Shown here piece after piece: positions 1-64,000 of a stretch of 64,000 nucleotides of DNA (the first letter of the stretch is position 1; each line of letters starts with the position of its first letter). Location of the stretch: positions 1-64,000 of IMG/VR virus record IMGVR_UViG_3300031111_000011; one strand, given 5' to 3'. This DNA comes from a virus. The notes beneath the pieces are model-generated. The model made no database searches and was not told the DNA's origin. It saw only the letters and a list, made by a program, of their open reading frames with translations. The position numbers and the translations under genes were made by a program.

Positions 1-370
1 GCAGGAGGGATCTTTGATCCCGTATGCCAGAATGGTGAACGAAAGTACCCCCAAGGTACTTTCGAATCACCTATGAAACTAATATACTAATAAACCCAGT
101 TCTTCAGGAACTGGGTTATTTTTTTTGAAAAAAATAATATTATATTTTCTATTAGAGAACCCCTTTAGGGGTTCTAATAAATAATATTTAGTATTAATAG
201 AGCCGCCGCTCTATAAGCGGCGTCTATAGAGCCAACCTACCCCGACCCCCTATTTCCGAGTGTGTGCAGATCTGAGAACCAGTTGCAAAAATTCCGTGTG
301 AGGGTGTATATATACGCCTGAGAACTCGCGGGAGAACTTCGGGGCACCCCCTCCGGGGTGCCCCCCCCAG

Positions 371-400
371 TATCTGACAACATCTGACAGTATCTGACCA
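371..400 (+). repeat. Three direct repeats of TATCTGAC(A) in the ORF-free leader; iteron-like
   Basis: cagTATCTGACAacATCTGACAgTATCTGACc read directly; flanked by GC hairpins (GGGGCACCCC..GGGGTGCCCC at 342-366). Confidence 0.5.
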
Positions 401-859
401 TCCTCATCCTCTCCGCACAAGGTGACTGGGCACCACACTGAGCCACCACTCACCCTGGTCATCATCCTGTACCACTACGACCACACCACACACAACACAC
501 TGAATACATGGCACATACTCACCTCTCACCCTGCGGTATTGTGACCACATTGTGACCTATGGTCCATAGACATCTAAAGGATCGGGAGAAGTGGGTTGTC
601 CTGGTCCTGGTATGGTCCAGGCTAATCACTGCTAATCGTGCGCCCTGGTACGTGAAATCGTATTTCATTATGACATGGCATGTGATGACATTTCACAAAA
701 AGTGTCTCACTATGTGTCTCACTGAGACAACACACCACACTAAGCACCTGATATTACAAGACCCACCTAAGTCACCTACTGGTGACTAATTACCTTCCTG
801 CATTTTATTTCATCTTTTTTGAGAAAAAGAGCATTTGTGAGGAAATCGGAGCTTTTTGT

Positions 860-875
860 GCTCATATCTGAGAAG
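860..875 (+). promoter_or_regulatory. Palindromic motif GCTCATATCTGAGAAG (family TTCTCAnATnTGAGAAG), site 1
   Basis: Imperfect inverted repeat; a second copy lies at 905-921 (TTATCAGACTTGAGAAG). Confidence 0.5.
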
Positions 876-1480
876 ACACACCAAAAACCGGTCCTAATCG
901 GGTCTTATCAGACTTGAGAAGTTGAGTGGGGTTGCGTATAACCAAGCCACGTTGTGAGGGAAACCACAACGGACACGGCGCAAGCCACGTCGCTCTTTTA
1001 CATAGAAGGCCACACGGGATGAGAGGCACAGGGGAAACGGTGCCAGCGAGTAAACCCCATCAATAACATCTCACCTCGTGGCGATGACAAAGATCGGCAG
1101 GGATTTCCCCTGGGGAACGGCTACCCGTCAAGGTCTACTTACTCAAGCCTCAACTTGAGACGCCCAAAATAGTGGCTACGTAGATAAACGGTTAGGGCCG
1201 AGAGCCCAAACGATAACAAAACACACTCAACACGACTCACCATAGCTTGCTTACGGAAAAGTAAGGGATGCGGATGGTGGCAAGTTACTTGCCTTAATAT
1301 CCATTGAAAGCGTCATCCATCGGAAAAGTACGGGCTTCCTGGTGAGTTGTCTCTCCTCTGCTCTCTCATTGGAACATAGAACGGCGTCCCTTTTCATCCC
1401 TTGACATGGTTTCGACTAGGTCATGCGGACAGGATATCACGCCTCGTCGGTCCTTTCGAGGGAGTTGAGGGGAAACCAAA

Positions 1481-1510
1481 GCCCACCATTTAGGTGGTGG
1501 GCTCTGTTTT
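1481..1510 (+). terminator. Rho-independent terminator closing the ORF-free region
   Basis: GCCCACCA-tttagg-TGGTGGGC stem followed by tctgtttt. Confidence 0.6.
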
Positions 1511-1541
1511 CCCTTCAACCTAAGCACAAGGAGCACAGACT

Positions 1542-1847
1542 ATGAAAAAAACTGAACTCTACTTTGGCATGGAAGTCCACGGACGGGATGATGTTACCGA
1601 AGATGAATTCAACGAATTCCTGGAGAGGCATGTCTCCCCTGCTTTTCCTGACGGCCTGACCGTTACCGATGCGCAAGGCCAATGGCTTTCACCCGTGGCT
1701 GGTCTGGTCAAGGAAGGCTCGAAGATCCTGATTCTGCTCCACGATGGCGCGGACAACGCCATTGAATCCATCCGCAATATTTACAAAGCTCTCTTTGCTC
1801 AGGACAGCGTCCTTCGCATTGATCATGCCGTCAACGTCTCTTTCTAA
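1542..1847 (+). CDS. hypothetical protein (101 aa)
   Basis: ORF with AAGGAG RBS 8 nt upstream; first gene of + arm. Confidence 0.6.
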   Translation: MKKTELYFGMEVHGRDDVTEDEFNEFLERHVSPAFPDGLTVTDAQGQWLSPVAGLVKEGSKILILLHDGADNAIESIRNIYKALFAQDSVLRIDHAVNVSF

Positions 1848-1856
1848 GGAGGAATC

Positions 1857-2027
1857 ATGACCACTTTTCTGCACTTCGCGGTCTGGATGACAATGTTGGA
1901 CGACCATCTCACTTTGGCAAGCACCAGCACCTGGACGGTCTATCGGTCTTTGCTTAGTCGGCAAACCAGCGAGGGAATCGACCCCTTCTGCAAAAGCATT
2001 GAGCGTTTCTACGGCGCGGATCGATAA
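1857..2027 (+). CDS. hypothetical small protein (56 aa)
   Basis: TAAGGAGG RBS then ATG; not in ORF track (<60 aa). Confidence 0.45.
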   Translation: MTTFLHFAVWMTMLDDHLTLASTSTWTVYRSLLSRQTSEGIDPFCKSIERFYGADR

Positions 2028-2085
2028 CCAAACACACCAGGGGAGCACCTTTAGGGGTGCTCCTCACTATGGAGGAGATCTACTA

Positions 2086-2181
2086 ATGAGCCCTGAGCAG
2101 GAGTACAAACGACAACGGGCGAAGATCCTGGCCGAAATCGAACGTAGACAACAACAGCAACAGAAGGAGCGAAAACGATGA
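2086..2181 (+). CDS. hypothetical basic/Gln-rich peptide (31 aa)
   Basis: GGAGGAG RBS before ATG; in frame of track ORF 1999..2181. Confidence 0.3.
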   Translation: MSPEQEYKRQRAKILAEIERRQQQQQKERKR

Positions 2182-2345
2182 AACACTTTTTGATCCACTA
2201 CAAGCGGCCCGACAGTGGCCGCATCTATCATGTCGAGGTCACGGGTGAAACCATCATGGATGCCTGGAAGTCCGCACCGGAGCGTGTTCAGTTCCTGGAA
2301 CGAGGGAAAGCGCACCGTCGCTACGGCATAACCGAAATCTGCTGA
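2178..2345 (+). CDS. hypothetical small protein (55 aa)
   Basis: ATGA overlap with upstream stop; compact operon. Confidence 0.4.
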   Translation: MKHFLIHYKRPDSGRIYHVEVTGETIMDAWKSAPERVQFLERGKAHRRYGITEIC

Positions 2346-2421
2346 CCGCTTTACGTCTCCGCATCGCCTGGGAATCGGTGCGGAGAGGCAAACCGATCAA
2401 CTCACTCAATAGGAGGTCATC

Positions 2422-2571
2422 ATGGATAACACCTGCGATCAATGTCTATGCAAGAATTGTGACCATCCGGACTGCCCGTACCCATGCAAGGCGCAGCACT
2501 GCTGCGAAGCACCAGTCACTCGATGCCAGGATCTGGAAGATTATCGAAATGCGAAGGGATACAACAAGTAA
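2422..2571 (+). CDS. Cys-rich small protein (49 aa), probable zinc binder
   Basis: TAGGAGG RBS; MDNTCDQCLCKNCDHPDCPYPCKAQHCC. Confidence 0.5.
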   Translation: MDNTCDQCLCKNCDHPDCPYPCKAQHCCEAPVTRCQDLEDYRNAKGYNK

Positions 2572-2572
2572 T

Positions 2573-2722
2573 ATGACGGTACAAGACGCACTCGCCAAAT
2601 TGGAAGAGATCCACAGGCCGAAAGGCGAACCCAAAGAGGTGAAACCGTCCACCTTCCGCAGAACGTGGAATGTGAACGAATACCGACTCAGGAGGATGTC
2701 ATGGAAGAGAGGAAAATCATGA
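2573..2722 (+). CDS. hypothetical small protein (49 aa)
   Basis: ATG 2 nt after upstream stop; frame of track ORF 2378..2722. Confidence 0.4.
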   Translation: MTVQDALAKLEEIHRPKGEPKEVKPSTFRRTWNVNEYRLRRMSWKRGKS

Positions 2723-3003
2723 GCAATCCCAGACTGAACACTCACCTCAAAGGTGAGGAAAAAATCGGCAATTGCACAGTGAGAATGATCCGCAAAACTG
2801 CGAACGAGCAGACCTACGAGTATGTCATCGAGATCATCGGACCCATGCACGGGATCGGTGACACGTACCAGATGGTCAAGATCCACTTCAAAGCGGAGTG
2901 GGGAAACGTGGAAAGCGGCCAGGATGCAGCCATGGATGCGGCTCGAATGTTCCGGAATCTGCGGGAAAGCAACCTTTCCACATTCACCTTCAATGAATCG
3001 TAA
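2701..3003 (+). CDS. hypothetical protein (100 aa)
   Basis: CAGGAGG RBS then ATG 2701; frame of track ORF 2665..3003. Confidence 0.55.
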   Translation: MEERKIMSNPRLNTHLKGEEKIGNCTVRMIRKTANEQTYEYVIEIIGPMHGIGDTYQMVKIHFKAEWGNVESGQDAAMDAARMFRNLRESNLSTFTFNES

Positions 3004-3019
3004 CCAGGAGGAGAGCAAC

Positions 3020-3175
3020 ATGAAGACCTACCGCATCAAACACCGTAAAGGCAAGAACACGAATCACTGGGCCATCTGGGAAGTCAAGAAGGGAAACAAG
3101 ACGGGACCGCCCAGGATCGTGGCAACGGGACCGTACAGCGAGGTCTGGGCCAAGTTCCAGGAGATCATCGGCTGA
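3020..3175 (+). CDS. hypothetical small basic protein (51 aa)
   Basis: AGGAGGAG RBS then ATG. Confidence 0.45.
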   Translation: MKTYRIKHRKGKNTNHWAIWEVKKGNKTGPPRIVATGPYSEVWAKFQEIIG

Positions 3176-3255
3176 TTGCCTTACGTCCCCACATGAGCGC
3201 TCAAGCGCTTGTGTGGGGAGGCAAGCCAATCAACACACTAAAAGGGGAGGATTTC

Positions 3256-3429
3256 ATGACGTACTGGAATTGGATGTTGGACCTGATCTTTGATTTCGCA
3301 CCATTTAACCATGATCTGGCTGCTTTTGTCCGGGATCTGGGAATGTCCGCTCAGGTCATGCCATTGCACCGGGATCACCACGAACTGTTCGGGGAAATCG
3401 TGGACAGTTGGCACGGTGACAACCGATAG
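3256..3429 (+). CDS. hypothetical small protein (57 aa)
   Basis: GGGGAGG RBS then ATG. Confidence 0.45.
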   Translation: MTYWNWMLDLIFDFAPFNHDLAAFVRDLGMSAQVMPLHRDHHELFGEIVDSWHGDNR

Positions 3430-3438
3430 GAGGAAATC

Positions 3439-3831
3439 ATGGGACGAAGCGTAAGCACACCACCGAATTGCGAGGCCGTGGCCTACCAGCACATGGACTT
3501 TGAGGATGAAATCGACTGGGAAATGTTCGTTGAGGACATCCGCTTCATTGCCACCTCACTCTGGCCGTCTCTGGATGAGACGGACGAATGGGTGGGCCGT
3601 GAGGACCACGCACTCCTTGAGAATCAGCACTGCTACATCGGGGTGAGTGAGTACTGTGGACTCATCGCCATCTGGCTCCAGGTCAAGGAGGACATGAACA
3701 ACGATCATCCGGAGCTTTCCCGGCACTGGTGTGGTCAGATTAGCAAGCGGTTCGTGGAAACCTTCGGGGAACTGCGGAAGGTTGGAACATTCAGCAACGG
3801 GGAAGCCGTTTTCGAAAGGATCGCCGCATAA
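3439..3831 (+). CDS. hypothetical acidic protein (130 aa)
   Basis: TAGGAGG RBS; ORF track. Confidence 0.6.
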   Translation: MGRSVSTPPNCEAVAYQHMDFEDEIDWEMFVEDIRFIATSLWPSLDETDEWVGREDHALLENQHCYIGVSEYCGLIAIWLQVKEDMNNDHPELSRHWCGQISKRFVETFGELRKVGTFSNGEAVFERIAA

Positions 3832-4010
3832 TGACCACCTATCTCATGTACATCGACTGGATGACCATCGGGTCAGGGCTGCTTTCTGCCGATGACCTGG
3901 ACTTTCTCACCCTAATGGTGGACCGATCCAGTCAGGTGAAGGTGCTCCTGGCTCAAAGGGATGCAGGAATTCAGAGAATCAGCAACCGATTCACGGGCAT
4001 TAGCCGATAG
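3831..4010 (+). CDS. hypothetical small protein (59 aa)
   Basis: ATG overlaps upstream stop (ataATGa). Confidence 0.4.
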   Translation: MTTYLMYIDWMTIGSGLLSADDLDFLTLMVDRSSQVKVLLAQRDAGIQRISNRFTGISR

Positions 4011-4019
4011 GAGGAGCTA

Positions 4020-4439
4020 ATGGTATCAGCCCAGATAGCGGAGAAGATCCAAAAAGTCCACGCACTTGCCGAACGCGGCATCAACGGGGAAAAGGCAGCA
4101 GCAGAACGGCTGCTTGCCAGCCTACTCACCAAGCACGATGTCACCCTGGAGCAGGTGGGCATCTTCAATGCCAAGCGATCCTGGCACACATTCTCTTTCC
4201 AAGACAAACAACAGAAAGCTTTTCTCTCTCATATCATCGCAGCAGTAGTAAAACGGAAGTATAGTGCGGAGATAAATGGGAAGAAGTTTTTTGCATGGAT
4301 GACTGAAGACGAGGCCACAAACGCACGGCTTGCTTACGTTAAAGCGAAGAGATACTATAACCGGGAAGTAAAGTCTGCAAAAAACAGAACAGCGAATATG
4401 ATCATCAACTCACTCTACACCAAAGGAGAAGCACAATGA
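4020..4439 (+). CDS. hypothetical protein (139 aa)
   Basis: TAGGAGGAG RBS; ORF track. Confidence 0.6.
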   Translation: MVSAQIAEKIQKVHALAERGINGEKAAAERLLASLLTKHDVTLEQVGIFNAKRSWHTFSFQDKQQKAFLSHIIAAVVKRKYSAEINGKKFFAWMTEDEATNARLAYVKAKRYYNREVKSAKNRTANMIINSLYTKGEAQ

Positions 4440-5332
4440 CCCTCATGAAAAAGATCGAAAACGGAACTGATGCCATCCTCGCCATGGAAGAAGCCGGACA
4501 CAATTACACCGTCAGCAAGGTGCCCCTGGTTCTGCCCAACGGCGCGACGGTGCCCGATATGTGCGCCACGGTTACCGACGATGGCCGGTATCTGGGCACT
4601 GTGGGGCGGGACTTCCAACCCGTTCAGCCAGTGGACGTCTACGGGATTGCCCAGAACATGATCGATCTTTCCGGAGGCCAGATCACCAAGGTCGCAACTC
4701 TCCACGATGGTGGGTCGATGGCGATTTCCATCCACCTCCAACGGATGGAGCCGGTCACTGGGGACGTTGTGGATCTGGACTTCCTGCTCATGGCGGGGAA
4801 CAACGGCAAGATGGCGGTCCAGGGCCGATCCTTGTCAACCCGATTCTTTTGCATGAATCAACTTCCTTCGTCCACCTCACTCTTTTCCCTGAAGCACACC
4901 GTGAATGTTCTTTCTCGGATGGAGACGGCCACCAAGATGCTGGCCTACTACAACCGGGAACTCACCAAGTTCCAGGATGCCCTGCGGGTGCTCACTCGCT
5001 TCCGACATCCTGAAAAACAAGCGCTGGAATGGTTCACTGGGCTTCTCCCTGCTCCCCAGAAGGACAGCAAACGCAGTGCGTCCATCCACGAGAATACCGT
5101 GGAAACCTTCATCGAGCTACTCCACGACGGCCAGGGCGCAAATCATCCCGGTGTCCGTGGAACCGGATGGGGATCGCTGAATGCCCTGACGGAGTGGGTG
5201 AATCACCATCGGTCCACTCGTGTCCGGGGTGACCGTGATCCGGAGGAGGTCAAATTCACCTCCGTGACCATGGGGTCCGGTGATCAACTGATGCAGAAGG
5301 GGCTCAAGTCCCTACTCAAGATTGCCGTGTAA
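4436..5332 (+). CDS. phage/plasmid-related protein of unknown function (298 aa)
   Basis: ATGA overlap start, AAAGGAG RBS; product class is a guess. Confidence 0.55.
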   Translation: MTLMKKIENGTDAILAMEEAGHNYTVSKVPLVLPNGATVPDMCATVTDDGRYLGTVGRDFQPVQPVDVYGIAQNMIDLSGGQITKVATLHDGGSMAISIHLQRMEPVTGDVVDLDFLLMAGNNGKMAVQGRSLSTRFFCMNQLPSSTSLFSLKHTVNVLSRMETATKMLAYYNRELTKFQDALRVLTRFRHPEKQALEWFTGLLPAPQKDSKRSASIHENTVETFIELLHDGQGANHPGVRGTGWGSLNALTEWVNHHRSTRVRGDRDPEEVKFTSVTMGSGDQLMQKGLKSLLKIAV

Positions 5333-5521
5333 ACCCGCAGAGGGTGCAAGGGAACCTCCACGGGGCGGGGTGGTCCTGCCCAGGCAACGTGTGACTCCCT
5401 GAGTGCCAAGAAGTGATGGGGAGGACCGGAGGAGCATCTCAGCAGGGTTCTTGCCAAACCCTGGCTCTTTGGATGGCTCCTCCCCTACTTCGCTCAAAAC
5501 CTACTAAATCGAGGAGGTACT

Positions 5522-5698
5522 GTGGAACCCGCACTGCTTGAAGAGATTCAAAACGGGCCAACTATTGATGGCTACAAAGAACTCGCCCGACAGATTGATT
5601 GGGTCCAGAGGCTTAATGGGATGAAAGATGATTTGACCATTAGTGCCCTGACCCACATTGTGGACAGGATGAAAAAGGGAGGTGTAAAGTGCCGCTGA
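5522..5698 (+). CDS. hypothetical small protein (58 aa), GTG start
   Basis: GAGGAGG RBS 5 nt before GTG. Confidence 0.4.
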   Translation: MEPALLEEIQNGPTIDGYKELARQIDWVQRLNGMKDDLTISALTHIVDRMKKGGVKCR

Positions 5699-5964
5699 CC
5701 AAAAACGATGCACGGGTACTTCGAGTGCTGGCCGATCATCTGAAATTCAACAAAGATTCTCCGAAGGTGGAAGCGGATCTTCGCCGCATTGCCGACGAGA
5801 TTGATCCTGGCCCATCGGTGCCCCTGCTGGAGCACCAGCTTGCCGCCGCCATCTCGAAGGTCCAGGAGGTTCCTGGTGTCTACATGTTGGATGCGTTCGG
5901 GCTCTTGTCCCAGATTCGAACCAAGATCATCCAGGGAAAGCTGCGGATCGATATCATCGAATAA
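5689..5964 (+). CDS. hypothetical protein (91 aa)
   Basis: AAAGGGAGG RBS; GTG start overlapping upstream gene. Confidence 0.5.
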   Translation: MPLTKNDARVLRVLADHLKFNKDSPKVEADLRRIADEIDPGPSVPLLEHQLAAAISKVQEVPGVYMLDAFGLLSQIRTKIIQGKLRIDIIE

Positions 5965-5974
5965 GGAGGAGTCC

Positions 5975-6331
5975 ATGGCCTGGACAGCACGGAAAAGCTA
6001 CATGATCAACGAGCGCTCAGATACAGATCTCAGTGTTCAGATTATTTTCTCACTGGAGAGCAACCTCCTCAACAACGCCTCACTCCCAAGAGTAATTCAC
6101 GAACTTCAGACGGTCCACACCAAGTGGTGCATCCTGAGTAACGAGCACCAGTGGAAGCTATTCGGTGGCAGTCCACGAGGGAAACTGGAACGTCAATACA
6201 AGGAGGACTGGATAATCTCACGCGATCCGTTCAAGGTGCAGATTACCTGCTGCTCTCGTGACTTCGACTCACTCGATGAACGTGACCGATACATTTCGTA
6301 TCTTCACACTCTGGGGTATATTCCCTGGTAA
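5975..6331 (+). CDS. hypothetical protein (118 aa)
   Basis: TAAGGAGGAG RBS then ATG; frame of track ORF 5789..6331. Confidence 0.55.
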   Translation: MAWTARKSYMINERSDTDLSVQIIFSLESNLLNNASLPRVIHELQTVHTKWCILSNEHQWKLFGGSPRGKLERQYKEDWIISRDPFKVQITCCSRDFDSLDERDRYISYLHTLGYIPW

Positions 6332-6468
6332 GGAGGAGCCACTGGCGAGACGTGCCCAGGTTGACAGTGTTGCCGCACCGGTTTTTCTGGAAGAGGTGCG
6401 GGACGAAGTCAGCGTCTACAATCTGAAACGGGCCAAAACCAGCATGGACGTGTAACCAAGGAGAAGAC

Positions 6469-6684
6469 ATGTTTTACATCAGGTTTCTTGAGCTATGGAA
6501 TCTGTCAACATCGGATTTTAGGATTTACGGGGCGACTTTTGCGACGGATGAAATCTGGTTTTTAATTGTGGAGAAAGGCCGTGGGCTCTCTCACTGGGGC
6601 CGATCTCTACAGGCCAGGATGAATCGTTACAACGGCGTTATCCACTCTGATGATCATCCCCTGAACAAACTCTATGGGAGGTAA
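6469..6684 (+). CDS. hypothetical protein (71 aa)
   Basis: AAGGAGAAG RBS then ATG. Confidence 0.5.
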   Translation: MFYIRFLELWNLSTSDFRIYGATFATDEIWFLIVEKGRGLSHWGRSLQARMNRYNGVIHSDDHPLNKLYGR

Positions 6685-6686
6685 AC

Positions 6687-6974
6687 ATGAAAGAGCATCG
6701 ATTCACCATCGAAAGTGCGGCCCAGGTCAGAGCCAAGGTCAAGGCGTTTCAGGAACTGACCGATGCCAAGAAGGTTGAGGTTCGGGTTCGAGGCCCGTTC
6801 CAATTCGACAAGTCCAAGGATCAGCCCATCTTCATTTCCGCACCGGATGGGGATCTGGTCACCGTCTCGGATAAGGCGGGGACCGCTATCCACCGAGCCT
6901 CCAAGCAGGACATCAAACTGGGGGCCAATCCCGACCTGGATTTTCCCCAGGTCTGTATTCTGCGGGTCAGATAA
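6687..6974 (+). CDS. hypothetical protein (95 aa)
   Basis: GGGAGG RBS then ATG. Confidence 0.55.
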   Translation: MKEHRFTIESAAQVRAKVKAFQELTDAKKVEVRVRGPFQFDKSKDQPIFISAPDGDLVTVSDKAGTAIHRASKQDIKLGANPDLDFPQVCILRVR

Positions 6975-7041
6975 GCTCATTTCGTGGCGGGTCCGGTCCA
7001 CTGTGACCGGATCTGTCACACACACTCGATAAGGAGGATCG

Positions 7042-7176
7042 ATGCAAATAATCTATGTACACGACCAGAAAATTGTCATCAACGACAAAACGCCCAAACG
7101 ACGTGTCCGAAAACGTGTCAAACGACTGGAACCTTACCGACGAAAGGGCAAATACAAGGATCTTTTTGTTGATTAG
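7042..7176 (+). CDS. hypothetical very basic peptide (44 aa)
   Basis: TAAGGAGGATCG then ATG. Confidence 0.4.
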   Translation: MQIIYVHDQKIVINDKTPKRRVRKRVKRLEPYRRKGKYKDLFVD

Positions 7177-7179
7177 GGG

Positions 7180-7207
7180 TTGACCTACCGCCTGTAATTT
7201 ATATCAT
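7180..7207 (+). promoter_or_regulatory. sigma70-like promoter upstream of the LuxR-type regulator gene
   Basis: TTGACC, 16-nt spacer, TATCAT; small inverted repeat GTTGAactcTCAAC between promoter and start codon. Confidence 0.4.
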
Positions 7208-7248
7208 ATTTCCAGTGAGTTGAACTCTCAACGGAAAGGGTCCAGGTC

Positions 7249-8028
7249 ATGGAAAAACTCAGAGAGGCAATGTCCAAGGTGCTACGAGACGTAGGCGAAG
7301 GGTACGAACTGTTCTTGCTGGTTACTTACCACAGTCAGACCACTGGGGTCACCATCTTGGACAAGGATCTGACCATCCTCTGGTACAACCCATATGTCCA
7401 AAAATACTTTGGCCTTGAGTTCATTAACACTAATTACCTTGACAGGTTTCCTGGGGAGCAGAGAGAGGCCACGAAGAGTCAACTGCGGCAAGCAGAAAGG
7501 ACCGGGGTCAGTGATCCTGCGCTCCTTCAGCCCCCAGGTGTTGAGATGGTTGTCGAAAGGCGCATCTGGGCAGTCTCAGGCGGGTACATCGCCGCATCCT
7601 ACGACCACACCGTACTCACTCAAGCAGAACAACGCACCAAGGATGTACAGACCACACTGACCCTCTTAGCTGAGGCGCGGGAGGGGCTGATACGGGATGC
7701 CCAACTCAAGACACTGGATATGATGGAAACTCACTGCAAGGCAATCTGCGGCAAATATGGGAACCGAAGCCCGTATGAGTGCAAGTCGAGAAAGAAAGTG
7801 CTGGCTGAGATCCTGGCAGGTAGGCCCAGGCTCCAGACCACACTCACTGACACTGAACTGGAGGTGGCTCGGCTCTACCAAGCGGGTCATCGGAGAAAGG
7901 AGGTTGCCGAGATCCTCGATGTGTCTGAGCATACGGTAAAAAATCATAGTACCTCCATCAGAAAAAAGCTTGGCATGAACAACCCAAGTGTGTCCCTTAT
8001 TGAGTATCTTCAACGGTTTACCTTATAG
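7249..8028 (+). CDS. PAS-like sensor + LuxR/GerE-type HTH transcriptional regulator (VqmA-like architecture)
   Basis: C-terminal LTDTELEVARLYQAGHRRKEVAEILDVSEHTVKNHSTSIRKKLG is a LuxR/FixJ-type HTH; N-terminal ~120 aa has a PAS-like pattern; own promoter and own transcription unit. Confidence 0.7.
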   Translation: MEKLREAMSKVLRDVGEGYELFLLVTYHSQTTGVTILDKDLTILWYNPYVQKYFGLEFINTNYLDRFPGEQREATKSQLRQAERTGVSDPALLQPPGVEMVVERRIWAVSGGYIAASYDHTVLTQAEQRTKDVQTTLTLLAEAREGLIRDAQLKTLDMMETHCKAICGKYGNRSPYECKSRKKVLAEILAGRPRLQTTLTDTELEVARLYQAGHRRKEVAEILDVSEHTVKNHSTSIRKKLGMNNPSVSLIEYLQRFTL

Positions 8029-8051
8029 GACCGGATTAGGACCAGAATGGG

Positions 8052-8082
8052 ACTTAACAAAATATTCTGGCATTGTTAAGTA
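8052..8082 (+). promoter_or_regulatory. Perfect 9-bp-arm inverted repeat ACTTAACAA-N12-TTGTTAAGT; candidate operator
   Basis: Read directly; lies between the regulator gene and the next operon. Confidence 0.5.
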
Positions 8083-8268
8083 TTTCCTAATCAGGTCGGA
8101 ACCCAGTGATTTAGAACCTTTGGAAGACGGAAGGAGGCAGACGCTCACTTAGGTCGATCTCCCATAAATGGTACACCTTGACATACGGAGATGTGAGAAG
8201 GTACAGTACGTTGCTCTGCAACTAATAGCCAGAGAGCTACTACGCACTCACCAGAAAGGGAGTCAAGA

Positions 8269-8628
8269 ATGGAGATCCAAAAGAAAAAGGCCATCAAGAA
8301 TGTTCTCACTGCTTGCAAGCTCATCCGCAAGGAATTCGGTGACCTCCCCTACCCCCAGTTAATTTGTCTGCTGGAGGTCATGGTCGAGGAAGGGATTACA
8401 AAAAACCAAATCGGGGCAAATAACGATCCGACGATGCCAGTAAGCTCTATCAACAGATATGTTGCGAGGCTCACAGACGAGCACGAGCGCAGAAACGCAG
8501 CAGGAAAGCGGGTTCCCGGTCCCCTGACAGTGGATCGAGATCCTGACCTTCCCCAACGTCACCTCGTGAGTCTGACGTCTTTTGGCAAGTTGTTTCGGGA
8601 AGCCCTGGTCAATGAAATGGAGGCTTAA
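8269..8628 (+). CDS. hypothetical protein (119 aa), possible DNA-binding protein
   Basis: AAAGGGAG RBS then ATG; ORF track. Confidence 0.5.
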   Translation: MEIQKKKAIKNVLTACKLIRKEFGDLPYPQLICLLEVMVEEGITKNQIGANNDPTMPVSSINRYVARLTDEHERRNAAGKRVPGPLTVDRDPDLPQRHLVSLTSFGKLFREALVNEMEA

Positions 8629-8849
8629 TGACCAGCCAGGAAATCACTTTTCAGTTCGATGATAACACCCTTAGTGTTGAGGTGGCAGAGGACGGGATCA
8701 ACACTGAGGGTGCGCTATTCCGCTTGAATAAGATCTCTCTGGATGATCAAGAGGAATTGGGTAAGCTCAGGCGACACATAAATGATGCGCTCACCCGATA
8801 CCAAATGCTGCTCGAAAAATATCCAGAGGCAAAGGATGGAGAGATGTAA
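8628..8849 (+). CDS. hypothetical acidic protein (73 aa)
   Basis: ATGA overlap with upstream gene. Confidence 0.5.
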   Translation: MTSQEITFQFDDNTLSVEVAEDGINTEGALFRLNKISLDDQEELGKLRRHINDALTRYQMLLEKYPEAKDGEM

Positions 8850-8866
8850 CAAAAGTGGTTTCGTGT

Positions 8867-8897
8867 GAGGAGGGGTTGGCACCTCTCCTCTTTTTTT
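8867..8897 (+). terminator. Rho-independent terminator
   Basis: GAGGAG..CTCCTC stem followed by TTTTTTT; palindrome site 2 and an RBS follow immediately. Confidence 0.55.
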
Positions 8898-8905
8898 CTC
8901 TTTAA

Positions 8906-8923
8906 CTTCTCATATCTAAGAAG
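8906..8923 (+). promoter_or_regulatory. Palindromic motif CTTCTCATATCTAAGAAG, site 2
   Basis: Directly between terminator T-run and AAGGAGG RBS. Confidence 0.5.
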
Positions 8924-8936
8924 GAGGAAAGCGACT

Positions 8937-9134
8937 ATGTCTATTTGTGATCGGTGTGCGACCGGGTGTTGGACAGCCCCGAGTGTCCGTTGTCAGGCTT
9001 GCAATGCAGGTAGTCTGTTCATTCCCAATGGGGAACCCCACAAGGTGATGCCCCCGGTGCTTCACAAGGAAACCGAGACGTTTGGGTGGATTCTCCGCAA
9101 ACAGCTTCGGGAGAGATGCTACGATGCAACTTGA
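8937..9134 (+). CDS. Cys-rich zinc-ribbon-like protein (65 aa)
   Basis: AGGAGGAAAG RBS then ATG; CDRCATGC..CQAC. Confidence 0.5.
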   Translation: MSICDRCATGCWTAPSVRCQACNAGSLFIPNGEPHKVMPPVLHKETETFGWILRKQLRERCYDAT

Positions 9135-9942
9135 CGAGCGGTACTTCGACGTTGATGCACCCCAGGACGTGACGCTTCGGTATCTTCACGAAGGGTGCAG
9201 CGACGGCAAAGATACCTGTCTGGTAGTAACTAAGACCAACAGCGGGTGGGCGTACTATTGCCATCGGTGCAAACTCAAGGGGTTCAAGCCGGTACATGGT
9301 TTGCCGCCATCGAAAGTGGCAGCGCTCTTTCGAGCGCAACAGCGAAAGCAATCCACTCTGGTACGCCAAGTTCAGCTACCCAAAGACTTCACCACGGAGA
9401 TCCCTCCAGAGGGTCTGGTGTGGCTCTACCGTGTAGGGATCACTGATTATGAGATCTCCTTCTTTGGTATTGGGTGGAGCAAGTCCTACGGCAGAGTGAT
9501 CCTGCCGGTGTACCAAGGACGAAAGCTGATTTACTGGCAAGGCAGGTATGTAGGCAAAGACGAGAGCATGGAGAAGTACGTCAACCAGAAACAAGTGGGT
9601 CGTGAGGACACCTACTTTCGGAACGAACCTCGTGTCACCTCTGGTCGAATCGTCATGGTCGAGGACATCCTGTCTGCTATCAAGGTGGGACGGGTGAGCA
9701 ACTGTATCGGACTCCTCTACGCCTACGTCCCCGATGCCCTCGTGGTCAAGCTACGTGAACGATATGATGAAATCGTGATCTGGCTGGACCCTGACAAGAG
9801 CCTCTACACACTGCGCGTCCTGAAGCGTCTCAGAGCGTTTGGGCTACCAGTCCGGAGAGTCTACTCACCGAAAGATCCAAAATATTACAACGAGGAAGAG
9901 ATCGAAAGTTTTCTGGAAGGAGGACTGAATGGGAGGACGTAA
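9124..9942 (+). CDS. DNA primase (zinc ribbon + TOPRIM, T7 gp4 N-terminal type)
   Basis: CxxC..CxxC zinc ribbon (EGCSDGKDTC..YYCHRCK), TOPRIM Glu (VMVEDILSA) and DxD (IWLDPD). Confidence 0.8.
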   Translation: MQLDERYFDVDAPQDVTLRYLHEGCSDGKDTCLVVTKTNSGWAYYCHRCKLKGFKPVHGLPPSKVAALFRAQQRKQSTLVRQVQLPKDFTTEIPPEGLVWLYRVGITDYEISFFGIGWSKSYGRVILPVYQGRKLIYWQGRYVGKDESMEKYVNQKQVGREDTYFRNEPRVTSGRIVMVEDILSAIKVGRVSNCIGLLYAYVPDALVVKLRERYDEIVIWLDPDKSLYTLRVLKRLRAFGLPVRRVYSPKDPKYYNEEEIESFLEGGLNGRT

Positions 9943-10222
9943 GAAAGGGAAGTGGGTAAATGAGTATGACGACCCAGATATGTATGACTCTGCTATCCCA
10001 AAACACCGGCACACCTGGGGTGGTGCCTACGACATGGTTCTGGAACTTGACGATGGTGATGACGGAAAGCTCACTCTCATGGAAACGGATGATTCCCCTG
10101 CGATTTACTTGGGGTCACTCGATGATGAAAAATTGCGAGGGTACTTCTGCTTTCACACTTCCAGGCATGTGGACTTGTTCTGCGAAAAGCTCAAGGAATT
10201 GCAACGTAAACTGAGGTCATAA
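9929..10222 (+). CDS. hypothetical acidic protein (97 aa)
   Basis: GGAAGGAGG RBS then ATG. Confidence 0.55.
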   Translation: MGGRKKGKWVNEYDDPDMYDSAIPKHRHTWGGAYDMVLELDDGDDGKLTLMETDDSPAIYLGSLDDEKLRGYFCFHTSRHVDLFCEKLKELQRKLRS

Positions 10223-10231
10223 GGAGGATAA

Positions 10232-10465
10232 ATGAAATATCCCACACTGGAAGAAGTGAATACGGCGAGTCACAGGGAGCTGGCCCGATGGTATCGGTTT
10301 CTACCCTCCCCCGGACTGAATGCCATCAATGATGGTCTTCCCAGGAAGGACTGGGAGAAAGTCGTGGAGCAGGAATGTGCCATCATGAACACCATCATAG
10401 AGCGATTCTCCGCAATGGGGGGTTTCAACCCCGCCCTGAGCAAGAAGATCGGGTGGAAGGCATGA
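10232..10465 (+). CDS. hypothetical protein (77 aa)
   Basis: TAAGGAGGATAA then ATG. Confidence 0.5.
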   Translation: MKYPTLEEVNTASHRELARWYRFLPSPGLNAINDGLPRKDWEKVVEQECAIMNTIIERFSAMGGFNPALSKKIGWKA

Positions 10466-10719
10466 GAATTCAACTCACTCCAGAGGAGATCGACGGACTG
10501 AAGACGTGGTTGGCGTACCCAAAGAAGGTCCGCAGAGGGGAATGTCCGTTTGTCTTTGTGCCGGGGAATACCTGTGCTCGTATCTGCCGCATGGTTTTTC
10601 CGGGTGATGAACTCGGCCTGTGCCCCTGTGACCAAGAGGGCGCAGACCATAAAAAAATCTATGAAGTTGCACGAGAAGGTGCGGAAAGGGGGTACATCAC
10701 AATTGGACTCGGACATTAA
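10463..10719 (+). CDS. Cys-containing hypothetical protein (85 aa)
   Basis: ATG overlaps upstream stop; frame of track ORF 10375..10719. Confidence 0.45.
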
Positions 10720-11713
10720 TGGCACGGTGATTTTTCTGACACCGTTTGGATCGCATCTCTACGGTACATCCACTCCGGAGTCGGATCTGGACTACAAGGG
10801 GGTGTATCTGCCGACAAAGGAGCAGATCCTGATCGGGAAGATCCCCAAGACTATCACTCGAAACACCAAGGTCGGAGAGGGGAAGAACAGCAAGGAAGAC
10901 ATTGACTTTCAACTTTATTCTCTCCCCTACTTTGTGGACCTTCTGGTCCAGGGTGAAACGTCGGCTATCGACATGATCCATGTCCGAAAGGATCAAGCTC
11001 TCGTGTGGACGGATGAGTGGGAACGGCTGCACCGCAACCGTCACATGAGCTACAGCAGAAATATGAAGGCGTTCGTCGGGTATGCCCGTAAACAAGCGGC
11101 CAAGTACGGGGTCAAAGGCAGTCGCCTTGCAGCCATGCAAGACGTCCTTGAATACCTGATGGCCTATATCCAGAAGGAGATTCTGTATGATTATGAACGT
11201 GATACCAAACTTCGAGACGTATGGGATGATCTTCCTGATGGTGATCATATTCATCGTCTTGATCCGACTGATCGAACTCCTTATCGCATGTATCAGGTCT
11301 GTGGGAAGAAGTTTATGGAGACAGTCAAGATTCGAGAAGTCTACGCTTCGATCAAGAAGTCCTATGATCAATACGGTCACCGGGCAGAACTGGCGAAGAA
11401 GAATCAGGGCATCGACTGGAAGGCAGTATCCCACGCACTCCGTGCGGCTTACCAACTGGTGGAAATCTTTGGGTCCGGGGATCTGGCCTTTCCACTCGCT
11501 GATGCGGCTTATCTGCGGAAAGTGAAGGAAGGCTCACTGGACTGGACCTCCTGGGTTCAACCCCACCTGGAGGAAATGATGGGCCGGGTGGAGTGTATGG
11601 CCTCTCTCTCCAAATTCCCAGAACAAGTGGACCGGACCTTCTGGAACAATCTGACTATCGACATCATGGAAACGTGGTTACTTACTCAAACTGTAGGAGG
11701 TGAATTATGCTGA
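10661..11713 (+). CDS. Pol-beta superfamily nucleotidyltransferase (NTP_transf_2-like N-terminal domain), about 350 aa
   Basis: FGSHLYGTSTPESDLDYKGVY matches the hG[GS]x9-13Dh[DE]h motif; start uncertain (ATG 10661 overlaps the upstream gene; an internal GTG is possible). Confidence 0.55.
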   Translation: MKLHEKVRKGGTSQLDSDINGTVIFLTPFGSHLYGTSTPESDLDYKGVYLPTKEQILIGKIPKTITRNTKVGEGKNSKEDIDFQLYSLPYFVDLLVQGETSAIDMIHVRKDQALVWTDEWERLHRNRHMSYSRNMKAFVGYARKQAAKYGVKGSRLAAMQDVLEYLMAYIQKEILYDYERDTKLRDVWDDLPDGDHIHRLDPTDRTPYRMYQVCGKKFMETVKIREVYASIKKSYDQYGHRAELAKKNQGIDWKAVSHALRAAYQLVEIFGSGDLAFPLADAAYLRKVKEGSLDWTSWVQPHLEEMMGRVECMASLSKFPEQVDRTFWNNLTIDIMETWLLTQTVGGELC

Positions 11714-12774
11714 AGAACGTGACTATTTGTGGCTACAACGTGCGTGAAATCAATCTGGTACTGGCCGAGGACAACACCCCGCTTTACTCTGTGGGAGATC
11801 TCATGATGCCCATGGGGTTCACCCGCTACTCTGCGGCATCCAGGGTCAGGTCCATCCCGGAGCTTACCCACACCAAAATCAAGCTGCCCTCCACGGCCCA
11901 GGCGATTCATGTGGTGACCCCGGAGGGTGTCCTGGCCTTAGCCGAGACGGGGAAGTGTCGTACCAATTTCGTTTCGGAATTTCGATCCTATTGCCAGAAG
12001 GAGGGCATCCCCCTGCCCGATCCGGAAGTCACGCCGGATGGTCCCGCCGTCTTCAACGGCATCGAGATCACCTTCGAGGACGATGTCCTGGTGAGCCTGA
12101 CGGACATGTGGAAAGCGGACGGATCTCGTCAGGCCAAGAAACCCGTCCACTTCCTGAAAACGGATGGGACTGTGGAGTTTATCGAACAAATTCGGGAGGA
12201 AATAAAAGGTAAGGAATCTTACCTTTTACGATCTATCCCTGGTCGAGGTGGTGGAACCTACGCTCACTGGAAGATCGCTGTCCAGTATGCGGCTTTCCTC
12301 AGCCCCAAGTTCGCAAGCTGGATGGCCGATCTGGTCCGGGTCCGGTTCATCGAGATCAACGATCCGGAGCAGGGTGCCAAGCTGTACCGGGAACGTGCGA
12401 TCACCGACCGGATGAACAAGACCGGCTGCTCCCGTGAACAGGCAATCCACTATTTCGAGAAGAGCCTCGTCGCACGAAAAACGGTTTCGTCTCAGATCTG
12501 CCGGTTCGTTCCCAATGCGAGGAAACATATCGCTGAGATCACGGATCATCTCAATATGGGCTTTATCGGAATGAGAGCCCAGGACATCAAGAAAACCCGT
12601 GGGGTTTCCCAGACCCGTGAATCGTTTACCCTTGCGGAGCAGATGGGGGTGGCGTTTCTGGAACAGTGCATGATCGATCATATCGATCAAGTGAGATACG
12701 AAGCTGACCCGTACCACCTGCGGGATATGGCGTACTCCAACGGGCAAAAATGCCGAGCCATGATGGTGCGCTAA
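11707..12774 (+). CDS. KilA-N/Bro-N type antirepressor-like DNA-binding protein
   Basis: GGTYAHWKIAVQYAAFLSPKFASWM resembles a KilA-N (APSES) domain; GTAGGAGG RBS. Confidence 0.6.
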   Translation: MLKNVTICGYNVREINLVLAEDNTPLYSVGDLMMPMGFTRYSAASRVRSIPELTHTKIKLPSTAQAIHVVTPEGVLALAETGKCRTNFVSEFRSYCQKEGIPLPDPEVTPDGPAVFNGIEITFEDDVLVSLTDMWKADGSRQAKKPVHFLKTDGTVEFIEQIREEIKGKESYLLRSIPGRGGGTYAHWKIAVQYAAFLSPKFASWMADLVRVRFIEINDPEQGAKLYRERAITDRMNKTGCSREQAIHYFEKSLVARKTVSSQICRFVPNARKHIAEITDHLNMGFIGMRAQDIKKTRGVSQTRESFTLAEQMGVAFLEQCMIDHIDQVRYEADPYHLRDMAYSNGQKCRAMMVR

Positions 12775-12794
12775 AAAAAATCGGGTTTCACCCC

Positions 12795-12824
12795 TTGACA
12801 ACTTACCAGATGTGATTATATTAT
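12795..12824 (+). promoter_or_regulatory. Near-consensus sigma70 promoter (TTGACA .. TATATT/TATTAT)
   Basis: TTGACA at 12795-12800, then a 16-18 nt spacer and an AT-rich -10. Confidence 0.55.
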
Positions 12825-12854
12825 ATCTGGTTTCGGGAAATAGTAATTAACTAA

Positions 12855-12881
12855 CAGACCCTTGAGGGTCTGTGTTTTTTT
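12855..12881 (+). terminator. Rho-independent terminator ~45 nt downstream of the sigma70 promoter
   Basis: CAGACCCT-tg-AGGGTCTG followed by tgttttttt. Confidence 0.65.
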
Positions 12882-12890
12882 ACCTTCAAC

Positions 12891-12907
12891 TTATCAAATC
12901 TGAGAAC
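12891..12907 (+). promoter_or_regulatory. Palindromic motif TTATCAAATCTGAGAAC, site 3 (preceded by TACC)
   Basis: Sits between the terminator T-run and the AAGGAGG RBS of the 12918 gene. Confidence 0.5.
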
Positions 12908-12917
12908 AAGGAGGATT

Positions 12918-13223
12918 ATGAAAGAGTGTAACCGTTGCGGGAACCGGGAGTGTGACTTCATTCACGCTCCCAAGGAGCCGAAGGGCAAACCCAAAATGAG
13001 CTTTCCGAAGCTCCGGAAAGCCCCTCCAAAGGGGATCGCCCATGTTATGGGGCTTCCGTGCCCCATTTGGCGAAAAATCGACCCGATGCACAACCCTCTG
13101 TGGGAGAACCTGGACTCGGCCACCATCGTCAAGCTCCGGGATCTGCGGAAGGGGCTCGGCACACAGCGAAAAAACAAGGAGTGGAAAGGAGGCAAGAAGC
13201 GTAAACTTTGGAAAAACAGGTAG
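12918..13223 (+). CDS. zinc-ribbon, basic protein (101 aa)
   Basis: CAAGGAGG RBS; CNRCGNRECDF. Confidence 0.55.
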   Translation: MKECNRCGNRECDFIHAPKEPKGKPKMSFPKLRKAPPKGIAHVMGLPCPIWRKIDPMHNPLWENLDSATIVKLRDLRKGLGTQRKNKEWKGGKKRKLWKNR

Positions 13224-14434
13224 TCTGTCTCCGTGGGCTGCTGGATCACGATGCGTACCTCCGCTACGGTCCAGCCCTCCACGGGCTTAAGGACACTGAG
13301 CGTGAAATCAAACAGATCTTGACAGCTATCCAGCAGTACTACAAGCGGTATCCTGAACAAAAGGCCATCTCAGTGGATGAACTGAGGGTCTTTTTCCACC
13401 AGCAGCATCCAGCACTCAAGGACAAAGATGTCTTTGACGTTCTGTTCGACCAGATCCAACACCTTGACATCTCAAATCCCGACCTATTGGAAGACGCACT
13501 GAGGGACGTAGTTGAGCAATATTACGTCGGAAAGCTTTGTGCTGTCGGACTCCCGTGTCTCAATGGGGAGTCCACAGGGGTCATCGAGAAAATGAAGGAA
13601 ATTCTCGAAGAGGGTCTTGAGAAGATGAGTAAGACCGGTGATCAGGACGATAACCGGTGCAATATGGATCTGGATTACCTACTCGATGAGACGTTCAAGA
13701 ACGGGCTCTACACACCTTTGAGGGATCTGCGGTCCCTCCTTGGGCCTATCTACCCAGGCACACTGGGCCACATCTTTGCACGTCCGGAGACAGGTAAGAC
13801 TTCGTTTGCTTCAGCGATGGCATCTGCCTTTGCTTATCAAGTGCGTGACACCTCCGACATCATCCTCTACCTCAACAATGAAGAGGACAAGCGGCGTATT
13901 GCACTTCGCATCTGGGTTTCCATGATCGGGCAACCGATCCAATTTCTCGACGGAAACCGAGAAGAGGCAAGGAGAATTTGGAGCGAACGAGGTGGTGATC
14001 GGATTGAAGTCATTGGTGGAGTCACACACATCTCGCAGGTCGAACAGTACATCAGTGAGTTCAGACCCCGTGCGGTGTTTGTTGACCAGGGGCCGAATGT
14101 TTCAATCCCTGGTGATATGTCCGGGACGGACAAGCTTACAAAGCTATACAAGACCTACCGGAAACTCGCAGGGAAGTATGAAACAATCTTCATCTCCATC
14201 GGACAGGCAGACAGTCAGGCTGAGAACAAACAATGGCTCACAATGAACAACATCGATTCCAGCAAGGTGGGTATTCCTGGCGCATGTGACTACATCATTG
14301 GCGTAGGGATGAAAGACGATCCGGGTATGGAAGAGATGCGGTACATCAACCTGCCGAAGAACAAACTCACTGGGCAAAAGGGAAGACTCGTCTGTAGGCT
14401 GGATGTTAACACGTCCCGGTACGTTTCTGTTTGA
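13208..14434 (+). CDS. DnaB-family replicative helicase (T7 gp4 helicase-like)
   Basis: Walker A GHIFARPETGKTSF; RecA-like C-terminal domain; start assumed at TTG 13208. Confidence 0.7.
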   Translation: MEKQVVCLRGLLDHDAYLRYGPALHGLKDTEREIKQILTAIQQYYKRYPEQKAISVDELRVFFHQQHPALKDKDVFDVLFDQIQHLDISNPDLLEDALRDVVEQYYVGKLCAVGLPCLNGESTGVIEKMKEILEEGLEKMSKTGDQDDNRCNMDLDYLLDETFKNGLYTPLRDLRSLLGPIYPGTLGHIFARPETGKTSFASAMASAFAYQVRDTSDIILYLNNEEDKRRIALRIWVSMIGQPIQFLDGNREEARRIWSERGGDRIEVIGGVTHISQVEQYISEFRPRAVFVDQGPNVSIPGDMSGTDKLTKLYKTYRKLAGKYETIFISIGQADSQAENKQWLTMNNIDSSKVGIPGACDYIIGVGMKDDPGMEEMRYINLPKNKLTGQKGRLVCRLDVNTSRYVSV

Positions 14435-14447
14435 TTTTTTACCATTT

Positions 14448-14466
14448 ACTTCTCACATTTGAGCAT
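14448..14466 (+). promoter_or_regulatory. Palindromic motif ACTTCTCACATTTGAGCAT, site 4
   Basis: Follows a T-run after the helicase stop, precedes AAGGAGAG RBS. Confidence 0.45.
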
Positions 14467-14478
14467 AAGGAGAGTCAG

Positions 14479-14646
14479 TTGGCAGGAAAGCAGAAGAACA
14501 GCAAGAAGCCCAATGATACTCCCGCCCGTCGCCAGTACAAGCTGGAGAAACGAGCGGAGAAGAACAAGGAGCGGAGAGCAAAGCGTCAGGCGAAGCTCGA
14601 AGCAAAACACAAAGCCAAAAAAGAAAGGAGAAATGCTGATGATTGA
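14479..14646 (+). CDS. Lys/Arg-rich small protein (55 aa), TTG start
   Basis: AAGGAGAG RBS then TTG; the other frame over the same span (track ORF 14459) looks like Arg-rich junk. Confidence 0.4.
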   Translation: MAGKQKNSKKPNDTPARRQYKLEKRAEKNKERRAKRQAKLEAKHKAKKERRNADD

Positions 14647-15355
14647 GTTCAATAAAGGAGACAGGGTGGCCGTCAAGGATCTTGACATGTCCAATATTCT
14701 GTACTCGGTGTGTCCTGAGATGAAGCGGCTTCCTGGGAAGGAAGGCAAAGTCCTCGACACCTACCCCGTCTACAGCAGGGACGGCGCTCGGGTGGATTTC
14801 GACGGAGCAATCTACACCATCTACCTGGACGACCTACGGAAGGTTGAAACCTCCAAGAATCGCTTCAAAGACGGTGAACACGCTTTCGTGATCGGATTCC
14901 GAAATTCCCAGGCTGCTGGCATCCCCCTCACGGATGCCTTGAAAGCCCTCCGGAACAAGATTGTTCGATGCGCCGTGGGCAACGATGCTGTGGGCACCAG
15001 CAAGGTTTTCATCCAGCTTCCCACCGGGGCAACCCACCTGATCCATGCCGATGACCTGTGTGATCCGGAACAGATCGAGAAGGTCATCTACTACTACAAG
15101 CGGGACAAGAAGGGGAACCCCGTGGAAACCATCTGTCTCCTGATCAAGGACGGGGGGATGCACCGTGGTCGGTCCAAGTGCAATCGGGATGCCGGGGACA
15201 TCTTTCTCAAGAAGGAGGGCCGTCGGAAAGCTCGTGAACGTGCTGAGTTTGCCGCCCAGACCCAGTCGTCGGCCCGGTTCGCTCGTGGCGACCAGTTCAT
15301 GTTCGAGTACAAAACCAAACTCACCCCTCTGGAAAAGGAGATTGTCAAAGGATGA
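14633..15355 (+). CDS. hypothetical protein (240 aa)
   Basis: AAAGGAG RBS then ATG 14633; frame of track ORF 14459..15355. Confidence 0.55.
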   Translation: MLMIEFNKGDRVAVKDLDMSNILYSVCPEMKRLPGKEGKVLDTYPVYSRDGARVDFDGAIYTIYLDDLRKVETSKNRFKDGEHAFVIGFRNSQAAGIPLTDALKALRNKIVRCAVGNDAVGTSKVFIQLPTGATHLIHADDLCDPEQIEKVIYYYKRDKKGNPVETICLLIKDGGMHRGRSKCNRDAGDIFLKKEGRRKARERAEFAAQTQSSARFARGDQFMFEYKTKLTPLEKEIVKG

Positions 15356-15597
15356 AAATCAACACTGATATACCAAAACCTGGGGATCTGGTTCGTATTC
15401 TGAAAGTCTTTCGGACCAGTGCACACTTCGACGCATCTTATGATCTCCGTTTTCGGCAGCTTGTGGTGACGGATGTCCAGCGGTGCCACTGGGAAGGTCG
15501 TCACCTTCTGGCCTTAGTCGGCCACGCCCCTCTGGACCCGCTGAGTTCGTACTGCATTTTTGGGGTGGAGGTGGAGATCCTTCGGAAAGGAGAGTGA
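15352..15597 (+). CDS. hypothetical protein (81 aa)
   Basis: ATGA overlap; ORF track. Confidence 0.5.
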   Translation: MKINTDIPKPGDLVRILKVFRTSAHFDASYDLRFRQLVVTDVQRCHWEGRHLLALVGHAPLDPLSSYCIFGVEVEILRKGE

Positions 15598-16151
15598 TGA
15601 ACCCTACTATCTTTTTGGATCTGGATGGAGTCGTTGTGGACTTCATCCAGGGGGTTATCGATTGGTACGGGCTGGATACCAGCTACGACCTGATGAACCA
15701 CTACCAGTCAATCCTGGAAGTCACTGGGATGAGCAAGTCAGCGTTCTGGAAGGGACTCACTGAGGAGTTCTGGAAGGATCTCAAGTGGACCTCAGAGGGC
15801 AAAGAGTTCTATTCCTGGCTCAAGACCTTGGGGGTTCCCATCGTGGTCCTCACAAAGCCCACGCTGAACCGTGCCACTGGCAAACAGCAGTGGATCATGC
15901 GGGAGATGCCCACCCTTTTCAAAGAGGGCCGATATCTCATTGGTGGTTCCAAGCACCACGTAGCCGGTCCTGGCAAACTGCTCATCGATGATGACTTCGA
16001 AGGCAACTACATCAAATGGAAGGAGCATGGCGGTACCGCAGTGCTCTATCCGCAACCTTGGAACCCGGAAAGGAAAACTCACTTCAACGGCAACAAGGTG
16101 GACAAGGTCAAAGAGGCGATCCTCACAACCTTGAGAGGTTGGGGGGTCTAA
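15597..16151 (+). CDS. HAD-superfamily 5'(3')-deoxyribonucleotidase-like protein
   Basis: Begins MNPTIFLDLDGVVVDF (DxDGV HAD motif I); ATG 15597 overlaps upstream stop. Confidence 0.6.
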   Translation: MNPTIFLDLDGVVVDFIQGVIDWYGLDTSYDLMNHYQSILEVTGMSKSAFWKGLTEEFWKDLKWTSEGKEFYSWLKTLGVPIVVLTKPTLNRATGKQQWIMREMPTLFKEGRYLIGGSKHHVAGPGKLLIDDDFEGNYIKWKEHGGTAVLYPQPWNPERKTHFNGNKVDKVKEAILTTLRGWGV

Positions 16152-16152
16152 T

Positions 16153-18165
16153 GTGCAACGCAATATTGGCCTTGACGTAGAGACGAGTAAGTTGCCTGTA
16201 TTTCGGCCCTGGCAGAAGGGTGCGTTCCTGGTTAGTGTGGGGATCGTAGACGAGTGGGGATTTAAGAAGACGTGGTACTTCAACCACCGGGATCTCCACA
16301 ACATTGATCAGGCCCAGGCCATCGCTGAAATTCAAGCTGAGATTAACTTATCCCACCGTATCGTGGGGCATAACCTTAAATTTGATCTCCAGTGGCTTGC
16401 TTCCATTGGGGTCAGATTTGACCACTGCAAGTTGTTTTGTACTCAGGTAGCTGAGTATCTGCTGAATGGACAGCAGAAGATCCCGTACACTCTCGCTGCT
16501 ACATCAGAGCGATACGAGATCGCCCCAAAGATCGACCGGGTCAAGATGTTCTGGGATAGCGGGTATGAAACCGACGAAATCCCAATCGAGATCCTCGATC
16601 CCTACTTGCTCCAGGACTGTATCAACACACTCGCCATTTTCCAGCGACAGGTCGTTAACATCAACCAGTTGGGGATGTCCAAGATTGTGTCACTCCAAAT
16701 GGAGTTGATGCGCGTCCTGGCCGAGATGGAAATGAACGGGGCTAAGTTTCACCCCCAACGTGCTCAACGATACGTCAAGGAATTGGACGATCAGCTTGAG
16801 GCTATCGAGAACGAGCTATTCACTCACTTCGGTGCAAGATTCAACCTGGGGTCTGGGGATGAGCTCAGTGCGTGGTTATTTGGTGGAGTGCTCAAACAGG
16901 ACGATGTCCAACCCTACGTCACCACCCGCAACGTCAAAATCAAGGAACCTTATGTGTTCCACTATGCAGATCCGAAGAAGCAGCCTGTGATCAAGTACAA
17001 GACCAGGACGTTGAAGGAACTGATTGTGAAAACCCGTAAGGTGAAGGTGGACGTTCCGATAGCTGGTGTGGGGTTTGAGCCTCCAAAAGGATCTGAACTC
17101 AAAAAGGAGGGATTTTACCGCACTGACAAGGACACCCTGTTCCGTCTCAAGTGCAAAAACAAAAAGCTGAAGGCTATCAAGAGACTCCTCGAAGAGAGGA
17201 GTGTCGTCGCAAAGGCAAAGGAGACTTTCATCGGGTCCGGTGAAGGTACAGGGCTCATCAACAAAGTCCAACACGACGGGCTGATCCATCCGAGCTTCAA
17301 TCAAACGATTGCCGCCACGGGGAGGCTGAGTTCGTCAAACCCGAATGGGCAGAATCTGCCTCGCAAAGGCACCTCGCCCATCAAAAAAACCATCATCCCA
17401 AGGTTCGATAAGATCCTGAATGCTGACCTTGCCCAGTTGGAGTGGCGAGTGGCTGCATTCATGTCCCAAGATCCAGTGGCGATGCAGGAGATCATCGACG
17501 GTGTGGACTATCACACTGACAACGCGATCAGATTCTTTGGCGCTGATCCCAATGGTGACCCTGCGGAGTTCAAGAAGCTCCGTACCACGGCTAAGATCTT
17601 CGGATTTCGTTTACTCTACGGTGGGTCTGCTTACGGGATGTACATGGACGCAAAGATGCCTAACTACAGCAAGAAGAAGTGGCAACGCATCGTTGATGAG
17701 TACTACGAGAAGTATGCTGTCTTGAAGGAGTGGCAGGAGAAGAATATTGCGATTACCAACCGAAACAAAGGGAAGCTCGTTAACCCCTCCGGTCGGTTCT
17801 TCCAATTTCCCATTCTTCCACCGAACCGTAGGAGTGAGGTTTATTCGGTAACGGCTATCAAGAATTACCCGGTTCAGTCGTTCGCCACTGCTGACATTAC
17901 TCCGCTTGCCATGGTTGTGATCCACAAGAGGATGAAAGCGAAGGGACTTCGGTCCCTGATGACCCTCCAGGTTCACGATTCGATTGTCATCGATGCTGTG
18001 GAATCTGAGATTCCCACTATCGCTGAGATCTGTGTCAATACCTTCAGAGAGTTGCCTCAGTTGATCGAGCAGTTCTGGGGGTTCGAGTTCAACGTGCCGC
18101 TCGATGGTGACGTTGAAGTCGGAGACGACTACGGGTCGCTGGAGGAGTACAAGATGGCTGCTTAA
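16153..18165 (+). CDS. DNA polymerase, family A (T7-like, 3'-5' exonuclease + polymerase)
   Basis: Exo motifs (GLDVETS; HNLKFDLQWL); pol motif B RTTAKIFGFRLLYGGSAYG; motif C LQVHDSIVID; GTG start. Confidence 0.9.
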   Translation: MQRNIGLDVETSKLPVFRPWQKGAFLVSVGIVDEWGFKKTWYFNHRDLHNIDQAQAIAEIQAEINLSHRIVGHNLKFDLQWLASIGVRFDHCKLFCTQVAEYLLNGQQKIPYTLAATSERYEIAPKIDRVKMFWDSGYETDEIPIEILDPYLLQDCINTLAIFQRQVVNINQLGMSKIVSLQMELMRVLAEMEMNGAKFHPQRAQRYVKELDDQLEAIENELFTHFGARFNLGSGDELSAWLFGGVLKQDDVQPYVTTRNVKIKEPYVFHYADPKKQPVIKYKTRTLKELIVKTRKVKVDVPIAGVGFEPPKGSELKKEGFYRTDKDTLFRLKCKNKKLKAIKRLLEERSVVAKAKETFIGSGEGTGLINKVQHDGLIHPSFNQTIAATGRLSSSNPNGQNLPRKGTSPIKKTIIPRFDKILNADLAQLEWRVAAFMSQDPVAMQEIIDGVDYHTDNAIRFFGADPNGDPAEFKKLRTTAKIFGFRLLYGGSAYGMYMDAKMPNYSKKKWQRIVDEYYEKYAVLKEWQEKNIAITNRNKGKLVNPSGRFFQFPILPPNRRSEVYSVTAIKNYPVQSFATADITPLAMVVIHKRMKAKGLRSLMTLQVHDSIVIDAVESEIPTIAEICVNTFRELPQLIEQFWGFEFNVPLDGDVEVGDDYGSLEEYKMAA

Positions 18166-18179
18166 TTTTTTTCACTTGT

Positions 18180-18196
18180 CATTCTCAAATCTGAGA
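18180..18196 (+). promoter_or_regulatory. Palindromic motif TTCTCAAATCTGAGAAG, site 5
   Basis: After the DNA polymerase stop and a T-run, before AAAGGAGG RBS. Confidence 0.5.
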
Positions 18197-18209
18197 AGAA
18201 AGGAGGTGT

Positions 18210-18833
18210 ATGTACGCACACGTCGCAACCGCACAAGGCTTTGAGGAAGCCCTGTTTGGGATGGGTCTGAGCCATGGGGTGACGGATCTGAGCATGGTTT
18301 CTCACGGGGATCTCTCTCATGTCGCAGACAAGCTTCTCAAACGGGCAGATCTGCTGGCCCAGAAGGACGGGGGCCACAACAAGTTCCTCGAATCCATCCA
18401 GGTCTGGATTGTTATCCAGGCACCACGGTACTGGTGGCAGGAGTTTGACACCTACCGGATCGGGACCACCAAGCAGTCCGAATCTACCATGCACACCATC
18501 ATGGAGCGGGATCTGGTTCGGGGGGACTTCGAGGATGAGGAAATCTCAGTCTGCCAGTTGGAATACATCAACGACCTGAGAGCCGTTTATCTACGAGAGA
18601 AGACCCGTGGTGATCGGGAAGCCATGGACTCCATTTTCCTCCGCATGAAACGGAATCTCCCTGAAGGATTCCTCCAGACTCGCATGGTCAACGCCAACTA
18701 CAAGGTGCTTCGGAACATCGTGGCACAGCGAATCAATCACCGATTACCTGAATGGCAGGTATTCATCAACGCACTCCGAGAACTTCCGAAAGCGGAGTGG
18801 ATCAACCCCAAACTACTGGAAGGAGATGTGTAA
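18210..18833 (+). CDS. ThyX-like (flavin-dependent thymidylate synthase fold) protein with a divergent RHR motif
   Basis: IQAPRYWWQEFDTYRIGTTKQSES aligns to the ThyX APxxxxRQxxRHRxxSxNExS region; C-terminal LP..TR..N..L.N..R..AQ.E pattern also ThyX-like; RHR is replaced by TYR. Confidence 0.55.
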   Translation: MYAHVATAQGFEEALFGMGLSHGVTDLSMVSHGDLSHVADKLLKRADLLAQKDGGHNKFLESIQVWIVIQAPRYWWQEFDTYRIGTTKQSESTMHTIMERDLVRGDFEDEEISVCQLEYINDLRAVYLREKTRGDREAMDSIFLRMKRNLPEGFLQTRMVNANYKVLRNIVAQRINHRLPEWQVFINALRELPKAEWINPKLLEGDV

Positions 18834-18836
18834 CAA

Positions 18837-19454
18837 GTGAAGCAAGTGCAAGTGCGTATCACGAACGTGGAATTCGGAAAGAATCCCAGAGCGGGTAACC
18901 GTGATGGGGTGTTCGTCCATGCCTGGAATACCCGGCAGGACAAGCAGATCGCTCCAAAGTTCGTGTTCGCCAAACTTCCGAAGGGTGGAGACAATCCTCT
19001 CTACCAGCGGATCAAGAGTGAGTTGAGTGAAGGTGTGGAATGCACCTTTATCCTCGATGACCAGAACTACTGGAACCTGACGGACTTCCAGAATGTCAGT
19101 GGAGGTTCTGGTGGGCAGTCCAGCCCCCCTACTCCTGGTGGAGGAAACAAGACCTCCGGTGGTGGCGGGAAAGGACTGAGTGGGCAGTTCCGTAAGCCTG
19201 AAGAGATCTCTCGTACTGAGTGCCTCGTCATTGCGGAACGGATGGTTGCTAACGCCATGGGGAATGCCGAGCAGTTCGGTAAGGTCTTCAAAAAGACCTT
19301 GACCTTCGATCTGATTCGTTCCGAGGTTCTCTCCACTGCTGGTGAGCTCGTCAAGTTTGTGGAAGGCAAGCTCGACGTCGGTGCCCCCGAAGCATCCACA
19401 GGTGACCTGAATAGCCCTGGAGCCAACGCTCCTGACGACGACATCCCGTACTGA
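18837..19454 (+). CDS. ssb: single-stranded DNA-binding protein with Gly-rich linker and bacterial-type acidic tip
   Basis: Gly/Ser/Pro linker then C-terminal DDDIPY (compare E. coli SSB DDDIPF); sits in the replication module. Confidence 0.65.
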   Translation: MKQVQVRITNVEFGKNPRAGNRDGVFVHAWNTRQDKQIAPKFVFAKLPKGGDNPLYQRIKSELSEGVECTFILDDQNYWNLTDFQNVSGGSGGQSSPPTPGGGNKTSGGGGKGLSGQFRKPEEISRTECLVIAERMVANAMGNAEQFGKVFKKTLTFDLIRSEVLSTAGELVKFVEGKLDVGAPEASTGDLNSPGANAPDDDIPY

Positions 19455-19642
19455 TGTCATTCACGCAGCTTGCTGCCTGGGTGGGTCTGCTCATTGGAAC
19501 CATCCTTATGTTCGGAGGGGTCATTGCACCCCTCCTGAACGCAACCGTTGATGTTCTTGTGATTGCCGGGATCACTGTCCTGGCTCTCACAGTCTGGGGA
19601 TTCTGCAAACTCGTCGTTCAGATCCTCGACAAACTCTACTAA
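19454..19642 (+). CDS. small membrane protein (62 aa, 2 TM)
   Basis: Hydrophobic throughout; ATGA overlap. Confidence 0.5.
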   Translation: MSFTQLAAWVGLLIGTILMFGGVIAPLLNATVDVLVIAGITVLALTVWGFCKLVVQILDKLY

Positions 19643-19669
19643 TCCAACCAAAAAGGAGGACAACACACT

Positions 19670-20539
19670 ATGAAACGACTTTTTTTGATCGCTCTGACTA
19701 TCCTGATGGCCTTTTCCCTCTCCGCTTGCGGAGTTTCCCACGTCGATCCCAACGAGGAACTCGCCCTGGTGAGCAAACTGGGTGACGGCAAGGGCTCCAT
19801 CCAGGTCTACGGTACCGGGTGGCAGTTTTACAACCCGCTGAAGTGGACCGGCAAGACCTTCTCCCTGGCCCGAACCACCATCAAGTGGGTGACTGAAGAC
19901 CCCAACACCGGTGCTTTCACCTTCAACAGCAGCAAGGGGCTCAAGTTCCAAGTGGATGTCGGGGCTACTGTCCAGATGCGAAAGGGTGCGTCTGCCGAGG
20001 CGTACCGACTCTACAAGAAGGACATCAACGCTGTCCTGAACTCCGACTTCGGGAACAACCTGCGGGAGGCGTTCAACGACGCTGGTTCCCAACGCGCCAC
20101 AGAGGAAATCTACGGCGACAAGAAAGCCTTCGTGGATGCTGTCGAGGAAATCATGCAGAAGCGATTCTCCGTCCTCTTCCAGGACGTGGACATTTTCCTG
20201 CTCAATGACATGATTCTCCCGCCTTCGGTCAAGGCCGGTATCGAGCGTAAGGAAGCCGCCCGTCAGAAAGCCGAGCAGCGAGAGAACGAGATCGCTGAGG
20301 CCACCGCTGACCGGCTGAAGAAACAACAGGCCACCGATGCTGTTGCCTACGAGATCGAGCGCACTGCCCAGGCCAAGGCCAAGGAGATCACCTCCATTGC
20401 CGAAGCTGAGGCGAAAGCCATCATGCTGAAACGGGCTCAGATCACCCCTGAATACGTCGAGTACGTCAAGGTCAACGGATGGGACGGCAAGCTTCCCCAG
20501 GTCACGGGAGGCGCTGGCACCCTGATCGACTTGCGGTAA
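19670..20539 (+). CDS. SPFH/band-7 (prohibitin-like) domain lipoprotein
   Basis: Lipobox LSAC at residues 17-20; band-7 core; coiled-coil C-terminus. Confidence 0.7.
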   Translation: MKRLFLIALTILMAFSLSACGVSHVDPNEELALVSKLGDGKGSIQVYGTGWQFYNPLKWTGKTFSLARTTIKWVTEDPNTGAFTFNSSKGLKFQVDVGATVQMRKGASAEAYRLYKKDINAVLNSDFGNNLREAFNDAGSQRATEEIYGDKKAFVDAVEEIMQKRFSVLFQDVDIFLLNDMILPPSVKAGIERKEAARQKAEQRENEIAEATADRLKKQQATDAVAYEIERTAQAKAKEITSIAEAEAKAIMLKRAQITPEYVEYVKVNGWDGKLPQVTGGAGTLIDLR

Positions 20540-20548
20540 CCCTCAACC

Positions 20549-20579
20549 GGGGAGGGGGAATCTGCCCCCCTCCCCTTCT
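20549..20579 (+). terminator. GC-rich hairpin (terminator-like) after the SPFH gene
   Basis: GGGGAGGGGG-aatctg-CCCCCCTCCCC; weak T-tract. Confidence 0.45.
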
Positions 20580-20671
20580 GAAAGGAAATAAAGATCCAAG
20601 ACTGTTTACCCCTCCGACTGGCATTCGAGGCATATAACACACCGTGGACTAAACCACGGAACACATACTAC

Positions 20672-21481
20672 GTGACGGAGCTTATCACTCCACCTCGAAT
20701 TGTTCAGCTTCGGACCCGACACAAGGACCGTATCCCGCTCACTTCCATCGATGATTCGGCCAAGGCACTTGAAGGTAACGGGTTCCATAGCATGATGGAA
20801 AGGTGGCTCTACCGTTCTCCCCGAAAGAGTGAGTTCCTGAACGAATTTCGTGTCTTCGACAAGATCCACGGAAGGAAGGTGGTCGGAAAACTCGATGTTT
20901 TCCATAAACCCTCCGGGACACTCTACGATTACAAATCTACGAGCATCTACAAGGCGATGTTCGGAGATGTCGAGGACTTCGAGAACCAGCTAAACATCTA
21001 CGCATGGTTCATGTCCCAGGAAGGGTACGATGTAAACGCCATCAAGGTCATCTTCTGGCACTTCATGTGGGACAAATTCCAGATGATGCGCGACCCAAAG
21101 TACCCTCGTCACAAGTATCATGAAATCGATATTCCCCTCTGGACTTTAGAAGAGAGAGAGGAGTTTCTTTTCAGCAAGGTGCGGCAGCACGTAGCGGCAG
21201 AGAGTCTTGCTGATGATGACCTCCCCTACTGCACTCCTTCGGAGATGTGGGAGAAGGACACCAAGTACGCCATCATGGAACCAGGAGCAAAACGTGCGGC
21301 GAGAGTTCTTGATACACCGGAAGACCTTGAGAAGTATGCGGAATGGAAGGAAACGTCGGGCAAACCACTCAAGAAAGGGTGGAAGATCGAAGAGCGGCCA
21401 GGGACTCGGATGCGATGTGAGCAGTTCTGCTCATGCAATGTCTTCTGCAACCAATACGCGGAGTGGCAGGGTGCGTGTTAG
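20672..21481 (+). CDS. PD-(D/E)xK nuclease, Cas4/RecB-like, with C-terminal Cys cluster
   Basis: GKLDVFHK .. DYKST motif; C-terminal CEQFCSCNVFC; GTG start uncertain. Confidence 0.55.
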   Translation: MTELITPPRIVQLRTRHKDRIPLTSIDDSAKALEGNGFHSMMERWLYRSPRKSEFLNEFRVFDKIHGRKVVGKLDVFHKPSGTLYDYKSTSIYKAMFGDVEDFENQLNIYAWFMSQEGYDVNAIKVIFWHFMWDKFQMMRDPKYPRHKYHEIDIPLWTLEEREEFLFSKVRQHVAAESLADDDLPYCTPSEMWEKDTKYAIMEPGAKRAARVLDTPEDLEKYAEWKETSGKPLKKGWKIEERPGTRMRCEQFCSCNVFCNQYAEWQGAC

Positions 21482-21962
21482 AATTCCCTCTTCTTTTCGT
21501 TCACTGGCAAAGGCGATTGAGTTTTGGGAAAACGTCCCAAAGGGGCAAAGAACAAAGGCCAATGCTCGGAGGGTAGCCAATGTTGTAGGCTATCGTTCCA
21601 TGGCTGAAGTCAAGTTTGCTGCTGATCTGAAAGCAAAGAAGATCAAGTTTGACTATGAGCCGGAGAAGTTCCAGTACATCCCACCAGCGAAAAACTACAC
21701 ACCTGATTTCCGAATCAAGAAACGAAAGCGCTCTGGTGGGTATATGTACATCGAGTTCAAAGGGAATTTCAAAGGCTCTGATCGGACCAAAATGCTCTTA
21801 GTGAAGCGGGATCACCCAGAGATGGATCTTCGGCTTGTCTTTATGAAGGCTGACAACAGACTCAATCGGAACTCGAAGACCACTTATGCGAAGTGGTGTG
21901 ACAAAAACGGATTCAAATGGGCTGATGGTGGAGTGCTGCCGGATGCCTGGGCAAAGGAATAG
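21471..21962 (+). CDS. Holliday-junction resolvase, T7 endonuclease I (gp3) homologue
   Basis: KFDYEPEKFQYIPPAKNYTPDF, VKRDHPEMDLRLVF and YAKWCDKNGFKWADGGVLPDAWAKE match T7 gp3 blocks from memory; GTG 21471 or ATG 21600 as start. Confidence 0.7.
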   Translation: MRVRIPSSFRSLAKAIEFWENVPKGQRTKANARRVANVVGYRSMAEVKFAADLKAKKIKFDYEPEKFQYIPPAKNYTPDFRIKKRKRSGGYMYIEFKGNFKGSDRTKMLLVKRDHPEMDLRLVFMKADNRLNRNSKTTYAKWCDKNGFKWADGGVLPDAWAKE

Positions 21963-21969
21963 GAGGTAC

Positions 21970-22404
21970 ATGCAACCTACCATTTACTTCAAGCAGTTGG
22001 ACAAGAGAGCCATCGTCCCTGTGTATCAGTCCCCTGGTGCCAGTGGGTTTGATTTCCATGCGCTCGACGGGGGCCAGATCCTTCCTGGTGAGATTGTCCT
22101 GTTTGAAACAGGACTCGCTTGTGAGATCCCGATTGGCCTGGAACTCCAAGTCAGACCCCGGTCTGGTCTTGCAGTGAAACACGGCATCACAGTGGTCAAC
22201 GCACCTGGGACGGTGGATTCAGATTACCGGGGTCCGATCATGGTCGGGCTGATCAACCTGGGTCGGACACACCACATGGTCAGGGCTGGAGATAGGATTG
22301 CACAGGGTGTTATCCAGGAAGTGAAAATCCCTCATATCCTTGTCGTAGAACATCTATCGGAGACGGAACGTGGATCGGGCGGTTTTGGATCAACAGGTCG
22401 ATAG
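21970..22404 (+). CDS. dut: dUTP pyrophosphatase
   Basis: RSGLA, GTVDSDYRG and GGFGSTG motifs; AGGAGG RBS. Confidence 0.9.
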   Translation: MQPTIYFKQLDKRAIVPVYQSPGASGFDFHALDGGQILPGEIVLFETGLACEIPIGLELQVRPRSGLAVKHGITVVNAPGTVDSDYRGPIMVGLINLGRTHHMVRAGDRIAQGVIQEVKIPHILVVEHLSETERGSGGFGSTGR

Positions 22405-22524
22405 AATTATCGAAGCTTCTGAGATCCTTCGTATGAAGGGTACCAGCAACCCGACCCTGGATGATCTGACAGATCTTGCCGAAGAGCTTCAAGACGTCGC
22501 TGAAATTATCACGGAGGAATACCT

Positions 22525-22701
22525 ATGAACGGAAAGAAAGCCAAAGCCATTCGGAAAGCGGTCTATCGAGATGTACCTGGAGGCTCCACTGGGGAGCAGC
22601 GCCGGTATGTCCAACACACCAAAACCAAGGTTGTCTACGTGACCGGCCATCGACGTGCCTACGTGGATGCCAAGAAACTCATCAAAGAAAGGGGGATCTA
22701 A
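22525..22701 (+). CDS. hypothetical basic protein (58 aa)
   Basis: ACGGAGGAATACCT then ATG; not in ORF track. Confidence 0.4.
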   Translation: MNGKKAKAIRKAVYRDVPGGSTGEQRRYVQHTKTKVVYVTGHRRAYVDAKKLIKERGI

Positions 22702-22916
22702 TGAAACACGCAATCAAACGCCGGGTCTTTTTCTGGAGAAACTTCAACTTCGTGATGCGGGGTTTTCGTCGGCTGAGTACCCGGCTGGAGCGGATTCAGA
22801 AGGAGCGAAAAGCGGAACTCATCGCCATGGCAATCAAGATGAATGCCCTGGAGCGGGAACATGAGGACACGTCGGTGACCCTCAAGAACCTCAAGGAGAT
22901 GTTTCCGGCCCTGTAA
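22701..22916 (+). CDS. hypothetical protein (71 aa)
   Basis: ATG overlapping upstream TAA; frame of track ORF 22476..22916. Confidence 0.45.
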   Translation: MKHAIKRRVFFWRNFNFVMRGFRRLSTRLERIQKERKAELIAMAIKMNALEREHEDTSVTLKNLKEMFPAL

Positions 22917-24823
22917 TGTTCCCAACGCTGTACCAGGAGTTCATCTACAAGCGAACCTATTCTCGGTGGCTGGATGAACTCCTTCGGAGAGAGGAGTGGG
23001 AGGACACGGTAGCTCGGTACCAAGAGTTCTTCCTGGACGGTAAACTCAAGGATATTCCCGATGCAGCTAAGGTGGAATTCCTTGAGGCTACCGGTGCAAT
23101 CTACAACCTCGAAGTTATGGGGTCCATGCGGACCCTGTGGACTGCTGGTCCTGCCTTGGCCCGTGAAAACATCTGCGGGTACAACTGTGCTTACAAGGCA
23201 GTCAATACTGTGCGAAGCTTCGCTGAGATCCTGTACATCCTGCTCTGTGGTACTGGGGTTGGGTACAGTGTGGAGCGGCAGGAGATCAACCAACTCCCTG
23301 AAGTCCCGCCTTACTTCTCCACTCCAGAACGCACCGTTGTGTTCTCTGATTCGAAGAAGGGATGGGCTGAGGGATTTCTCAAGTGGATGAACGCCCTCTA
23401 TAAGGGTGAGTTGCTTGAGTACGACCTCTCCCGAATCCGTCCTGCTGGATCACGGCTGAAGACCTTCGGGGGCAGAGCCAGTGGACCTGAGCCCCTCCAG
23501 GAACTTCTGGAATTCGCCAAACGCATTTTTCTCAGTGCCAAGGGACGGAAGCTAACGAGCCTGGAATGTTACGACATCTGCTGCAAGATCGCTGAGGTGG
23601 TTGTCGTAGGAGGTGTGAGACGGTCTGCCTGTATTTGCCTCACCAACCTGTCCGATGACCGGATGGCTAAGGCCAAGACGGGTGAGTTCTGGCTTCTCAA
23701 CCCCCAGAGATCCCTGTCCAACAATTCGGTGGCGTACACCGAGAAGCCTCAAGTGCGGAAGTTCATGAGTGAGTGGCTCAAGCTCATGGAGTCCCAGACC
23801 GGAGAGCGGGGGATCTTCAATCGAAGAGCAGCAGAGGTTGCTGTGCAGCGCACCCTACGCCGAAAGGGAGGGTTCGCTTGGGGCTGCAATCCTTGCGGGG
23901 AAGTGATTCTCCGTCCGTCTGGTCAGTTCTGCAACCTGAGCGAGGCGATCATTCGGGCTGAGGACACTCTTGAAACAATTCTCAAGAAGGTCCGATACGC
24001 AACCATCCTGGGTTGTGTCCAGGCCACACTCACTGCGTTCAAATTTCTGGGGAGTTCATGGACAGTGAACACCGAGGAGGAGCGACTCCTTGGGGTGTCT
24101 CTCACAGGTCTTATGGACCATCCAATTCTTAGTGAGGTGTCGGACAAGGCCAAGGCATGGCTTGTCAAGATGAAAGGAGAGGCCATTGAAACAGCGGAAA
24201 GGTGGTCGGAGATTCTTGGAATTCCGATGCCGAAAGCGATTACGACCGTCAAGCCGTCTGGAACAGTCAGTCAACTGGTTGACTCTGCATCCGGACTTCA
24301 CCCTCGCTTTGCTCCTTTCTATGTACGCCGGGTTCGTGTCTCTGCGACAGATCCTGTAGCGAAGATGCTTGTTGACCAGGGAGTTCCCTGTAGCCCTGAA
24401 GTCGGACAGGACACGGTAAGTCCATCCACTTGGGTCTTTGAGTTCCCGGTTAAGTCTCCGGACAACGCGAAGGTAGCCAGCGCAATCACTGCTCTGGAGC
24501 AGTTGGAGTACTGGCTGATGCTCAAACAGCATTGGTGTGAACACAACCCCTCTTGCACGGTCTATGTGGGAGAGGATGAGTGGTTGGAAGTGGGTGCATG
24601 GGTGTGGAAACACTGGGATGAGATTTGCGGTCTTACCTTCATGCCTCGCAGTGACGCAGTTTACAAACTTGCTCCTTATGAGGAGGTAGATGCGAGGACT
24701 TACTACGATCTTGTTGACGCTCTTCCTGACATCAATTTTGGTGAATTGTCTCGATACGAAACCGAAGACCTCACTGAAGGGAGCAGAGAATTCGCCTGTC
24801 AGGGAGGAGCTTGCGAACTATGA
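22916..24823 (+). CDS. nrdJ: ribonucleotide reductase, class II (adenosylcobalamin-type) candidate
   Basis: NPCGEV and CNLSE active-site blocks; N-terminal YKRTYSRW..EEWEDTVARY; 635 aa single chain with no separate radical-generating subunit nearby. Confidence 0.75.
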   Translation: MFPTLYQEFIYKRTYSRWLDELLRREEWEDTVARYQEFFLDGKLKDIPDAAKVEFLEATGAIYNLEVMGSMRTLWTAGPALARENICGYNCAYKAVNTVRSFAEILYILLCGTGVGYSVERQEINQLPEVPPYFSTPERTVVFSDSKKGWAEGFLKWMNALYKGELLEYDLSRIRPAGSRLKTFGGRASGPEPLQELLEFAKRIFLSAKGRKLTSLECYDICCKIAEVVVVGGVRRSACICLTNLSDDRMAKAKTGEFWLLNPQRSLSNNSVAYTEKPQVRKFMSEWLKLMESQTGERGIFNRRAAEVAVQRTLRRKGGFAWGCNPCGEVILRPSGQFCNLSEAIIRAEDTLETILKKVRYATILGCVQATLTAFKFLGSSWTVNTEEERLLGVSLTGLMDHPILSEVSDKAKAWLVKMKGEAIETAERWSEILGIPMPKAITTVKPSGTVSQLVDSASGLHPRFAPFYVRRVRVSATDPVAKMLVDQGVPCSPEVGQDTVSPSTWVFEFPVKSPDNAKVASAITALEQLEYWLMLKQHWCEHNPSCTVYVGEDEWLEVGAWVWKHWDEICGLTFMPRSDAVYKLAPYEEVDARTYYDLVDALPDINFGELSRYETEDLTEGSREFACQGGACEL

Positions 24824-24966
24824 AAATGATTCTGGAGTACGTCGCAGGGATTTTTATCTCACTTGGGGCCATCATCGGAGCGGGTGCGGTGATGGTTATT
24901 GCAACTTTGGCCGCAACGTGGCCCTTTTGGGTTGCTCTTGCCTGTATCGTTTACATCTTCTTTTAG
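24820..24966 (+). CDS. small hydrophobic membrane protein (48 aa); holin candidate
   Basis: ATGA overlap with RNR stop; almost entirely TM. Confidence 0.4.
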   Translation: MKMILEYVAGIFISLGAIIGAGAVMVIATLAATWPFWVALACIVYIFF

Positions 24967-24975
24967 GAGGCCAAC

Positions 24976-25080
24976 ATGACAATCGAACGCTTTATGGAGT
25001 GGGTCATGGTGGGGATCATCGTTGTTGCGGGGATCTTCATCACTCTCGGTATCGACTCACTCTCCAACATCCTGAGTTAG
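24976..25080 (+). CDS. small membrane protein (34 aa); holin/antiholin candidate
   Basis: AGGAGG RBS then ATG; one TM. Confidence 0.35.
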   Translation: MTIERFMEWVMVGIIVVAGIFITLGIDSLSNILS

Positions 25081-25089
25081 GAGGTGGCC

Positions 25090-25329
25090 TTGAATCAGAA
25101 GGGATTCACTTTGATCGAACTGATGATTGTGGTTGCGATCATTGGGATCTTGGGCGCTGTGGCCGTCCCCAATCTCGTTTCTTACAAGCAGAAAGCGGAG
25201 TCGGCAGCACTGGAAATCAAGATCAACCGAGAGAACATGAAAAAGGCGGGGGAGGATCTGAGGGACACCTTCAAGTCCCTCCTCCCCCGGAAGACTTACT
25301 CGAACGAAGTTATTGTGACAAGGGAGTAA
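25090..25329 (+). CDS. type IV prepilin-like protein (class III signal peptide)
   Basis: AGGAGG 6 nt before TTG; MNQKG|[24 protein letters not shown] is a canonical prepilin leader plus N-terminal helix. Confidence 0.55.
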
Positions 25330-25331
25330 CA

Positions 25332-25862
25332 TTGGCAATTGACAAAGACCAGATGCGAGATCTGGTTCGGGATGTCCTGATGTACCTGGACCCTGAGATC
25401 CCCTTCTCTGCTGATGCAGTGGAGTTGATCATGCTCACTATGGCTCAGGAATCCCACATGGGAACATACATTAAGCAGCTTGGTACAGGACCGGCCAAGG
25501 GTGTGGTTCAGATGGAACCCTCTACTGAGGAAGACATCTGGGACAATTACCTGCGGTACAAGAAGGATCTGGCAACTAAGGTACGTGCGCTCTATGCAGC
25601 CATGCAAATCGGGCGTGACTTTGAGCTTGATCCTCTTCGACACAACCTCGCCTACCAGATCGCCATGGCGAGGGTTCACTATCGGAGAGTGAGTGACCCT
25701 CTTCCCAAGGTCCATTTCCAACTTCAGTTTGAGGCTGATGGGATCATCACAGAGAACAGTGTGAAGCGACTCGCTGAGTATTGGAAGGAGCATTACAACA
25801 CACCACTTGGAAAGGGAAAACCTGAAGAGGCGGTGTACAACTATGTGAGGTTCGCTGTATGA
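25332..25862 (+). CDS. lytic transglycosylase (SLT-domain) endolysin candidate
   Basis: MAQESHMG..GTGPAKGVVQME matches the SLT ES..G..GA.GLMQ signature; TTG start after AGGGAG. Confidence 0.55.
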   Translation: MAIDKDQMRDLVRDVLMYLDPEIPFSADAVELIMLTMAQESHMGTYIKQLGTGPAKGVVQMEPSTEEDIWDNYLRYKKDLATKVRALYAAMQIGRDFELDPLRHNLAYQIAMARVHYRRVSDPLPKVHFQLQFEADGIITENSVKRLAEYWKEHYNTPLGKGKPEEAVYNYVRFAV

Positions 25863-26383
25863 GGAACTGCGATAACTGTCGGTACTTAGAGGTTTCTCTA
25901 CGGGATGAGCCGTGCTTCGGGTGTGTAGGGTACAGTAACTGGAAACCCGAACTCCCTCCCAGTGGAGAGGGACAGAAAGGACGAGAAGTAATCGTGAATA
26001 ACTGTGTTCTCCCCGACAGCGGGAAACGAGAAGGGTTCGATAGTGGATCGATTCGAGATAGCCGAGAAGGGAAAGGCCGGTACGATCTGATCAGCCCCTT
26101 CGCTCTGAAGCGGATCGCAGTCCACTACGAAAATGGTGCCAAGAAGTACGCTGACCGGAACTGGGAGAAAGGCCAACCGATCATGCGGTACTTCGACAGT
26201 GCCGTGCGTCACCTCTTCACATGGGTCACAGACAAACTCTGTGGCCGTCCCCATGCGGAGGATCACCTCGCTGCTGCGGCCTGGAACGTCATGGCAATGC
26301 TGGACCACGAGGAACGTATCGCTATTGGCCGACTCCCTACCGGGATCGATGATAGCCCTGGTCCTGCATGGAAGCCCGAATAA
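25859..26383 (+). CDS. hypothetical protein; possibly the dATP/dGTP diphosphohydrolase-associated N-terminal domain family
   Basis: RYDLISPFALKRIAVHYENGAKKYADRNWEKG recalled as a hallmark of that phage domain family; uncertain. Confidence 0.4.
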   Translation: MRNCDNCRYLEVSLRDEPCFGCVGYSNWKPELPPSGEGQKGREVIVNNCVLPDSGKREGFDSGSIRDSREGKGRYDLISPFALKRIAVHYENGAKKYADRNWEKGQPIMRYFDSAVRHLFTWVTDKLCGRPHAEDHLAAAAWNVMAMLDHEERIAIGRLPTGIDDSPGPAWKPE

Positions 26384-26394
26384 ACAACCCACTG

Positions 26395-26422
26395 GAAGGG
26401 GCATATATTTTTTGCCCCTTCC
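26395..26422 (+). terminator. 10-bp GC hairpin (GGAAGGGGCA..TGCCCCTTCC) with a T-rich loop
   Basis: Read directly; immediately followed by palindrome site 6 and the RBS of rtcB. Confidence 0.4.
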
Positions 26423-26438
26423 TTCTCAATATTGAAAA
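26423..26438 (+). promoter_or_regulatory. Palindromic motif TTCTCAATATTGAAAAG, site 6
   Basis: Abuts the AGGAGG RBS of rtcB. Confidence 0.45.
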
Positions 26439-26446
26439 GGAGGACT

Positions 26447-27661
26447 ATGGAAAAGGTCATGTTTTCATCAGGCAGAATCCCTGCCTACTCATGGTTACCA
26501 GTGGACAAACTGGAGGAAGGCGCTCTGGAACAGATCCAGGCTTGCACTGCCCACCCCAAGGCTTACCACCACATGGCTGTGATGCCCGACTGTCACCAGG
26601 GATATGGGATGCCCATTGGCGGTGTGGTTGCCCTGGACGGCGCAATCAGCCCCAACATGGTGGGGGTGGACATCGGCTGTGGGATGAGTGTGGTCCGCAC
26701 CAACGCCAAATTCGTTCACACTTATCAAATCAAGGAAATCCTGAACCGACTCAAGACCATGGTTCCTGTCGGTGAGGGGAAGTTTCGATCTGACCCCGTC
26801 TCCTGGCCCAAGTGGGTGGAGTATCTGGACAAGGTCAAGGAGCGTCCTGACTGGATGAAGGGCTCTAACTGGCATCGGTTCAAGTGCAGCATGGGAACTC
26901 TGGGAGGTGGGAACCACTTTCTGGAGCTTCAGCGGGATGAAGAGGGTTACCTCTACATGATGCTCCACTCCGGTTCCCGTGGCCTGGGGTACGCCATTGC
27001 CAAGTACTACAACGAACTGGCCCAGACCTACTGCGTCAACCTAGACATCCCCAACAAAGATCTGGCTTACCTGCCGACCGATCACAAGTGGGGGCAAGCC
27101 TACATCCGGGACATGAACTTCGCCCTGGCTTTTGCCAAGGAAAACCGCAGGGTCATGATGGATGCCTTCAAATTCGCTTTCTTCCACGTTCTTGGATCTC
27201 CTGTCCGGGAGGACATTGATGTTGTCGATGAGATCGACATCCACCACAACTACGCGGCATTGGAGCACCACTTCGGCAAGGATCTGTGGGTTCACCGGAA
27301 AGGCGCGACTTCGGCCCAGTCTGGACAACTGGGGATCATTCCCGGTTCCATGGGAACCCACTCCTACGTCGTCGCTGGTAAGGGGAACCCGGACTCCTTC
27401 AAGTCCTGCTCCCACGGTGCTGGTCGAGTGAAGGGTCGGATGGCCGCTACTCGTGAACTCGACCGGATGGAGCAGGAGAGGAAGATGGACGGCATTGTCT
27501 TTGACGGGTTCAAAACCCTGAAGAAGGGTAAGCTGAAAGGTGCGTATGACCTGGGCGAAGCCCCTGATGCCTACAAAAATATTGATACTGTCATGTGGCA
27601 CCAGGGGGATCTGGTGGACGTGGTAGTAAAACTCAAACCGATAGGAGTCTTGAAAGGGTGA
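26447..27661 (+). CDS. rtcB: RtcB-family RNA 3'-phosphate ligase
   Basis: DIGCGM, GGGNHFLELQ, HNYAALE and HRKGAT blocks; about 404 aa. Confidence 0.85.
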   Translation: MEKVMFSSGRIPAYSWLPVDKLEEGALEQIQACTAHPKAYHHMAVMPDCHQGYGMPIGGVVALDGAISPNMVGVDIGCGMSVVRTNAKFVHTYQIKEILNRLKTMVPVGEGKFRSDPVSWPKWVEYLDKVKERPDWMKGSNWHRFKCSMGTLGGGNHFLELQRDEEGYLYMMLHSGSRGLGYAIAKYYNELAQTYCVNLDIPNKDLAYLPTDHKWGQAYIRDMNFALAFAKENRRVMMDAFKFAFFHVLGSPVREDIDVVDEIDIHHNYAALEHHFGKDLWVHRKGATSAQSGQLGIIPGSMGTHSYVVAGKGNPDSFKSCSHGAGRVKGRMAATRELDRMEQERKMDGIVFDGFKTLKKGKLKGAYDLGEAPDAYKNIDTVMWHQGDLVDVVVKLKPIGVLKG

Positions 27662-28053
27662 TCCTTGACCACGAAAAGCTCTACGAGCATTCCGTAGAGT
27701 ATTGGGCGAAGCATAGACCTGACCCTCATCCGAGGGTCTTCTATGTGATGCTCGATGTTGCGAATCTTCTTGTAAAAGCAGGAGTAACAAACTGCCTCTA
27801 CGATAGATACAAACATCGAAGATTGGGGATGCACGTACCATACAAGTATGTGCTCACTCTTTCCGAGCCGGAAATTGAATCTGCGTTTAAGAAGAGGTTC
27901 TGTCATCTCAAGAAGGAGGATTCCGGCACGGAAACCTTCTACGCAACCAAGGAGCTACGGGACTGGATCGAGTGGGTTCAAGGTCTTCAAAATGCCAATC
28001 TTCTTCCGTTTGAAATCAGACACCGTATCTGGGAATCCCTCGAAGTGAAATGA
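27658..28053 (+). CDS. hypothetical protein (131 aa), GTG start
   Basis: GTG overlaps rtcB stop; frame of track ORF 27595..28053. Confidence 0.45.
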   Translation: MILDHEKLYEHSVEYWAKHRPDPHPRVFYVMLDVANLLVKAGVTNCLYDRYKHRRLGMHVPYKYVLTLSEPEIESAFKKRFCHLKKEDSGTETFYATKELRDWIEWVQGLQNANLLPFEIRHRIWESLEVK

Positions 28054-28328
28054 AACCAATCGAAACCTTCCTGCTACGAGGAGATAAACTCGCTCGTAGA
28101 CGGTACGGTTTTGTGTTCGACCCGGAATCTTGTGAGTTGGTCTTGTCCTACTACTACGAGGAGGACCGGCCAACTCCAAGACATCGGTGGACAATCCACA
28201 AACAATGGTCAACGGAACTCAGCGATATTCTCGTTGGGGGCATCACTCTGGAGAAGATCAAAATACCAGAACCAGTAGTGAATGCTGTTCGTCTGAAATT
28301 CGCTAAACAGATAGGAGTGAGAAAATGA
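28050..28328 (+). CDS. hypothetical protein (92 aa)
   Basis: ATGA overlap. Confidence 0.5.
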   Translation: MKPIETFLLRGDKLARRRYGFVFDPESCELVLSYYYEEDRPTPRHRWTIHKQWSTELSDILVGGITLEKIKIPEPVVNAVRLKFAKQIGVRK

Positions 28329-28483
28329 AAGTCAAAATTTATTACGGGTACTTCAGTAGCGTGGAAATGAAGTTTAATGAAGTTTTTGGGGAGCGAAAGG
28401 ACATACGCATCTCTCATGTCCGGCAGACTCCTATTGGAGACACCCGCTACATTATGCTCAGTGTCTTCTATGAGGAGGTCTAA
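28325..28483 (+). CDS. hypothetical protein (52 aa)
   Basis: ATGA overlap; not in ORF track. Confidence 0.4.
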   Translation: MKVKIYYGYFSSVEMKFNEVFGERKDIRISHVRQTPIGDTRYIMLSVFYEEV

Positions 28484-28638
28484 TGAACTTCTGCAAGAAG
28501 TGCAAGCATTACCAGAAGCTTCCCAGGCATGTGAGCAAGTGCCCCAGTGAGAAGGTGGGCTGGTGTCAGCTTCTGGTCCGGTATGTCGCAGCAGAGGATC
28601 GGTTCAACAAATGCTTCGAGAAACGTGAGGAAGCATGA
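28483..28638 (+). CDS. Cys-rich zinc-ribbon protein (51 aa)
   Basis: ATG overlaps TAA; CKKC..CP..C. Confidence 0.4.
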   Translation: MNFCKKCKHYQKLPRHVSKCPSEKVGWCQLLVRYVAAEDRFNKCFEKREEA

Positions 28639-28937
28639 AGCTGATCTGCTGTCCCTCTTGTTGGGACGTGTTCAAACTCGCCAAGGAAGAGCGCACCTGC
28701 TCATGCGGACGGTGCTCAGGCAGGTACCTCAACAACACCTACGCCGAGACAAATGGTGAGGGAATCAACCTCGCCATTGGCAACGGGTCACTCCTGCAAG
28801 CGGCTTACAACCTCGACCACTTTGCGAAGGACGCAGAGCGTCACGAGTTCATCGACCACAACCCCGTGATCTGTTGGGTCCGTCCTCCAGAAGGACCGGG
28901 AAACCCACACACCACTGTACGAAAGGAGGAATCATGA
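28635..28937 (+). CDS. Cys-rich protein (100 aa)
   Basis: ATGA overlap; CCPSC..CSCGRC. Confidence 0.5.
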   Translation: MKLICCPSCWDVFKLAKEERTCSCGRCSGRYLNNTYAETNGEGINLAIGNGSLLQAAYNLDHFAKDAERHEFIDHNPVICWVRPPEGPGNPHTTVRKEES

Positions 28938-30322
28938 ACCCCATTCTGAATACTGACTCTTACAAAGCGAGTCATTACAGGCAGTACCCTGAAGATGTGG
29001 CCTGGGTGAGTTCCTATATCGAAGCACGGGGTGGAAAATACCCTGAGACGGTTTTCTTCGGGCTGCAAGCCTTCCTGAAGGAGTACCTAAGCAAACCCTT
29101 CACCCAGGCTCATATCAATGAGGCAGAGGACTTCTGGGAGGCTCACGGCCTCCCGTTCAATCGGGGAGGGTGGGAATACATCCTCGCCAGATACCGGGGC
29201 TATATGCCTATTTTGATCCAGGCGGTGGATGAGGGCTCGGTGGTTCCCACTGGCAATGTTCTTGTTCAGATTATTAACACTGACCCTGAAGTTCCCTGGA
29301 TCACCAGCTACGTGGAAACCGCTCTGCTCCGGGCAATCTGGTACCCCACCACGGTGGCTACCCTTTCCCACTTCTGCAAGCGAGATCTCTACAACTACTG
29401 GAAGGAGTCGAGTGACGCTCCTATTGAGTCCCTGGACTTCAAACTTCACGACTTCGGTGCTCGTGGGGTGAGTTCCCTGGAATCTGCTGGACTGGGTGGG
29501 ATGGCCCACCTCGTCAACTTCAAAGGCACCGATACGGTGGAAGGGGTTCTCGCTGCAAGACGGTACTACAACGAGCCCATGGCAGGATACTCAATCCCTG
29601 CTGCCGAGCACTCCACCATCTGCTCCTGGGGCGGTCCAGGACGAGAAATGGATGCCTTCCGAAACATGATCAGCCAGTTCGGTGGAGACTATCCACTGAT
29701 CGCTGTGGTCAGCGATTCGTACAATATCTGGGACGCAGTGGATAACAAATGGCCTTACCTGGATACCGAGATCAGTGCCAGTGGGTCCACCATCGTGGTC
29801 CGTCCGGACAGTGGAGATCCCCACATCGTACCTGTCGAGGTGATCAGCCGTCTCATGCAGAAGTTCGGATTCACGGTCAATAGCAAGGGCTACCACGTCC
29901 TTCCGGATCGAATTCGAGTTATCCAAGGCGACGGGATTACCGGCGATAGCCTGAATCGCATCCTGTTCAACCTCCGGATGAAGCGTCTCAGCATCGACAA
30001 TATTGCCTTTGGTATGGGTGGTGGGCTGCTCCAGCAGATCAACCGGGATACCTGCAAGTTCGCCATGAAGTGCAGTGCGGTTGCTGGCAAGAGCAACCAA
30101 TGGCAACCGGTGTTCAAGCAACCTGTGGATCAGCCTGACAAGGTGAGCAAAAAGGGTCGGCTGAACCTGATCCGGAACTCGGATGGTGAGTTCGAGACGG
30201 TCCCGGAGAAGTGGGAAGAGTCGCGGGGGGTTATGCCCATCCGGAGCATTAACGGGCTCCGCTACCACACCACAACTTTCGAGGAAATCCGGGGACGGGT
30301 CCAGGAGCACCTCATTGCTTAG
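28934..30322 (+). CDS. nadV: nicotinamide phosphoribosyltransferase (NadV/NAMPT)
   Basis: N-terminus MNPILNTDSYKASHYRQYP matches NAMPT over about 460 aa; GGAGGAATC RBS. Confidence 0.85.
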   Translation: MNPILNTDSYKASHYRQYPEDVAWVSSYIEARGGKYPETVFFGLQAFLKEYLSKPFTQAHINEAEDFWEAHGLPFNRGGWEYILARYRGYMPILIQAVDEGSVVPTGNVLVQIINTDPEVPWITSYVETALLRAIWYPTTVATLSHFCKRDLYNYWKESSDAPIESLDFKLHDFGARGVSSLESAGLGGMAHLVNFKGTDTVEGVLAARRYYNEPMAGYSIPAAEHSTICSWGGPGREMDAFRNMISQFGGDYPLIAVVSDSYNIWDAVDNKWPYLDTEISASGSTIVVRPDSGDPHIVPVEVISRLMQKFGFTVNSKGYHVLPDRIRVIQGDGITGDSLNRILFNLRMKRLSIDNIAFGMGGGLLQQINRDTCKFAMKCSAVAGKSNQWQPVFKQPVDQPDKVSKKGRLNLIRNSDGEFETVPEKWEESRGVMPIRSINGLRYHTTTFEEIRGRVQEHLIA

Positions 30323-30821
30323 AGTCGGAGTCTTTGTTGGCAGATGCCAACCTTTCCACAAGGGGCATGAGCAGATCATCCGTCAGATGCTCCATGAACG
30401 TGGAACAGAGCGGTGTGTCATTCTCTTGGGGAGCATCAATGCTCCCCTTTCCGCTAAGAACCCTTTCCCCTACCCCACTCGTTATCAGTGGGTGAAGAAC
30501 ACCTTCCAGTATGTCCATGTCTTGGGCATTCCGGACTTCCCCGACAATGATGACTACTGGCTCTTCCATATCATGCAAGTTCTCAAGCTCCCTTACGTGG
30601 AGAGTGTTGACCCTTATTTCTACGTAGGCAGTGAGAGAGACGGTCGGGTCTACCACGAGCGTGGATTCACAACCATGATCGTTCCGCGCAGTAAGCAGTA
30701 CAGTGGGACTGAGATCCGAAGACGGCTTGCAGCCGGTGAGGACTTCAGTGAATTGGTGAGCGACCCTGAGTACGCTCAGTCAGTGAAGAGTGTGTGGGAC
30801 ACTGTGAAACATGCAATTTGA
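30315..30821 (+). CDS. nicotinamide-nucleotide adenylyltransferase (NMNAT/NadM-like)
   Basis: VGVFVGRCQPFHKGH (GxFxPxHxGH nucleotidyltransferase motif); TTG start overlapping the nadV stop. Confidence 0.7.
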   Translation: MLRVGVFVGRCQPFHKGHEQIIRQMLHERGTERCVILLGSINAPLSAKNPFPYPTRYQWVKNTFQYVHVLGIPDFPDNDDYWLFHIMQVLKLPYVESVDPYFYVGSERDGRVYHERGFTTMIVPRSKQYSGTEIRRRLAAGEDFSELVSDPEYAQSVKSVWDTVKHAI

Positions 30822-30834
30822 AAGGAGGAAACAA

Positions 30835-31128
30835 ATGGCAAATAAGGTCAAACTCACCCAAGAGGAACTCAACGACATCGTCTTTGAAGACGGCGGTGAA
30901 TTCTTCGAGATCATCGAAAAAAGCGAGTGGGAGGATAACGGTAAATGGCAACACCAGGACATCATCTTCAAGTGGAAAGCTGATGGCAAGATCTACTCCC
31001 TCGCCCATGGACGTTCAGGCTCCTACTACACGGATTGGTACTGGGAGGTCCAGGAGGGTGATCACGACGGAATGGTTACCGAGGTCCGTCAGGTCGAGAA
31101 GGTTGTCAAGACCTGGGAGGCAGTGTGA
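30835..31128 (+). CDS. hypothetical acidic protein (97 aa)
   Basis: AAAGGAGGAAACAA then ATG. Confidence 0.55.
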   Translation: MANKVKLTQEELNDIVFEDGGEFFEIIEKSEWEDNGKWQHQDIIFKWKADGKIYSLAHGRSGSYYTDWYWEVQEGDHDGMVTEVRQVEKVVKTWEAV

Positions 31129-31343
31129 CGCACTTCTTCACCAAGGAGTCGATCCCAAGAGGACCGTGGGTGACGTACCGCAAGAAACACCTCACTCAGG
31201 CAATGAGGATCGACGGGCCTTTCGGAGTGGAAACCAGGGAGGGCCGAGTGCATTGCCCTGATGGTTATCTGGCAGTGGATGCCCACGGTTATCCTTATCC
31301 AATCGCAACGGATGAGTTCGAAATGATTTACGAGGAGGTGTGA
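31125..31343 (+). CDS. hypothetical protein (72 aa)
   Basis: GTG overlap start; ORF track. Confidence 0.45.
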   Translation: MTHFFTKESIPRGPWVTYRKKHLTQAMRIDGPFGVETREGRVHCPDGYLAVDAHGYPYPIATDEFEMIYEEV

Positions 31344-31720
31344 TGAAAACAATCCTATACGTGATTCAGCACAAGACCACCAAAGAGTTCCTGTCGGGGA
31401 GTGGAATGTACTCCGAGTTGACTTCAAATTTGGGGGAAGCCCGATACCACCACGCGCCAGGGTATGCCAAACTCCACCTGGGGCATTATCTCCGGGGTTA
31501 CCGCAACAGAAGCCACACCAAGGCTTCCTTCGAGATCGTCCCTGTGACGGTCAGCCTGGGGGAAGAACCCCCTGTCCCTGACGACTACGAGTACCTCCAT
31601 TGGTTTAGGGTTGAGGCTGATTTCGGTCCTGCTGACGGTGATGTGAAAGCCATCATGGACGAGCAGTACGAAGCGGAGACAGGGAATCCGGTTCCTGAAA
31701 ACTGGAGACGGGAGGAATAA
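31340..31720 (+). CDS. hypothetical protein (126 aa)
   Basis: ATGA overlap; ORF track. Confidence 0.55.
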   Translation: MMKTILYVIQHKTTKEFLSGSGMYSELTSNLGEARYHHAPGYAKLHLGHYLRGYRNRSHTKASFEIVPVTVSLGEEPPVPDDYEYLHWFRVEADFGPADGDVKAIMDEQYEAETGNPVPENWRREE

Positions 31721-31941
31721 TGTCAAAGATCAATTTACTGACCATGGTCTATGGCAATAAGAGGCTTGAGGTCAAAGCCTCGGACTGTTGGACCAAGAAT
31801 GACAGGCCCATCCTTTTCTGGTGCAAGCGGGTTCGTCAGGAGGGCTATGAGGACATCTGTTTGATTTCCTTTGTGTTCCTCATCTTTGCCATTTGGTTTG
31901 GGTGGAAAACCCCAGATGGCTCACCAGTGAGGATTCCGTGA
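31720..31941 (+). CDS. hypothetical protein (73 aa), one TM
   Basis: ATG overlaps TAA. Confidence 0.5.
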   Translation: MSKINLLTMVYGNKRLEVKASDCWTKNDRPILFWCKRVRQEGYEDICLISFVFLIFAIWFGWKTPDGSPVRIP

Positions 31942-32087
31942 TGCCCAAATACGTCTACGAACCACACACTCCCGTGAAGTTCAAGTGGTGCAAGTGGATG
32001 GTCTGTAAGCATTGTGGCCTTGTCTACTTGCGAAATAAATCGACCAAGAAAGCCGTCCAACTGGGATGCAACTGGAGGGACCGATGA
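31941..32087 (+). CDS. zinc-ribbon protein (48 aa)
   Basis: gtgATG overlap; CKWMVCKHCG. Confidence 0.4.
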   Translation: MPKYVYEPHTPVKFKWCKWMVCKHCGLVYLRNKSTKKAVQLGCNWRDR

Positions 32088-32251
32088 GCGAGAGTGAGTT
32101 GGACATTCTGATGAAAAGGTTAGAGCCCTTTGCAAAAGGACTCTTTTCGGGACAGGTCTGTGAGTGGCCCCAACTTAAGCCTCTTTTGGCAGATCTGTAC
32201 GGATATCTGGAAAGAGAAAAACGCAGGAAGGAGTTTGATGGAACGACGTGA
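32084..32251 (+). CDS. hypothetical protein (55 aa)
   Basis: ATGA overlap. Confidence 0.4.
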   Translation: MSESELDILMKRLEPFAKGLFSGQVCEWPQLKPLLADLYGYLEREKRRKEFDGTT

Positions 32252-33398
32252 AACTTTCCCCACCATATACACCTTATCCAGGGTGGGGAAGCCACAGAGG
32301 TGGCGTGTAGAAGTCAACGAGACTCCCGTCAACGAGTATGCCTTACTGGTAGTTCAGTACGGGCAAGTTGACGGCAAACTCACCCAGAGCGTCAAGAAGA
32401 TCAAAGGCAAGAACATTGGCAAAGCCAATGAGACAACCCCTTACGAACAAGCCCTGAAGGAAGCCAAGGCGAAGCACCTCAAGCAACTCACTCAGGGTGG
32501 ATACTTCGATCACATTCCCACCAAGCAGGAGATGGATGACCTCCTCCTGCCGATGCTGGCTCAACCCTTCGAGAAGCGTAAGAAACATATTGAGTACCCT
32601 GCCATCGTTCAGCCCAAGCTGAACGGAGTGAGGTGTATGGTTCGACGGGTCAGTGAGTCGAGGGTGATCTTCAGATCCCGCCTGGGGAAAAGCTATGACA
32701 AGGTAACGAAACATCTGGTCCCTCACCTTCTCCAGTTGCTTTCTGTTGGGGAAACCTGGGACGGGGAACTCTACGTCCACGGGTGGACCTTCCAGCGCAT
32801 CGTCCGTGCTGTCAAGAAGTTCAGAGAGGACGACACTCCAAAGCTTGAGTTCTGGGTCTACGACAAGGTTAGTGACGAAGATTACGCCGACAGATACAAC
32901 TACCTTTGGAAAAAGATCCTTGAGCACGGAGTACCCGATCTCAGTCCTGTCAAGTGGACTAACAGCCAGATTGTGATCAGGGAAGCTGAGATAAGACAGT
33001 ACCACGACTTCTACGTGCAGCACGGCTTTGAGGGGATCATCATCCGGAACCGGAAGGGTGGTTATCAGACCGTTTACCGGTCCAACAACCTCCAGAAGTA
33101 CAAGGAGTTCATCGACCATGAGTTCATCATTATCGATGGGCGGTCCTCCGAGGGGAACCAGGAAGGGTGTGTGGTATTCACTGTAGAGGGTGTTGCCATT
33201 GACGCCAAAAAGAAAGAGCACCCGGCTGGTGTGGTTCGGTTTGAGGTTGTGCCTCGTGGCACCTTCGAGCAGAGACGCAAATACCTCACCGATATCGATG
33301 ACCTGATTGGCGAGGAGATTACAGTACGTTACCAGGAACTCTCTGAAGATGGTGTGCCTATCTTTCCGGTGGGTGTAGCCATCAGGGACTATGAGTGA
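32238..33398 (+). CDS. ATP-dependent DNA ligase
   Basis: Motif I KLNGVR (adenylated Lys), motif IV EGIIIRN; AGGAAGGAG RBS then ATG 32238. Confidence 0.8.
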   Translation: MERRETFPTIYTLSRVGKPQRWRVEVNETPVNEYALLVVQYGQVDGKLTQSVKKIKGKNIGKANETTPYEQALKEAKAKHLKQLTQGGYFDHIPTKQEMDDLLLPMLAQPFEKRKKHIEYPAIVQPKLNGVRCMVRRVSESRVIFRSRLGKSYDKVTKHLVPHLLQLLSVGETWDGELYVHGWTFQRIVRAVKKFREDDTPKLEFWVYDKVSDEDYADRYNYLWKKILEHGVPDLSPVKWTNSQIVIREAEIRQYHDFYVQHGFEGIIIRNRKGGYQTVYRSNNLQKYKEFIDHEFIIIDGRSSEGNQEGCVVFTVEGVAIDAKKKEHPAGVVRFEVVPRGTFEQRRKYLTDIDDLIGEEITVRYQELSEDGVPIFPVGVAIRDYE

Positions 33399-33604
33399 TG
33401 CAATGGATTCATAGGAGTTCTGTGCTGCGGAAGGCAGAATGGCACCGTTGGTTTGCTTGGCACCCCGTGGCTGTGAAAACATATCCGGATGGTTCCGAGA
33501 AGATGATCTGGTGGGAACCTGTTCTCCGTCGAGGAGAGCTTCAACTTGTATTGGATGGTGTCGAGTGGGTCTACGAATATAAGGAGATCGAAGGGGATGA
33601 CTGA
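33395..33604 (+). CDS. hypothetical Trp-rich protein (69 aa)
   Basis: ATGA overlap. Confidence 0.5.
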   Translation: MMQWIHRSSVLRKAEWHRWFAWHPVAVKTYPDGSEKMIWWEPVLRRGELQLVLDGVEWVYEYKEIEGDD

Positions 33605-33764
33605 AGAAAAGAAAAGTATCACCTGCAAGTGCGGTCACTTCAGTGAGTTTCCTGCCTACGTTTACGCTCACTGGTACCACCAGCTTGTTTGGAGATGCCC
33701 GGAATGTGGAACAAGATACGACCTGTTGGCGGGTGTCTACAAGGAGGATGAATATGAAGACTAA
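33597..33764 (+). CDS. zinc-ribbon protein (55 aa)
   Basis: CKCG..CPECG. Confidence 0.45.
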   Translation: MTEEKKSITCKCGHFSEFPAYVYAHWYHQLVWRCPECGTRYDLLAGVYKEDEYED

Positions 33765-34032
33765 TCACATGAATGCCTGTTACAAGTGCAAGTGGAGCAG
33801 ACGGGTTCCAGGCAGCAGCCATCACCAGTGCTGCATCCTGGGGCTACATTATGTTGAACGCACTGAGGGTAGGGGATTCGTTGCTCCCACCAGTATGCAC
33901 CCTGTGGAGAAGGGTTGGTTCCTCTGGCCTTTCAACTTTGATCCGGTGTGGCTTGAGTTCTGTGTAGAGTGGGAACGCCAGCGTGAAATCCTGTTCCGGA
34001 AGTTTGACAATATTCTGAGAAAGGAGGCTTAA
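33754..34032 (+). CDS. Cys/His-rich protein (92 aa)
   Basis: AAGGAGGATGAAT then ATG. Confidence 0.5.
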   Translation: MKTNHMNACYKCKWSRRVPGSSHHQCCILGLHYVERTEGRGFVAPTSMHPVEKGWFLWPFNFDPVWLEFCVEWERQREILFRKFDNILRKEA

Positions 34033-34235
34033 TGCCTGTTCGACATCTCACTGCAACAAAGGATGGTCCAAAGGAAGTGGACCTGACTCCTGTCAAAGCC
34101 ATTCGCCTTCACTGCCTTGAGTGTATGGGGTGGGAGGTGACTGAAGTTCGTAAGTGTACTCGCCCAACTTGCCCTCTATTTCCGTTTAGACTTGGAAAGA
34201 ATCCTGGGCGTAAGGGTGTCGGCCCTCAGTCGTAA
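34032..34235 (+). CDS. Cys-rich protein (67 aa)
   Basis: ATG overlapping TAA; CLECMGW..C..C. Confidence 0.5.
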   Translation: MPVRHLTATKDGPKEVDLTPVKAIRLHCLECMGWEVTEVRKCTRPTCPLFPFRLGKNPGRKGVGPQS

Positions 34236-34250
34236 GTAGGACACTCTACT

Positions 34251-34367
34251 ATGAAGACCCACCGCTATAAGTGTCATAGATGCGGCTACGTGACCTACGT
34301 CACTTACCTGGACGGTGAGGATGGAGTTTGTCCTCATTGCCTCACTCCGATCATTCTACCTATCTAA
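34251..34367 (+). CDS. zinc-ribbon peptide (38 aa)
   Basis: CHRCG..CPHC; weak RBS. Confidence 0.3.
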   Translation: MKTHRYKCHRCGYVTYVTYLDGEDGVCPHCLTPIILPI

Positions 34368-34370
34368 TAG

Positions 34371-34408
34371 AAAAGCCCCCTTCCCTTAACCGGGTTGGGG
34401 GCTTTTTT
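34371..34408. terminator. Bidirectional rho-independent terminator at the convergence point of the two arms
   Basis: AAAAGCCCCC-16 nt-GGGGGCTTTTTT. Confidence 0.7.
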
Positions 34409-34420
34409 GCGTTCCAGGGC

Positions 34421-34648
34421 TTAGTGGATGGGGTCACCAAGGAACACGTAGAAGGGCAAACCACAATGCTTACACCACGCATCCATGCCCCACGAACCAT
34501 CACCAAGTTCCCGGTACTCACCGACTTCAGTGATCATCTCAGAGCACTGGATGCACTCGATCTCGATGGATGCAACGGACATGTCGTCGGACATGTCCAC
34601 AGTCCCAATTTCCTGGCCGACCACATTAAGAGCTTTGTATTTTGTCAT
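34421..34648 (-). CDS. zinc-ribbon small protein downstream of the integrase (excisionase/accessory candidate)
   Basis: CIQC..CKHCG; start overlaps the integrase stop. Confidence 0.4.
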   Translation of the reverse strand: MTKYKALNVVGQEIGTVDMSDDMSVASIEIECIQCSEMITEVGEYRELGDGSWGMDAWCKHCGLPFYVFLGDPIH

Positions 34649-35940
34649 TAGCCCACCTTTCCGAAGAGGGGAATCACCTGGGCTGTCTTGGGTGCGTGGA
34701 CCCCGTCATCCTCCCAAGGATGGAACTGAGCAGCCCACTCATCGATGAGCCTCTTCCCCTCCTCCTTGAGGGTCTTCTCAAAGTGGATGTAGTCCTGGGT
34801 GATCAGTGCTCCCATCTGGATTGGGTCACCCTTCTTCTGGATCGTATGAGAGAGCATCACACTCACCAGACGTTCGTTCCCAGACACCTCATAGAGTTTG
34901 GTAGCCAGAGTGTGTCGGAACTTGTGGAAGGATTCACTCTCCTTCCTACTCTTGCCCTTCTGGACCCCAAACAACAGTTCCCTGGCCTGATTGATTGGTC
35001 GTCGAGAGTGCCATTTGAACCGGAACACCTTACCAGTGTATTTGGCCGATCCGTGTTTTTTGGACTGTACCAATTTAATAGCGTCCTTGACGATCTCAGG
35101 CATGTAGAACCATGCCCACTTCCCGTCATTCGGACCCTTTCGCAGGAACTTGAGGGTTCCTTCCTTCCAGTCGATCCGGTCCCACCACACTCCCACATCC
35201 TTCTTATGGTTCCCGTTCCCAGTGAGTTCATGGACTCGGAACCCCATGAAGAAGCCCAGGCAGACCTGGGCGTAAGCTTCGGCCCATCGGAGTCCATCCA
35301 CCCCCTCAGTTTGTCTGTACAGGAACCGTAGCAGCTTGGCTACTTCCTCATCCGTGAACGTCCGGACATCCTCCATCAATTCCTCCTCAGTAGGTTCGGT
35401 GCTGACAGGTTTGACCAGATCAGCCGGGTTAGCCCCGGCGTACAGACCCTCCCCAAGGGCAAACTTGTACAGGTTCCGGATCGTGCTGATGAAGGCGTTG
35501 ATCGTGGTCGGTGCGTAGTGCCCCTCCTTGACCAAAGCCCTCTGAAACACCCGGAGCTTGCCTGGGGTGATTGCCGCCAGGGGCTCATGTGCGAACCATT
35601 TCTTAAACCGCTGGTTGTACTTGGATTGGTAGTTCGGCACAGCCGATGCTCCCACCTTTTCCATGTGCTCCAGCCACAACTTGTACGCCCGACTGAAAGT
35701 GATCGCTTCGAGCTTGTCCGGGATGGCCTGTCCCAGTTTGAGCTTCTGAAGCATCTTATTCCGCTCCTCCTCAGCGATCTGAAGGGAGAATCCGTTGTCC
35801 TCCCTGCCCACCTGGAACCGCTTGTTCTTACCATCCACCTTCACCATGAAGCTGAAGGTCTTGCCATCCCTGCCGTGGTAGGTGTAACAGCCCCGGTGCC
35901 GCTTGCTTGCTACGTGTGTCCCGATTTTCCCCTTTGCCAT
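34648..35940 (-). CDS. int: tyrosine recombinase / phage integrase
   Basis: HKFRHTLATKLY..LSHT region consistent with R..HxxR..Y catalytic residues; AAAGGAGG RBS then ATG at 35940 (MAKGKIG). Confidence 0.85.
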   Translation of the reverse strand: MAKGKIGTHVASKRHRGCYTYHGRDGKTFSFMVKVDGKNKRFQVGREDNGFSLQIAEEERNKMLQKLKLGQAIPDKLEAITFSRAYKLWLEHMEKVGASAVPNYQSKYNQRFKKWFAHEPLAAITPGKLRVFQRALVKEGHYAPTTINAFISTIRNLYKFALGEGLYAGANPADLVKPVSTEPTEEELMEDVRTFTDEEVAKLLRFLYRQTEGVDGLRWAEAYAQVCLGFFMGFRVHELTGNGNHKKDVGVWWDRIDWKEGTLKFLRKGPNDGKWAWFYMPEIVKDAIKLVQSKKHGSAKYTGKVFRFKWHSRRPINQARELLFGVQKGKSRKESESFHKFRHTLATKLYEVSGNERLVSVMLSHTIQKKGDPIQMGALITQDYIHFEKTLKEEGKRLIDEWAAQFHPWEDDGVHAPKTAQVIPLFGKVG

Positions 35941-36106
35941 TCTACCTCCTTTCGTGGGGTAACAAACCCCGGTTTGATTGTGACTTTCTTGTGACTTTTG
36001 GCCCGTCATGACTTACTGCAATAATTCAATTTTTCAAGTCTGGGCAAATATAACAACTCCGCAAACCTTTGTCAATAGCGAACTTCTCGTGTGTTATCAG
36101 TACCTT

Positions 36107-36124
36107 CTGCTCACATCTGAGAAG
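36107..36124 (+). promoter_or_regulatory. Palindromic motif CTGCTCACATCTGAGAAG, site 7 (preceded by TACC)
   Basis: In the 250-bp non-coding gap between integrase and morphogenesis module. Confidence 0.45.
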
Positions 36125-36173
36125 CTCGATTCGTTACCCCTGCGTCCAGAACCACTCACTCTAATTTACTCAA

Positions 36174-36212
36174 TAAAAAAAGGGACATAGCCTATAATTT
36201 GGCTATGTCCCT
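36174..36212 (-). terminator. Rho-independent terminator ending the late (-) operon
   Basis: - strand: AGGGACATAGCC-loop-GGCTATGTCCCT followed by TTTTTTT. Confidence 0.65.
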
Positions 36213-36244
36213 CGTGTGTGTTTGTGACCTATAGGTGACTTTAG

Positions 36245-36260
36245 TTCTCAATATTGAGAA
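36245..36260. promoter_or_regulatory. Perfect 16-bp palindrome TTCTCAATATTGAGAA, site 8
   Basis: Read directly; abuts the stop of the 108-aa gene. Confidence 0.45.
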
Positions 36261-36587
36261 TTAGGAACCACCCTCTGGTTGGGCAGGTTGGATAATGGCT
36301 GGTGGAGTGGATGGTAGGACAACTGGGGGCAGTTCCTTGACCATCGTGAATCCCATACCCACAAGTCCAGCAATGAAAGCGGCCAGTCCACCGAACAGTA
36401 CCTTCCGCTGATTACCCCGGAGTGTGTCTACCTCACCCCTGAGATCCTCAATGTGAGCCCGGTTGGTCGCGCACCGACTCCATCCACCGTTATTGGCTTT
36501 GGCATGAATCTCATCCACCTTGCTCTGGACAGACATAAGCCTTTCGTCAATGCGAACCAGGAGTTCGCCCATCTCAGCAGGATTCAT
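36261..36587 (-). CDS. membrane protein with coiled coil and C-terminal TM (108 aa)
   Basis: ORF track; last gene of the late operon. Confidence 0.5.
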   Translation of the reverse strand: MNPAEMGELLVRIDERLMSVQSKVDEIHAKANNGGWSRCATNRAHIEDLRGEVDTLRGNQRKVLFGGLAAFIAGLVGMGFTMVKELPPVVLPSTPPAIIQPAQPEGGS

Positions 36588-36997
36588 TACACCCCCTTCT
36601 TGAGCGCCATGAAGTCAGCGATCTTGCGGTAACCGAAAGCAGATCCTACGGCGATGCCGAGCATCCATTGGTACCACTGTGGGCAGGTAGCCAGGGCAGC
36701 AAACCCGACTGTGACCCACCCTGCTCCGGTTGGAAAGAAACAGAGGATGGCAGGAATCGAAAGGACAATGGTAAACCATTCATCCTTCCACCCGCTCTGG
36801 TTGATGGAGGTGTTCTCCCAGGCGATGTCCCCCTGCTGTTGGGTGAGCATCTTATTAATGGTAGCTTCGGTTTTCGCCTCAGTCACCTTGACCTTGGATT
36901 CAACCTCCACCTCTTTGATACGTTGCCGATGTCGGAACCAATCTGTGACGGGGGCCATCAGACCCCCGACCAGATCACCAAGGATCTTACCGACCAC
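36587..36997 (-). CDS. membrane protein (136 aa, 2 C-terminal TM)
   Basis: ORF track; ATGA overlap. Confidence 0.5.
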   Translation of the reverse strand: MVGKILGDLVGGLMAPVTDWFRHRQRIKEVEVESKVKVTEAKTEATINKMLTQQQGDIAWENTSINQSGWKDEWFTIVLSIPAILCFFPTGAGWVTVGFAALATCPQWYQWMLGIAVGSAFGYRKIADFMALKKGV

Positions 36998-39900
36998 TTC
37001 GTGACTCCTTCATAGTTTCCTTGATGATGTCGTGACGCTCCAGGATTAACAGGTCGATCTCTTCCCGCTTCTCCTGGGCAGTCATATCCTCATCAAGTTG
37101 GATAGCATCGATTTCCTTATTGATGGCTCTCACCTGTTTCATTGAGGCATTCATCAGTGGTCGGAGTTCGATCTTATCCTGGTTGTTGTCATAGTAGTTG
37201 TCAGCTTCAAGATCATCCTTTGCACTCCAAGATCTGAACGCTGTGTCTACCTCGGCAGCGAGGTCGTAGAACCGTTCGTAGTGCTTGGTGTACCCAGGAG
37301 TGTCGTGTCGCATCATTCCACCATTGAGCAGGTAGTAGTCCTCTTTTACGAGGGCTGGATCGGTTGGGAAGGACATCAGGTGCGGCATCACAATGTGGTC
37401 CGTCAGGGTGAGAGCGAGACGACCCACTGTTGCGAATTGGCTGTTGATGAAGTGGTCAAGGCGCTGTGGTGAAATAAACCCAGTGAGTTTACCAATGCCA
37501 CGAGCGGTCTTGCTGGTGCGGTGAGTCCACTGCATGTCAGGGTCAAGACTCTGTTTGCTCCGACTTACAATAGGAGCCCCCGTGTACCCGTCCTCACCCC
37601 CTTCACCGTCAGTCTGGGCCAGGACTTCCTCCATGAGAGGAGGAAAGCCAACTGCGAAGGTTTCCCGGAGGGTCTTCCAGGCAAACTTACCGACACTACC
37701 GTACTCACCTTCCTGCCAAGCTTCTGCCATGGCAGTTGGGAGTCCACTGAAGATCGCGCCTACCTCGAAAGGCATCGGGATCTGGAAGCGTTCTCCAAAG
37801 GCGTAGACATGGTAGTATCCCCACTTCTGGTGATACGGCAGATCACGATACTTGACCTTACGGTCTTCATCGTCATCGTGTGCCGTGTTCCATGCGTGGA
37901 GTGCCAGGGTCAGAGCCGAGAGCATTGCCCCTTTGTAGAGGATCTGCTTGCGGATCATCCCCAGAGCCCGTTTATCTTTACGGGCTTCACGAGCAAGTTT
38001 GTACAGACCCTGGATTCGAGCGTTGAGGAATGGGACCGTTCTTGTGAATACAGCAACGAATCCACTCTCTCCGCTCAGTCCGAAGTCCAGGATGTCCTTC
38101 GCTTCGAAAGCAGCCTCGAAGGAACTCTTGCCTTGAGCTTTTGTATTCTGGTAGAGGGCAACTCGCGTTGCCGACTCACTGAGCTCCATGAGCTTGCCCA
38201 GTTTACCTTCGCCCTTCATTGCCTTCTTGATTGCCTTCTGAGCACCCAGTGGATTGTCCGCACGGTAGTACCCACCAGAGAACCCACCACCCTGACTCAT
38301 CATCTCGACAACGTCTGGATGATTCCGCAGAGTAGCCCACATCCCCTTAGCCGTATCCACAACAGGAATGAACCCGTCCTTCATCACACCGGTAGCCATG
38401 GTGTCCCTGGTCATGTTTCGAACATGGAACCACGGGTTAGCGGTCACACCAAAGGTGAGCCCTCGCTTGAGTCCACCCATGATCTGGAAGACGGTGTTGT
38501 TCAGCCCCTTATGGTTAAGCTCCGTGAGAGCCTGGAACACATCGTTATCCTCGACCTTATAATACCGGGCCTTACCATCCACCCGAATCGAAATCAGATC
38601 GTTGCGTTTGGCAAGATCCTTCGGGTTACCCAGTACCCTGGTCATGAATGCCGATGTCCCCTTCTTCTCGCTCACCATGCCATTGGCTTTCAGTGAGTTG
38701 TAGAGCTTCTTGCGGGAGATGTTCTTGAGACTCTGGTCGATCAGGTACGTGTAGTTCATGACGAGATTCTCGATAGGATCACCGATCATCCCTTCCTTTT
38801 CACCTTCCTTGAGAGCCTTCACCGTACCCACGAACTTGTCGAGGGCTGTCGGTGCTTGGCTACCAAAGACCCCCTCTTCCTCCAGGTCGAAGACCCGGTT
38901 CAGAGGAATGTACACGTCCTTACGCCATGCCTTTTCCCATTCAGGATTCCAGATACCCGCCTTCCGGCAGAACTCTTTTACCGATTCATTATACTCCTTC
39001 AGGTGAGCCTTGACTTTGTCGTACTCACCGGCCTTGAGTTGATTATCAGCAGCCGCTCTGAGCTTTGCGATCTCAGCGTCAGTGTCGATGCCTTTACCAA
39101 AGATCCCGTCAGCAAACTCGCTACCTTTGACCCGTTTCAGTTCATCCACGGTGTCGGCAACAAGCCGAGCTTTGACGGCTTTCATGGTCTGGGCATCCAT
39201 ACCTTCAAACACACTGAGGAGCCCCTTCGAAGCATCCGGACGAGTAATGACCCAGTGGGTTGCCTTGTTGTACATTGGCTTGCCATGATGCAGGATCGTA
39301 CCCATGATTGCTGGCATCGATTGATGGAGACGACGGGACATGTACGCCGACATCTCAGCACCAACCCCAAGCTTCTCTTCGAGGGTCTTGAGCTTCCGGA
39401 ACCGGTCAACGCCCGTCAGGATTGTCCACTCCTTGAAGGCAGTGGCTGTGTCCACGGGATGACTCACTCCATCCAGGATCTTGGCAGCAGCACCCTTGAT
39501 GGTGTCCATCTTGGTTTTCCCCTCGCTCAGAGCGAGGTTCTTGGTAGCCTCATCCAGATCACGGGCCTTAGAATACTTACCCTTGATCCCTCGATCTTCA
39601 AGATGCTTGCGGTAAAGCTTATCCAACTCACTCTGGTCGCTGTAGAGCTTCTCAGGCAGGTTGAACTTCTTATGGAGTTGACCAATAGGGTCACCACCCG
39701 CCTCTCGTTTGAGGTATTCAAGCGGAGTCAGACCATCATGTTTCCATGGATTTCCTTTCACCTTAGTAGATCGGTGTTCAGTAAGGCCGTACTCGAAGTC
39801 GTATTTAAAGTCCTCCAGCGTTTTTCCTTGGGCTTCGGCAACGACCTTCATCCAGATAGCAGCCTGAACCTCTCTCGGGGACCACTCGTGATCAGTCTCC

Positions 39901-42900
39901 TCGCTGAGTTCATGAGCAAGTTGAAACAGCTTACGACGAGAAGCAGTATGCTCATCAGCCAGGAAGTTGGAGTCCAGAGTGGCAATCTCGAAGTTATGAG
40001 GAGCCTCTTCACCGTCCTTGAGAAGCCCTGCGTCCTTCCGCTCTCTGTACTCAGTCACCTCATTCCTGCTCTTGATGGCTGCGCGTACATTGGAAGCTGA
40101 GAGCAGAACGTGGCCGAAAAAGGCCCGATGCATCCACATATCATTCGTGGTTGCCTCAGTGTCACCTGTGAGAGCCCGGATAAACTCATCGACCTTATAA
40201 TTCTTGCTGAACGTCAGGTCGCCTGACAGAATCCGATCAAGGGCTTTCTTAACATTGGATGGGTATTTGCCTCCTGGTTTGTCACGCTTACCCATAAGGT
40301 AGAGGTACGTGTCCACCGCAAACTGGGTGTTGGTAGTAGCCTTCGCGTTAGGCGAAGTGAGCCCAAGGAGAATGTTGAAGAGAGGGGCATCCTTACCGAA
40401 GACCCTCTTAACTGTCTCCTGGTGGTTACTATACCATGTGACGGCTCGTGGGTTCTCCACGAGAACCTGCTTACACCAGTCCTTGTACTCTTTGTCAGTG
40501 TGTTTAAACTCACTCCACTCTCGCATATCCTTATGGATCAGCCGGTTCTTAGCAACCTCAAGGAGGTTGTCGATGTCCTTCATAGTAAGGGACACTTTGT
40601 CATCCGAGAACCCCATCACCTTTTTCAGCCATGCGTTCATGAACTCAAGGAACTTCTGGAAAACTTGCTTGCGCTTCATCGGGTTAAGTTTTTCGGCCCG
40701 ACGAGCGATCACCTCTTCGACAATGAGTCGGCGTTTCTCGATCTCCTTCTGTTCAGGAGTGAGGTCTTTCCGACCAGCGATATTCTTAAGGTCATCAGCA
40801 TAGAGATCCTTGACCTCCGCGTAAGCCTTCTTGGATTTCCTGATAGCAACATAAGCGCTGTCAAGGAACTCCTTGAAGAGTTTACCCGCCTCGTCCTTGG
40901 TGCTGCGAGTGTCAAACAGCTTGAGAAGCCCCCGGTGACCCACTTGCTCGTGGAGCCACACTTGGGTTGCACGTTTGGTGTCAGACAGACTGTCGGCCAC
41001 AAAGTAGATCTTGTCGGCCTCTTCATCCCACACTGCTTCCACACGGACCCCATTATTGGTGTCCTCTTTGGAGAGACGGTGCTTCTCAGGAAGCTGGTCA
41101 TGAGACTCAACCAATTCAATCTTGGCACCGCGACTACCCACCAGCTTCTGGAGTGTGTGGAGCTTGTCAAAGATCTGCTTTGAGGACTCTTTCTTGAGTT
41201 TACTCCGAGCCATCTTAGCAGCCTTGCTGTAACGAGGATTCCCTTCCTCGTCGTACTTCAGAGGGGTCTTCCTGTCGTTTGTCCCTTCAGGAGCAACATT
41301 CCCCGAACTATCCTCTTCGTAGGTCACACCTTCCTTGAGATCGTGTTTGACTTTAACCTTGCCCGATCCCTCGTACTTCTTCCTACCCCACTCCCTAAGA
41401 GGTTTCTCCTCAACCTCCCAGGTTCCATCAGCCTGTTCCACTGGCTGGTGCGTAAGTGGGTCTTCAAATTTCCGGATAGCTCGTTTGGCTGCTTCCTTGT
41501 TCTTATAGACCTTGCCTACGGTCTTGCTGACCGTAGGGGCTGGTTCGGATGTGACATTCGACGGAACATTTTCAACCTGCTTAGACTTCGGAGTGAGGAT
41601 TTCCTTGGTCTTGTCACCCAGGCCGAGCTCCATGTTGGCTTTCTCAGCCAGAGCCTCAGCGTCAGCTTTACGTTGAGCATCGACCTTCCTGCTTTCCTCA
41701 GCGGCTTTCCGTTTTTCAACAGCAGCTACCTGGGAAGGATGGAGGGCTGGTTTCGCCTCAAGCTTTGCGCCTTCTTTTTGGAAGAAGGCAGCATCGCTCT
41801 TGGCCTTCTGATCCACGACCTTGGCTTGTTGACTTTGTTGTTCTGCCTCGATGCCAGAGCGCACCTCTCCCGCCATCTGGGATTTCTGGACAGATCGTTT
41901 TTGCTCACTTGCCCGTTTAGTAGTCGCTGCTTTCTCAGCGATCTCAGCACGGGCTTTCTCGTTGGCACGAGCTTCACGTTCAGCCTTCCCTCGTGTCGTA
42001 GAAGGGTTCCCAGGTTGTTTACTTGCTTCCTTACGCGCCTGTTCCTGACGAGCTTGAACCTCAAGACGATCCACTTGCTCTTCGAGACGTTGGGCAAGAC
42101 CATCTGTGAGGACACCCATCCGAGGATCTCCAGTGGATGCTTTGAGAGCACTCAGGTCGTACATGACTCCCTTGAGTTTTGGGATACTCTCCTCACCAAC
42201 CACGAGAGCCCGGTGAGCAGCACGGAGAGACTTGGCAGCAGCCTTGTGCTCCTTAACCTCACTACCTTCCAGAGCGGGGAGCATGTTGTGGACAGCACCC
42301 ATCAGCCCTTTCGGAGTAGACACAAAGTCAACGAACTGCTGGAACTTATCTCGTTCCGCAGCAGCAGCGTCCATCTGAGCTTCACGGTTCGCACGTTGAA
42401 GTTGCTCCTCCTGCATACGAGCCTCAGCAGCCATGGTCGCTTCGATCTGGCGCTGACGATCACGAGCAGTCTGTTGACGGGCTACCTCAGCCTCTGCTTG
42501 GAGTTGTTCCTTGGTTTTCGCCTCGACCTTTTCTTCAGTAGATCCTCCAACACTGAAGGCTCCAGCGTCCTCCTCGACCTTGATTCCACCTTGGTCATCA
42601 TCCTTAGCAAAAGCCGTATCCAAATCTTCAGGAACTGAAGGCGCAGTTGTCTTGTTGGTTTCCGCATCAGCATTGGTTTCACCCTCCGCATCTGCTTCGG
42701 TTTGTTTCTTTGCCTTGACATGGGCGATGACATCGAATGGAGCTTTCACAGCAACACCGGCACCTGGGAGAAGCATACCGCCCACTGCACCGATCTTCAT
42801 GCTCTCGTTCCGGGAAGCTTTGAACTCCTCAGAACCTACCACCTCTTTGAAATCGTCAATGAGTTCCCCAACAGGAGCATCAGGGTTGGCCGCATACACA

Positions 42901-43694
42901 TCAGCAGCAGCCTCAGTGTACGCCTGGATTCCTTCTTCAAGACCCTCTCCAGCAGCACCTTGCATAAGCTTGCCGATGTAGAGCTTGAGCTTGTCACCCA
43001 TTTTCAGGGATTTTCCGAAGGCTCCTGCGACACGCTTCAGTGAGTTGATTTGGAGAAGGTTCCCGGCCATTTCAGCAGGGGTTCCAAGGGCAGCGTGAAT
43101 CAGAGCAGCATTGAACCGCACGTCCTCATCCTCGATCCCCTTGTCAATGAGATCCTTGTCCTTTTCCCCCATCATCTGCATGAAGGTAGTGGCTGTTCCG
43201 ACTGGAGCACTGAGTGCAGACGCAACCATAGAGGCACCATAGCGGCTCAGGCCAACACCAGCTTCTTCGATGGTTCCGAGAATGGTCCCTTTTTTGGAAG
43301 GGTCCATTTCATCCACTTTGTCTGGAAGGGCTTCTTCTACAGAGCCAATGTCCTCAACAGCTTGTTTACGCTTTGCTGTGTGTGGGTCATCCTGCGCAGC
43401 TTCAGCGGATCGCTTACGCATCTGAGCAAGATATCCACCGGAATTTAGTTCGACAGGCTTACCATCAAGGGTCCGATCCTGGAGCACCTTTGTGCCGTGG
43501 ATTGCATCTGAAAGGCCAACCCCAAGGGATTGGCCCATTCGTTTCAGGGCACCTGAGTGTTCTTCTTCGGGTTCGGATGTATTGAGTTGCTCGATCTCAG
43601 ACTCATCCACGTCCTCGATCACAAAGGTTTGTGTTTTTGGTTTTTCAGCTTCAAACTCGTCTTGATCGATATCCTCAATAATGAACTTTGCCAC
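36987..43694 (-). CDS. giant virion/internal (ejection) protein, 2235 aa, with HExxH motif and long coiled-coil middle
   Basis: GTG start after ACGAGGA; WLHEQVGH zincin-like motif; Ala/Glu/Lys/Gln-rich central region; occupies the slot of the internal core protein or vRNAP in podovirus gene orders. Confidence 0.7.
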   Translation of the reverse strand: MAKFIIEDIDQDEFEAEKPKTQTFVIEDVDESEIEQLNTSEPEEEHSGALKRMGQSLGVGLSDAIHGTKVLQDRTLDGKPVELNSGGYLAQMRKRSAEAAQDDPHTAKRKQAVEDIGSVEEALPDKVDEMDPSKKGTILGTIEEAGVGLSRYGASMVASALSAPVGTATTFMQMMGEKDKDLIDKGIEDEDVRFNAALIHAALGTPAEMAGNLLQINSLKRVAGAFGKSLKMGDKLKLYIGKLMQGAAGEGLEEGIQAYTEAAADVYAANPDAPVGELIDDFKEVVGSEEFKASRNESMKIGAVGGMLLPGAGVAVKAPFDVIAHVKAKKQTEADAEGETNADAETNKTTAPSVPEDLDTAFAKDDDQGGIKVEEDAGAFSVGGSTEEKVEAKTKEQLQAEAEVARQQTARDRQRQIEATMAAEARMQEEQLQRANREAQMDAAAAERDKFQQFVDFVSTPKGLMGAVHNMLPALEGSEVKEHKAAAKSLRAAHRALVVGEESIPKLKGVMYDLSALKASTGDPRMGVLTDGLAQRLEEQVDRLEVQARQEQARKEASKQPGNPSTTRGKAEREARANEKARAEIAEKAATTKRASEQKRSVQKSQMAGEVRSGIEAEQQSQQAKVVDQKAKSDAAFFQKEGAKLEAKPALHPSQVAAVEKRKAAEESRKVDAQRKADAEALAEKANMELGLGDKTKEILTPKSKQVENVPSNVTSEPAPTVSKTVGKVYKNKEAAKRAIRKFEDPLTHQPVEQADGTWEVEEKPLREWGRKKYEGSGKVKVKHDLKEGVTYEEDSSGNVAPEGTNDRKTPLKYDEEGNPRYSKAAKMARSKLKKESSKQIFDKLHTLQKLVGSRGAKIELVESHDQLPEKHRLSKEDTNNGVRVEAVWDEEADKIYFVADSLSDTKRATQVWLHEQVGHRGLLKLFDTRSTKDEAGKLFKEFLDSAYVAIRKSKKAYAEVKDLYADDLKNIAGRKDLTPEQKEIEKRRLIVEEVIARRAEKLNPMKRKQVFQKFLEFMNAWLKKVMGFSDDKVSLTMKDIDNLLEVAKNRLIHKDMREWSEFKHTDKEYKDWCKQVLVENPRAVTWYSNHQETVKRVFGKDAPLFNILLGLTSPNAKATTNTQFAVDTYLYLMGKRDKPGGKYPSNVKKALDRILSGDLTFSKNYKVDEFIRALTGDTEATTNDMWMHRAFFGHVLLSASNVRAAIKSRNEVTEYRERKDAGLLKDGEEAPHNFEIATLDSNFLADEHTASRRKLFQLAHELSEETDHEWSPREVQAAIWMKVVAEAQGKTLEDFKYDFEYGLTEHRSTKVKGNPWKHDGLTPLEYLKREAGGDPIGQLHKKFNLPEKLYSDQSELDKLYRKHLEDRGIKGKYSKARDLDEATKNLALSEGKTKMDTIKGAAAKILDGVSHPVDTATAFKEWTILTGVDRFRKLKTLEEKLGVGAEMSAYMSRRLHQSMPAIMGTILHHGKPMYNKATHWVITRPDASKGLLSVFEGMDAQTMKAVKARLVADTVDELKRVKGSEFADGIFGKGIDTDAEIAKLRAAADNQLKAGEYDKVKAHLKEYNESVKEFCRKAGIWNPEWEKAWRKDVYIPLNRVFDLEEEGVFGSQAPTALDKFVGTVKALKEGEKEGMIGDPIENLVMNYTYLIDQSLKNISRKKLYNSLKANGMVSEKKGTSAFMTRVLGNPKDLAKRNDLISIRVDGKARYYKVEDNDVFQALTELNHKGLNNTVFQIMGGLKRGLTFGVTANPWFHVRNMTRDTMATGVMKDGFIPVVDTAKGMWATLRNHPDVVEMMSQGGGFSGGYYRADNPLGAQKAIKKAMKGEGKLGKLMELSESATRVALYQNTKAQGKSSFEAAFEAKDILDFGLSGESGFVAVFTRTVPFLNARIQGLYKLAREARKDKRALGMIRKQILYKGAMLSALTLALHAWNTAHDDDEDRKVKYRDLPYHQKWGYYHVYAFGERFQIPMPFEVGAIFSGLPTAMAEAWQEGEYGSVGKFAWKTLRETFAVGFPPLMEEVLAQTDGEGGEDGYTGAPIVSRSKQSLDPDMQWTHRTSKTARGIGKLTGFISPQRLDHFINSQFATVGRLALTLTDHIVMPHLMSFPTDPALVKEDYYLLNGGMMRHDTPGYTKHYERFYDLAAEVDTAFRSWSAKDDLEADNYYDNNQDKIELRPLMNASMKQVRAINKEIDAIQLDEDMTAQEKREEIDLLILERHDIIKETMKESRSGR

Positions 43695-43705
43695 TGTAGT
43701 CCTCG

Positions 43706-44800
43706 TTACTGTTCATTTGCGGTTTTATATACCTGCCACTGGCCGCGCACCTTCTTGTAAAATTGATCACCAATTTTCTTCATCGCCCCGTCCGGAGAAT
43801 CCGGAAAAGCTTTGGCGAGTGCACCTTCAGGGGTGTCTGCGTCAACCTCAGCAGGTTTCGGTTTCCCTTTACCACCCACTCCGTAGCCGCCACCTCCCTT
43901 GAGATCCTCCCTGGTGAAGCCAGTGAGTTCCAGGGCATCATCGATGATTTGCTCTCTACGGTTTCCGCGAACATCTTTAGCTCCGGAAACGAGACTCTTC
44001 AGGATTGCCATCCGATCACTCCTGTCTTTCTTAGAGAGTGTCCGGATGATGGCTTCCTTACGTTTGCTTCCGTCAGGAAGATTGAGAGCCTCTTCGAGGA
44101 GAGCGGCGTCTTTCGCAGCAGCACCCTTGTTCGGGTCAGTCTTACGAGCCTTAGCGTTGATACCTGCAACACCAAGAGAGGTTTTCGAACTGAGCTTCGC
44201 ACGGTCCATCGCGGCAGTGTTGTTCGCATCAGCAATATTTTCACGGGAGGTACGATCTGCGGCTCTCTCTGTGGAATCATGTTTCAGCTTGTCGTCCTGG
44301 AGTTTCTTGGCGTTCTTGTGCTTCATGTTCAGCACTTCCTGCTGGAAAAACAGCTTGCCGTCAGACACATAGTTATCCATCTGTTTCTGCATCTGTTCCA
44401 CTGTTTGGAACTGCATCACTGGTTTTGCCTCTGGATCGTAGACTGCATTTCCGTTCTCGTCGTATTTCCCTTTATAGAAGCTTATGATCCCATTTTCACC
44501 GACTTCACCAGGGACAACGGTCTGACCATCTTCGAGGTGAGTGTTGTAAACCTTTGCAGCAGCGTTGGCACTGCGATCACCAAGCATCCAATCCTTACGA
44601 GCAGCGAGACTTTTCTGAGCAGCACGTTGAGCAGCGATTTTCATCTCATGCTCATCCTTCTTCATCTGATGCGTTTCCTCTTGCATCTCCAGAAGTTTGT
44701 CGTCTTTCTTCTTCTTCTGTGCGTCTTTGTAGCCTTGGATTCCGATCTTAAGACCGCTATCAAAACCTTCAGCCATTGAATCCCAAATTCCTGGCATCAT
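43706..44800 (-). CDS. internal virion protein (364 aa)
   Basis: Lys/Asp-rich, Gly-rich C-terminus; position. Confidence 0.6.
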   Translation of the reverse strand: MMPGIWDSMAEGFDSGLKIGIQGYKDAQKKKKDDKLLEMQEETHQMKKDEHEMKIAAQRAAQKSLAARKDWMLGDRSANAAAKVYNTHLEDGQTVVPGEVGENGIISFYKGKYDENGNAVYDPEAKPVMQFQTVEQMQKQMDNYVSDGKLFFQQEVLNMKHKNAKKLQDDKLKHDSTERAADRTSRENIADANNTAAMDRAKLSSKTSLGVAGINAKARKTDPNKGAAAKDAALLEEALNLPDGSKRKEAIIRTLSKKDRSDRMAILKSLVSGAKDVRGNRREQIIDDALELTGFTREDLKGGGGYGVGGKGKPKPAEVDADTPEGALAKAFPDSPDGAMKKIGDQFYKKVRGQWQVYKTANEQ

Positions 44801-44807
44801 TTACTCC

Positions 44808-45668
44808 TTATCCCCCAAAGAGGCTTGCGCCATAAGCTGAACCAGCGCCACCGGCCAGGGCACCGAGCCCTGTTCCTGCGACCTTTCCAAGGAGACTTCC
44901 AATGCCTCCTCCACCAGATGTGCTCTGTGTGGAACTCATGACACGAGATGCCAGAGTGCCGTAAGACCCGGCTGCTCCCTGCATACCGGCCATGGCACGA
45001 TTGGCTGGATCTGCGGTGGCGAGTTGCTGAGTTCCGTTACCTTGGGTGGATTGGATTCCAGGCAGTCCTTGGGCTGACCGGTTGGCGTTCATAGCAAGTC
45101 CCAGACGGCTGAAGCTTTCAGTTTCAGCGGCCTTACCTGCTGCATACCGAGCACCACCGATGGCTTTGGCTCTTTCCAGACCAGAGGTCTTGAGCATAGA
45201 TGCCATCTTGCTACCATCGACGTTGATGCCCATTCTGGCCGCATCCCGACGTGCTTGCGCTTCAGAGGCACCCAGTGCCTGGGCTACATCCGCTTGAGCC
45301 TCGTTCTGCCAATCAGCTTTATTCACACCCCTGAGTGCCTCATCATAGAACTTAGACGAGATCTCCTTCCCACGGGAAAGTTCTGCCGCTTGGTTTTCAC
45401 GCATCAGGTCTTTGATTGGCTGATTCAGTTCCAGGTCACGGACCTGTTCCTGCATCGTCAGTTTCGACGCTTCAGTAATGTACGGTAGGAGTTCTTTGTT
45501 TGCTTCAGCAGCCTGGATTTCGTAATCCTGGAAATACTGCTTATACATTTCCCATTGATCTTCGGCCATGTCTTGCTGACGTTCAGCGACAGCGGCCATC
45601 TTCCGGGAAGAAACAGCATCGTAGGTATTCGTTGTGGTTTGGCTACTACCTTTTCCACCACCACCCAT
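44808..45668 (-). CDS. internal virion protein (286 aa), Gly/Ala-rich
   Basis: ORF track; position. Confidence 0.6.
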   Translation of the reverse strand: MGGGGKGSSQTTTNTYDAVSSRKMAAVAERQQDMAEDQWEMYKQYFQDYEIQAAEANKELLPYITEASKLTMQEQVRDLELNQPIKDLMRENQAAELSRGKEISSKFYDEALRGVNKADWQNEAQADVAQALGASEAQARRDAARMGINVDGSKMASMLKTSGLERAKAIGGARYAAGKAAETESFSRLGLAMNANRSAQGLPGIQSTQGNGTQQLATADPANRAMAGMQGAAGSYGTLASRVMSSTQSTSGGGGIGSLLGKVAGTGLGALAGGAGSAYGASLFGG

Positions 45669-45672
45669 TGAT

Positions 45673-46203
45673 CTACTCCTTATAGAAATCCCTGGTGACG
45701 TAACTTACGACCCCAGGAACAGATGTTGTTTGGTCATCGATCCAACAGGCATTCGGAACCTCTCCAACCTTCTTCATCCCAGTCAGGAAGATCCACTTGG
45801 CTGCTTTGATCGTGGTAGGTGTAAGGCCGGTGATCACATCGAACAGGAAGTATCCATCCCTATCCTTTAGGTGGATCAGTTCCTTGACAACCCACTTACC
45901 TACTTCCACACTCTTCTCTCCCCACACCTCTTTGAATAGACAGAAGTGAATCTGTGCGCTTCGTTCTCGCATATTGTTCAGCCAAACAATTCCTACTGGA
46001 ATACCGGCATCGGTAATGACCCAGAGTGCGTTGTCCGGATTCTTGAACATGGCGAGGAAGGTTGGGAAGGTAATCTTGCTCTCATAGAAAACGGTGTCCA
46101 GTGTTCCGTCTTCTTCCATCTTCTGAAAGATGCGGAGAAGCTGACTGTCTTTCAGTGTGGGGATTCCATCGTTTACGATGTACGGATAAAGAGAGAGTTC
46201 CAA
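45673..46203 (-). CDS. virion-associated protein (176 aa)
   Basis: ORF track. Confidence 0.5.
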   Translation of the reverse strand: MELSLYPYIVNDGIPTLKDSQLLRIFQKMEEDGTLDTVFYESKITFPTFLAMFKNPDNALWVITDAGIPVGIVWLNNMRERSAQIHFCLFKEVWGEKSVEVGKWVVKELIHLKDRDGYFLFDVITGLTPTTIKAAKWIFLTGMKKVGEVPNACWIDDQTTSVPGVVSYVTRDFYKE

Positions 46204-46204
46204 T

Positions 46205-46447
46205 TTACTCCTTCGGAAAGCGTTCCTTCACAGCTTGACACTGCGAGATATATGTTTCAATCTGAATGGCATCGTTCTTTACGATGCCGTCCAGGTAGTC
46301 AGCCATTGGTGGGTAAGCGAGTTGTCGGAGAAGAACATAATTTTCGACTTTCCACGCTGCCACATTGTTGACGTAGTTTGAAAGATAACTGTCAAGGAGA
46401 GTTGTAGTACTCTCCTTTGCATATTTAGCAATCAGTTGTCCGTCCAT
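46205..46447 (-). CDS. hypothetical protein (80 aa)
   Basis: ORF track; tight spacing. Confidence 0.45.
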   Translation of the reverse strand: MDGQLIAKYAKESTTTLLDSYLSNYVNNVAAWKVENYVLLRQLAYPPMADYLDGIVKNDAIQIETYISQCQAVKERFPKE

Positions 46448-46448
46448 A

Positions 46449-48341
46449 TTATTTCCCCATTATAATCCAGGCCACTTGCCCGTCTGTAGAAAGAGACGGG
46501 GAAGTACCAAGTACAACAGTTCCAGAAACACTCGGCAAAATAACTCGGTAATAATATGTCGGGGATGCAGGAGGAGATAGAAAGGAAGTTGTCGTTCCGT
46601 TACTCCAAGTAGAGCACCACGAACTGATTGTGATGTAAACCCTCATATGGGTAATAGCCGACGCTTGAGTTCCTGTATCAAAAGAAACCAAAAGCTGGTC
46701 CGGACCAAAAACCCCCGGCCCGTTAGTACCAGTGTTTGTGCCACTACCACAAGTGGTCCACGATGACCCATTGTTCAGAGAGTACTGAACATATGCCGAG
46801 TACGTGCAGTTGCGGGTTCTGTAGTAAAGCCATGTCGGGTGTGACCCATCAGGAGCCTCATATCGCCCGTAGACCATAAATACGAGATTCGTACCATAAA
46901 ATCTTCGGACATCAGAAATATGCACTGGATCATCGGCAGCAGCGCCGGAACTACTTGGCCCGTAGTACGTGCCAGATTGGGCAGAAGACCCCTCAACGAA
47001 TCTGTCTGTATCAGCGCTGTTCGGATAAACAGTTGATCCAAGTTCGAGAGTTGCTACTACGTCGAACTCCCACTTAGCGGGTGAACCGGCGCTGTAGCCA
47101 CTTTGTCTCTGAACATTCATCGGCTGGAGATTGAAAGTCTGGTCGTACCCGCTATACGTTTGATCGTAGACTGGCACGATCTTCGGCATGAGCATAATCT
47201 TCGGTTGCTCAATGAACAGGGTATCAGGTTGAACCGTATCCCCGTTGTCTGCTTCCCCATATTCAATACCAGTGACCATACCTTGCGTAGCATGGAGCCC
47301 AGTAGTGGTATCATAGTACTTCTGAGAAATTTGGCCCTCATCGATCAGGACATAGTTCTGACCCGAAATTCCTCCATTTGGGGCAACAATAATCCGTCCC
47401 TCAGTATCCCCATTATCGCTCGTTTCGATAATGACATTGCTGTCACCGAAGGTGGCTTTCCCTCCTTCAGAGAGGTTGATCTCGGCAGAGGCATTGAACT
47501 CATCACCAGTGAATGTTCCAGCCTTGACGTGTCGAGCCAGGATCGTGTCATCGACAATGAGATTCCCGTCAATGGCTACTGTAGGAGTCCCGTCAACATC
47601 ACCGGTCATGAGGATTCCAGCACGTTCCCAATACGCTGTGTCTGTGCCGGGAAGTTTAGGGTCAGCAGATCCATTGGCCTGGATACACCGGTACCGGCGA
47701 ACAGAGGTTCCGGTGGTCACCTTCACCAGATCCGACACGGAGTACTCATTCCCGCTGTTGTACTCACTTGGATCTGTCCCCTTCAGGATGTCCACAACAC
47801 CATCGATGGTTTCACCAATGGATTCGTCCCCCGGAATCACATACCCACCTTGAGAGGGTCTTGGGGTCCAGGGGCTGTACACACCGGAGTAAGCAATGGC
47901 CCGAATCCAGTAGTAGTGGTCGTTCGTGTAGTCACCAAAGGAGTGTTCGTAGGTGTTGGCTGGACCTGTGACAATCGCCACACGGGTGGCTGAAGTCACA
48001 CTGTCGGTAGTGTTCACCCATACTTCGATATGGCTAAAGTGGACGTCTGTTGGGTTAGTCCACGAGAGGTGGTTCTTCCACACACCCTTAGTTATGGAGA
48101 GATTGGTAGGAGAATTGATCGGAGAGGAGTCAGCAATGAGTGTGTCGTCCTGATCCTTAGTGAGTCCGAGTGAGGTGTAAGCTGAGGCTGCTTCGAGGTT
48201 ATCGTAGGTGACGAAGCGGTCCCCGCTTTCCCCACGGGTGCCTTCACGAGTCTCCACCACCTCCTTGAGTGCAAGGAGAAAGTTCTGGAGTTCGGGTGAG
48301 GCATCCGCAGGGACATCAGGAATTGGAGGGAGGTTAGACAT
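46449..48341 (-). CDS. tail fibre / receptor-binding protein candidate (630 aa)
   Basis: Ser/Thr/Gly/Asn-rich beta-type sequence after a conserved-looking N-terminus; start moved to ATG 48341 (GGAGC RBS). Confidence 0.55.
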   Translation of the reverse strand: MSNLPPIPDVPADASPELQNFLLALKEVVETREGTRGESGDRFVTYDNLEAASAYTSLGLTKDQDDTLIADSSPINSPTNLSITKGVWKNHLSWTNPTDVHFSHIEVWVNTTDSVTSATRVAIVTGPANTYEHSFGDYTNDHYYWIRAIAYSGVYSPWTPRPSQGGYVIPGDESIGETIDGVVDILKGTDPSEYNSGNEYSVSDLVKVTTGTSVRRYRCIQANGSADPKLPGTDTAYWERAGILMTGDVDGTPTVAIDGNLIVDDTILARHVKAGTFTGDEFNASAEINLSEGGKATFGDSNVIIETSDNGDTEGRIIVAPNGGISGQNYVLIDEGQISQKYYDTTTGLHATQGMVTGIEYGEADNGDTVQPDTLFIEQPKIMLMPKIVPVYDQTYSGYDQTFNLQPMNVQRQSGYSAGSPAKWEFDVVATLELGSTVYPNSADTDRFVEGSSAQSGTYYGPSSSGAAADDPVHISDVRRFYGTNLVFMVYGRYEAPDGSHPTWLYYRTRNCTYSAYVQYSLNNGSSWTTCGSGTNTGTNGPGVFGPDQLLVSFDTGTQASAITHMRVYITISSWCSTWSNGTTTSFLSPPASPTYYYRVILPSVSGTVVLGTSPSLSTDGQVAWIIMGK

Positions 48342-50025
48342 GTGATAGCTCCACTGGAGACGCCGCAATGAGAAGACGATCTACCTGGGGCTTTCCTTCG
48401 AGTTGGAATTCCCAGTCATTGGGTCGGGAACCAGCGGGTAGCCGAAACATTTTCTCATCGCTAATTGTAGCTGTGTGAACAAGAGATCCGTTCAGGTAGA
48501 CCTTCAGGGTCAGATTCCCGTTTGTGAAATCCCCGTGGACACGACCACAACTGTAAAGGTTGCGGTCTTCAAAGACCTTTGATTTCCAAGTGAAGTCCTT
48601 GTACCCAGTGCCACCTTCCCACTTACGGATCGAGTAGGTGGTCCCACTCTTATCCACCACATAGAGGTCGTTCTGGTCTGGGTGGATGAATCCGCAGTAG
48701 ATAGGATCACCTCCTGTGACGTCGATCAGGGAGGGTGTGTCTGCCATGTCAATGACGATCCCGGTGTTGGTCCCTTGGAAAAACCCGTAGTAGGAGTCGT
48801 CGTAGAAGAACCCAATCAGTGTCTCAGGACTGAGGGCTCTCCACTGTTTTGCAGTGAAAATCGCTTCAGTAGCGTTAACAGCTTGACCAGCGCTTGTGAC
48901 TTGGTACAGACCTTCAGGGGATGGATAGAAGACTCCATACGGTGATGAAACGAGCCCTCGTTTGCTGAGGCACTTCTGTTTCACCTCGATCCGCTTCTTC
49001 GTCATGGTGCTTGGGTCAGAACCCTGGATGATATACGGGTAAGCATCCGTAGCGACCACCAGAGTTGAGCCATGTACGCCCAGAGCGACGATCTCGTAGT
49101 CAACCGTATGTCGGTATGCTTCAGGCCATGCGTATGGAATATGGGGCTCTGAGACGCAGACTTCTTGCCCAGAAAATCCCGCCAGGATTCCGTTCTGAAA
49201 CTGGATCAAACCGGCCATGTCGCTCGGTGGCACAACCCAAGACTCTGTTGGACACACTTCTCCGAGATCCGAGGTCAGGGCTGTGGGAGAGGAATCATCG
49301 TCGGCATCATAGACGTAGATTTCGTCAGATGTGACAAGAGTAGCCGGGATATCCCAAACGGGAGTTCCGGAGAGGTTTACAGGACGTGCCTTTACCAGTT
49401 GGTAGGCAGCAGTCCCAGAAGTGCCAGTAAGAAGGCGATACAGGCGAAAATGAGTGATATCGTTTCCATTGGACACCAGAGTTGGTTTCACAAAACCCTT
49501 GAGCCGGATGTGTTGATCTTCCTCCAGAGTACTCACACCAGTTACGGGACTTGGGGCAGACTCCTCACCCCAGGCTGTCACATAAGTATAGATGTAGGAG
49601 TAGGTCACACCCAGTTCCCCGCTACCGGTGCCTTGAGGCTCTACGGTGAGAGCAGCGTCCGGAGGGACAACTCCGAGTCGGCGGGTTTCAGTTGGGTAGG
49701 TGGAAGCTGCCCCGGACGTTGCCAGGGTCAGGTTGGTCTGTTTCGGGTACCCGTCCCCTGTGAAATACGACCGATAATCAGAGTCTTGGACCTGGGCTTT
49801 TACCACATCCACATCTGAGTCCCAGGCAAGCCATGCGGTGTTCAGTTTGTGAACGGTTCGGATGTCTCCCGCCTGGGCAACCGTTTGGATCAGACTCAGA
49901 TCTTTGATTGGCTTGAGATTCCCCGACTGGAGGTCACAGTTAGTGGCGACCTGGGCGAGGTTGCTTTCGAGCAGTTTGGCTGAGATCCGTGGGATTCGTT
50001 TCCCAAAGACGGTAACATCGATCAT
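48334..50025 (-). CDS. tail structural protein (563 aa; tubular/nozzle candidate)
   Basis: Size and position between adaptor-like genes and the fibre. Confidence 0.55.
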   Translation of the reverse strand: MIDVTVFGKRIPRISAKLLESNLAQVATNCDLQSGNLKPIKDLSLIQTVAQAGDIRTVHKLNTAWLAWDSDVDVVKAQVQDSDYRSYFTGDGYPKQTNLTLATSGAASTYPTETRRLGVVPPDAALTVEPQGTGSGELGVTYSYIYTYVTAWGEESAPSPVTGVSTLEEDQHIRLKGFVKPTLVSNGNDITHFRLYRLLTGTSGTAAYQLVKARPVNLSGTPVWDIPATLVTSDEIYVYDADDDSSPTALTSDLGEVCPTESWVVPPSDMAGLIQFQNGILAGFSGQEVCVSEPHIPYAWPEAYRHTVDYEIVALGVHGSTLVVATDAYPYIIQGSDPSTMTKKRIEVKQKCLSKRGLVSSPYGVFYPSPEGLYQVTSAGQAVNATEAIFTAKQWRALSPETLIGFFYDDSYYGFFQGTNTGIVIDMADTPSLIDVTGGDPIYCGFIHPDQNDLYVVDKSGTTYSIRKWEGGTGYKDFTWKSKVFEDRNLYSCGRVHGDFTNGNLTLKVYLNGSLVHTATISDEKMFRLPAGSRPNDWEFQLEGKPQVDRLLIAASPVELSHV

Positions 50026-50673
50026 TTATCCGAAGCTCCGAGGGTAGACCATCGAAGACTGGTTGGTGGCGTTTTTGCCCACCTTGTTTCGGGCAGACAC
50101 CACACCCCTACGAAACTCTCGCTGATTCTCAGGAACCAGTTCGAAATTCGTCCAGGTCTTTCCTGGCATCTTGAACAGCCTCTCTCTGGCTCCAGCCAGG
50201 ATTGGGTCGAGCCAATCATCAAAAAGGATGTCCTCGAATGTGGTTGCCGAGCCAAGAGGGGCTACCGCGACGTCAAGATAGATGTCACAAGCAGCAGTGA
50301 TGGGGTACACCAGGGCAGTCTGATAGTCTGGAAAGTAATAGAATTTCTTGGTGGATTCACTGGCAACGTGATCAGCGTGATTAACAACCTCTCGCTTTTC
50401 AAGTTCCCAGGCGACACTGTTGACGAGGAACCCGCTGATCCCAACCGGCTTCCGGGTGGATGCAACGAGTTCCCCAAGGTCAATTTCGATGCTGTTGTTC
50501 AGAGAGGTGTCGATGTCCGATTGGACAACAGATTGGACCATCCCTTTGCTGAGAATCCAAGTCTTGGTACAGAACTTCGTAATGGAATCCCTGATCGCAT
50601 TCTCCACCATGGGAGTTGGGCAACCGAGAACATCGGGAAGAACCCGTTTTACAAATTCACTGATGGAAATCAC
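50026..50673 (-). CDS. virion structural protein (215 aa)
   Basis: ORF track; position. Confidence 0.5.
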   Translation of the reverse strand: MISISEFVKRVLPDVLGCPTPMVENAIRDSITKFCTKTWILSKGMVQSVVQSDIDTSLNNSIEIDLGELVASTRKPVGISGFLVNSVAWELEKREVVNHADHVASESTKKFYYFPDYQTALVYPITAACDIYLDVAVAPLGSATTFEDILFDDWLDPILAGARERLFKMPGKTWTNFELVPENQREFRRGVVSARNKVGKNATNQSSMVYPRSFG

Positions 50674-50681
50674 GATGACCT

Positions 50682-51401
50682 CTACTTAAGGGATGGGGAA
50701 GGGTTGACTCTGAGATTGGGATCTACTTCTTGTTCTTTAAGATCCTGTCTCCCAAGTGTGTCGAGGAAGGTGTTGTAGTAAGCTGCTGCACGACCAGCAC
50801 TGTCCGCAGCATCTCCGTCTTTCGAGTAGGCTCGATAGAGGATGTAATCGATCAGAGCAGATTCATAATGATCAGGCAGATCAATATAAGTGCTTGCTCC
50901 ATAAGATGCACAGGCAGTTGGCAGAGCAGAGTATACAATCTCGACATAACCTTGTCCGGAAGTGGGTTGTGGTGGGTAAACAGAAAAGATCTGCGGAAGT
51001 TTCTCATTATACATGTAATGAGAGACAACCGCTGATGCGTCAGCCGATGCCCAATCCGGGTCCATGGCATCCAGTAGATCTTGATCGATGATACGGATTG
51101 ACTTACCAGGAGTGGTGCCACCGACACCCAGATTCCTTGTCAGGGCAAGCAGATAAAGACCCGCACGAAGGGTAGCACCACTATGATCCTGGTAAGTAGA
51201 GGAGCCATCAGGAAGGGACTGACTTGTTCCAGCCGCAAGCTGGACATCAGTCTTAACAACGTTGGCATCGGGCTTGAGGATGACAATCACCCCCTGGCCG
51301 ATGTTCAGCCATCCGAGAAGCTCATCCGTAGACCATCGAACATTGCTCGTGTCCTGGAGAAGGATCGACACCTTGTCAATGATGGTCTTGGTGGAAATCA
51401 A
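50682..51401 (-). CDS. virion structural protein (239 aa; tail tubular A / adaptor candidate)
   Basis: ORF track; position. Confidence 0.5.
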   Translation of the reverse strand: MISTKTIIDKVSILLQDTSNVRWSTDELLGWLNIGQGVIVILKPDANVVKTDVQLAAGTSQSLPDGSSTYQDHSGATLRAGLYLLALTRNLGVGGTTPGKSIRIIDQDLLDAMDPDWASADASAVVSHYMYNEKLPQIFSVYPPQPTSGQGYVEIVYSALPTACASYGASTYIDLPDHYESALIDYILYRAYSKDGDAADSAGRAAAYYNTFLDTLGRQDLKEQEVDPNLRVNPSPSLK

Positions 51402-51848
51402 TTACAGGGTTCCTTTATCAATCACCTGATAGGAGAGTTGCGGGACTCTGATACTCTGCCACTTGATCTTGCCGTCAGAAGTTGTGGTCATAACACTCTT
51501 GTAAGAAACAGCATCTTTGACCACACTCATGAACTCAGCCGGGATACGGCAGACAACCTCACGAGGCAGATAGAGACTCCGACCATTTAGGCCGAGGAAA
51601 ACATACTTGGGCTGTCCCTCTTGGTTGTTGAAGATGATATCCACGTACTCCCGCACAGGTTTTGGTTTCTCATCGAGTTCAACAGCTTCACCAAGGTTAC
51701 CCGCTTTCGCATCCGCTTCGATCAGCATGGGGATAACAGTTTTTCGGTCCAGGTTGTCCGGATCGACCGGCACATCCCGCTCTGCACAAGCAGCGAGAAG
51801 GTCTTCCTTCTTCATTCTCCAATAATCGGATTTGGTTGGTTCGGTCAT
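51402..51848 (-). CDS. head-associated protein (148 aa)
   Basis: Directly after the capsid-gene terminator. Confidence 0.5.
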   Translation of the reverse strand: MTEPTKSDYWRMKKEDLLAACAERDVPVDPDNLDRKTVIPMLIEADAKAGNLGEAVELDEKPKPVREYVDIIFNNQEGQPKYVFLGLNGRSLYLPREVVCRIPAEFMSVVKDAVSYKSVMTTTSDGKIKWQSIRVPQLSYQVIDKGTL

Positions 51849-51874
51849 TTGCTCCTCTTGTCAGTTAAATATTA

Positions 51875-51900
51875 CAAAAGGGGAGGCCGAAGCCTCCCCC
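51875..51900 (-). terminator. Rho-independent terminator immediately after the major capsid gene
   Basis: - strand: GGGGGAGGC-ttcg-GCCTCCCC followed by TTTTG. Confidence 0.65.
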
Positions 51901-51909
51901 CAGGTTGTG

Positions 51910-52971
51910 TTACGCGAGGTCGGAAACAGCCACCTCAGCCCGTGCCATAAAGTGCTGGTTCAGGATGACGGTTGCGCTGTAAGCCTTCCATCCGGCGTGG
52001 CCTCTCTGACCCAGAGGGTCGCTGTCGGAAGGAGTGTTAGGGTTGATCACCATAGGAGTGATCGCACTCTTTCCTTTGAGAGGAACGATGCCGAAAGCGT
52101 CACGAGCGAAGAAAAAGATAGGATAGACGTAAGCCTTGTCCCCTGTTCCTTCGAGCACGTCTGTTCCTCCGGTTGCACCGACTGCGCCGAAGCTCTTCAC
52201 CACGGTGCTAACGATGTACCGCACACTTTCGACCTTGCCGATTTCGCCTTCCCAAGCTGTCATGGTTCCGTACTTTTCAGCCGGAACGAACCCTGCGAGG
52301 CCACGGATGTCCGCTTCACAGTCAGGGTGGCAAACAGCGACGAATGCCGGACTGATAGCTTCAGTTCCGTAGTTCGCAGTGGAACGAACAACATTGGTGA
52401 TAGGTTTGGCGAGGTTCCGCTTGAGTTGACGAGTGATCTGACGCTGGAGGTTCAGGGTCAGGCCGCTGTTCACCTCATCCCGTGCATCCCCGTTGGCGTA
52501 GAACACGTTGGTTCCACCCACCAGGGCGTTGTACCGGGTCATCTCGATCAGATAAGCGGCTTGTTCTCCGAGGATCTCAACAGCTTCCTGGAGAACAGGA
52601 TCTTCGTGTGTATCCTCGACCACGTCAGAGATCTCGGTACGGTCACCGTACTGAGTGAGAGTAGCGGTGATGTCTTCACTTTCAAGATCCGTTGCATCAG
52701 GCGTGATACCTTCGCTCAGGGTCTTGGCAGTGAGGTTGAAGATCTCGTCAGTCCCGTCTTGACCGTAGTATTCATACGGATTGAAGCTCGAACCCGTGAA
52801 TGGGTTGGAGTTCAGGAAGTACCGTCTGAACTTGATGGTCTTGGAACTGCGTTTCGGCAGAGGCCGAGCTTGTCCGAATTTCTCGAAAACGAGGTAAGGG
52901 GTACCTCGTTTCAGCAGGTCACGAACAACGTAAGCAGCGGTACGGGGAGAAAGAGAACCATAGGTATTCAT
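51910..52971 (-). CDS. major capsid protein candidate (353 aa)
   Basis: Follows an acidic scaffold gene; T7 gp10-like size; terminator directly downstream. Confidence 0.6.
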   Translation of the reverse strand: MNTYGSLSPRTAAYVVRDLLKRGTPYLVFEKFGQARPLPKRSSKTIKFRRYFLNSNPFTGSSFNPYEYYGQDGTDEIFNLTAKTLSEGITPDATDLESEDITATLTQYGDRTEISDVVEDTHEDPVLQEAVEILGEQAAYLIEMTRYNALVGGTNVFYANGDARDEVNSGLTLNLQRQITRQLKRNLAKPITNVVRSTANYGTEAISPAFVAVCHPDCEADIRGLAGFVPAEKYGTMTAWEGEIGKVESVRYIVSTVVKSFGAVGATGGTDVLEGTGDKAYVYPIFFFARDAFGIVPLKGKSAITPMVINPNTPSDSDPLGQRGHAGWKAYSATVILNQHFMARAEVAVSDLA

Positions 52972-52996
52972 TTGTTACTTGTGCCTTTCTATCAGC

Positions 52997-53932
52997 CTAC
53001 TTGACAGCTTCTTCCCAAGCAGCGTCAAAGTCTTCTTTGGCTGGACCGTCCTTTGGGGGTCCACCAGATGACCCTGGCACTGCCAACAGGTCTTGGGCTC
53101 TCCTGCTGGCCGATGGAGTTGGTTTTGGTTTTGGTTTGGATTGAGGAGACGGGGTGTTGACTCTCTTGTAAGAGTCGAACATCTCGATAACCTCTGAAGC
53201 GGACCCTGATTGGGCAACTCTCTGGAGCCCTTCCCGGAGGAAGGCAGGTTGGGCGTTGATCCAAGCTTCGAGTTTTCCTGACTCTACAATTTCGGAGAAG
53301 TCAGGGTGTTTCTCGGCAATGGCATCAAAGTGTGCCTTTGTGTCGTCTGCCTGTGATCTCTGCTCAATAGACTCGATCTTCGGGGTGATCTTCTGGAGAC
53401 GTTCATCGACCAGTGCTTCCGCTTCCTTACGTGCCAGAGCACGGAACGGACTTTCCAGGTCAGGATATTCCTTGAAGAATGCTTCAAGGTCTTCCTCACT
53501 GGCTCCATCAGGGAGGGTTGGTGTTTCACCCTTAGCCTTCAGTGCTTCAGCGAGTTTCGCTTCCGCTTCTTCAGCCCGTTTGTTGGCTGCGCGGATGCGT
53601 CCTTCCCAAGAACTGGTGCGTTGTTTCTCCTTCTCATACAGATCCTTGTAGTCTGTCTCATCAGATGACTCTGGGTTCTCCTCCTCCCCGTCACTTGCCT
53701 GACCGTCGTCAGGGGTGCGGTTGAAAAGTTCAGTGTCTTCCTCTTGAGGGACTTCAGTGTCCGTACTTTCCTGCTCAGACGTTTCCTTCTCAGAGGGATT
53801 GGCCGGTTCCTCTTCAAATTCTACGTCATCAGCAGGAGTCTCCTCCTTGATCGCTTCATCGAAAAAATCTTCAAATGTGGGGTCTTTCTTTTTTTCGTCC
53901 TTCTCCAAAGTGTGCTCCTCTACGGGGTCCAA
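52997..53932 (-). CDS. scaffolding protein (acidic, coiled-coil, 311 aa)
   Basis: Glu/Asp-rich N-terminus; lies between portal and capsid. Confidence 0.6.
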   Translation of the reverse strand: MDPVEEHTLEKDEKKKDPTFEDFFDEAIKEETPADDVEFEEEPANPSEKETSEQESTDTEVPQEEDTELFNRTPDDGQASDGEEENPESSDETDYKDLYEKEKQRTSSWEGRIRAANKRAEEAEAKLAEALKAKGETPTLPDGASEEDLEAFFKEYPDLESPFRALARKEAEALVDERLQKITPKIESIEQRSQADDTKAHFDAIAEKHPDFSEIVESGKLEAWINAQPAFLREGLQRVAQSGSASEVIEMFDSYKRVNTPSPQSKPKPKPTPSASRRAQDLLAVPGSSGGPPKDGPAKEDFDAAWEEAVK

Positions 53933-54233
53933 TACGGATATCCCTGGTTATTGGGTGATAGGTGTCCAGGCAGGAAACCTGGGCCGGGGTGGTTACAGAC
54001 CGAGTGGGTTGTCGATAGTCGGGGCAGATTTGTAGGCGGGATTCGAAGACCTTCGGATACTCTGAATGAGTTGCTTATGTTCTCTGATTGCGCCTTGATT
54101 TTTCATAACGTCTTCAGTAGACGCCGAATCGTTTGCCCTGCGAAGTTTTTCAATGCGGAAGTCAAGAAGCTTCATGAAGACCTGAAAACTTTCGGTCCCA
54201 CTATGCCTACTGACTTCCCGCATCAGTTGTCTC

Positions 54234-56291
54234 TCATCCAACAGTCACCTCTGGGATTGCGCCCTGTTCAAGTTGCTCAGGTGGTAGCTGCTCCATGTGG
54301 GGAAGCCCAGGCCGCTCTGTTGACCCTTCGTCGTTAACATGGCCGCTTGATTTAGCCTTCATGAGTTCCAGTTCGCGCATGAACTGTTTTTCCTCCTCAG
54401 CAGCGGCAGCAGCCCTTTGCTGCTCATCAGCAACCTGATCCGGATTCTTGATGAGGTTCATCTCATCCAAGTCAAGTGCCTTGGCGATTTCTCGGAGGAT
54501 CGCATCACGATTCACGAACTGCATATCGATCTCGTTGTTCGTGAGGGCAAGGAACTGGTTAAGCTGTTCGGCTCGAACTTCTTTAGCAATCAGAGAGGCA
54601 GATCCCTCGGCATTAACGCTGAAGTCGCCCTTGATTTCCGGTTTCGGATTGAACTCCATGTTCCAGAAATACATGCTCTTGATGAAGGGCTTTGTGATCC
54701 CATCATCGAAGTTCTTGACCTGATCCTTAATGGTGATGTTGGCTGATCCCATCAGGAGGCTTAGGCCAGTAGCTGTCTTGCCAGCACCTCCGAGGTGCGC
54801 CTGATCTCCGTACATATAACGGGGAACAGTGGTAACCTCGTCAGCAGTCTTCAGGAAGAATTCCACCATGGTGAGAAATTCAGAGGTATGTGACGGAATC
54901 TGGTTGACATTGATTGCCTTGGCTGAGGCTTCCATGCCCTGGCCGTTACGTCTGAAAACTCTGAATGGGTAGATGTCTTGCGGATCTTCAGCCGAGTCCA
55001 GAAGGTCGATGTTGGCCTCGATAATAGGACCGGCAGAGATGGCAGCATTATCGAGCAGAGCACGAACACTGGCGTTGAACAGGCTCTGCGGATCACGCAT
55101 GATCCGGGGGATGCCTTCACCGAAAATGCTCGTCTCGTCCTTCTCGTAGTAGTAGGTGAAATATGGGAAAGTGACCCCTTCCAGGGGACTGATCACCGCC
55201 TTGATCACTACGTCACCGAGAAGCCACACGTTGGCAGCAACCTCCATACCGAGCCTTTCCTCATCAATCTCAACGCCGTAATCCTTGAGATCCTGAGTAC
55301 TTACGAACCCCCAAAACTCAAGGAGTTCATATCGGCCTTTGGCCCCCATCTGAGTAGCCGCCTTGCTCTCACCATCCTGGCTGAGGGTCCGGAGGTCACT
55401 CTCATGGTTCTTGTACTCGACATCGCCGTCGTGGTGTGCTCGAAGGTATGCTCGAATAGCGTCCCCTTTGAAGTCCTTCCGGCCAGCAAGCTGGTAAACC
55501 TGATGCCGGTTCTTGACGTGTCGCTGGAACACAAATCGGGCATCGTCAACCCGGTTCACAGACATGTCAGGGTAAAAGTCCCAAATAGGGACAAACTCAC
55601 AGTAAGGTGAGTAGGACGTCATGGACATTGTGGCCCAGGTACCACTCTCATGTGGAACCCATCGTTTCGCCACGTTCTGTTTAATCAGTGGGCCTTTGAG
55701 AATACCCGTTCCGTAAACATTCCCGGAATGGATGACATTCCGAATGATCTCTCGATACTTGATCTCAGCGAGTTGATCTTCGATCTCCTTTTGCATCGAA
55801 TCAGATCTACGTTTCGCTTCATCAAAAAGAACTTGCTTGATCTGGTGAGGAGATGGCTCCTGGCCGTTGATTTCGGTGAGTTGGGCGTAAATCTGTTCGA
55901 CCAAATCTGGGCTCAACTCCGGAAGCGGAGTCGGGGTAATCCCCCAGTTACGGTCCCCGTTCGCTGGAAAGAGTATGTCACACACCCTGGCACTGACTGT
56001 TTTGACCTTTGTGCGTGTGATGGAAAGATTCGCCTTCGACCGTTTTGGGTGCATTTTTGAGAGAATACCAGGGTCATACTGCCCCTTGTATTGGCGAAGA
56101 TCCTTGATCCACTCCTGTTCGATTTGACGACGATCTGATTCCACTTGATCGAAGAGCCCACGGATATACAGGCCGAGAGGGGACATATAGTCCGCATACA
56201 TCGCTTTCTTTTCAGTGAGTTCTGGACTTGCCTCTTCCTCTTTCACAGCAGCGACGTAGGTCTTGTCAAACATCTGCTTTTCATGTTCCAT
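54234..56291 (-). CDS. portal protein candidate (685 aa)
   Basis: Size and position upstream of scaffold and capsid; acidic C-terminal tail. Confidence 0.6.
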   Translation of the reverse strand: MEHEKQMFDKTYVAAVKEEEASPELTEKKAMYADYMSPLGLYIRGLFDQVESDRRQIEQEWIKDLRQYKGQYDPGILSKMHPKRSKANLSITRTKVKTVSARVCDILFPANGDRNWGITPTPLPELSPDLVEQIYAQLTEINGQEPSPHQIKQVLFDEAKRRSDSMQKEIEDQLAEIKYREIIRNVIHSGNVYGTGILKGPLIKQNVAKRWVPHESGTWATMSMTSYSPYCEFVPIWDFYPDMSVNRVDDARFVFQRHVKNRHQVYQLAGRKDFKGDAIRAYLRAHHDGDVEYKNHESDLRTLSQDGESKAATQMGAKGRYELLEFWGFVSTQDLKDYGVEIDEERLGMEVAANVWLLGDVVIKAVISPLEGVTFPYFTYYYEKDETSIFGEGIPRIMRDPQSLFNASVRALLDNAAISAGPIIEANIDLLDSAEDPQDIYPFRVFRRNGQGMEASAKAINVNQIPSHTSEFLTMVEFFLKTADEVTTVPRYMYGDQAHLGGAGKTATGLSLLMGSANITIKDQVKNFDDGITKPFIKSMYFWNMEFNPKPEIKGDFSVNAEGSASLIAKEVRAEQLNQFLALTNNEIDMQFVNRDAILREIAKALDLDEMNLIKNPDQVADEQQRAAAAAEEEKQFMRELELMKAKSSGHVNDEGSTERPGLPHMEQLPPEQLEQGAIPEVTVG

Positions 56292-56626
56292 TAGACAACT
56301 TTGACCTTGTAGAAGTAGAAGACGTGCTTGGCCCCTGAGTCCAGAGTTACTTCAAAGAGAAGTGTGTTGCTGGTTCCCTTGTAAGTGTCTCCTGGATACT
56401 GAAATGTGACCGAAACTGCGTCAGTGTGGACAGTAACCGTGTCAATAATGTCTTCCGTAATCTCTGTAGTGAGATCATCCCCTGGTTTGACTTTCCCCGT
56501 GTAGCACTTCACGTCACAACTACTGAGAGCCGTTCCGTCTGGAAGAGAGTCACTGAAGTCAAACCGGAATGGACCCCACTCATCCGAAAAGTATCGGATC
56601 TCAATGGTGTCGTTAGGGAAATCCAT
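56291..56626 (-). CDS. hypothetical structural protein (111 aa)
   Basis: ORF track. Confidence 0.5.
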   Translation of the reverse strand: MDFPNDTIEIRYFSDEWGPFRFDFSDSLPDGTALSSCDVKCYTGKVKPGDDLTTEITEDIIDTVTVHTDAVSVTFQYPGDTYKGTSNTLLFEVTLDSGAKHVFYFYKVKVV

Positions 56627-57096
56627 TATGCGTACTCTACGGTGATGCCAAAGGTGTCGTTGGCGAGGTTCGGAGCACCCGCAGTGACAGTCCGACGAAT
56701 CCAGACACGTTGAGCACCTGATGCCGCAATATCGCTGATAGAGAGCTTCGAACCACTAAGAGGATGGGAGAACGAAACTCCGGAAGGTGCTGATCCTTCA
56801 GCCCCAATAGTCTGGGTTGTGCTGTCCAGGCCGATATCAAACTGGGTGTAGGAACTGGTTGACTCTGTGTCGATCCAGATCTTAACCACCACAGCGGTGG
56901 CATCCCCGGCGTTGTAAAGGTCGATAGCCCGATACTCAACATCGCCAGCAATAGCCTCAGCGGGCTCCACGTTGTCGAACAGGTTGTTGAGAGCGGTTCC
57001 ACTTACCTGATTTGAACTCCCGACACCTCCGAGAGAGGCATCGGGGTCAGAGTTAGATGCACCACCAGTGAGCCGAAACTGGAGAGAAGCAGCCAT
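56626..57096 (-). CDS. hypothetical structural protein (156 aa), Ser/Thr/Gly-rich
   Basis: ORF track. Confidence 0.5.
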   Translation of the reverse strand: MAASLQFRLTGGASNSDPDASLGGVGSSNQVSGTALNNLFDNVEPAEAIAGDVEYRAIDLYNAGDATAVVVKIWIDTESTSSYTQFDIGLDSTTQTIGAEGSAPSGVSFSHPLSGSKLSISDIAASGAQRVWIRRTVTAGAPNLANDTFGITVEYA

Positions 57097-57108
57097 TGTT
57101 TCTCCTTA

Positions 57109-60045
57109 TTAATTTGGAAATGGTGTCACGCACCCGAAGGTGAACGGGATACTCTTCCCTGGCCCGATGGCCGTGGGAAGAATCAGTCCGGTGTTCTGGA
57201 AGGTGACAGGTTGTGATTCGAAACCGGCAGCAAGAGCCTCAGCTACCCGTTCGAGTTGAAGGACATTTGGTGGATTCACCAGGAACTGCTTCGAGATCGT
57301 GGAAACAATCCCTACCGCATTCGGATAAATGTTCGAAAAGATTTTGCTATTCGAGATCAACTGGAGCCAGAGCGGGATGTGGTAAGCAAAGTCCCTCGTG
57401 ATCTGGTTCAGTAGATGAAGAGCGAAATCAGAATCCACCTCTGTGAGGATGTGAGAGGCGATCTGGTTTGCGTCTACCCGGAGGATATGGGACGCACCAG
57501 GGATGCTTTGTGACTCCAGAATATGAGCCCCTGAGAGCCCTGTGGTAGCCCTCAGCAGATGAGCCGCCGAATCCATTGCTCCACTGATGAGAATATGGCT
57601 ATCAAACGACTTGGACCCGTCCACCAGGAGGTGTACCGATCCGCTCATCTGAGCAGCAGCCAAAATATGGGCAGCAGCCGAAAGGAGTGAGTTGTACCGG
57701 TCAAAAACCTGTGCGGCAAAGTCTTGTGAAACTTGATTCAGGATATGCGAAGCACCATCAATTGATCCACCCACCAGAAGGTGGTTGGCAATGTCCCTGG
57801 ACACCCCATTCAGAACGTGAGCAGCACCGTCAAAACTCTCACCAGCCATAATATGTGCTGCAAGGTCCAGATAGCGGTATTGGGTAGAAAGCTCAAAATT
57901 GGCAGTGTAGCTTCGATTCTGGTAAACACTCGTTGCAGTGAGTGGGTTGCTCGTTGTAGTAGCGTACCCTGTCCAGTTGACAAAGGCATAGCCACTGTTC
58001 GGGACAGCCGTGACAGCAGTGGAGTTGCCACCGTAAGAAACGGTTTGACTGGTGGTCCCGCTTAGTGTCCCACCTGTTCCAGCAGAAAAGGTCACATTAT
58101 AACTGGGAAACGTAGCAGTGACACTAAGGTACAGTTGGTTCGCAGTGCCATCTGGACCGTAGAAAATCGAGACAGGTTTAGGGGTTGAGGTCGGGGGCGA
58201 ATTAACCGCATCGTGGTAATCCCTGAGACAAAGCTTGGTGTCCCCGGTCTTGTTAATGTGGGATCGTCCAGCAGCGTTAAAAGTGATCGTTTTCCAAACA
58301 TTCGCCGTGGTACCGGATGCTACTGTCCCAAAAATAGTTGACCCGAAACTATTGTAGTCACTGGTTGTAAGTGACGAACTCTGTGTACCTGCGTAGCAAT
58401 ATACAGTAGAGCCTGTGGTTACTGCCGAGTCTCCTTGATTCGTGTGTGTCTTTGCCTTGAAAGAAACCGCAGTAATCGTAGCAGCACTTAAGGCCGATGT
58501 ATCGTGACGTGTGAAAGCTCGGACAATTTGGTACTTAGTACCAGCGTACGTTGACTTACAAGAGATATTGGTTGCGCTATCGACAACATACCCACCAGTA
58601 CTCCTGGCGACTCCCCAACTTGAATCCCCCAACATAGTATTACTAATTGTGCCAGCACCAGTGAGTTCCCCGTAGTAGGTGTAAGCATCAATGTATGAAG
58701 TGTTACGCAGAACTCCTGAAGTAATAGTCTCAGAAGTTGGGTATTTCACATACTCAAGAGTCCCATCGGGATTGTCACAAAGAGTATGTAGAACTGTTGC
58801 TGTAAGGGGAGTAAACTCCGCGTCAATAAGAATTGGTTGGCGAATGGTAAACTTAACGCTTCCATCCATGTCAGTGATAATGTACCTGCCGAATTCATCC
58901 GGTTGGTAATACTCCCCTGTAACTGACAGGGAATTGGCCTTCTTAACCCGCGTAATAATATGATCCTGAACAACTTGAACAAATTGCTCATAGGTTGTAT
59001 CCAGGTAACCAACCTTGCTAATATCCCACCATCGGTTTGGGTCTTTGTATACCTTCGGGATTTCACCAGTGAGGTCTTTGGTGTCAATCGCAGCACCGAT
59101 CCAACCGGGGCCACCTACGTACCCACCGATCAACTTACCGTCGCAAATGTAACCATACCCCTCAGTGGTAACGGGCTTACCGGCCAGAATCGATAGCGCC
59201 TCACAAAAAATTCGATTGATACCTCGCTTCATTGGAGCGTCTTTGATAAGAATATGGATCTTACCATCATTCATGTAGGAGGTACACGCACCAACTTGAG
59301 TCTGGTCTACAAAGTAGCCCTCTGGAAGTGTTTCGCAGATATCATCTTCAGTCCCTTTTGTTACGGACTTCCCAACCTGTTGACCAAAGCTAATTGAAAA
59401 GCGAGACTCTGCCATACGAGCAAAGACAACATTGTACCACTCAGCCGTGGTAACAATCCCGTGGGCAGACACGTCTGGATCGATAAAAGCCTCCCGAAGC
59501 ACCTGTGTGCCGGATACTTTTGGATTCTGGACTTTCAAACCCTTAAGGTGAATCTTGTATGACACCTTAAAGTCTTCAATAGGCCGGTCAACCTTAACCA
59601 TTTGGCGGGTGGAGACACGGCTGTTTTGTACAACACAATTACCGAGGTCAATAGTACATGGGTTTACTTGTGTGTTCTTTGTGAGATCTACCGGAACGTC
59701 TTGACCGTCAAACTCAATGCCCTCAATCGAAAACTCAAGTTGTTCGGTCCCAAGCTTCTGGTTTTCATCAGGTCGAAGTCCAAGGTACTTCGTTGGAGTG
59801 CCATCCGTTCGAATACCAGCACTAACAATGTTCTTATCACGTAGAAGAATCCTACCGACAGTGCTCTCAGTTTGGGCAACTTCCTCTAAAATGATTGGTC
59901 TGAGAGTCCCGTTTTCATCCTGGTAGTACTCTGGAGAACTCACGTCAAAGCACCGGTACTCCGCAAAGCCATCGTCATACGGAAGTACATCAGTAAATCT
60001 ATTTACAGGAGCATGTGAAGGAAGAAGAGGGGTTCTCTCGGTCAT
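57109..60045 (-). CDS. large virion appendage protein (978 aa) with C-terminal tandem xxHxL repeats
   Basis: About 20 ~13-aa repeats (AAHVLNGVSRD.. / ASHILNQVSQD.. / AAHLLRATTGL..); lies between terminase and portal, as the sheath/appendage gene does in N4. Confidence 0.6.
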   Translation of the reverse strand: MTERTPLLPSHAPVNRFTDVLPYDDGFAEYRCFDVSSPEYYQDENGTLRPIILEEVAQTESTVGRILLRDKNIVSAGIRTDGTPTKYLGLRPDENQKLGTEQLEFSIEGIEFDGQDVPVDLTKNTQVNPCTIDLGNCVVQNSRVSTRQMVKVDRPIEDFKVSYKIHLKGLKVQNPKVSGTQVLREAFIDPDVSAHGIVTTAEWYNVVFARMAESRFSISFGQQVGKSVTKGTEDDICETLPEGYFVDQTQVGACTSYMNDGKIHILIKDAPMKRGINRIFCEALSILAGKPVTTEGYGYICDGKLIGGYVGGPGWIGAAIDTKDLTGEIPKVYKDPNRWWDISKVGYLDTTYEQFVQVVQDHIITRVKKANSLSVTGEYYQPDEFGRYIITDMDGSVKFTIRQPILIDAEFTPLTATVLHTLCDNPDGTLEYVKYPTSETITSGVLRNTSYIDAYTYYGELTGAGTISNTMLGDSSWGVARSTGGYVVDSATNISCKSTYAGTKYQIVRAFTRHDTSALSAATITAVSFKAKTHTNQGDSAVTTGSTVYCYAGTQSSSLTTSDYNSFGSTIFGTVASGTTANVWKTITFNAAGRSHINKTGDTKLCLRDYHDAVNSPPTSTPKPVSIFYGPDGTANQLYLSVTATFPSYNVTFSAGTGGTLSGTTSQTVSYGGNSTAVTAVPNSGYAFVNWTGYATTTSNPLTATSVYQNRSYTANFELSTQYRYLDLAAHIMAGESFDGAAHVLNGVSRDIANHLLVGGSIDGASHILNQVSQDFAAQVFDRYNSLLSAAAHILAAAQMSGSVHLLVDGSKSFDSHILISGAMDSAAHLLRATTGLSGAHILESQSIPGASHILRVDANQIASHILTEVDSDFALHLLNQITRDFAYHIPLWLQLISNSKIFSNIYPNAVGIVSTISKQFLVNPPNVLQLERVAEALAAGFESQPVTFQNTGLILPTAIGPGKSIPFTFGCVTPFPN

Positions 60046-60047
60046 GG

Positions 60048-61646
60048 TTAGTATCCTGCTCCGCTATCAGCGGGGGTGTTGTATCTGCTGTGACTGGACG
60101 GTCGGGCTTTGCGCTTCATTGTCCGTCCCTCACTCAATTCGAGACAAGCATACTGAAGGGCATCGTGAACGTGGGAATAGATGTTCTTCTCTGGCTTTTC
60201 CTTGTACTTCTCACCGAGACGTACACTCTGGACCACCTTTGCAAATTTGTACTCGCTGATGAATCCCTTACGAAGTGTGTTGGCAGTGAGTTGAGAAAGC
60301 TGGAATCCACTCTGCTTACGAAGAAAGAAGTTCACCGCTTCACGACGAGCCAGTTCGTTGTTTGTCTTGGCGAGTCGAGTGGGTAGTCCCGCCTGGACCA
60401 GAATGTCCATGGCAGACCGCTTGTCATTCTGCGACCTGTTCCGGGCAGCAGGGTCAATGACAAGCTCAAAGTTGAACCGCATGTACTTGTTCTTGATCAG
60501 GGGCCAAAGGTGATCTTCTGCAAACTCCTGAATAGAGGTGTTCTCTGTGACAATCTCGTCAAGGATTATCAGAGATCCTGTCGGAGTGAGTTGGCAGAAA
60601 GCCGCAGCAGGAGTGAGCCCAACGTCCACACCGATGGTGATTGGCAGACCTTCAAGGGGTTTGATTGGGCGGTCGGTCGCGTGGTACTTGTCTTGGTAAG
60701 CCTTGTAGACAGGTCTTCCCTGTCGCAGAGCGCCATAGTTATTCAGGATGAAAATATTCACCCAGTCGGGGTCAGCACCCGCTACCTGATCCACGTAATA
60801 GTCTGGATCAAGATGTTTGAACCAGACGTCAATCAAATCCCCAGTGAGTGTTCCGGATGGGTTCCTTCGGAGTGGAGTCCCGTCCTGGGTGTAGGCTGCT
60901 GCCTGGGCTGGAGGACAAAGCTCAAACAAACCACGGTCTACCGCTTCCCAGTGTCCGAGGTTGTCAGCTTCAGGATTGATCCGATAAAAGTTGTTCTCGG
61001 CATCAGCTACGATCCCATCAGCCTCACTGCACATGAGCAGTGCGGGTGGTTGGTGATAGAAGCTGTGGCGATTGGGCTGCACCTCTTCGGCAAGTCTGTA
61101 CAGCCAGTGATCCACGTCTACAGAGTTGTAGTCGCAGATAATGAAGGGATCGATGGCACCCCCGTCCATAGATGCAGGAAACCGATTGACACGGGATTTG
61201 AGCATCTGGTGGACTCCAGGAGGGATTTCAGCCGCCTCGTTGATGTGGCTTGCGGTCAACTCCAGGGACTGTAGCTTATTGACATCTTCCTCCCGGTCGA
61301 GAGCGATGAAGTTCAACTCCATGTTGACCCTGGTTCCGTCCGGAAGAGGCAACGCAACAGTCCCACGGATGGGCGCACCCATCACGATTTTGATCATGTC
61401 CTTGAACCACTGTTTCCAGGACTTCACGACTGTCGTTGCAAGAGCCGGGTAAGACGCACGAATGATCGCATATCGACTATTCCGAACCCCATCCGAGTCG
61501 GGTACCTGCTTAAGAGCATTCATGAACAGATGAAGGATACATCCACTGGACTTCCCAGATCCCACCGGGCCTCTAACGAAGAGGAACCTGTTGGGATCAC
61601 GATGGACTTTCATGAACGTATTGTTTGCGACATAGTTGATTTGCAT
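60048..61646 (-). CDS. terL: terminase large subunit
   Basis: Walker A VRGPVGSGKSS at the N-terminus; C-terminal nuclease region; 532 aa. Confidence 0.85.
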   Translation of the reverse strand: MQINYVANNTFMKVHRDPNRFLFVRGPVGSGKSSGCILHLFMNALKQVPDSDGVRNSRYAIIRASYPALATTVVKSWKQWFKDMIKIVMGAPIRGTVALPLPDGTRVNMELNFIALDREEDVNKLQSLELTASHINEAAEIPPGVHQMLKSRVNRFPASMDGGAIDPFIICDYNSVDVDHWLYRLAEEVQPNRHSFYHQPPALLMCSEADGIVADAENNFYRINPEADNLGHWEAVDRGLFELCPPAQAAAYTQDGTPLRRNPSGTLTGDLIDVWFKHLDPDYYVDQVAGADPDWVNIFILNNYGALRQGRPVYKAYQDKYHATDRPIKPLEGLPITIGVDVGLTPAAAFCQLTPTGSLIILDEIVTENTSIQEFAEDHLWPLIKNKYMRFNFELVIDPAARNRSQNDKRSAMDILVQAGLPTRLAKTNNELARREAVNFFLRKQSGFQLSQLTANTLRKGFISEYKFAKVVQSVRLGEKYKEKPEKNIYSHVHDALQYACLELSEGRTMKRKARPSSHSRYNTPADSGAGY

Positions 61647-61648
61647 AG

Positions 61649-62065
61649 TTACTTAGTTCCGGAGAGTGGAATAACCTTCCCTGCGATAGGAGGAGCAGCC
61701 TTTGGTTGCTCTTGGGTAGGATTGCCAAGCATGAGATTGAGAACAGTTGTGTCCCCAGAACCCAGATTGACTTCGGTGGATTTGAGACGAGGAAAGCAGT
61801 ACCCCATCAGATCTTTCTCGATTGAGCGTCTCCACTTGATCTGATCTTCCAAACCTTCGAGTTCACCTGCCATCATGTAAGTGAAAAGAACCTGATCAAT
61901 CAGATCGAACTGATGGTCTTCCTTCAGTTGCTTCAGGAGAACTTTGGCCCGTTTCTGCTTATTATAGATCTGAGGCTTACGAGGTTTGCGTTTCGCTGCT
62001 TTCTTCTTCGGGGCTTTTTTCTTCGGAGGGGATTGACCTTCAACGGTCCACTCTTGGTCAGACAT
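61649..62065 (-). CDS. terminase small subunit candidate (Lys-rich DNA-binding N-terminus)
   Basis: Directly upstream of terL; start moved to ATG 62065 (AAAGGAAC RBS) because the track start overlaps tRNA-Gln. Confidence 0.5.
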   Translation of the reverse strand: MSDQEWTVEGQSPPKKKAPKKKAAKRKPRKPQIYNKQKRAKVLLKQLKEDHQFDLIDQVLFTYMMAGELEGLEDQIKWRRSIEKDLMGYCFPRLKSTEVNLGSGDTTVLNLMLGNPTQEQPKAAPPIAGKVIPLSGTK

Positions 62066-62076
62066 GAAGTTCCTTT

Positions 62077-62151
62077 TGGAAGGGGCAGAAGGAATCGAAC
62101 CTTCCTGCACAGGTTCAAAGCCTGTTGGTTAAGCCGCTCACCCATACCCCT
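62077..62151 (-). tRNA. tRNA-Gln(UUG)
   Basis: Hand-folded: acceptor AGGGGTA/TGCCCCT, anticodon stem ACAGG/CCTGT, loop CUUUGAA, T-loop TTCGATT, encoded CCA. Confidence 0.55.
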
Positions 62152-62157
62152 ATAAGC

Positions 62158-62231
62158 TGGTCAGGGATGCTGGAATCGAACCAGCCGCCCCAAGCTTCCA
62201 AAGCCCAGGAGACTCCTTGCCGTTATCCCTG
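62158..62231 (-). tRNA. tRNA-Pro(UGG), tentative
   Basis: 7-bp acceptor, T-arm GCTGG/TTCGATT/CCAGC, loop UUUGGAA; anticodon stem has three G.U pairs. Confidence 0.45.
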
Positions 62232-62243
62232 ATGATTTGCAGA

Positions 62244-62318
62244 TGGCTCCAGAACCTGGACTCGAACCAGGATTTCAACGGTTAACAGCCGCGCGTGTTA
62301 CCTTGACACTATTCTGGA
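62244..62318 (-). tRNA. tRNA-Asn(GUU)
   Basis: Acceptor TCCAGAA/TTCTGGA, D-stem GTGT/ACAC, loop CUGUUAA, T-arm CCTGG/TTCGAGT/CCAGG, CCA. Confidence 0.6.
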
Positions 62319-62329
62319 GTGAGGAGAGA

Positions 62330-62406
62330 TGGTTGGAGCGAGAGGATTCGAACCCCCACTTAACGGGTTAAAAGCCCGTTGTGCTAACCGTTGACACTAC
62401 GCTCCA
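62330..62406 (-). tRNA. tRNA-Lys(UUU)
   Basis: Acceptor TGGAGCG/CGCTCCA, anticodon stem ACGGG/CCCGT, loop CUUUUAA, CCA. Confidence 0.65.
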
Positions 62407-62416
62407 ACAAAAAAGA

Positions 62417-62493
62417 TGGTCGCACCACCAGGACTCAAACCTGGGTCTGTCGCTTATCAGGCAACTGTTCTAATCTGTTGAACTATGGTGCAA
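62417..62493 (-). tRNA. tRNA-Ile(GAU)
   Basis: D-stem GTTC/GAAC, anticodon stem GTTGC/GCGAC, loop CUGAUAA, T-arm CCAGG/TTTGAGT/CCTGG, CCA. Confidence 0.65.
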
Positions 62494-62495
62494 TG

Positions 62496-62570
62496 TGGCA
62501 CCCCGCTAAGGAATCGAACCCTACCAATGCACCGGGTTGGAACCGGGCCGCACCCATGTGCTGCGAGGTG
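62496..62570 (-). tRNA. tRNA-Trp(CCA), tentative
   Basis: Acceptor and T-arm fold; loop UUCCAAC; short D-loop. Confidence 0.45.
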
Positions 62571-62583
62571 TGAGATGTAGAAA

Positions 62584-62690
62584 TGGGGTGAGCGGAGGGA
62601 ATCGAACCCTCTACAACAGGGCCACGACCTGTCGGCTCAACCTTTTGCTCTTCGCCCACAGTTGGACCACTCACTAAGAGTGGCTCACCC
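62584..62690 (-). tRNA. atypical long tRNA-like element (91-106 nt)
   Basis: Canonical T-arm GAGGG/TTCGATT/CCCTC plus acceptor and CCA, 9-bp terminal stem; no regular anticodon arm found by eye. Confidence 0.3.
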
Positions 62691-62697
62691 CACGAAA

Positions 62698-62797
62698 TGG
62701 ACGATGACCGTGGGACTCGAACCCACGCTCCCAAGAGGTGTCTCCCGGCGATCAACCCGTAACTGCCCCCCAGTGTGTTATCCAGCTACACCAGACA
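62698..62797 (-). tRNA. atypical long tRNA-like element (~100 nt)
   Basis: Acceptor CGATGTC/GTCATCG, D-arm GTGT-AGCTGGATA-ACAC, T-arm GTGGG/TTCGAGT/CCCAC, CCA; 49-nt middle lacks a canonical anticodon hairpin. Confidence 0.3.
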
Positions 62798-62808
62798 TCG
62801 ATATTTGT

Positions 62809-62883
62809 TGGTACTCCCTGATGGAATCGAACCACCCTCTACTGCTTGTAAGGCAGTCGTTATAGCCACTCTACTAAGGGAGT
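62809..62883 (-). tRNA. tRNA-Val(UAC)
   Basis: Acceptor ACTCCCT/AGGGAGT, anticodon stem ACTGC/GCAGT, loop CUUACAA, CCA. Confidence 0.55.
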
Positions 62884-62954
62884 ATGTGCCGGTGGCAGTG
62901 ATTAACGACCTTTGCTCTTATCATCGGGACGGTCATGCGAGGACCGGCAGAAAA

Positions 62955-63028
62955 TGGACTCCCTGAGAGGATTCGAACCTCCATCCAACGGTTCGTAGCC
63001 GAATGCTCATCCGTTGAGCTACAGGGAG
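62955..63028 (-). tRNA. tRNA-Arg(ACG)
   Basis: Acceptor CTCCCTG/CAGGGAG, D-stem GCTC/GAGC, loop CUACGAA, T-arm GGAGG/TTCGAAT/CCTCT, CCA. Confidence 0.55.
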
Positions 63029-63034
63029 TGAGTT

Positions 63035-63075
63035 GGTTTTGCCCTAAAAATAGGGGCGTTTTTGTGGCAAAACTA
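63035..63075. other. Nested hairpin spacer inside the tRNA array
   Basis: GTTTTGCC..GCCCTaaaaatAGGGGC..GGCAAAAC, read directly. Confidence 0.4.
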
Positions 63076-63151
63076 TGGTCTGCCTGGGAGGAGTCGAACC
63101 CCCTACTCTGGGGGTAGAAACCCCAAGCTCTGTCCGATGAGCTACAGGCAG
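63076..63151 (-). tRNA. tRNA-Arg(UCU)
   Basis: Acceptor CTGCCTG/CAGGCAG, D-stem GCTC/GAGC, anticodon stem TGGGG/CCCCA, loop UUUCUAC, CCA. Confidence 0.65.
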
Positions 63152-63156
63152 TGAAG

Positions 63157-63231
63157 TGGAGCCTCGTGGAGGACTTGAACCCCCGTCCCAAGCTTACAAG
63201 GCACGTATTCTACCAGTTGAACTAACGAGGC
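63157..63231 (-). tRNA. tRNA-Thr(UGU)
   Basis: Acceptor GCCTCGT/ACGAGGC, loop CUUGUAA, T-arm with TTCAAGT loop, CCA. Confidence 0.6.
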
Positions 63232-63238
63232 AAAGAAG

Positions 63239-63312
63239 TGGAGCGGTCACCAGGAATCGAACCTGGATCTGCCATCGGGGAGACAGCTATGCTACCATTA
63301 CACCATGACTGC
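63239..63312 (-). tRNA. tRNA-Gly (CCC or UCC), tentative
   Basis: T-arm CCAGG/TTCGATT/CCTGG; acceptor has one A-C mismatch; loop CUCCCCG. Confidence 0.4.
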
Positions 63313-63323
63313 TCAAAAATTGA

Positions 63324-63400
63324 TGGAGCGGATACAGGGACTCGAACCCTGACCATCTGGTTGGAAGCCAGATATGCTTGCCGTTGAACACCATACCCGC
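63324..63400 (-). tRNA. tRNA-Gly(UCC)
   Basis: Acceptor GCGGGTA/TATCCGC, anticodon stem TCTGG/CCAGA, loop CUUCCAA, CCA. Confidence 0.6.
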
Positions 63401-63403
63401 TCA

Positions 63404-63489
63404 GTGAGCCAAGGGGAGACTCGAACTCCCAAACCTTCCAGATCAGGGCCATGGTGACCTGGATATGCACCCTATACACCAGCTTGGCG
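63404..63489 (-). tRNA. atypical class-II-sized tRNA-like element (~86 nt)
   Basis: T-arm GGGAG/TTCGAGT/CTCCC and 6-bp acceptor; internal 8-bp hairpin CCAGGTCA/TGATCTGG; no encoded CCA; anticodon arm not resolved. Confidence 0.3.
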
Positions 63490-63496
63490 TGTTCGA

Positions 63497-63572
63497 TGGT
63501 GGACCAAGAGGGACTCGAACCCTCAGCGTCCTCCTTGCAAGGGAGGAGTGTTCCCGATTACACCACCGGCCC
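63497..63572 (-). tRNA. tRNA-Ala(UGC)
   Basis: D-stem GTGT/ACAC with loop AATCGGGA, anticodon stem CCTCC/GGAGG, loop CUUGCAA, T-arm GAGGG/TTCGAGT/CCCTC, CCA; acceptor has three G.U pairs. Confidence 0.65.
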
Positions 63573-63661
63573 ACAGGACAGATTTCCTTTTTGACGTCTT
63601 GGGCCAGGAATACTGTCTAAGAACCCAATGGAACCACAGGGGTATCTCCCCATGGCGGTTT

Positions 63662-63735
63662 TGGCGGTCCATACGGGACTCGAACCCGTCTTGCATGATC
63701 GACAGTCACGCACCTTCCCTGATGGCTAATGGACC
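63662..63735 (-). tRNA. tRNA-Asp(GUC)
   Basis: Acceptor GGTCCAT/ATGGACC, anticodon stem CGTGA/TCATG, loop CUGUCGA, T-arm ACGGG/TTCGAGT/CCCGT, CCA. Confidence 0.65.
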
Positions 63736-64000
63736 GAAAATGTTACCCTGTGTAAAACTCCTCCGCGTTTCCATGGTCACCAGAGGAGAAAACCCGGTCG
63801 CACAGGGGTATCGAAGACTCCGGGTTTTGGCTTATGGCTCGACTCAGGGGAGTTTCACCCCCACACTCTATGGTCACTTTGTCTGACCAGGACCAGGGAC
63901 TTCCATTGGAGTGTTTAAGCAGTGAGCGGTCTTACGGTCATCCGCACTGCGAGTCGCATATGCTTGCTCTCCACTCATAGCGAGAATACTTACAACCATT

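Follow-up and report, generated by a model that had tools for sequence, protein, structure and literature searches.

Introduction

The left end of the T7 genome comprises a terminal repeat with a CCCCC/GGGGG dyad, short repeats, the host promoters A1-A3, the R0.3 hairpin as RNase III site, and gene 0.3 at position 925. In N4-like and LUZ24-like podophages, terminal repeats are located at the divergence of two gene arms. The cos region of lambda consists of the cosN dyad followed by the cosB repeats, and P1 and SPP1 have pac sites. The pR'-6S-tR' segment of lambda is a promoter-leader-terminator unit which is read through by antitermination.

Here we describe an ORF-free region in the 66.9-kb genome of a lytic podophage that is rich in tRNA genes and belongs to a family without cultured representatives. 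The DNA analysed is a stretch of 64,000 nucleotides, referred to as the window, and coordinates are those of the window unless given for the locus L001. Our best reading is that of a phage early control region, which is an element of an ordinary kind, from a lineage not described before.

Materials and methods

The DUF3574 gene at window positions 1542-1847 is carried by the public contig k141_1898663 (ENA ERZ27252236; 67,073 bp). Subtraction of the 141-bp k-mer overlap yields 66,932 bp, and the genome assembles as a collapsed circle of this length, made up of the 64,000-bp window and 2,932 missing bases. L001 is a 20.3-kb stretch of k141_1898663 around the DUF3574 gene, which bridges the right end of the window to its left end; window position x corresponds to L001 x+8459 and window position 64000 to L001 5527. 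A protein index lists a contig of 67,101 bp for the same phage. Its excess of 169 bp over the circle differs from the 141-bp k-mer overlap on the ENA contig.

The TerL protein has hundreds of metagenomic homologues with 50-62% identity on contigs of 60-67 kb. Loci were obtained via the contigs of TerL homologues and via a Ro60/TROVE gene carried by several relatives. The informative relatives were L002, L092, L093 and L096, in which TerL is 57-62% identical to that of this phage. As anchors, the DUF3574 gene and a 68-aa ORF yielded nothing in IMG/VR and mostly bacterial or short-contig matches in the protein search. TerL searches of IMG/VR and the metagenome collection returned few loci reaching the region, and two DNA-pattern scans of IMG/VR for the conserved site described below gave no match. 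Some TerL homologues of the family (P0009, P0010, P0117) are 795-838 aa long and contain intein/Hint or homing-endonuclease domains (PF14890, PF14528).

Results

Position of the region on the genome

An earlier note on this DNA had described the ORF-free stretch as a left region. This is a cutting artefact: the start of the window is arbitrary because the genome assembles as a circle, and on the circular map the ORF-free stretch extends 102 bp further leftward. Its full length is 1,644 bp (L001 8357-10000), and it leads into a divergent promoter pair and a tRNA cluster. Two back-to-back sigma-70 promoters, each with 11/12 consensus positions, lie just left of the window at L001 8022-8117. The leftward promoter (L001 8049-8022) is directed toward a short hairpin with a T-run, a palindrome copy and the tRNA genes, and the rightward promoter (L001 8090-8117) toward the 68-aa ORF (L001 8150-8356). 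The proximity of a tRNA cluster had been correctly anticipated, as the circular map demonstrates. The cluster is oriented leftward, extends from window position 62,077 to L001 7947, and lies 0.5 kb to the left; at least 18 of its genes exceed the Rfam threshold, and three more are weaker. Between the tRNA genes of the cluster (window 62077-64000, L001 3600-7950) there are four small ORFs and several structured non-tRNA stretches of 90-180 nt, e.g. at L001 5280-5460, 5850-5985 and 6830-6925.

Two gene arms diverge at the ORF-free region and converge at approximately 36 kb. The rightward arm (1.5-36 kb) encodes a DnaB-like helicase, a family A polymerase, RNR, ligase and NAMPT, and the leftward arm (62-36 kb) encodes terS/TerL, an SU10-type portal, the capsid and a 2235-aa LPD38 virion protein. 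Both cumulative skews, GC and AT, change direction here: their minima fall at 2.5 kb and 23 bp, and their maxima close to 34 kb; this turn is confounded with the switch in transcription direction. The best cultured relatives of TerL are approximately 32% identical, and the protein is not T7-, N4- or Kuravirus-like. Several records of these cultured relatives open at the terminase gene, which hints weakly at permuted headful genomes without fixed ends.

Order of parts in five phages

In all four relatives the corresponding position is free of called genes over 1.1-2.4 kb, with the parts in the same order: terminator hairpins, an AT-rich block, a single-copy site, phage-specific repeats, a sigma-70-type promoter, a 5' hairpin, a leader of 0.3-0.9 kb and the first early gene. 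DNA similarity between the five regions is almost nil outside short islands, and the first early gene is a different one in every phage. In this order a leftward promoter, CTTGACAAA...TTAATGCTTATAT, precedes the AT-rich block. A second copy of this conserved promoter sequence (TAAGCACTAAACGGGATTTGTCAAG) was found at 1026-1050 of L096, within the early-gene arm. The conserved site, the repeats and the promoter/leader of L092 are located 4 kb from the divergent promoter and terS, and they therefore constitute a module of their own.

Several relatives carry RNA elements elsewhere on their loci. Their Ro60/TROVE gene is preceded by two to four Y-RNA-like modules with the RNA sequence 5'-GGCAGUGAG...GGGUUACUUCG-3' (L002 4600-5080, L093 9330-9930, L096 9650-9930, L095 560-830), and some of these modules hold a tRNA-like domain, the match of which to the tRNA model is confined to positions 6-65. 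The window contains no such module; the phage studied here and L092 are devoid of both the Ro60/TROVE gene and the Y-RNA-like modules.

Coding content, base composition and repeats

The absence of a credible ORF in 1-1541 was borne out. The longest ORFs encode 76 aa (559-789, plus strand) as well as 71 and 70 aa (minus strand); they had no match in a PHROG search and no peptide counterpart among the regions of the five phages, and no gene is called in the ORF-free stretch on the public contig. A blastn search of 1-1600 against annotated phages was likewise without a match. Given the PHROG and peptide results, a hidden gene was rejected as an explanation; a peptide match of the form RGxGxxxPASKxH reached only E=0.04, and the ORF of this phage ends directly after the match. 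The GC content, given as ~55% in the earlier note, is 48.0% over 1-1540. The stretch of ~600 nt thought to be GC-rich does not stand out either, since the 51.4% GC of 901-1540 equals the genome mean of 51.9%.

The hairpins and repeats seen by the earlier note were recovered. Six distinct perfect hairpins are located at 40-64, 93-117, 116-137, 156-175, 341-364 and 1480-1503, three direct repeats at 371-398, and duplicated motifs at 538-557, 621-637 and 702-722. Hairpins with stems of at least 8 bp gave 12 counts, whereas dinucleotide shuffles yielded 0.10 and no other window of 1540 nt exceeded 4, and close direct repeats gave 10 k-mer counts compared to 0.48 in shuffles.

These numbers bear on the possibility that the region is mostly neutral spacer, i.e. 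rapidly drifting intergenic DNA that separates two transcription units and has no relevant elements other than promoters and terminators. The near-complete lack of primary-sequence conservation outside short islands is compatible with drift, as are the phage-specific repeats and hairpin stems. Phage genomes are compact, yet five phages retain ORF-free DNA of this length here with the same order of parts, the hairpins and phased repeats are ~20- to 100-fold above chance, and the single-copy site is conserved. We therefore consider a neutral spacer very improbable.

The DNA module at 116-860

The window opens with the 3' tail (1-125, plus strand) of a short early unit that begins off-window with the rightward sigma-70 promoter and the 68-aa ORF. 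It contains the hairpin at 40-64 and a predicted intrinsic terminator, the hairpin at 93-117 followed by T8 to position 125. An AT-rich block with 33-38% GC follows at 116-235; it comprises an A/T palindrome (116-137), the perfect hairpin AGAACCCC-TTT-AGGGGTTCT (156-175) and a GC hairpin (198-228) with palindromes of the TCTATAGA type on either side. At the position matching this block the relatives have CCCC-loop-GGGG hairpins, with the general form NNNCCCC-loop-GGGGNNN and phage-specific stems.

The single-copy site (285-368) is conserved in the five phages. It consists of an A-tract, TTCCGTGTG and TGTATATATAC (285-316), the GC dyad GGGGCACCCC/GGGGTGCCCC (341-364) and a C8 run (361-368). In the five-phage alignment the site appears as an A-tract, (T/G)TYYGTGTG, TGTATAT, a G-rich dyad or repeats, and a run of 7-10 C, and in 4/5 phages it directly follows a terminator-like hairpin. 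The TGTATAT at 305 is the sole intergenic copy in the genome, the remaining copies being within genes. The conserved site is thus a unique cis site and not a promoter class, since TGTATAT occurs in no other intergenic region. A promoter of the phiEco32 phage sigma factor, tAATGTAtA, resembles TGTATAT (PMC8948821). An assignment to this type was rejected, as TGTATAT has a single intergenic copy and does not recur upstream of operons. The perfect hairpins were also considered as N4-type hairpin promoters and rejected because no virion RNA polymerase was found: the 2235-aa protein gave matches to LPD38/DUF7178, and none to an RNA polymerase of solved structure.

Directly after the C-run, (T/C)ATCTGAC is repeated three times with 10-bp phasing (371-398), in an iteron-like manner. 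Further boxes are ATTGTGACC in two copies (538-557), GGTCC(T/A)GG in three copies (about 598-622), GCTAATC in two copies (621-637), GTGTCTCAC in two copies (702-722) and the palindrome TGTCTCAcTGAGACA (715-729). L002 has analogous boxes in the same order, ATTGTAAT twice and GTGTCTCA four times. A C-rich strand bias right of the C-run is confined to this phage and L092 and is for this reason not a conserved property. L092 contains ~500 bp of AT-rich repeated DNA after the site, and L096 a 330-bp block of almost pure AT. The contig ends of the relatives do not cluster and are therefore uninformative with respect to termini.

Among the functions suggested by the earlier note, a genome end or packaging site and a replication origin would both fit a conserved single-copy site that has AT-rich hairpins and phased repeats beside it. 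As an origin of a circularly permuted genome, the module at 116-860 would unwind in its AT block, the hairpins would serve for priming or loading, the repeats would act as iterons for an initiator of the phage, and the flanking promoters would activate the site by transcription. The AT-rich block with its three 10-bp-phased repeats, the AT-rich DNA of L092 and L096, the turn of both cumulative skews where the gene arms diverge, their convergence at ~36 kb, the phage-encoded DnaB-like helicase and family A polymerase, and the hint at headful packaging from the TerL relatives are all consistent with this proposal. It is nevertheless weakened by the lack of DnaA boxes and of an identified initiator protein, by repeats that differ between phages, and by a skew that transcription direction confounds; moreover, in known lytic podophages with two such arms the terminal repeats are located where the arms diverge. 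Taken as an explanation of the module, an origin appears possible, if somewhat doubtful. A concatemer junction or genome end is our first choice on the basis of the T7-like order of parts and the terminal repeats of N4/LUZ24 type at the divergence; an origin would be nearly as likely, and the two are not mutually exclusive.

Predicted early promoter and candidate operator

The early promoters proposed for the region are supported by a candidate at 914-942 on the plus strand. The predicted sigma-70-type promoter TTGAGA (914-919)-17-TATAAC (937-942) matches 10/12 consensus positions, and its 17-nt spacer and the directly following 5'-terminal hairpin align without gaps in 5/5 phages. The relatives have TTGACA-17-TATTTT (L096), TTGACC-17-TATATT (L093), TTGACA-17-AATCTT (L002) and TTGACA-17-AATCAT (L092). 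In TATAAC, the conserved T at the last position of the -10 element is missing, which is why the promoter was not called by a consensus scan. The -10 element is followed by a 7-nt stretch ending in CA in 4/5 phages and then by the hairpin in 5/5. From these positions, transcription is predicted to start near 949.

Two copies of an operon-start palindrome had been reported at 860 and 905. The motif (C)TTCTCA-N4-TGAGAAG is indeed present at 862-875 and 904-921 (plus strand); the latter copy is palindromic. A third, weak copy lies at 266-279. Genome-wide, the operon-start motif TCANATCTGAGAAG has 16 matches compared to 2.8 +/- 1.9 expected. The palindrome at 904-921 overlaps the -35 element of the early promoter, and it could be the operator for a 259-aa LuxR/GerE-type regulator, the gene of which is located at 7249-8028.

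The motif was also observed outside the region. An 18-bp palindrome occurs at 8906-8923, 12890-12907, 18181-18198 and 36107-36124, with another copy at 14449-14462, and in several rightward operons it lies directly between the T-run of a terminator and the Shine-Dalgarno sequence. The operon-start palindrome could function as DNA, as an operator bound by the LuxR/GerE protein, or as RNA, in the form of a hairpin at mRNA 5' ends. Twice (12790-12920; L001 8049-7953) a near-consensus sigma-70 promoter is followed by a transcript of only 25-45 nt, an intrinsic terminator, CTTCTCA-N4-TGAGAAG and genes, an arrangement that looks like promoter-proximal attenuation requiring antitermination or a regulator. 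The copy at 36107-36124 is placed past the last rightward gene, ~70 nt before the bidirectional terminator (36190-36215) at which the arms converge, and 36107-36230 may be a small RNA unit.

The predicted untranslated leader

The predicted leader RNA (949-1541, plus strand) is ~590 nt long and untranslated; the leaders of the relatives measure ~860, 500, 610 and 300 nt. It begins with the 5'-terminal hairpin CGTTGTG-AGGGAAAC-CACAACG (950-971, 7 bp), the counterparts of which are CGCTGGA-GTGA-TTCAGCG in L096 and GCTCGGC-GGGAAAAG-GCCGAGC in L002. This hairpin exhibits compensatory changes. A GNRA hairpin, GGC-GCAA-GCC, follows at 977-986, and a hairpin at 1025-1044 is followed by AGCGAGTAAACCCCA (1045-1059). 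The leader ends in a 26-bp hairpin (1464-1519; -44.7 kcal/mol, z -5.3), the core of which (1480-1503) forms, together with CTGTTTTCCC, a predicted intrinsic terminator. The terminator noted earlier at 1481-1510 was confirmed in the sequence, with the limits 1480-1510. With 93-117 plus T8, it is one of two stretches in which a GC-rich stem-loop is joined to a U-tract. The long terminal hairpin also occurs in L093 (z -3.9) and L092 (z -3.3) and is absent from L002 and L096. For the 26-bp hairpin of this phage, located 22 nt upstream of the first start codon, we infer a role in attenuation; it may also be processed by an RNase III-type enzyme. The Shine-Dalgarno sequence AAGGAG (1528-1533) and the first early gene (1542-1847, plus strand), encoding a 101-aa DUF3574 protein, follow. 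The closest named homologues of this protein are longer Streptomyces proteins, and in L002 and L096 a DUF3574 gene is found a few genes deeper in the early arm.

The earlier note had considered a large ncRNA of the GOLLD, ROOL or HEARO kind. In searches with the models of Rfam 15, only tRNAs reached the gathering score in the window, L001 and the four relatives, and at E<=10 all matches in 1-1700 were far below it, without any large-ncRNA family among them. The best of these sub-threshold matches were rliA, which reached 28.5 of 50 bits within the AT-rich block, and models of microRNA precursors, which matched the terminator hairpin. Global and E-INS-i alignments of the five leaders were uninformative. 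The comparison points to leaders with conserved ends and lineage-specific islands; with leaders that cannot be aligned and vary in length and fold z, a conserved core of the GOLLD/ROOL kind is not supported.

Folding energies were variable. The fold z was -5.8 for this phage (905-1525), -4.9 for L002, -2.6 for L093 and -0.9 for L096, and in 4/4 leaders tested it was lower than that of the antisense strand. The 620-nt windows of this genome had a mean z of -1.9 +/- 2.0; 5/49 other windows reached -4.5 or less, four of which were coding, and coding windows reached z -6.6. A 38-nt block (1021-1059) is common to this phage and L096 with 31/38 identical positions, and none of 500 shuffles was as good; the Gumbel p is ~5e-4 for that pair and ~5e-3 after correction for ten leader pairs. 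The block forms a hairpin with two compensatory pairs (GGCAC/GTGCC vs GGACC/GGTCC), followed by AGCRAGTAAASCCCA. In total, two hairpins have compensatory changes relative to L096, a comparison of two sequences only that was equalled by 127/500 shuffles. The covariance model R1 of the shared 5' module found nothing in L002, L092 and L093. A CsrA/RsmA sponge was rejected as an interpretation, since the 15 GGA motifs compare to 13.2 +/- 2.6 in shuffles and none of the five leaders is enriched.

The leader could accordingly be weighed as a discrete structured early ncRNA (949-1510), made by the host polymerase, ended at the terminator, and representing a fast-evolving, family-specific class that would act on a host target, e.g. 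a defence or RNA-decay factor. The strong folding here and in L002, the consistent difference from the antisense strand, the GNRA/GAAA loops, the promoter-to-terminator unit in this phage and L092, the compensatory pairs of the block common to L096 and of the 5' hairpin, and the maintenance of an ORF-free leader of 0.3-0.9 kb in five phages argue for such an RNA. Against these stand the missing Rfam match, leaders that cannot be aligned and vary ~3-fold in length, the shallow z values of L096 and L093 in a genome with coding windows down to -6.6, a shared-block covariance model that is silent in three relatives, the absence of statistical power with two sequences, and the lack of enrichment of GGA or any other motif. 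On balance we regard this ncRNA as unlikely.

Discussion

The reading we prefer, with about even confidence, is a phage early control region in the style of T7 and N4, in which the DNA module would serve as genome end/packaging junction or as origin and the leader ends at a putatively attenuating hairpin. According to this model, a short unit transcribed by the host would be stopped within positions 1-125 by a strong terminator. The segment 116-860, with its AT-rich hairpin DNA, single-copy site and phased short repeats, would be a cis-acting DNA module, which we take to be the concatemer junction, i.e. the physical ends or the packaging recognition site. The host sigma-70-type promoter at 914-942 would then start an RNA at about 949 that carries a stabilising 5' hairpin, ~560 nt of non-coding sequence and the 26-bp hairpin/terminator, which is separated from the first early gene by 22 nt, and the early genes would be expressed only by read-through or processing at this hairpin. 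Later, a phage regulator bound to the palindromic operator over the -35 element may shut the promoter off. The almost complete lack of sequence conservation in the leader speaks against this explanation.

A bolder proposition for the same transcript is that the first host-made RNA on entry belongs to an undescribed, fast-evolving class of structured ncRNAs of 0.3-0.9 kb with a conserved 5' hairpin and lineage-specific cores, distributed in a family of uncultured tRNA- and Ro60-carrying podophages of 62-67 kb, and that it has a host factor as its target instead of serving only as the leader of the early mRNA. We hold this to be improbable. Should the leader function as an RNA, a new early phage ncRNA would be at hand. 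Under the preferred reading of an early control region, a control hub with promoter, predicted start, terminators, candidate operator and single-copy cis site has been mapped for a phage family without cultured member, and if the cis site corresponds to the genome ends, the true linear map and the packaging mode would be fixed for the whole family.

Of the systems outlined at the beginning, the left end of T7 shares its order of parts with this locus: an ORF-free stretch of ~1 kb with C-run/G-run dyad hairpins, repeats, one or more sigma-70 promoters, a leader, a long hairpin and the first early gene. There is no detectable sequence similarity, however, and TerL, portal and capsid of this phage are not T7-like. 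No phage RNA polymerase was found here, the terminal hairpin has an additional U-tract, and the physical ends are putative. The divergence of two arms from an ORF-free region, their convergence in mid-genome and the tRNA genes beside the divergence resemble N4-like and LUZ24-like phages, whereas the virion RNA polymerase of N4 has no counterpart, the 2235-aa virion protein being an LPD38 polyvalent protein.

The unique GC dyad (341-364) directly before three phased repeats (371-398) is reminiscent of lambda cos and of the pac sites of P1 and SPP1. In contrast to these, the site is not adjacent to the terminase genes, which are located on the other arm at a distance of ~6 kb (4 kb in L092), and no cohesive ends are known for this phage. 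GOLLD, ROOL and HEARO RNAs are similar in size range, phage context and closeness to tRNA genes, but differ in that no Rfam model matches and no core is conserved among the relatives. As in the pR' unit of lambda, a constitutive host promoter would produce a non-coding RNA that ends at a terminator immediately upstream of the genes. Neither a protein resembling Q or N nor a nut or put element was identified in this phage, and its leader is three times longer than that of lambda, whereas shorter versions of the same arrangement are present at 12790-12920 and L001 8049-7953.

Follow-up and report, generated by a model that had tools for sequence, protein, structure and literature searches.

The 64,000-nt stretch of viral DNA analysed here (positions 1 to 64,000 of IMG/VR record IMGVR_UViG_3300031111_000011, hereafter the window) encodes a one-component regulator in which an N-terminal PAS domain is joined to a C-terminal LuxR-type helix-turn-helix (HTH), and a row of direct heptamers that begins at the stop codon of its gene is conserved at the loci of its homologues. 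We favour, at a probability of roughly 55%, a model in which the protein is a signal-gated activator of the adjacent operon that acts through these heptamers and is coupled to the control of lysogeny. The features concerned are collected in Table 1.

Table 1. Features of the regulator module and of other regions of the window (positions are those of the window).
Feature	Position	Strand	Basis or remark
Two more 11-bp-spaced related heptamer pairs	540..620	.	TGTGACC twice, 540-557; GGTCCTG/GGTCCAG, 603-620
Third two-heptamer copy (GGTCCTAATCGGGTCTTA on the + strand)	890..907	-	Core 892-904; in a 1.5-kb ORF-poor region
Sigma-70-type promoter-like site, TTGACC-16-TATCAT	7180..7207	+	Before the regulator gene; 10/12 consensus, consensus match only
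PAS-LuxR one-component regulator gene	7249..8028	+	259 aa, ATG start; ORF list, Pfam, homologues, AF2, Foldseek
PAS sensor core, residues about 28-120	7330..7608	+	AF2 strands 32-38, 42-46, 91-93, 102-109, 112-119; PAS matches
Long helix, residues 121-166 (45 residues)	7609..7746	+	AF2; resembles J-alpha signalling helix of PAS kinases
Hinge with H162, C163, C167, C178	7732..7782	+	Alignments of subfamily and bacterial relatives
GerE/LuxR-type HTH, residues 195-255	7831..8013	+	Pfam, PDB sequence searches, AF2
Three direct heptamers, 11-bp period; candidate operator	8026..8054	+	TAGGACC 8026-8032, TAGGACC 8037-8043, TGGGACT 8048-8054
9-bp-arm palindrome ACTTAACAA-N12-TTGTTAAGT	8052..8081	.	Arms 8052-8060/8073-8081, overlapping the -35-like and -10-like hexamers
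Putative regulated promoter	8054..8083	+	-35-like TTAACA 8054-8059, -10-like AAGTAT 8078-8083; 8/12, weak
Inverted copy of the two-heptamer unit (TCCTAATCAGGTC)	8085..8097	-	Outer right arm of 69-nt inverted repeat
Second promoter-like site, TTGACA-18-TACAGT	8178..8207	+	Upstream of the MarR-like gene
119-aa, probably MarR-like winged-helix protein (ORF119, phrog_9665)	8269..8628	+	Conserved downstream partner in window, L007, L008
73-aa acidic protein (orf73)	8628..8849	+	Start overlaps previous stop (TAATG)
Intrinsic-terminator-like hairpin plus T-run	8867..8900	+	Strong hairpin, 8867-8890; closes the two-gene unit
KilA-N protein	11707..12774		Originally predicted and present
Tyrosine integrase	34648..36009	-	phrog_1, E 6e-31, residues 46-424

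The original prediction, made from the DNA letters, was of a PAS-like sensor followed by a LuxR/GerE HTH behind a sigma-70-like promoter of its own, and all three were recovered, the promoter as a promoter-like site. The HTH is found by Pfam (PF00196, residues 198-246, E 3e-12, 46.4 bits against a cut-off of 23.5) and in PDB sequence searches, where GerE, NarL, RcsB and EL222 are matched. As a single sequence the regulator falls narrowly under the Pfam threshold for PAS (21.2 bits against 22.6, residues 27-86); in its relatives the PAS, PAS_4 and PAS_9 models score above cut-off, a profile of the family matches the solved PAS domains 3ewk, ARNT2, LOV2 and DosP (E 1e-5 to 1e-3), and an AF2 model of pLDDT 85.7 has a five-stranded PAS core at residues 32-119 that matches PAS structures in Foldseek. 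Together these three lines confirm that the N-terminal domain is a PAS domain.

The best Foldseek matches are LOV-kinase chimeras and YF1, in each of which a PAS domain is followed by a long helix as it is here. Beyond the helix lies the hinge, which holds the sole cysteines of the regulator (C163, C167 and C178), all of them outside the PAS core; C167 and C178 are invariant among the aligned subfamily members, and H162 and C163 are present in the regulator's own branch. A flavin-adduct cysteine of the type found in LOV photosensors such as EL222 is absent, residues 1-162 reading without any cysteine. Haem PAS sensors carry a proximal histidine on the F-alpha helix, and no such histidine of the FixL/EcDOS type is present in the helix at residues 70-85 (EQREATKSQLRQAERT). 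Residues of the PAS domain are weakly conserved in the family, D38 and W45 alone being invariant, and it may therefore be that the domain serves dimerisation instead of ligand sensing.

The domain organisation had been likened to that of VqmA, the receptor for the host autoinducer DPO, and in architecture this likeness stands. VqmA and EL222 are matched over the full length in Foldseek at 14-17% identity, with the phage VqmA 7dwm at rank 7 (E 1.2e-5) and the Vibrio cholerae structures 6ide, 6ugl and 6kju also among the matches; the regulator and VqmA are both one-chain sensors of about 235-260 aa with an N-terminal PAS domain and a C-terminal LuxR-type HTH, and the regulator shares with VqmA-phi that it is encoded by a phage and expected to activate an adjacent gene feeding the lysis-lysogeny decision. 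A specific kinship with VqmA, and with it DPO sensing, does not follow from the sequences: when the family profile was aligned by hhalign with the VqmA of VP882 (gp56) only 50 HTH columns (203-252) aligned, BLASTP of the regulator against the same protein found nothing, and VqmA is absent among the best 60 of 174 profile matches in the PDB sequence search. VqmA is not known to have either the 45-residue helix or the cysteine hinge. EL222, a light-activated LOV-HTH protein (3p7n, 8a5r), likewise combines a PAS-family sensor and a LuxR-type HTH in one chain and appears in both the sequence searches, through the HTH, and the fold searches, but the regulator differs from it in lacking the flavin-binding cysteine and in its much longer linker.

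It is highly improbable, in our view, that the regulator is a VqmA-type receptor for a DPO-like host autoinducer, with the 9-bp-arm palindrome as the binding site of its dimer and a downstream Qtip-like antirepressor as the gene that it turns on. The shared two-domain architecture and the full-length fold matches would fit such a receptor, as would an AACAA-N13-TTGTT palindrome some 300 nt downstream of the regulator gene at L004, the locus of the closest homologue; the fold matches are at 14-16% identity, however, and the sequence alignment is confined to the HTH. VqmA contacts DPO through F67, F99 and K101 (10.1101/2019.12.19.881847), residues for which 14% identity is too low to place counterparts in the regulator reliably, and its operators at PvqmR and Pqtip are G-rich palindromes of the form GG-N6/N9-CC (PMC8284805), whereas the candidate operator of the regulator is a direct heptamer row; no PvqmR- or Pqtip-like operator was matched in the window at up to 3 mismatches. 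Furthermore, VqmA-phi modules are known only from closely related linear plasmid phages of the VP882 kind, where a divergent smORF antirepressor is the target (PMC12802170). In VP882, a telN/repA linear plasmid phage, gp55 (qtip) is transcribed away from gp56 and has telN as a neighbour, whilst the window phage has an integrase and the neighbours of the regulator are all co-directional, the next being MarR-like. On these sequence comparisons the regulator would be kin to VqmA only in its HTH and architecture, with a separate origin.

A search of 1.84 billion representatives yielded seven other full-length homologues, at 28-41% identity, and with P0151, the fragment P0020 and the regulator itself the subfamily, a rare one of phages and prophages, comes to about 10 members. 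A megablast of 20 kb against GenBank phages gave no match, tblastn of the regulator protein gave a single match at the level of the HTH, a word-indexed protein search returned the regulator alone, and no full-length PAS-LuxR match was found in the viral structure library BFVD. Pattern scans of IMG/VR, JGI metagenomes and GTDB genomes for further members likewise gave HTH-level matches only and no new loci. Next in similarity come uncharacterised PAS-LuxR regulators whose names point to MAGs of Smithellaceae and Desulfobacterales, in the Desulfobacterota (P0152-P0186), which are the closest known proteins by sequence, share the order of PAS, helical (coiled-coil) linker and HTH, and have in common with the phage regulator the C-terminal signature NHRxSIRKKLGI....NL..YL. 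They differ in that the alignment shows them without the C-x3-C-x10-C hinge and that most are longer, with extra PAS domains; at the loci of two of them, neither stop-anchored heptamers nor a prophage module was found.

That the window phage encodes an integrase and a KilA-N protein, as had been predicted, holds true. Within the integrase Phage_int_SAM_1 is above the Pfam cut-off and the catalytic domain reaches 24.6 against 27.1, and a search against PDB sequences gave no match. The integrase lies 26 kb from the regulator, so the link to lysogeny comes from the relatives only: in four related elements (L003, L004, L007 and L008) the homologue adjoins an integrase gene, and two of these, L007 and L008, are integrated prophages. 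The purA gene of the L007 host shares 90% identity with its counterpart in a Desulfobacterales MAG. L007 and L008 have the regulator and the heptamers in common, and their MarR-like and integrase genes differ. To this extent a lysis-lysogeny switch gated by a ligand, as originally proposed, is made plausible on its lysogeny side.

The heptamer at 8026 contains the stop codon of the regulator, and a stop-anchored array of direct heptamers repeating every 11 bp is conserved in all seven family loci (7/7). At offset 11 there are 40/49 identities over the 7 loci (p about 2e-16, the control being 591 ORF stops with a mean of 1.77/7) and at offset 22 there are 30/49; the remaining offsets give 4-15 identities, with the exception of 24 at offset 21. 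The motif would appear to track the regulator protein. P0001 and P0002, whose recognition helices are almost the same, have TAGGACC in both cases, the identical recognition helices of P0011 and P0014 go with TAGTACC in each, and P0004 has a differing recognition helix and the heptamer TAACCCY; P0003 has a recognition helix similar to that of P0001 but TAGTACC as its heptamer, so that over the seven loci the covariation is imperfect. Clustering of GGWCC was not found.

A similar layout is known from Pho boxes and from NarL and BvgA heptamer sites, in which 7-bp direct repeats with 4-bp spacers (an 11-bp period) stand against a weak -35, and the TAACCCT of L007 has what we take to be a resemblance to the NarL heptamer TACYYMT. 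PhoB is a winged-helix response regulator and the high-affinity sites of NarL are inverted 7-2-7 repeats; the phosphorylation receiver domain of such response regulators is absent from the regulator described here.

The position of the promoter-like hexamers is also conserved: counted from the stop codon, five loci (the window, L004, L006, L178 and L179) have their -35 at +28 and their -10 at +51/52; at L007 the -10 is displaced by 11 bp. The second promoter-like site is a better consensus match than the +28/+52 hexamers and lies 100 nt further on. This site and the two small genes behind it had all been foreseen, but the suggestion of a qtip-like effector was not supported, Qtip being a small antirepressor that is divergently transcribed and ORF119 a co-directional, probably MarR-like winged-helix protein. 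It matches phrog_9665 ('transcriptional regulator') at E 3e-7, as do the partners in L007 and L008 at 3.5e-17 and 2.5e-13. Against MarR_2 it scores 19 bits, under the cut-off of 27, and a three-sequence profile matches the MarR-family structures 3bpv and MexR at E 7e-4 to 0.02. A direct BLASTP comparison of ORF119 with its counterparts in L007 and L008 gave no match, and the connection between them is made through their common PHROG and the profile matches to MarR structures; the single-sequence AF2 model of ORF119 (pLDDT 48) was too poor for a structure search. No family match was found for orf73. The module is similar in its logic to the TF-smORF prophage induction modules, in which a small gene decides the fate of the prophage independently of SOS, under the control of an adjacent phage transcription factor that is in some cases LuxR-type (Silpe et al. 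2023, PMC10432266). There the small gene is transcribed divergently and its product is an antirepressor without a known domain, whilst in the window the neighbour is co-directional and a probable 119-aa DNA-binding protein is followed by a 73-aa protein.

The perfect 9-bp palindrome that was previously proposed as the operator is present, although it ends at 8081 and not at 8082. The window has 33 perfect 9-bp inverted repeats with loops of up to 20 nt, where shuffles have 6.5 +/- 2.8, and the palindrome alone is not beyond chance expectation. It is absent from the other six family loci and the centres of its half-sites are 21 bp apart, both of which count against a VqmA-type dimer site. As a regulon motif the half-site was rejected, since it is not enriched in the window (5 matches with up to 1 mismatch against 9 expected). 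We would thus regard the direct heptamer array, not the palindrome, as the candidate operator that is conserved in the family.

The palindrome may still serve another protein. That it is the operator of the MarR-like protein, which would repress its own core promoter whilst the heptamers serve the PAS-LuxR protein, is possible if somewhat unlikely, and would be compatible with the model favoured here. MarR-family proteins commonly autorepress through palindromes over their own promoters, and in the window the arms cover both promoter-like hexamers in front of a MarR-like ORF; against this, 21 bp from centre to centre would be a wide span for a single MarR dimer, L007 and L008 showed no comparable palindrome despite their phrog_9665 genes, and L004 has its similar AACAA/TTGTT palindrome but no phrog_9665 gene.

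It would seem quite improbable that the DNA binding of the regulator is unrelated to the longer inverted repeat in which the palindrome sits (arms 8029-8041 and 8085-8097) and that this repeat instead works at the RNA level, forming a 3' stem-loop in the regulator's mRNA that stabilises it, terminates it without a U-tract or is cut by RNase III. The repeat opens 1 nt past the stop codon, its predicted RNA fold of -24 kcal/mol (z = -2.9) is equalled by none of 200 shuffles, and the regulator gene has no other terminator. Yet there is no T-run at 8029-8097, and the corresponding regions of L004, L003, L007 and L179 fold no better than shuffles (z +0.5 to -0.6) though the direct repeats are conserved there; a conserved 3' hairpin was accordingly dropped as a family feature. 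Each outer arm is in itself a copy of the two-heptamer unit, of which a lone copy is also present at 892-904, and Rfam gave no match on 6500-9500.

The 13-mer TCCTAATCNGGTC has three exact occurrences in the window against none in shuffles. The copy at 890-907 lies 6 nt upstream of TTGAGA (914-919)-17-TATAAC (937-942), hexamers read by eye, and is inverted relative to this promoter-like site on the + strand; the related 11-bp-spaced pairs number 4 against 1.2 expected, which is weak, and Rfam on 1-1700 gave sub-threshold noise only. A further copy with 2 mismatches at 34619-34631, which by eye appears to fall in a small ORF immediately downstream of the integrase gene, is at chance level and was set aside.

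The copy at 890-907, together with the related pairs at 540-620, bears on whether the regulator could be a repressor, of lysogeny maintenance or otherwise, with iterons at the early region and at its own 3' end that silence lytic or recombination genes until a signal arrives. Its own host-type promoter and the place of the module near integrase genes in prophages would suit such a role, and a classical CI/Cro pair did not stand out in an unsystematic reading of the window. We consider it unlikely, as the arrays lie upstream of and abut a weak -35 and do not cover the -10 or the start of transcription. Arrays that abut a weak -35 are the usual geometry of activator-dependent promoters, as at Pho boxes and at LuxR, NarL and BvgA sites.

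The activator model favoured here can be put as follows. A PAS domain, a long signalling helix, a three-cysteine hinge and a GerE/LuxR HTH would make up a sensor and transcription factor in one; oligomers of the protein would bind the direct TAGGACC heptamers (7 + 4 bp, 11-bp period) from its own stop codon onwards and, positioned directly upstream of the weak -35, would control the promoter that reads into the MarR-like gene and orf73, activation being judged likelier than repression. Through the copy at 890-907 the regulator would also be tied to early control functions. In related prophages a MarR-like gene and then an integrase stand behind a promoter at this position, and the module therefore most likely couples a physiological cue of the host to lysogeny and recombination decisions. 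This cue could be a ligand of the PAS domain, or else redox or metal state could be read by the cysteines of the hinge. A more specific version is a long shot: the hinge would be a redox, metal or Fe-S switch that reads redox or oxygen conditions in strictly anaerobic Desulfobacterota hosts and, through the heptamer iterons, activates the MarR-like/integrase module as an SOS-independent, environment-gated switch of lysogeny or excision that arose independently of VqmA-phi.

Phage PAS-LuxR sensors have until now been known as the VqmA-phi proteins of a group of closely related linear plasmid phages like VP882 (PMC12802170). The subfamily described here would add to these a second family, derived independently and carried by integrase-type phages and prophages, with at least one of the prophages that bear it sitting in a Desulfobacterales genome. 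Its candidate operator and promoter are sharply defined (7+4 repeats anchored at the stop codon, with the -35 at +28 and the -10 at +51), and the DNA-binding part is therefore testable in Escherichia coli without culture of the host. If the hinge or the PAS domain does sense redox state or a metabolite, temperate phages of anaerobes would read the physiology of their hosts beyond SOS and quorum sensing.

The 259-aa product (P0001) of the ORF at 7249-8028 (+) is a PAS-LuxR regulator, and this protein-level identification is safe. As in the original prediction, it combines a PAS domain with a LuxR/GerE HTH; the Pfam GerE model matches residues 198-246 (E 3e-12), the Pfam PAS match is slightly sub-threshold (21.2 vs 22.6 bits), and the PAS domain is identified from an AF2 PAS core and from a subfamily profile, positions 16-146 of which match the solved PAS domains of MmoS (3ewk), ARNT2, LOV2 and DosP. 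The same profile matches the usual LuxR-type HTH structures. From a 20-sequence alignment AF2 gave a confident model (pLDDT 85.7); its top PDB matches, LOV-kinase chimeras and YF1, join a PAS domain to a long J-alpha helix.

Full-length fold matches include phage VqmA 7dwm (rank 7), V. cholerae VqmA (6ide, 6ugl and 6kju) and EL222, at 14-17% identity, so the two-domain part of the earlier VqmA-like reading stands; membership of the family does not. The regulator shares the architecture of VqmA yet is not a VqmA, because profile-profile comparison of the subfamily with VP882 gp56 aligns 50 HTH columns and nothing more (probability 90%), BLASTP of the regulator against gp56 gave no match, no PvqmR- or Pqtip-like operators (sequences from PMC8284805) occur in the 64-kb window, and the gene layout is different. 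The VP882 qtip gene (79 aa) is divergent and adjoins telN, whereas in the window all neighbours of the regulator are co-directional and the phage has an integrase. The residues of VqmA that contact DPO are F67, F99 and K101 (10.1101/2019.12.19.881847). VP882-like linear plasmid phages carry the phage PAS-LuxR sensors known so far, the VqmA-phi proteins (PMC12802170), and a literature search found no description of the present subfamily.

HMMER against 1.84 billion representatives returned just seven other full-length homologues (P0002, P0003, P0004, P0007, P0009, P0011 and P0014; 28-41% identity, 255-265 aa), the lower-ranked matches being hits to the HTH alone, P0020 (a C-terminal fragment) and a small number of longer PAS-LuxR proteins from bacteria; a word-indexed search added P0151. 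Relatives pass the PAS, PAS_4 and PAS_9 models. The only cysteines of the window protein (C163, C167 and C178) all lie in the hinge, beside H162; C167 and C178 are invariant in every aligned subfamily member, whereas the aligned bacterial relatives lack the motif. These comparisons show a phage-restricted subfamily with the order PAS, helix, Cys hinge, LuxR. Next-closest are longer bacterial PAS-LuxR regulators, the named ones from Smithellaceae, Desulfobacterales and 'Proteobacteria' MAGs, and the ancestry of the window protein points to host-type PAS-LuxR regulators. In the more distant branch of the subfamily (P0009, P0011, P0014, P0151 and P0020) the hinge carries two Cys-Pro dipeptides (LCPxK..R...CPAI) where the window protein has HC-x3-C-x10-C; haem-regulatory motifs are built around Cys-Pro.

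The window covers most of a ~67 kb phage contig found in one ENA assembly and partly in one Logan assembly, and no GenBank phage is similar to it at the DNA level. Terminase, portal, capsid and internal virion protein are encoded on the minus strand, primase, DnaB-like helicase, DNA polymerase A, RNR, RtcB, NAMPT and ligase on the plus strand, and a KilA-N protein is also encoded. The auxiliary set at 19670-33398 (+), from SPFH/Band 7 to ligase, is considered an unusual combination for a phage of this size. A 2234-aa protein (36987-43694, -) has LPD38 and DUF7178 domains, and PHROGs 9854 and 18222, neither with a known function, match its last 700 residues.

Features of the window, its regulator and the loci (L) carrying homologues; heptamers are counted from the regulator stop codon
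Locus	Feature	Position	Strand	Detail
window	promoter-like site before regulator	7180-7207		10/12
window	9-bp-arm palindrome	8052-8060/8073-8081
window	13-mer TCCTAATCNGGTC	8029-8041	-
window	13-mer TCCTAATCNGGTC	8085-8097	+
window	13-mer TCCTAATCNGGTC	892-904	+
window	strong terminator	8867-8890		3' of ORF 8628-8849
window	SPFH/Band 7 gene	19670-20539	+
window	B12-type RNR gene	22916-24823	+
window	RtcB RNA ligase gene	26432-27661	+
window	NAMPT gene	28874-30322	+
window	ATP-dependent DNA ligase gene	32130-33398	+
window	tyrosine integrase	34648-36009	-	phrog_1, E 6e-31
window	array of 12 tRNA genes	62077-63735	-	Gln, Asn, Lys, Ile, Val, Arg x2, Thr, Gly x2, Ala, Asp
regulator	cap helices	residues 2-27		AF2 model
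regulator	PAS core	residues 32-119		AF2 model
regulator	single long helix	residues 121-166		AF2 model
regulator	hinge	between long helix and HTH		AF2 model, lower confidence
regulator	HTH	residues 195-255		AF2 model
window	heptamers	0, +11, +22		TAGGACC, TAGGACC, TGGGACT
L004	heptamers	0, +11, +22		TAGGACC, TAGGATA, TAGACCT
L006	heptamers	0, +11, +22		TAGTACC, TGGTACA, TGGTACT
L178	heptamers	0, +11, +22		TAGTACC, CGGTACC, weak
L179	heptamers	0, +11, +22		TAGTACC, TAGTACC, weak
L003	heptamers	0, +11, +22		TAGTACA, TAGTATA, TAGTCAT
L007 = L008	heptamers	0, +11, +22		TAACCCC, TCACCCT, TAACCCT
window	-35/-10-like pair	8054-8059/8078-8083		TTAACA, spacer 18, AAGTAT
L004	-35/-10-like pair			TATACA, spacer 17, TATAAT
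L006	-35/-10-like pair			TATTCA, spacer 17, TATAAT
L178	-35/-10-like pair			CTGACA, spacer 17, TATCAT
L179	-35/-10-like pair			CTGACA, spacer 17, TACTTT
L003 (P0009)	gene order			divergent from exonuclease, HTH_17, integrase block; first in rightward replication operon
L004 (P0002)	gene order			XRE, PAS-LuxR, HTH_17 (Xis-like), integrase
L007 and L008 (P0004)	gene order			T7-type packaging genes, small ORFs, PAS-LuxR, 113-/117-aa gene, integrase, host genes

When the subfamily loci were stacked by sequence from the regulator stop codon onward, the stop formed bases 1-3 of a heptamer in 7/7 independent loci, repeated at +11 and usually also at +22; at the level of sequence this shows a conserved direct-repeat array (7 + 4 bp) anchored at the stop codon. 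Heptamer identities over the seven loci reach 40/49 at offset 11 and 30/49 at offset 22, the remaining offsets giving 4-15 of 49 except for 24 at offset 21, and the control mean across 591 ORF stops is 1.77/7; the binomial p for offset 11 is ~2e-16 before correction for choosing the offset. Several findings tie the heptamers to the regulator. A shared recognition helix goes with a shared heptamer (P0011/P0014, and P0001/P0002 with nearly identical helices), and P0004 differs from these in both. No stop-anchored heptamers were present at the two bacterial relatives examined. The 13-mer, a two-heptamer unit, has exactly three copies in the window vs 0 in shuffles, and looser 11-bp-spaced heptamer pairs lie at 540-557 and 603-620 (4 vs 1.2 expected).

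A promoter-like pair stands at a fixed distance from the array in most loci, the best pair 3' of it being similarly placed in five (-35 at +28, -10 at +51/52); in L007 a TATCAT at +62 is one repeat further downstream. This putative heptamer-promoter architecture is statistically strong. The promoter-like site proposed for the regulator itself was also recovered, and is overlapped on the opposite strand by another promoter-like site, TTGAGA-17-TATGAT (7203-7231, -; 10/12), near which there is no minus-strand gene. In L007 a 16-nt inverted repeat (GCCGGCCTTTTGACAT / ATGTCAAAACGCCGGC, 9755-9826) flanks a near-consensus TTGACA-17-TATACT promoter ~210 nt 5' of the P0004 gene, and may be an operator for the regulator's own promoter.

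The distal 13-mer copy (892-904) lies in a 1.5-kb ORF-poor region ahead of the first early ORF and, read by eye, is 6 nt upstream of TTGAGA-17-TATAAC. This region (1-1541), bordered on one side by the tRNA/packaging genes of the minus strand and on the other by the first early ORF of the plus strand, contains many short direct repeats (CAGTATCTGAC at 368 and 388, ATTGTGACC at 538 and 549, TATGGTCCA at 558 and 611), has hairpins with T-runs at 93-117 and 1480-1503, and is likely an early control or origin region.

The predicted palindrome 3' of the regulator exists. It may be incidental; perfect 9-bp inverted repeats are common in the window (33 vs 6.5 in shuffles) and its half-site is not repeated elsewhere there. 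The -35- and -10-like hexamers lie inside its two arms, and it may instead be an operator for the MarR-like protein described below, placed over the core promoter. It is also nested within a second inverted repeat (8029-8041/8085-8097), and with these outer arms may form a 3' RNA hairpin; the whole would fold as RNA at -24 kcal/mol (z = -2.9 vs shuffles), and the equivalent regions of other subfamily loci fold no better than shuffles. Locus L004 has a 15-nt-arm palindrome (GTATTTTTGCAACAA-N13-TTGTTGACAAAATAC, 2110-2152) overlapping a TTGACA, ~300 nt 3' of P0002 and ahead of the Xis-like/integrase genes. It has an AACAA...TTGTT core and spacing in common with the window palindrome, a pattern of which the 64-kb window and the 4-kb L004 locus each have a single occurrence.

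Where a Qtip-like small effector had been suggested, the first gene 3' of the regulator (8269-8628, 119 aa) appears to encode a DNA-binding protein instead, since it falls in phrog_9665 (E 3.2e-7), as do the 113- and 117-aa proteins downstream in L007 and L008 (E 3.5e-17 and 2.5e-13), and a joint profile of all three matches MarR-family structures. The following ORF (8628-8849), its start overlapping the preceding stop (TAATG), encodes an acidic 73-aa product with no family match. TF-smORF modules have regulatory logic in common with this module, but their parts differ (PMC10432266).

L007 and L008, which encode an identical P0004, are integrated prophages, because they lie on bacterial contigs (529 kb and 236 kb) with host genes after the integrase; purA beside L007 has 90% identity to a Desulfobacterales MAG and 75% to Desulfonema magnum. 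They have regulator and heptamers in common despite different MarR-like and integrase genes, so the repeats move together with the PAS-LuxR gene. Their DNA (10781-10840) is identical to ~+55 after the regulator stop, the -10 position, whereas beyond it the MarR-like genes, integrases (389 and 380 aa) and host flanks differ, a module swap precisely at the promoter.

A MarR-like gene lies 3' of the regulator, with the integrase next in the prophages. The regulator would bind the heptamers head-to-tail and control the promoter at the array; the position of the array, directly against a weak -35, favours activation. Pho boxes and activator sites of the LuxR, NarL and BvgA types are placed in the same way. 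The PAS domain, the cysteine hinge or both would set regulator activity, and the output would govern the MarR-like/integrase module and perhaps, via the site at 890-907, the early region.

Follow-up and report, generated by a model that had tools for sequence, protein, structure and literature searches.

Host nucleases that cut tRNA form a growing class of anti-phage defence, and phages counter them with spare tRNAs, ligases and end-repair enzymes, which help to set host range. Some defences cut tRNA tails (PMC12851939), phage tRNAs evade tRNA-targeting defences (PMC10264068, PMC11555353), and repair of damaged ribosomes by RtcB is documented (PMC9304027). Counter-defence through RNA repair is not a new idea (Burroughs & Aravind 2016; Iyer 2021), and phage tRNAs, RtcB or Rnl ligases and RlaP nucleotidyltransferases have been grouped as a counter-defence suite (Iyer et al. 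2021, PMC7824862). In the literature searched, no demonstrated phenotype was found for phage RtcB or for NrdC.11, the T4 protein assigned to the RlaP family (PMC12776372).

The RlaPs of Pseudomonas add one or two NMPs onto an RNA 3'-OH, favour the 5' half of nicked tRNA and restore aminoacylation to tRNA missing one anticodon-loop nucleotide (PMC12776372, a 2025 preprint). Among RlaPs such activity is known only for these two enzymes, PfRlaP and PaRlaP. In vitro the acceptor 3' end is a poorer substrate for them than an anticodon-loop 3'-OH, and they have little NTP specificity; characterised RlaPs accept dATP and dNMPs on RNA ends, and DNA is not a substrate (PMC12776372). The crystal structure of PfRlaP revealed an N-terminal NTase domain and a C-terminal helical domain that form a cleft. 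The RlaP product ends in a 3'-OH and RtcB requires a 3'-phosphate or cyclic phosphate, a mismatch that has already been raised (PMC12776372).

We analysed a stretch of 64,000 nucleotides (the window) from an uncultivated tailed phage whose portal and adaptor are of the SU10 type. The genome is circular, complete and 66.9 kb long, and all but 2,932 bp of it lie in the window. RtcB and RlaP were the only recognisable RNA-end enzymes in the complete genome (Table 1). The first-pass annotation had proposed that RtcB, the nucleotidyltransferase and a tRNA array form one repair module at 10661-27661. We found instead that rtcB starts 14.7 kb downstream of the end of RlaP, an interval that contains some 20 genes for replication and nucleotide metabolism as well as terminator-like hairpins, and that the tRNA array lies on the opposite strand, more than 30 kb from both genes and running beyond the window. 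One of these hairpins, 3' of an RlaP/KilA-N gene pair, has an 8-bp stem followed by GTTTTTTTAC (a T-run) and divides this pair from rtcB and the genes of replication. RlaP, rtcB and the array thus occupy separate, distant transcription units and therefore form no physical module. The RlaP-RNA ligase gene neighbourhood from which the family takes its name is absent here, rtcB being in a different transcription unit.

Table 1. Positions of the features in the window, with the evidence for each
Feature	Position	Strand	Evidence
RlaP gene	10703..11713	+	PF10127, phrog_388, T4 NrdC.11 identity, AF2 model
Terminator-like hairpin	12854..12880	+	Terminator scan
Hairpin upstream of rtcB	26394..26422	+	RNAfold
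rtcB	26447..27661	+	PF01139, phrog_1075, P. horikoshii RtcB alignment
131-aa ORF	27658..28053	+	Public gene call
Long imperfect hairpin	27700..27757	+	RNAfold; inner stem also picked up by terminator scan
tRNA array, part in the window	62077..63735	-	ARAGORN default, Rfam, relaxed ARAGORN
tRNA-like element, 103 nt	62698..62800	-	ARAGORN intron mode

The nucleotidyltransferase had been described as a 350-aa protein at 10661-11713, of the NTP_transf_2 type and with an uncharacterised C-terminal domain. Its presence and frame held, but its start did not. ATG 10661 lacks a ribosome-binding site and falls within an 85-aa ORF that overlaps the gene (10462-10719), TTG 10703 is preceded by AAGGGGG and yields a product of 336 aa, the length of T4 NrdC.11, and the public gene call starts at GTG 10574 (379 aa). 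Judged from the sequence, TTG 10703 is most likely the start, giving 336 aa and not 350. The Pfam match was RlaP (PF10127; 41.4 bits, cutoff 23) instead of NTP_transf_2, and it spans profile positions 18-143 of 249, which is the N-terminal half of the phage protein only. The protein matched phrog_388 at full length (E 1.1e-87), and at least 120 homologues are listed, all with PF10127. It is 41% identical to T4 NrdC.11 from end to end, sharing the GS...DxD...D motif and a conserved C-terminal half. Across 72 sequences G16 S17, D28 x D30, D66 and D90 do not vary, so the pol-beta catalytic motif is present, and the AF2 model (pLDDT 92) comprises an NTase domain and a helical HEPN-like domain. On these comparisons the enzyme is identified as a full-length orthologue of T4 NrdC.11 within the T4 subgroup of RlaP, and its C-terminal half is modelled as a helical, HEPN-like domain that belongs to the family and is conserved in it.

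Other nucleotidyltransferase classes were also considered. At E <= 0.01, RlaP alone among Pfam families matched, with no CCA-adding class reported, and the refuting outcome named in the first-pass annotation, a CD-NTase or antibiotic-type enzyme, did not materialise. Foldseek matches to HalB, ANT(4') and AadA all had E > 1e-3 and TM < 0.35; the likeness of RlaP to HalB and to kanamycin nucleotidyltransferase is at the fold level only.

The rtcB gene was found exactly where it had been placed, and the profiles bore out both families proposed earlier, RlaP (pfam10127) for the nucleotidyltransferase and RtcB for the ligase. Its 404-aa product matched PF01139 across the entire model (E 6.7e-105, positions 1-426 of 426) and phrog_1075 (E 2.8e-114). 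In alignment to P. horikoshii RtcB it conserves D75, C78, N156/H157, H174, H283 and the nucleophile H323; the corresponding set in the archaeal enzyme is D95, C98, N202/H203, H234, H329 and H404, which takes in the metal-binding Asp, Cys and His residues and the GMP-carrying histidine. By its sequence the protein is a full-length RtcB with intact catalytic residues, and it is predicted to join RNA 3'-phosphate or 2',3'-cyclic-phosphate ends to 5'-OH ends in a GTP- and Mn-dependent reaction. The closest homologues are bacterial (50-54% identity), the copy of a sister phage being 49% identical, and the score against NCBIfam TIGR03073 (release_rtcB), 152 bits, is under the cutoff of 271.8 bits.

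Ribonucleotide reductase and dNTP pyrophosphatase-like genes flank rtcB on one side and NAD-salvage genes on the other, and the gene just before it, dATP/dGTP diphosphohydrolase-like, ends at 26383. The strong ribosome-binding site attributed to rtcB is there, AAGGAGG standing 3 nt upstream of the ATG. The gene had also been credited with its own terminator, and hairpins were indeed found on both sides. The G+C-rich one (10-bp stem, dG -20.5 kcal/mol, z -3.3) stands upstream of rtcB and would therefore terminate the preceding gene, and the downstream one (dG -31.2 kcal/mol, z -6.2; 0 of 200 shuffles equally stable), 40 nt past the rtcB stop, has no U-tract and lies inside the 131-aa ORF. As for the palindrome motif ascribed to rtcB, the GACCC...GGGTC core has three copies in the window, no more than expected by chance.

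To place these two enzymes among known repair genes, the following results are relevant. Pfam detected no 5'-phosphate RNA ligase, Pnkp, HD, RtcA, 2H or TROVE protein in the complete genome, and tblastn with the HD, Rnl and TROVE proteins of relatives found no match there. RtcR, like RtcA, had no Pfam match, and no PrfH-like gene was among the Pfam lists. The Rnl proteins of two other phages (L099 and L004) returned nothing in the window as tblastn queries, and no TROVE homologue was found in the window or in L007. The sole ATP-dependent ligase found was of the DNA-ligase type (PF01068 with OB_2, phrog_114).

In T4, NrdC.11 is accompanied by Pnkp and the 5'-phosphate ligases Rnl1 and Rnl2, whereas the only RNA ligase found in this phage is RtcB. 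The repair of PrrC-cleaved tRNA-Lys by T4 Pnkp and Rnl1 follows the same proposed logic, in which a phage mends abortive-infection cuts, but searches for homologues of Pnkp and Rnl were negative here, and RtcB seals directly, without end healing. The Pseudomonas rtcB-rlaP-rtcA operon (PfRlaP/PaRlaP) holds the same enzyme pair with the same mismatch of 3'-OH and 3'-phosphate; there the genes are adjacent, with RtcA and the RtcR regulator present, whereas in the phage they are 14.7 kb apart and neither RtcA nor RtcR was found. The phage enzyme is in cluster 5 of the RlaP family, the T4 subgroup, and the Pseudomonas enzymes are in cluster 1a. The Ro60/TROVE, RtcA and RtcR of the bacterial rsr-yrlA-rtcBA operon were not found in this phage either; a TROVE gene occurs in two close relatives (L103 and L104), where Ro60/TROVE adjoins tRNA clusters, and L104 additionally carries a Y-RNA-like tRNA mimic. 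The suites of jumbo phages (tRNAs with RtcB/Rnl and RlaP, with or without Ro/TROVE; PMC7824862) have the same components and the same predicted purpose, but this 67-kb SU10-like genome is a compact non-jumbo example with a minimal RtcB and RlaP pair and a possibly complete tRNA set, TROVE being carried by relatives. The likeness to the tRNA sets with which phages bypass tRNA-cleaving defences (T5 against retron PtuAB; PMC11555353, PMC10264068) lies in the large phage-encoded tRNA array. Phage equipment of this type against host tRNA cleavage has been described before, and the set reveals no new principle.

The tRNA genes were called with ARAGORN in default, relaxed and intron modes and with Rfam. 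Default ARAGORN yielded 12 tRNAs in the window (Gln, Asn, Lys, Ile, Val, two Arg, Thr, two Gly, Ala and Asp), to which Rfam added one at 62587-62659 with an anticodon loop reading His-GUG. The relaxed mode added a probable Pro-UGG (62158-62231) and a weak Trp-CCA (62496-62569). The 103-nt tRNA-like element has a D-arm, a T-arm and a CCA end, with an oversized anticodon/variable region and a weak Rfam match (20.8 bits, E 0.64). The window thus holds 12-13 tRNAs that are solid, and 16 if every candidate is counted, which makes the earlier estimate of at least 14 a fair one; the array of 17 genes was not reproduced. In the full circular genome default ARAGORN called 21 tRNAs, all 21 with an encoded CCA, and the overall number is about 24.

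We then compared the gene neighbourhoods of other phages. A 65-kb relative (L018) shares the layout of the window, primase-RlaP...RNR-RtcB; in L024 RlaP and RtcB are in swapped slots, with an Rnl2-like ligase in addition, and in L021-23 a different RtcB lineage (35% identity) takes the slot held by RlaP here. In related phages, RlaP and RtcB occupy two slots within the replication module and can trade places, and the RlaP gene is always inside the replication gene block within the clade. Some relatives have RlaP-HD without RtcB, others have RtcB with no RlaP in view, and in L009 neither gene was present in the 16 kb examined. The same RlaP subgroup occurs in two unrelated phages, as RlaP-HD-...-RtcB-...-RNA_ligase in L099 and as RNA ligase-RlaP-SLT-pilin-like-RtcB within 4.7 kb in L004. 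Among cultured phages, RlaP and RtcB are mostly in different groups: RlaP matches are dominated by T4-like phages, which have NrdC.11 without RtcB, and RtcB matches by actinophages and Listeria, Bacillus and Caulobacter phages. These comparative gene neighbourhoods support a shared RNA-repair theme for RlaP, RtcB and the tRNAs. Since the relatives vary in the combinations and positions of RlaP, RtcB, HD, Rnl2 and Ro60/tRNA, the clade is a convenient comparative set, suited to asking whether RlaP and RtcB cooperate and how the mismatch of RNA ends is resolved.

Taken together, we think it probable that RtcB, RlaP and the tRNAs, each transcribed on its own, are parts of a phage kit that shields translation from host defences that cut RNA. 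RtcB would reseal tRNA or other RNA with the 2',3'-cyclic-phosphate and 5'-OH ends made by metal-independent anticodon nucleases, RlaP would put back bases lost when a nuclease such as RloC trims the ends it has cut, and the near-complete set of about 24 phage tRNAs would replace or outnumber destroyed host tRNAs. We infer this counter-defence role, the substrates and any cooperation of RlaP with RtcB; the reading is consistent with published predictions (PMC7824862, PMC12776372) and appears strengthened by the gene neighbourhoods of other phages. It is also possible, though in our judgement rather unlikely, that three independent accessory functions merely share a genome, with the tRNAs serving codon supply or translational autonomy in host shut-off, RtcB acting as a general RNA-damage ligase from bacteria, and the nucleotidyltransferase having an NrdC.11-like role unrelated to RtcB. 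The separate transcription units, the large distances, the variable gene presence among relatives, the bacterial affinity of RtcB, the T4-like phages with NrdC.11 alone and the incompatible end chemistries would all suit such independence, but it leaves aside that in other phages the same RlaP subgroup has RtcB and ATP-dependent RNA ligases as neighbours, that the RlaP and RtcB slots are interchangeable in the clade, and that Ro60/TROVE of relatives adjoins tRNA clusters.

It seems to us quite improbable that the target of RtcB is something other than tRNA, either rRNA or mRNA cut by toxins (the repair of ribosomes by PrfH/RtcB2 being an example) or DNA with 3'-phosphate and 5'-OH ends. E. coli RtcB reportedly joins such DNA ends (Das, Chakravarty & Shuman 2013), and rtcB stands among replication and nucleotide-metabolism genes, away from the tRNAs, both of which would agree with another target. 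The documented ribosome repair by RtcB (PMC9304027) points the same way, but the TIGR03073 score under its cutoff and the Pfam lists free of PrfH-like genes argue against a ribosome-repair enzyme, and the accessories of the lineage (RlaP, Rnl2, HD, Ro60 and tRNAs) suggest tRNA-type substrates. We consider it hardly probable at all that the nucleotidyltransferase restores trimmed tRNA CCA tails, a CCA-repair-like role having been suggested in the first-pass annotation, or that it has a part in replication, such as the extension of RNA primers. Such roles would agree with the addition of just one or two nucleotides, the use of dATP on RNA ends, the existence of tail-cutting defences and the constant place of RlaP in the replication block. 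The preference of characterised RlaPs for the anticodon-loop 3'-OH and the CCA encoded in all default-called phage tRNAs disfavour CCA repair, which would moreover be error-prone because NTP specificity is low, and DNA not being a substrate speaks against replication.

Within the counter-defence reading, the 3'-OH product of RlaP is not sealable by RtcB, so a direct RlaP-to-RtcB pathway misses a known step. If the two enzymes share one pathway, an extra step, a nuclease re-cut or unusual RtcB ends would be required, an arrangement that we regard as unlikely. In the first case the phage, or one of the many small phage proteins with no assignment, would convert the RlaP product into an RtcB substrate, perhaps as an RNA 3'-kinase, and one candidate would be the 131-aa ORF that appears to be translationally coupled to rtcB. 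Alternatively, the attacking nuclease might cleave the over-extended end again and so generate a 3'-phosphate, or RtcB might here take unusual ends. Were this so, the clade would offer a naturally minimal system in which to solve how the ends handled by RlaP and RtcB are made compatible. The 131-aa ORF had no match in Pfam, PHROG or NCBIfam and only five among 1.8 billion representatives; tblastn found a homologue in L009, the relative in which the examined region shows no RtcB. Its GTG start overlaps the rtcB stop as GTGA.

The first-pass annotation had proposed that rtcB, a nucleotidyltransferase gene (RlaP) and a tRNA array form one module at 10661-27661, directed against tRNA-cutting defence systems. 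This observation was partly confirmed and its interpretation partly supported. The genes do not form a single physical module: the end of RlaP and the start of rtcB are separated by 14.7 kb and about 20 genes, including those for KilA-N, helicase, DNA polymerase A, exonuclease, endonuclease I, dUTPase and class II ribonucleotide reductase, and a clean terminator-like hairpin lies 3' of the RlaP/KilA-N pair. The tRNA array is outside the proposed interval, beside the terminase and on the opposite strand from rtcB and RlaP. Within the window, 12 tRNAs were called by ARAGORN at default settings and one more, with a His-GUG anticodon loop, passed the Rfam gathering score. With relaxed settings, three further candidates appeared: Pro-UGG (probable), Trp-CCA (weak) and an atypical tRNA-like element of 103 nt. 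In the whole genome the array is 4.3 kb long; it has 21 default calls, and with His, Pro and Trp added it may cover all 20 amino acids. Lying mid-array, the 103-nt element combines a good D-arm, a T-arm and a CCA end with about 25 extra nt in the anticodon/variable region, and it has no significant Rfam tRNA match; a pseudogene, an intron-like insertion and a decoy are all possible identities.

The window has a G+C content of about 52%, with a plus-strand block of early, replication and nucleotide-metabolism genes (about 3.4-34 kb) and a minus-strand block of structural genes (about 36-62 kb). The phage encodes an SU10-type portal with its adaptor, a terminase, a 2,235-aa tail protein and a tyrosine-recombinase-like gene. 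Its proteins recur as exact copies on a 67,101-bp JGI contig and a 67,073-bp ENA contig, the latter in circularly permuted order. When the window was mapped onto this ENA contig, 2,932 bp proved to be absent between the window's end and its start, giving a 66,932-bp circle; this length is consistent with 67,073 bp less a 141-bp assembly overlap, which we infer from the k141 contig name. Megablast of positions 10000-28000 against 50,697 phage records detected no DNA-level similarity to cultured phages, indicating that the phage has no close cultured relative.

The rtcB gene lies exactly where it had been annotated. Its product aligns over the full length of the Pfam RtcB model (E 6.7e-105) and also matches phrog_1075, and alignment with the Pyrococcus horikoshii structure showed that D75, C78, N156/H157, H174, H283 and H323 are kept, H323 being the histidine that becomes guanylylated. 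The nearest homologues are bacterial (Desulfobacterales, Riflebacteria and similar groups, 50-54% identity), and none of the roughly 700 cultured phage records encoding RtcB exceeds 40% identity to it. No nucleotidyltransferase adjoins rtcB in Bordetella phage PHB04 or Stenotrophomonas phage ANB28. Both hairpins flanking rtcB are present; the upstream one follows the preceding gene, and the downstream one, unusually stable and extended, has no U-tract and is inside the coding sequence of a 131-aa ORF. The supposed recurrent palindrome motif did not hold up, as its GACCC...GGGTC core occurs three times, within chance. The 131-aa ORF gave no family match in our searches, five homologues among 1.8 billion representatives and an unusable single-sequence AlphaFold model (pLDDT 53); its candidacy as an archease or end-healing enzyme found no support.

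The nucleotidyltransferase is likewise a real gene, whose product, tail included, has a known family: the match to phrog_388 is full length (E 1.1e-87), and the protein also scores above the curated cutoff for Pfam RlaP (PF10127). T4 NrdC.11, also of 336 aa, is 41% identical to it end to end. Metagenomic homologues number more than 3,000, and PF10127 was found in all 120 among the matches listed. An invariant G-S, a D-x-D and further aspartates across a 72-sequence alignment form the pol-beta catalytic signature. The AlphaFold model (pLDDT 92) consists of an N-terminal NTase domain followed by a helical domain into which a small beta element is inserted. Comparison of the sequence with solved structures yielded chance-level matches only, and Foldseek of the model against the PDB nothing better than E 2e-3. 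The start had been placed at ATG 10661, which has no ribosome-binding site; TTG 10703, following AAGGGGG, gives the T4 length. An 85-aa Cys-rich ORF, whose own start overlaps the preceding gene as ATGA, overlaps the 5' extension in public RlaP gene calls (379 aa), suggesting that those calls start too early.

Coordinates of the features in the window and in contigs of other phages
Feature	Position	Strand	Remarks
PAS + LuxR/GerE-type helix-turn-helix regulator	7249-8028	+	early region
85-aa Cys-rich ORF	10462-10719	+
RlaP nucleotidyltransferase	10703-11713	+	likely start TTG
Terminator-like hairpin	12854-12880		3' of RlaP/KilA-N pair
NT5C-like HAD protein	15483-16151
Type IV pilin-like protein	25090-25329	+	79 aa
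PF18909-type gene	25859-26383	+	directly upstream of rtcB
Upstream hairpin	26394-26422		dG -20.5
rtcB	26447-27661	+	404 aa
131-aa ORF	27658-28053	+	GTG start overlaps rtcB stop codon (GTGA)
Downstream hairpin	27700-27757	+	dG -31.2, z -6.2
Nicotinamide phosphoribosyltransferase	28874-30322	+	NAMPT_N + NAPRTase
NMN adenylyltransferase-like protein	30315-30821	+	small
Tyrosine-recombinase/integrase-like gene	34648-36009	-
tRNA array, part in window	62077-63735	-
tRNA-like element	62698-62800	-	103 nt
Ro60/TROVE and Y-RNA-like sites, relative L104	4817-4878 and 5235-6764
Ro60/TROVE site, relative L103	1-452
Ribonucleotide reductase with intein, relative L101	4281-6860		LAGLIDADG + intein domains
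Pilin-like gene, unrelated contig L004	9335-9577		immediately 5' of rtcB

Scans of viral contigs with RtcB, RlaP or terminase as single proteins returned few or no relatives. Relatives were found with a polymerase A alignment and then searched by tblastn. A 65-kb relative (contigs L018, L002 and L103) has the layout of the window, primase-RlaP-KilA-N-helicase-polA-dUTPase-RNR-RtcB. In relative L024, RtcB occupies the primase/helicase slot and RlaP follows the reductase, with an Rnl2-like ligase in between, and in L021-23 the slot that RlaP has in the window holds an RtcB of another lineage, 35% identical to that of the window. A 60.8-kb relative carries polA-RlaP-HD phosphohydrolase, with no RtcB as far as the integrase; RlaP follows the reductase in L101 and the primase in L102, and L009 shows neither gene in the 16 kb covered. 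Two unrelated phages with the same RlaP subgroup have tight clusters, RlaP-HD-...-RtcB-...-RNA ligase in L099 and RNA ligase-RlaP-SLT-pilin-like-RtcB in L004. For tRNAs in the relatives, the analysis covered the loci beside the terminase, and in two of them (L103 and L104) a Ro60/TROVE protein is found there too, adjoining 4 tRNAs in one and 14 in the other. No TROVE, HD or Rnl homologue was detected in the window phage. Across the lineage, RNA-repair genes thus occupy a few sites, in combinations and positions that vary, a pattern typical of counter-defence accessory genes, and this supports the counter-defence theme of the first-pass annotation.

Upstream of the TROVE gene, L104 also has a tRNA-like element that is set in a long stem, has no acceptor ends and resembles bacterial Y RNA (YrlA). 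Relatives have inteins in the reductase, and terminase inteins are probable as well (P0249 and P0250, 795-817 aa compared with 484-532 aa in other homologues).

RtcB joins 3'-phosphate or 2',3'-cyclic-phosphate ends to 5'-OH ends. Such ends are left by metal-independent anticodon nucleases (summarised in PMC7824862). A December 2025 preprint reported that two Pseudomonas RlaPs add 1-2 NMPs to RNA 3'-OH with Mn2+, prefer the 5' half of nicked tRNA, ignore DNA and partly restore aminoacylation of tRNA missing one anticodon-loop nucleotide; it placed T4 NrdC.11 in the RlaP family and proposed RlaP as an antidote to the cut-then-trim nucleases RloC and PaOrf2 (PMC12776372). Replacement of cleaved host tRNAs by phage tRNAs has experimental support in other systems (PMC11555353, PMC10264068). 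The best reading, which we consider probable, is a dispersed kit for protecting translation, in which RtcB would seal cut RNA and the phage tRNAs would stand in for cleaved host tRNAs; these two are its better-founded parts.

RlaP may cooperate with RtcB within such a kit. The 3'-OH that RlaP produces suits 5'-phosphate ligases, not RtcB (PMC12776372), and this mismatch applies to the window phage too, in which we found no RNA ligase other than RtcB. That the genes serve independent functions with no joint pathway is a rather unlikely alternative. It is improbable that RtcB acts instead on rRNA, mRNA or DNA ends, and very improbable that RlaP acts on RNA primers or on CCA tails, the 3' CCA being encoded in 21 of the 21 default-called tRNA genes.

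Combinations of tRNAs, RtcB or Rnl ligases and RlaP, sometimes with Ro/TROVE, have been described in jumbo phages as counter-defence (PMC7824862, citing Burroughs & Aravind 2016), and routine phage genome papers suggest the same (PMC13313380). Compared with the jumbo-phage suites, the window phage has a small genome. We regard this size as modestly new, together with the minimal pairing of RtcB and RlaP with no end-healing enzyme found, the exchange of slots and the presence of two RtcB lineages in a single clade, and the Ro60/Y-RNA-like elements in relatives. The searchable literature yielded no experiments on any phage RtcB or NrdC.11.

Several neighbouring genes were also recorded. The NT5C-like HAD protein was rejected as a candidate RNA 3'-phosphatase: its family match is to the phage 5'-3' deoxyribonucleotidases, with no RNA-related match. 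Immediately upstream of rtcB is a gene, with homologues in relatives L010 and L021, whose product has the N-terminal domain of dATP/dGTP diphosphohydrolases (PF18909). This domain has been linked to phages with modified DNA bases, and the phage showed no PurZ-like gene. The pilin-like protein, about 1.1 kb upstream of rtcB, carries an N-terminal methylation motif, and a similar small gene occurs in L004. The integrase-like gene, whose position is kept in relatives, belongs to a phage otherwise lytic-looking, which supplies a polymerase, a reductase and a tRNA set of its own. A GerE-domain gene like the early regulator is kept in the 65-kb relative. Finally, an NAD+ salvage pair begins 1.2 kb downstream of rtcB, and two-gene pairs of this kind are reported to counter NAD-depleting defences.
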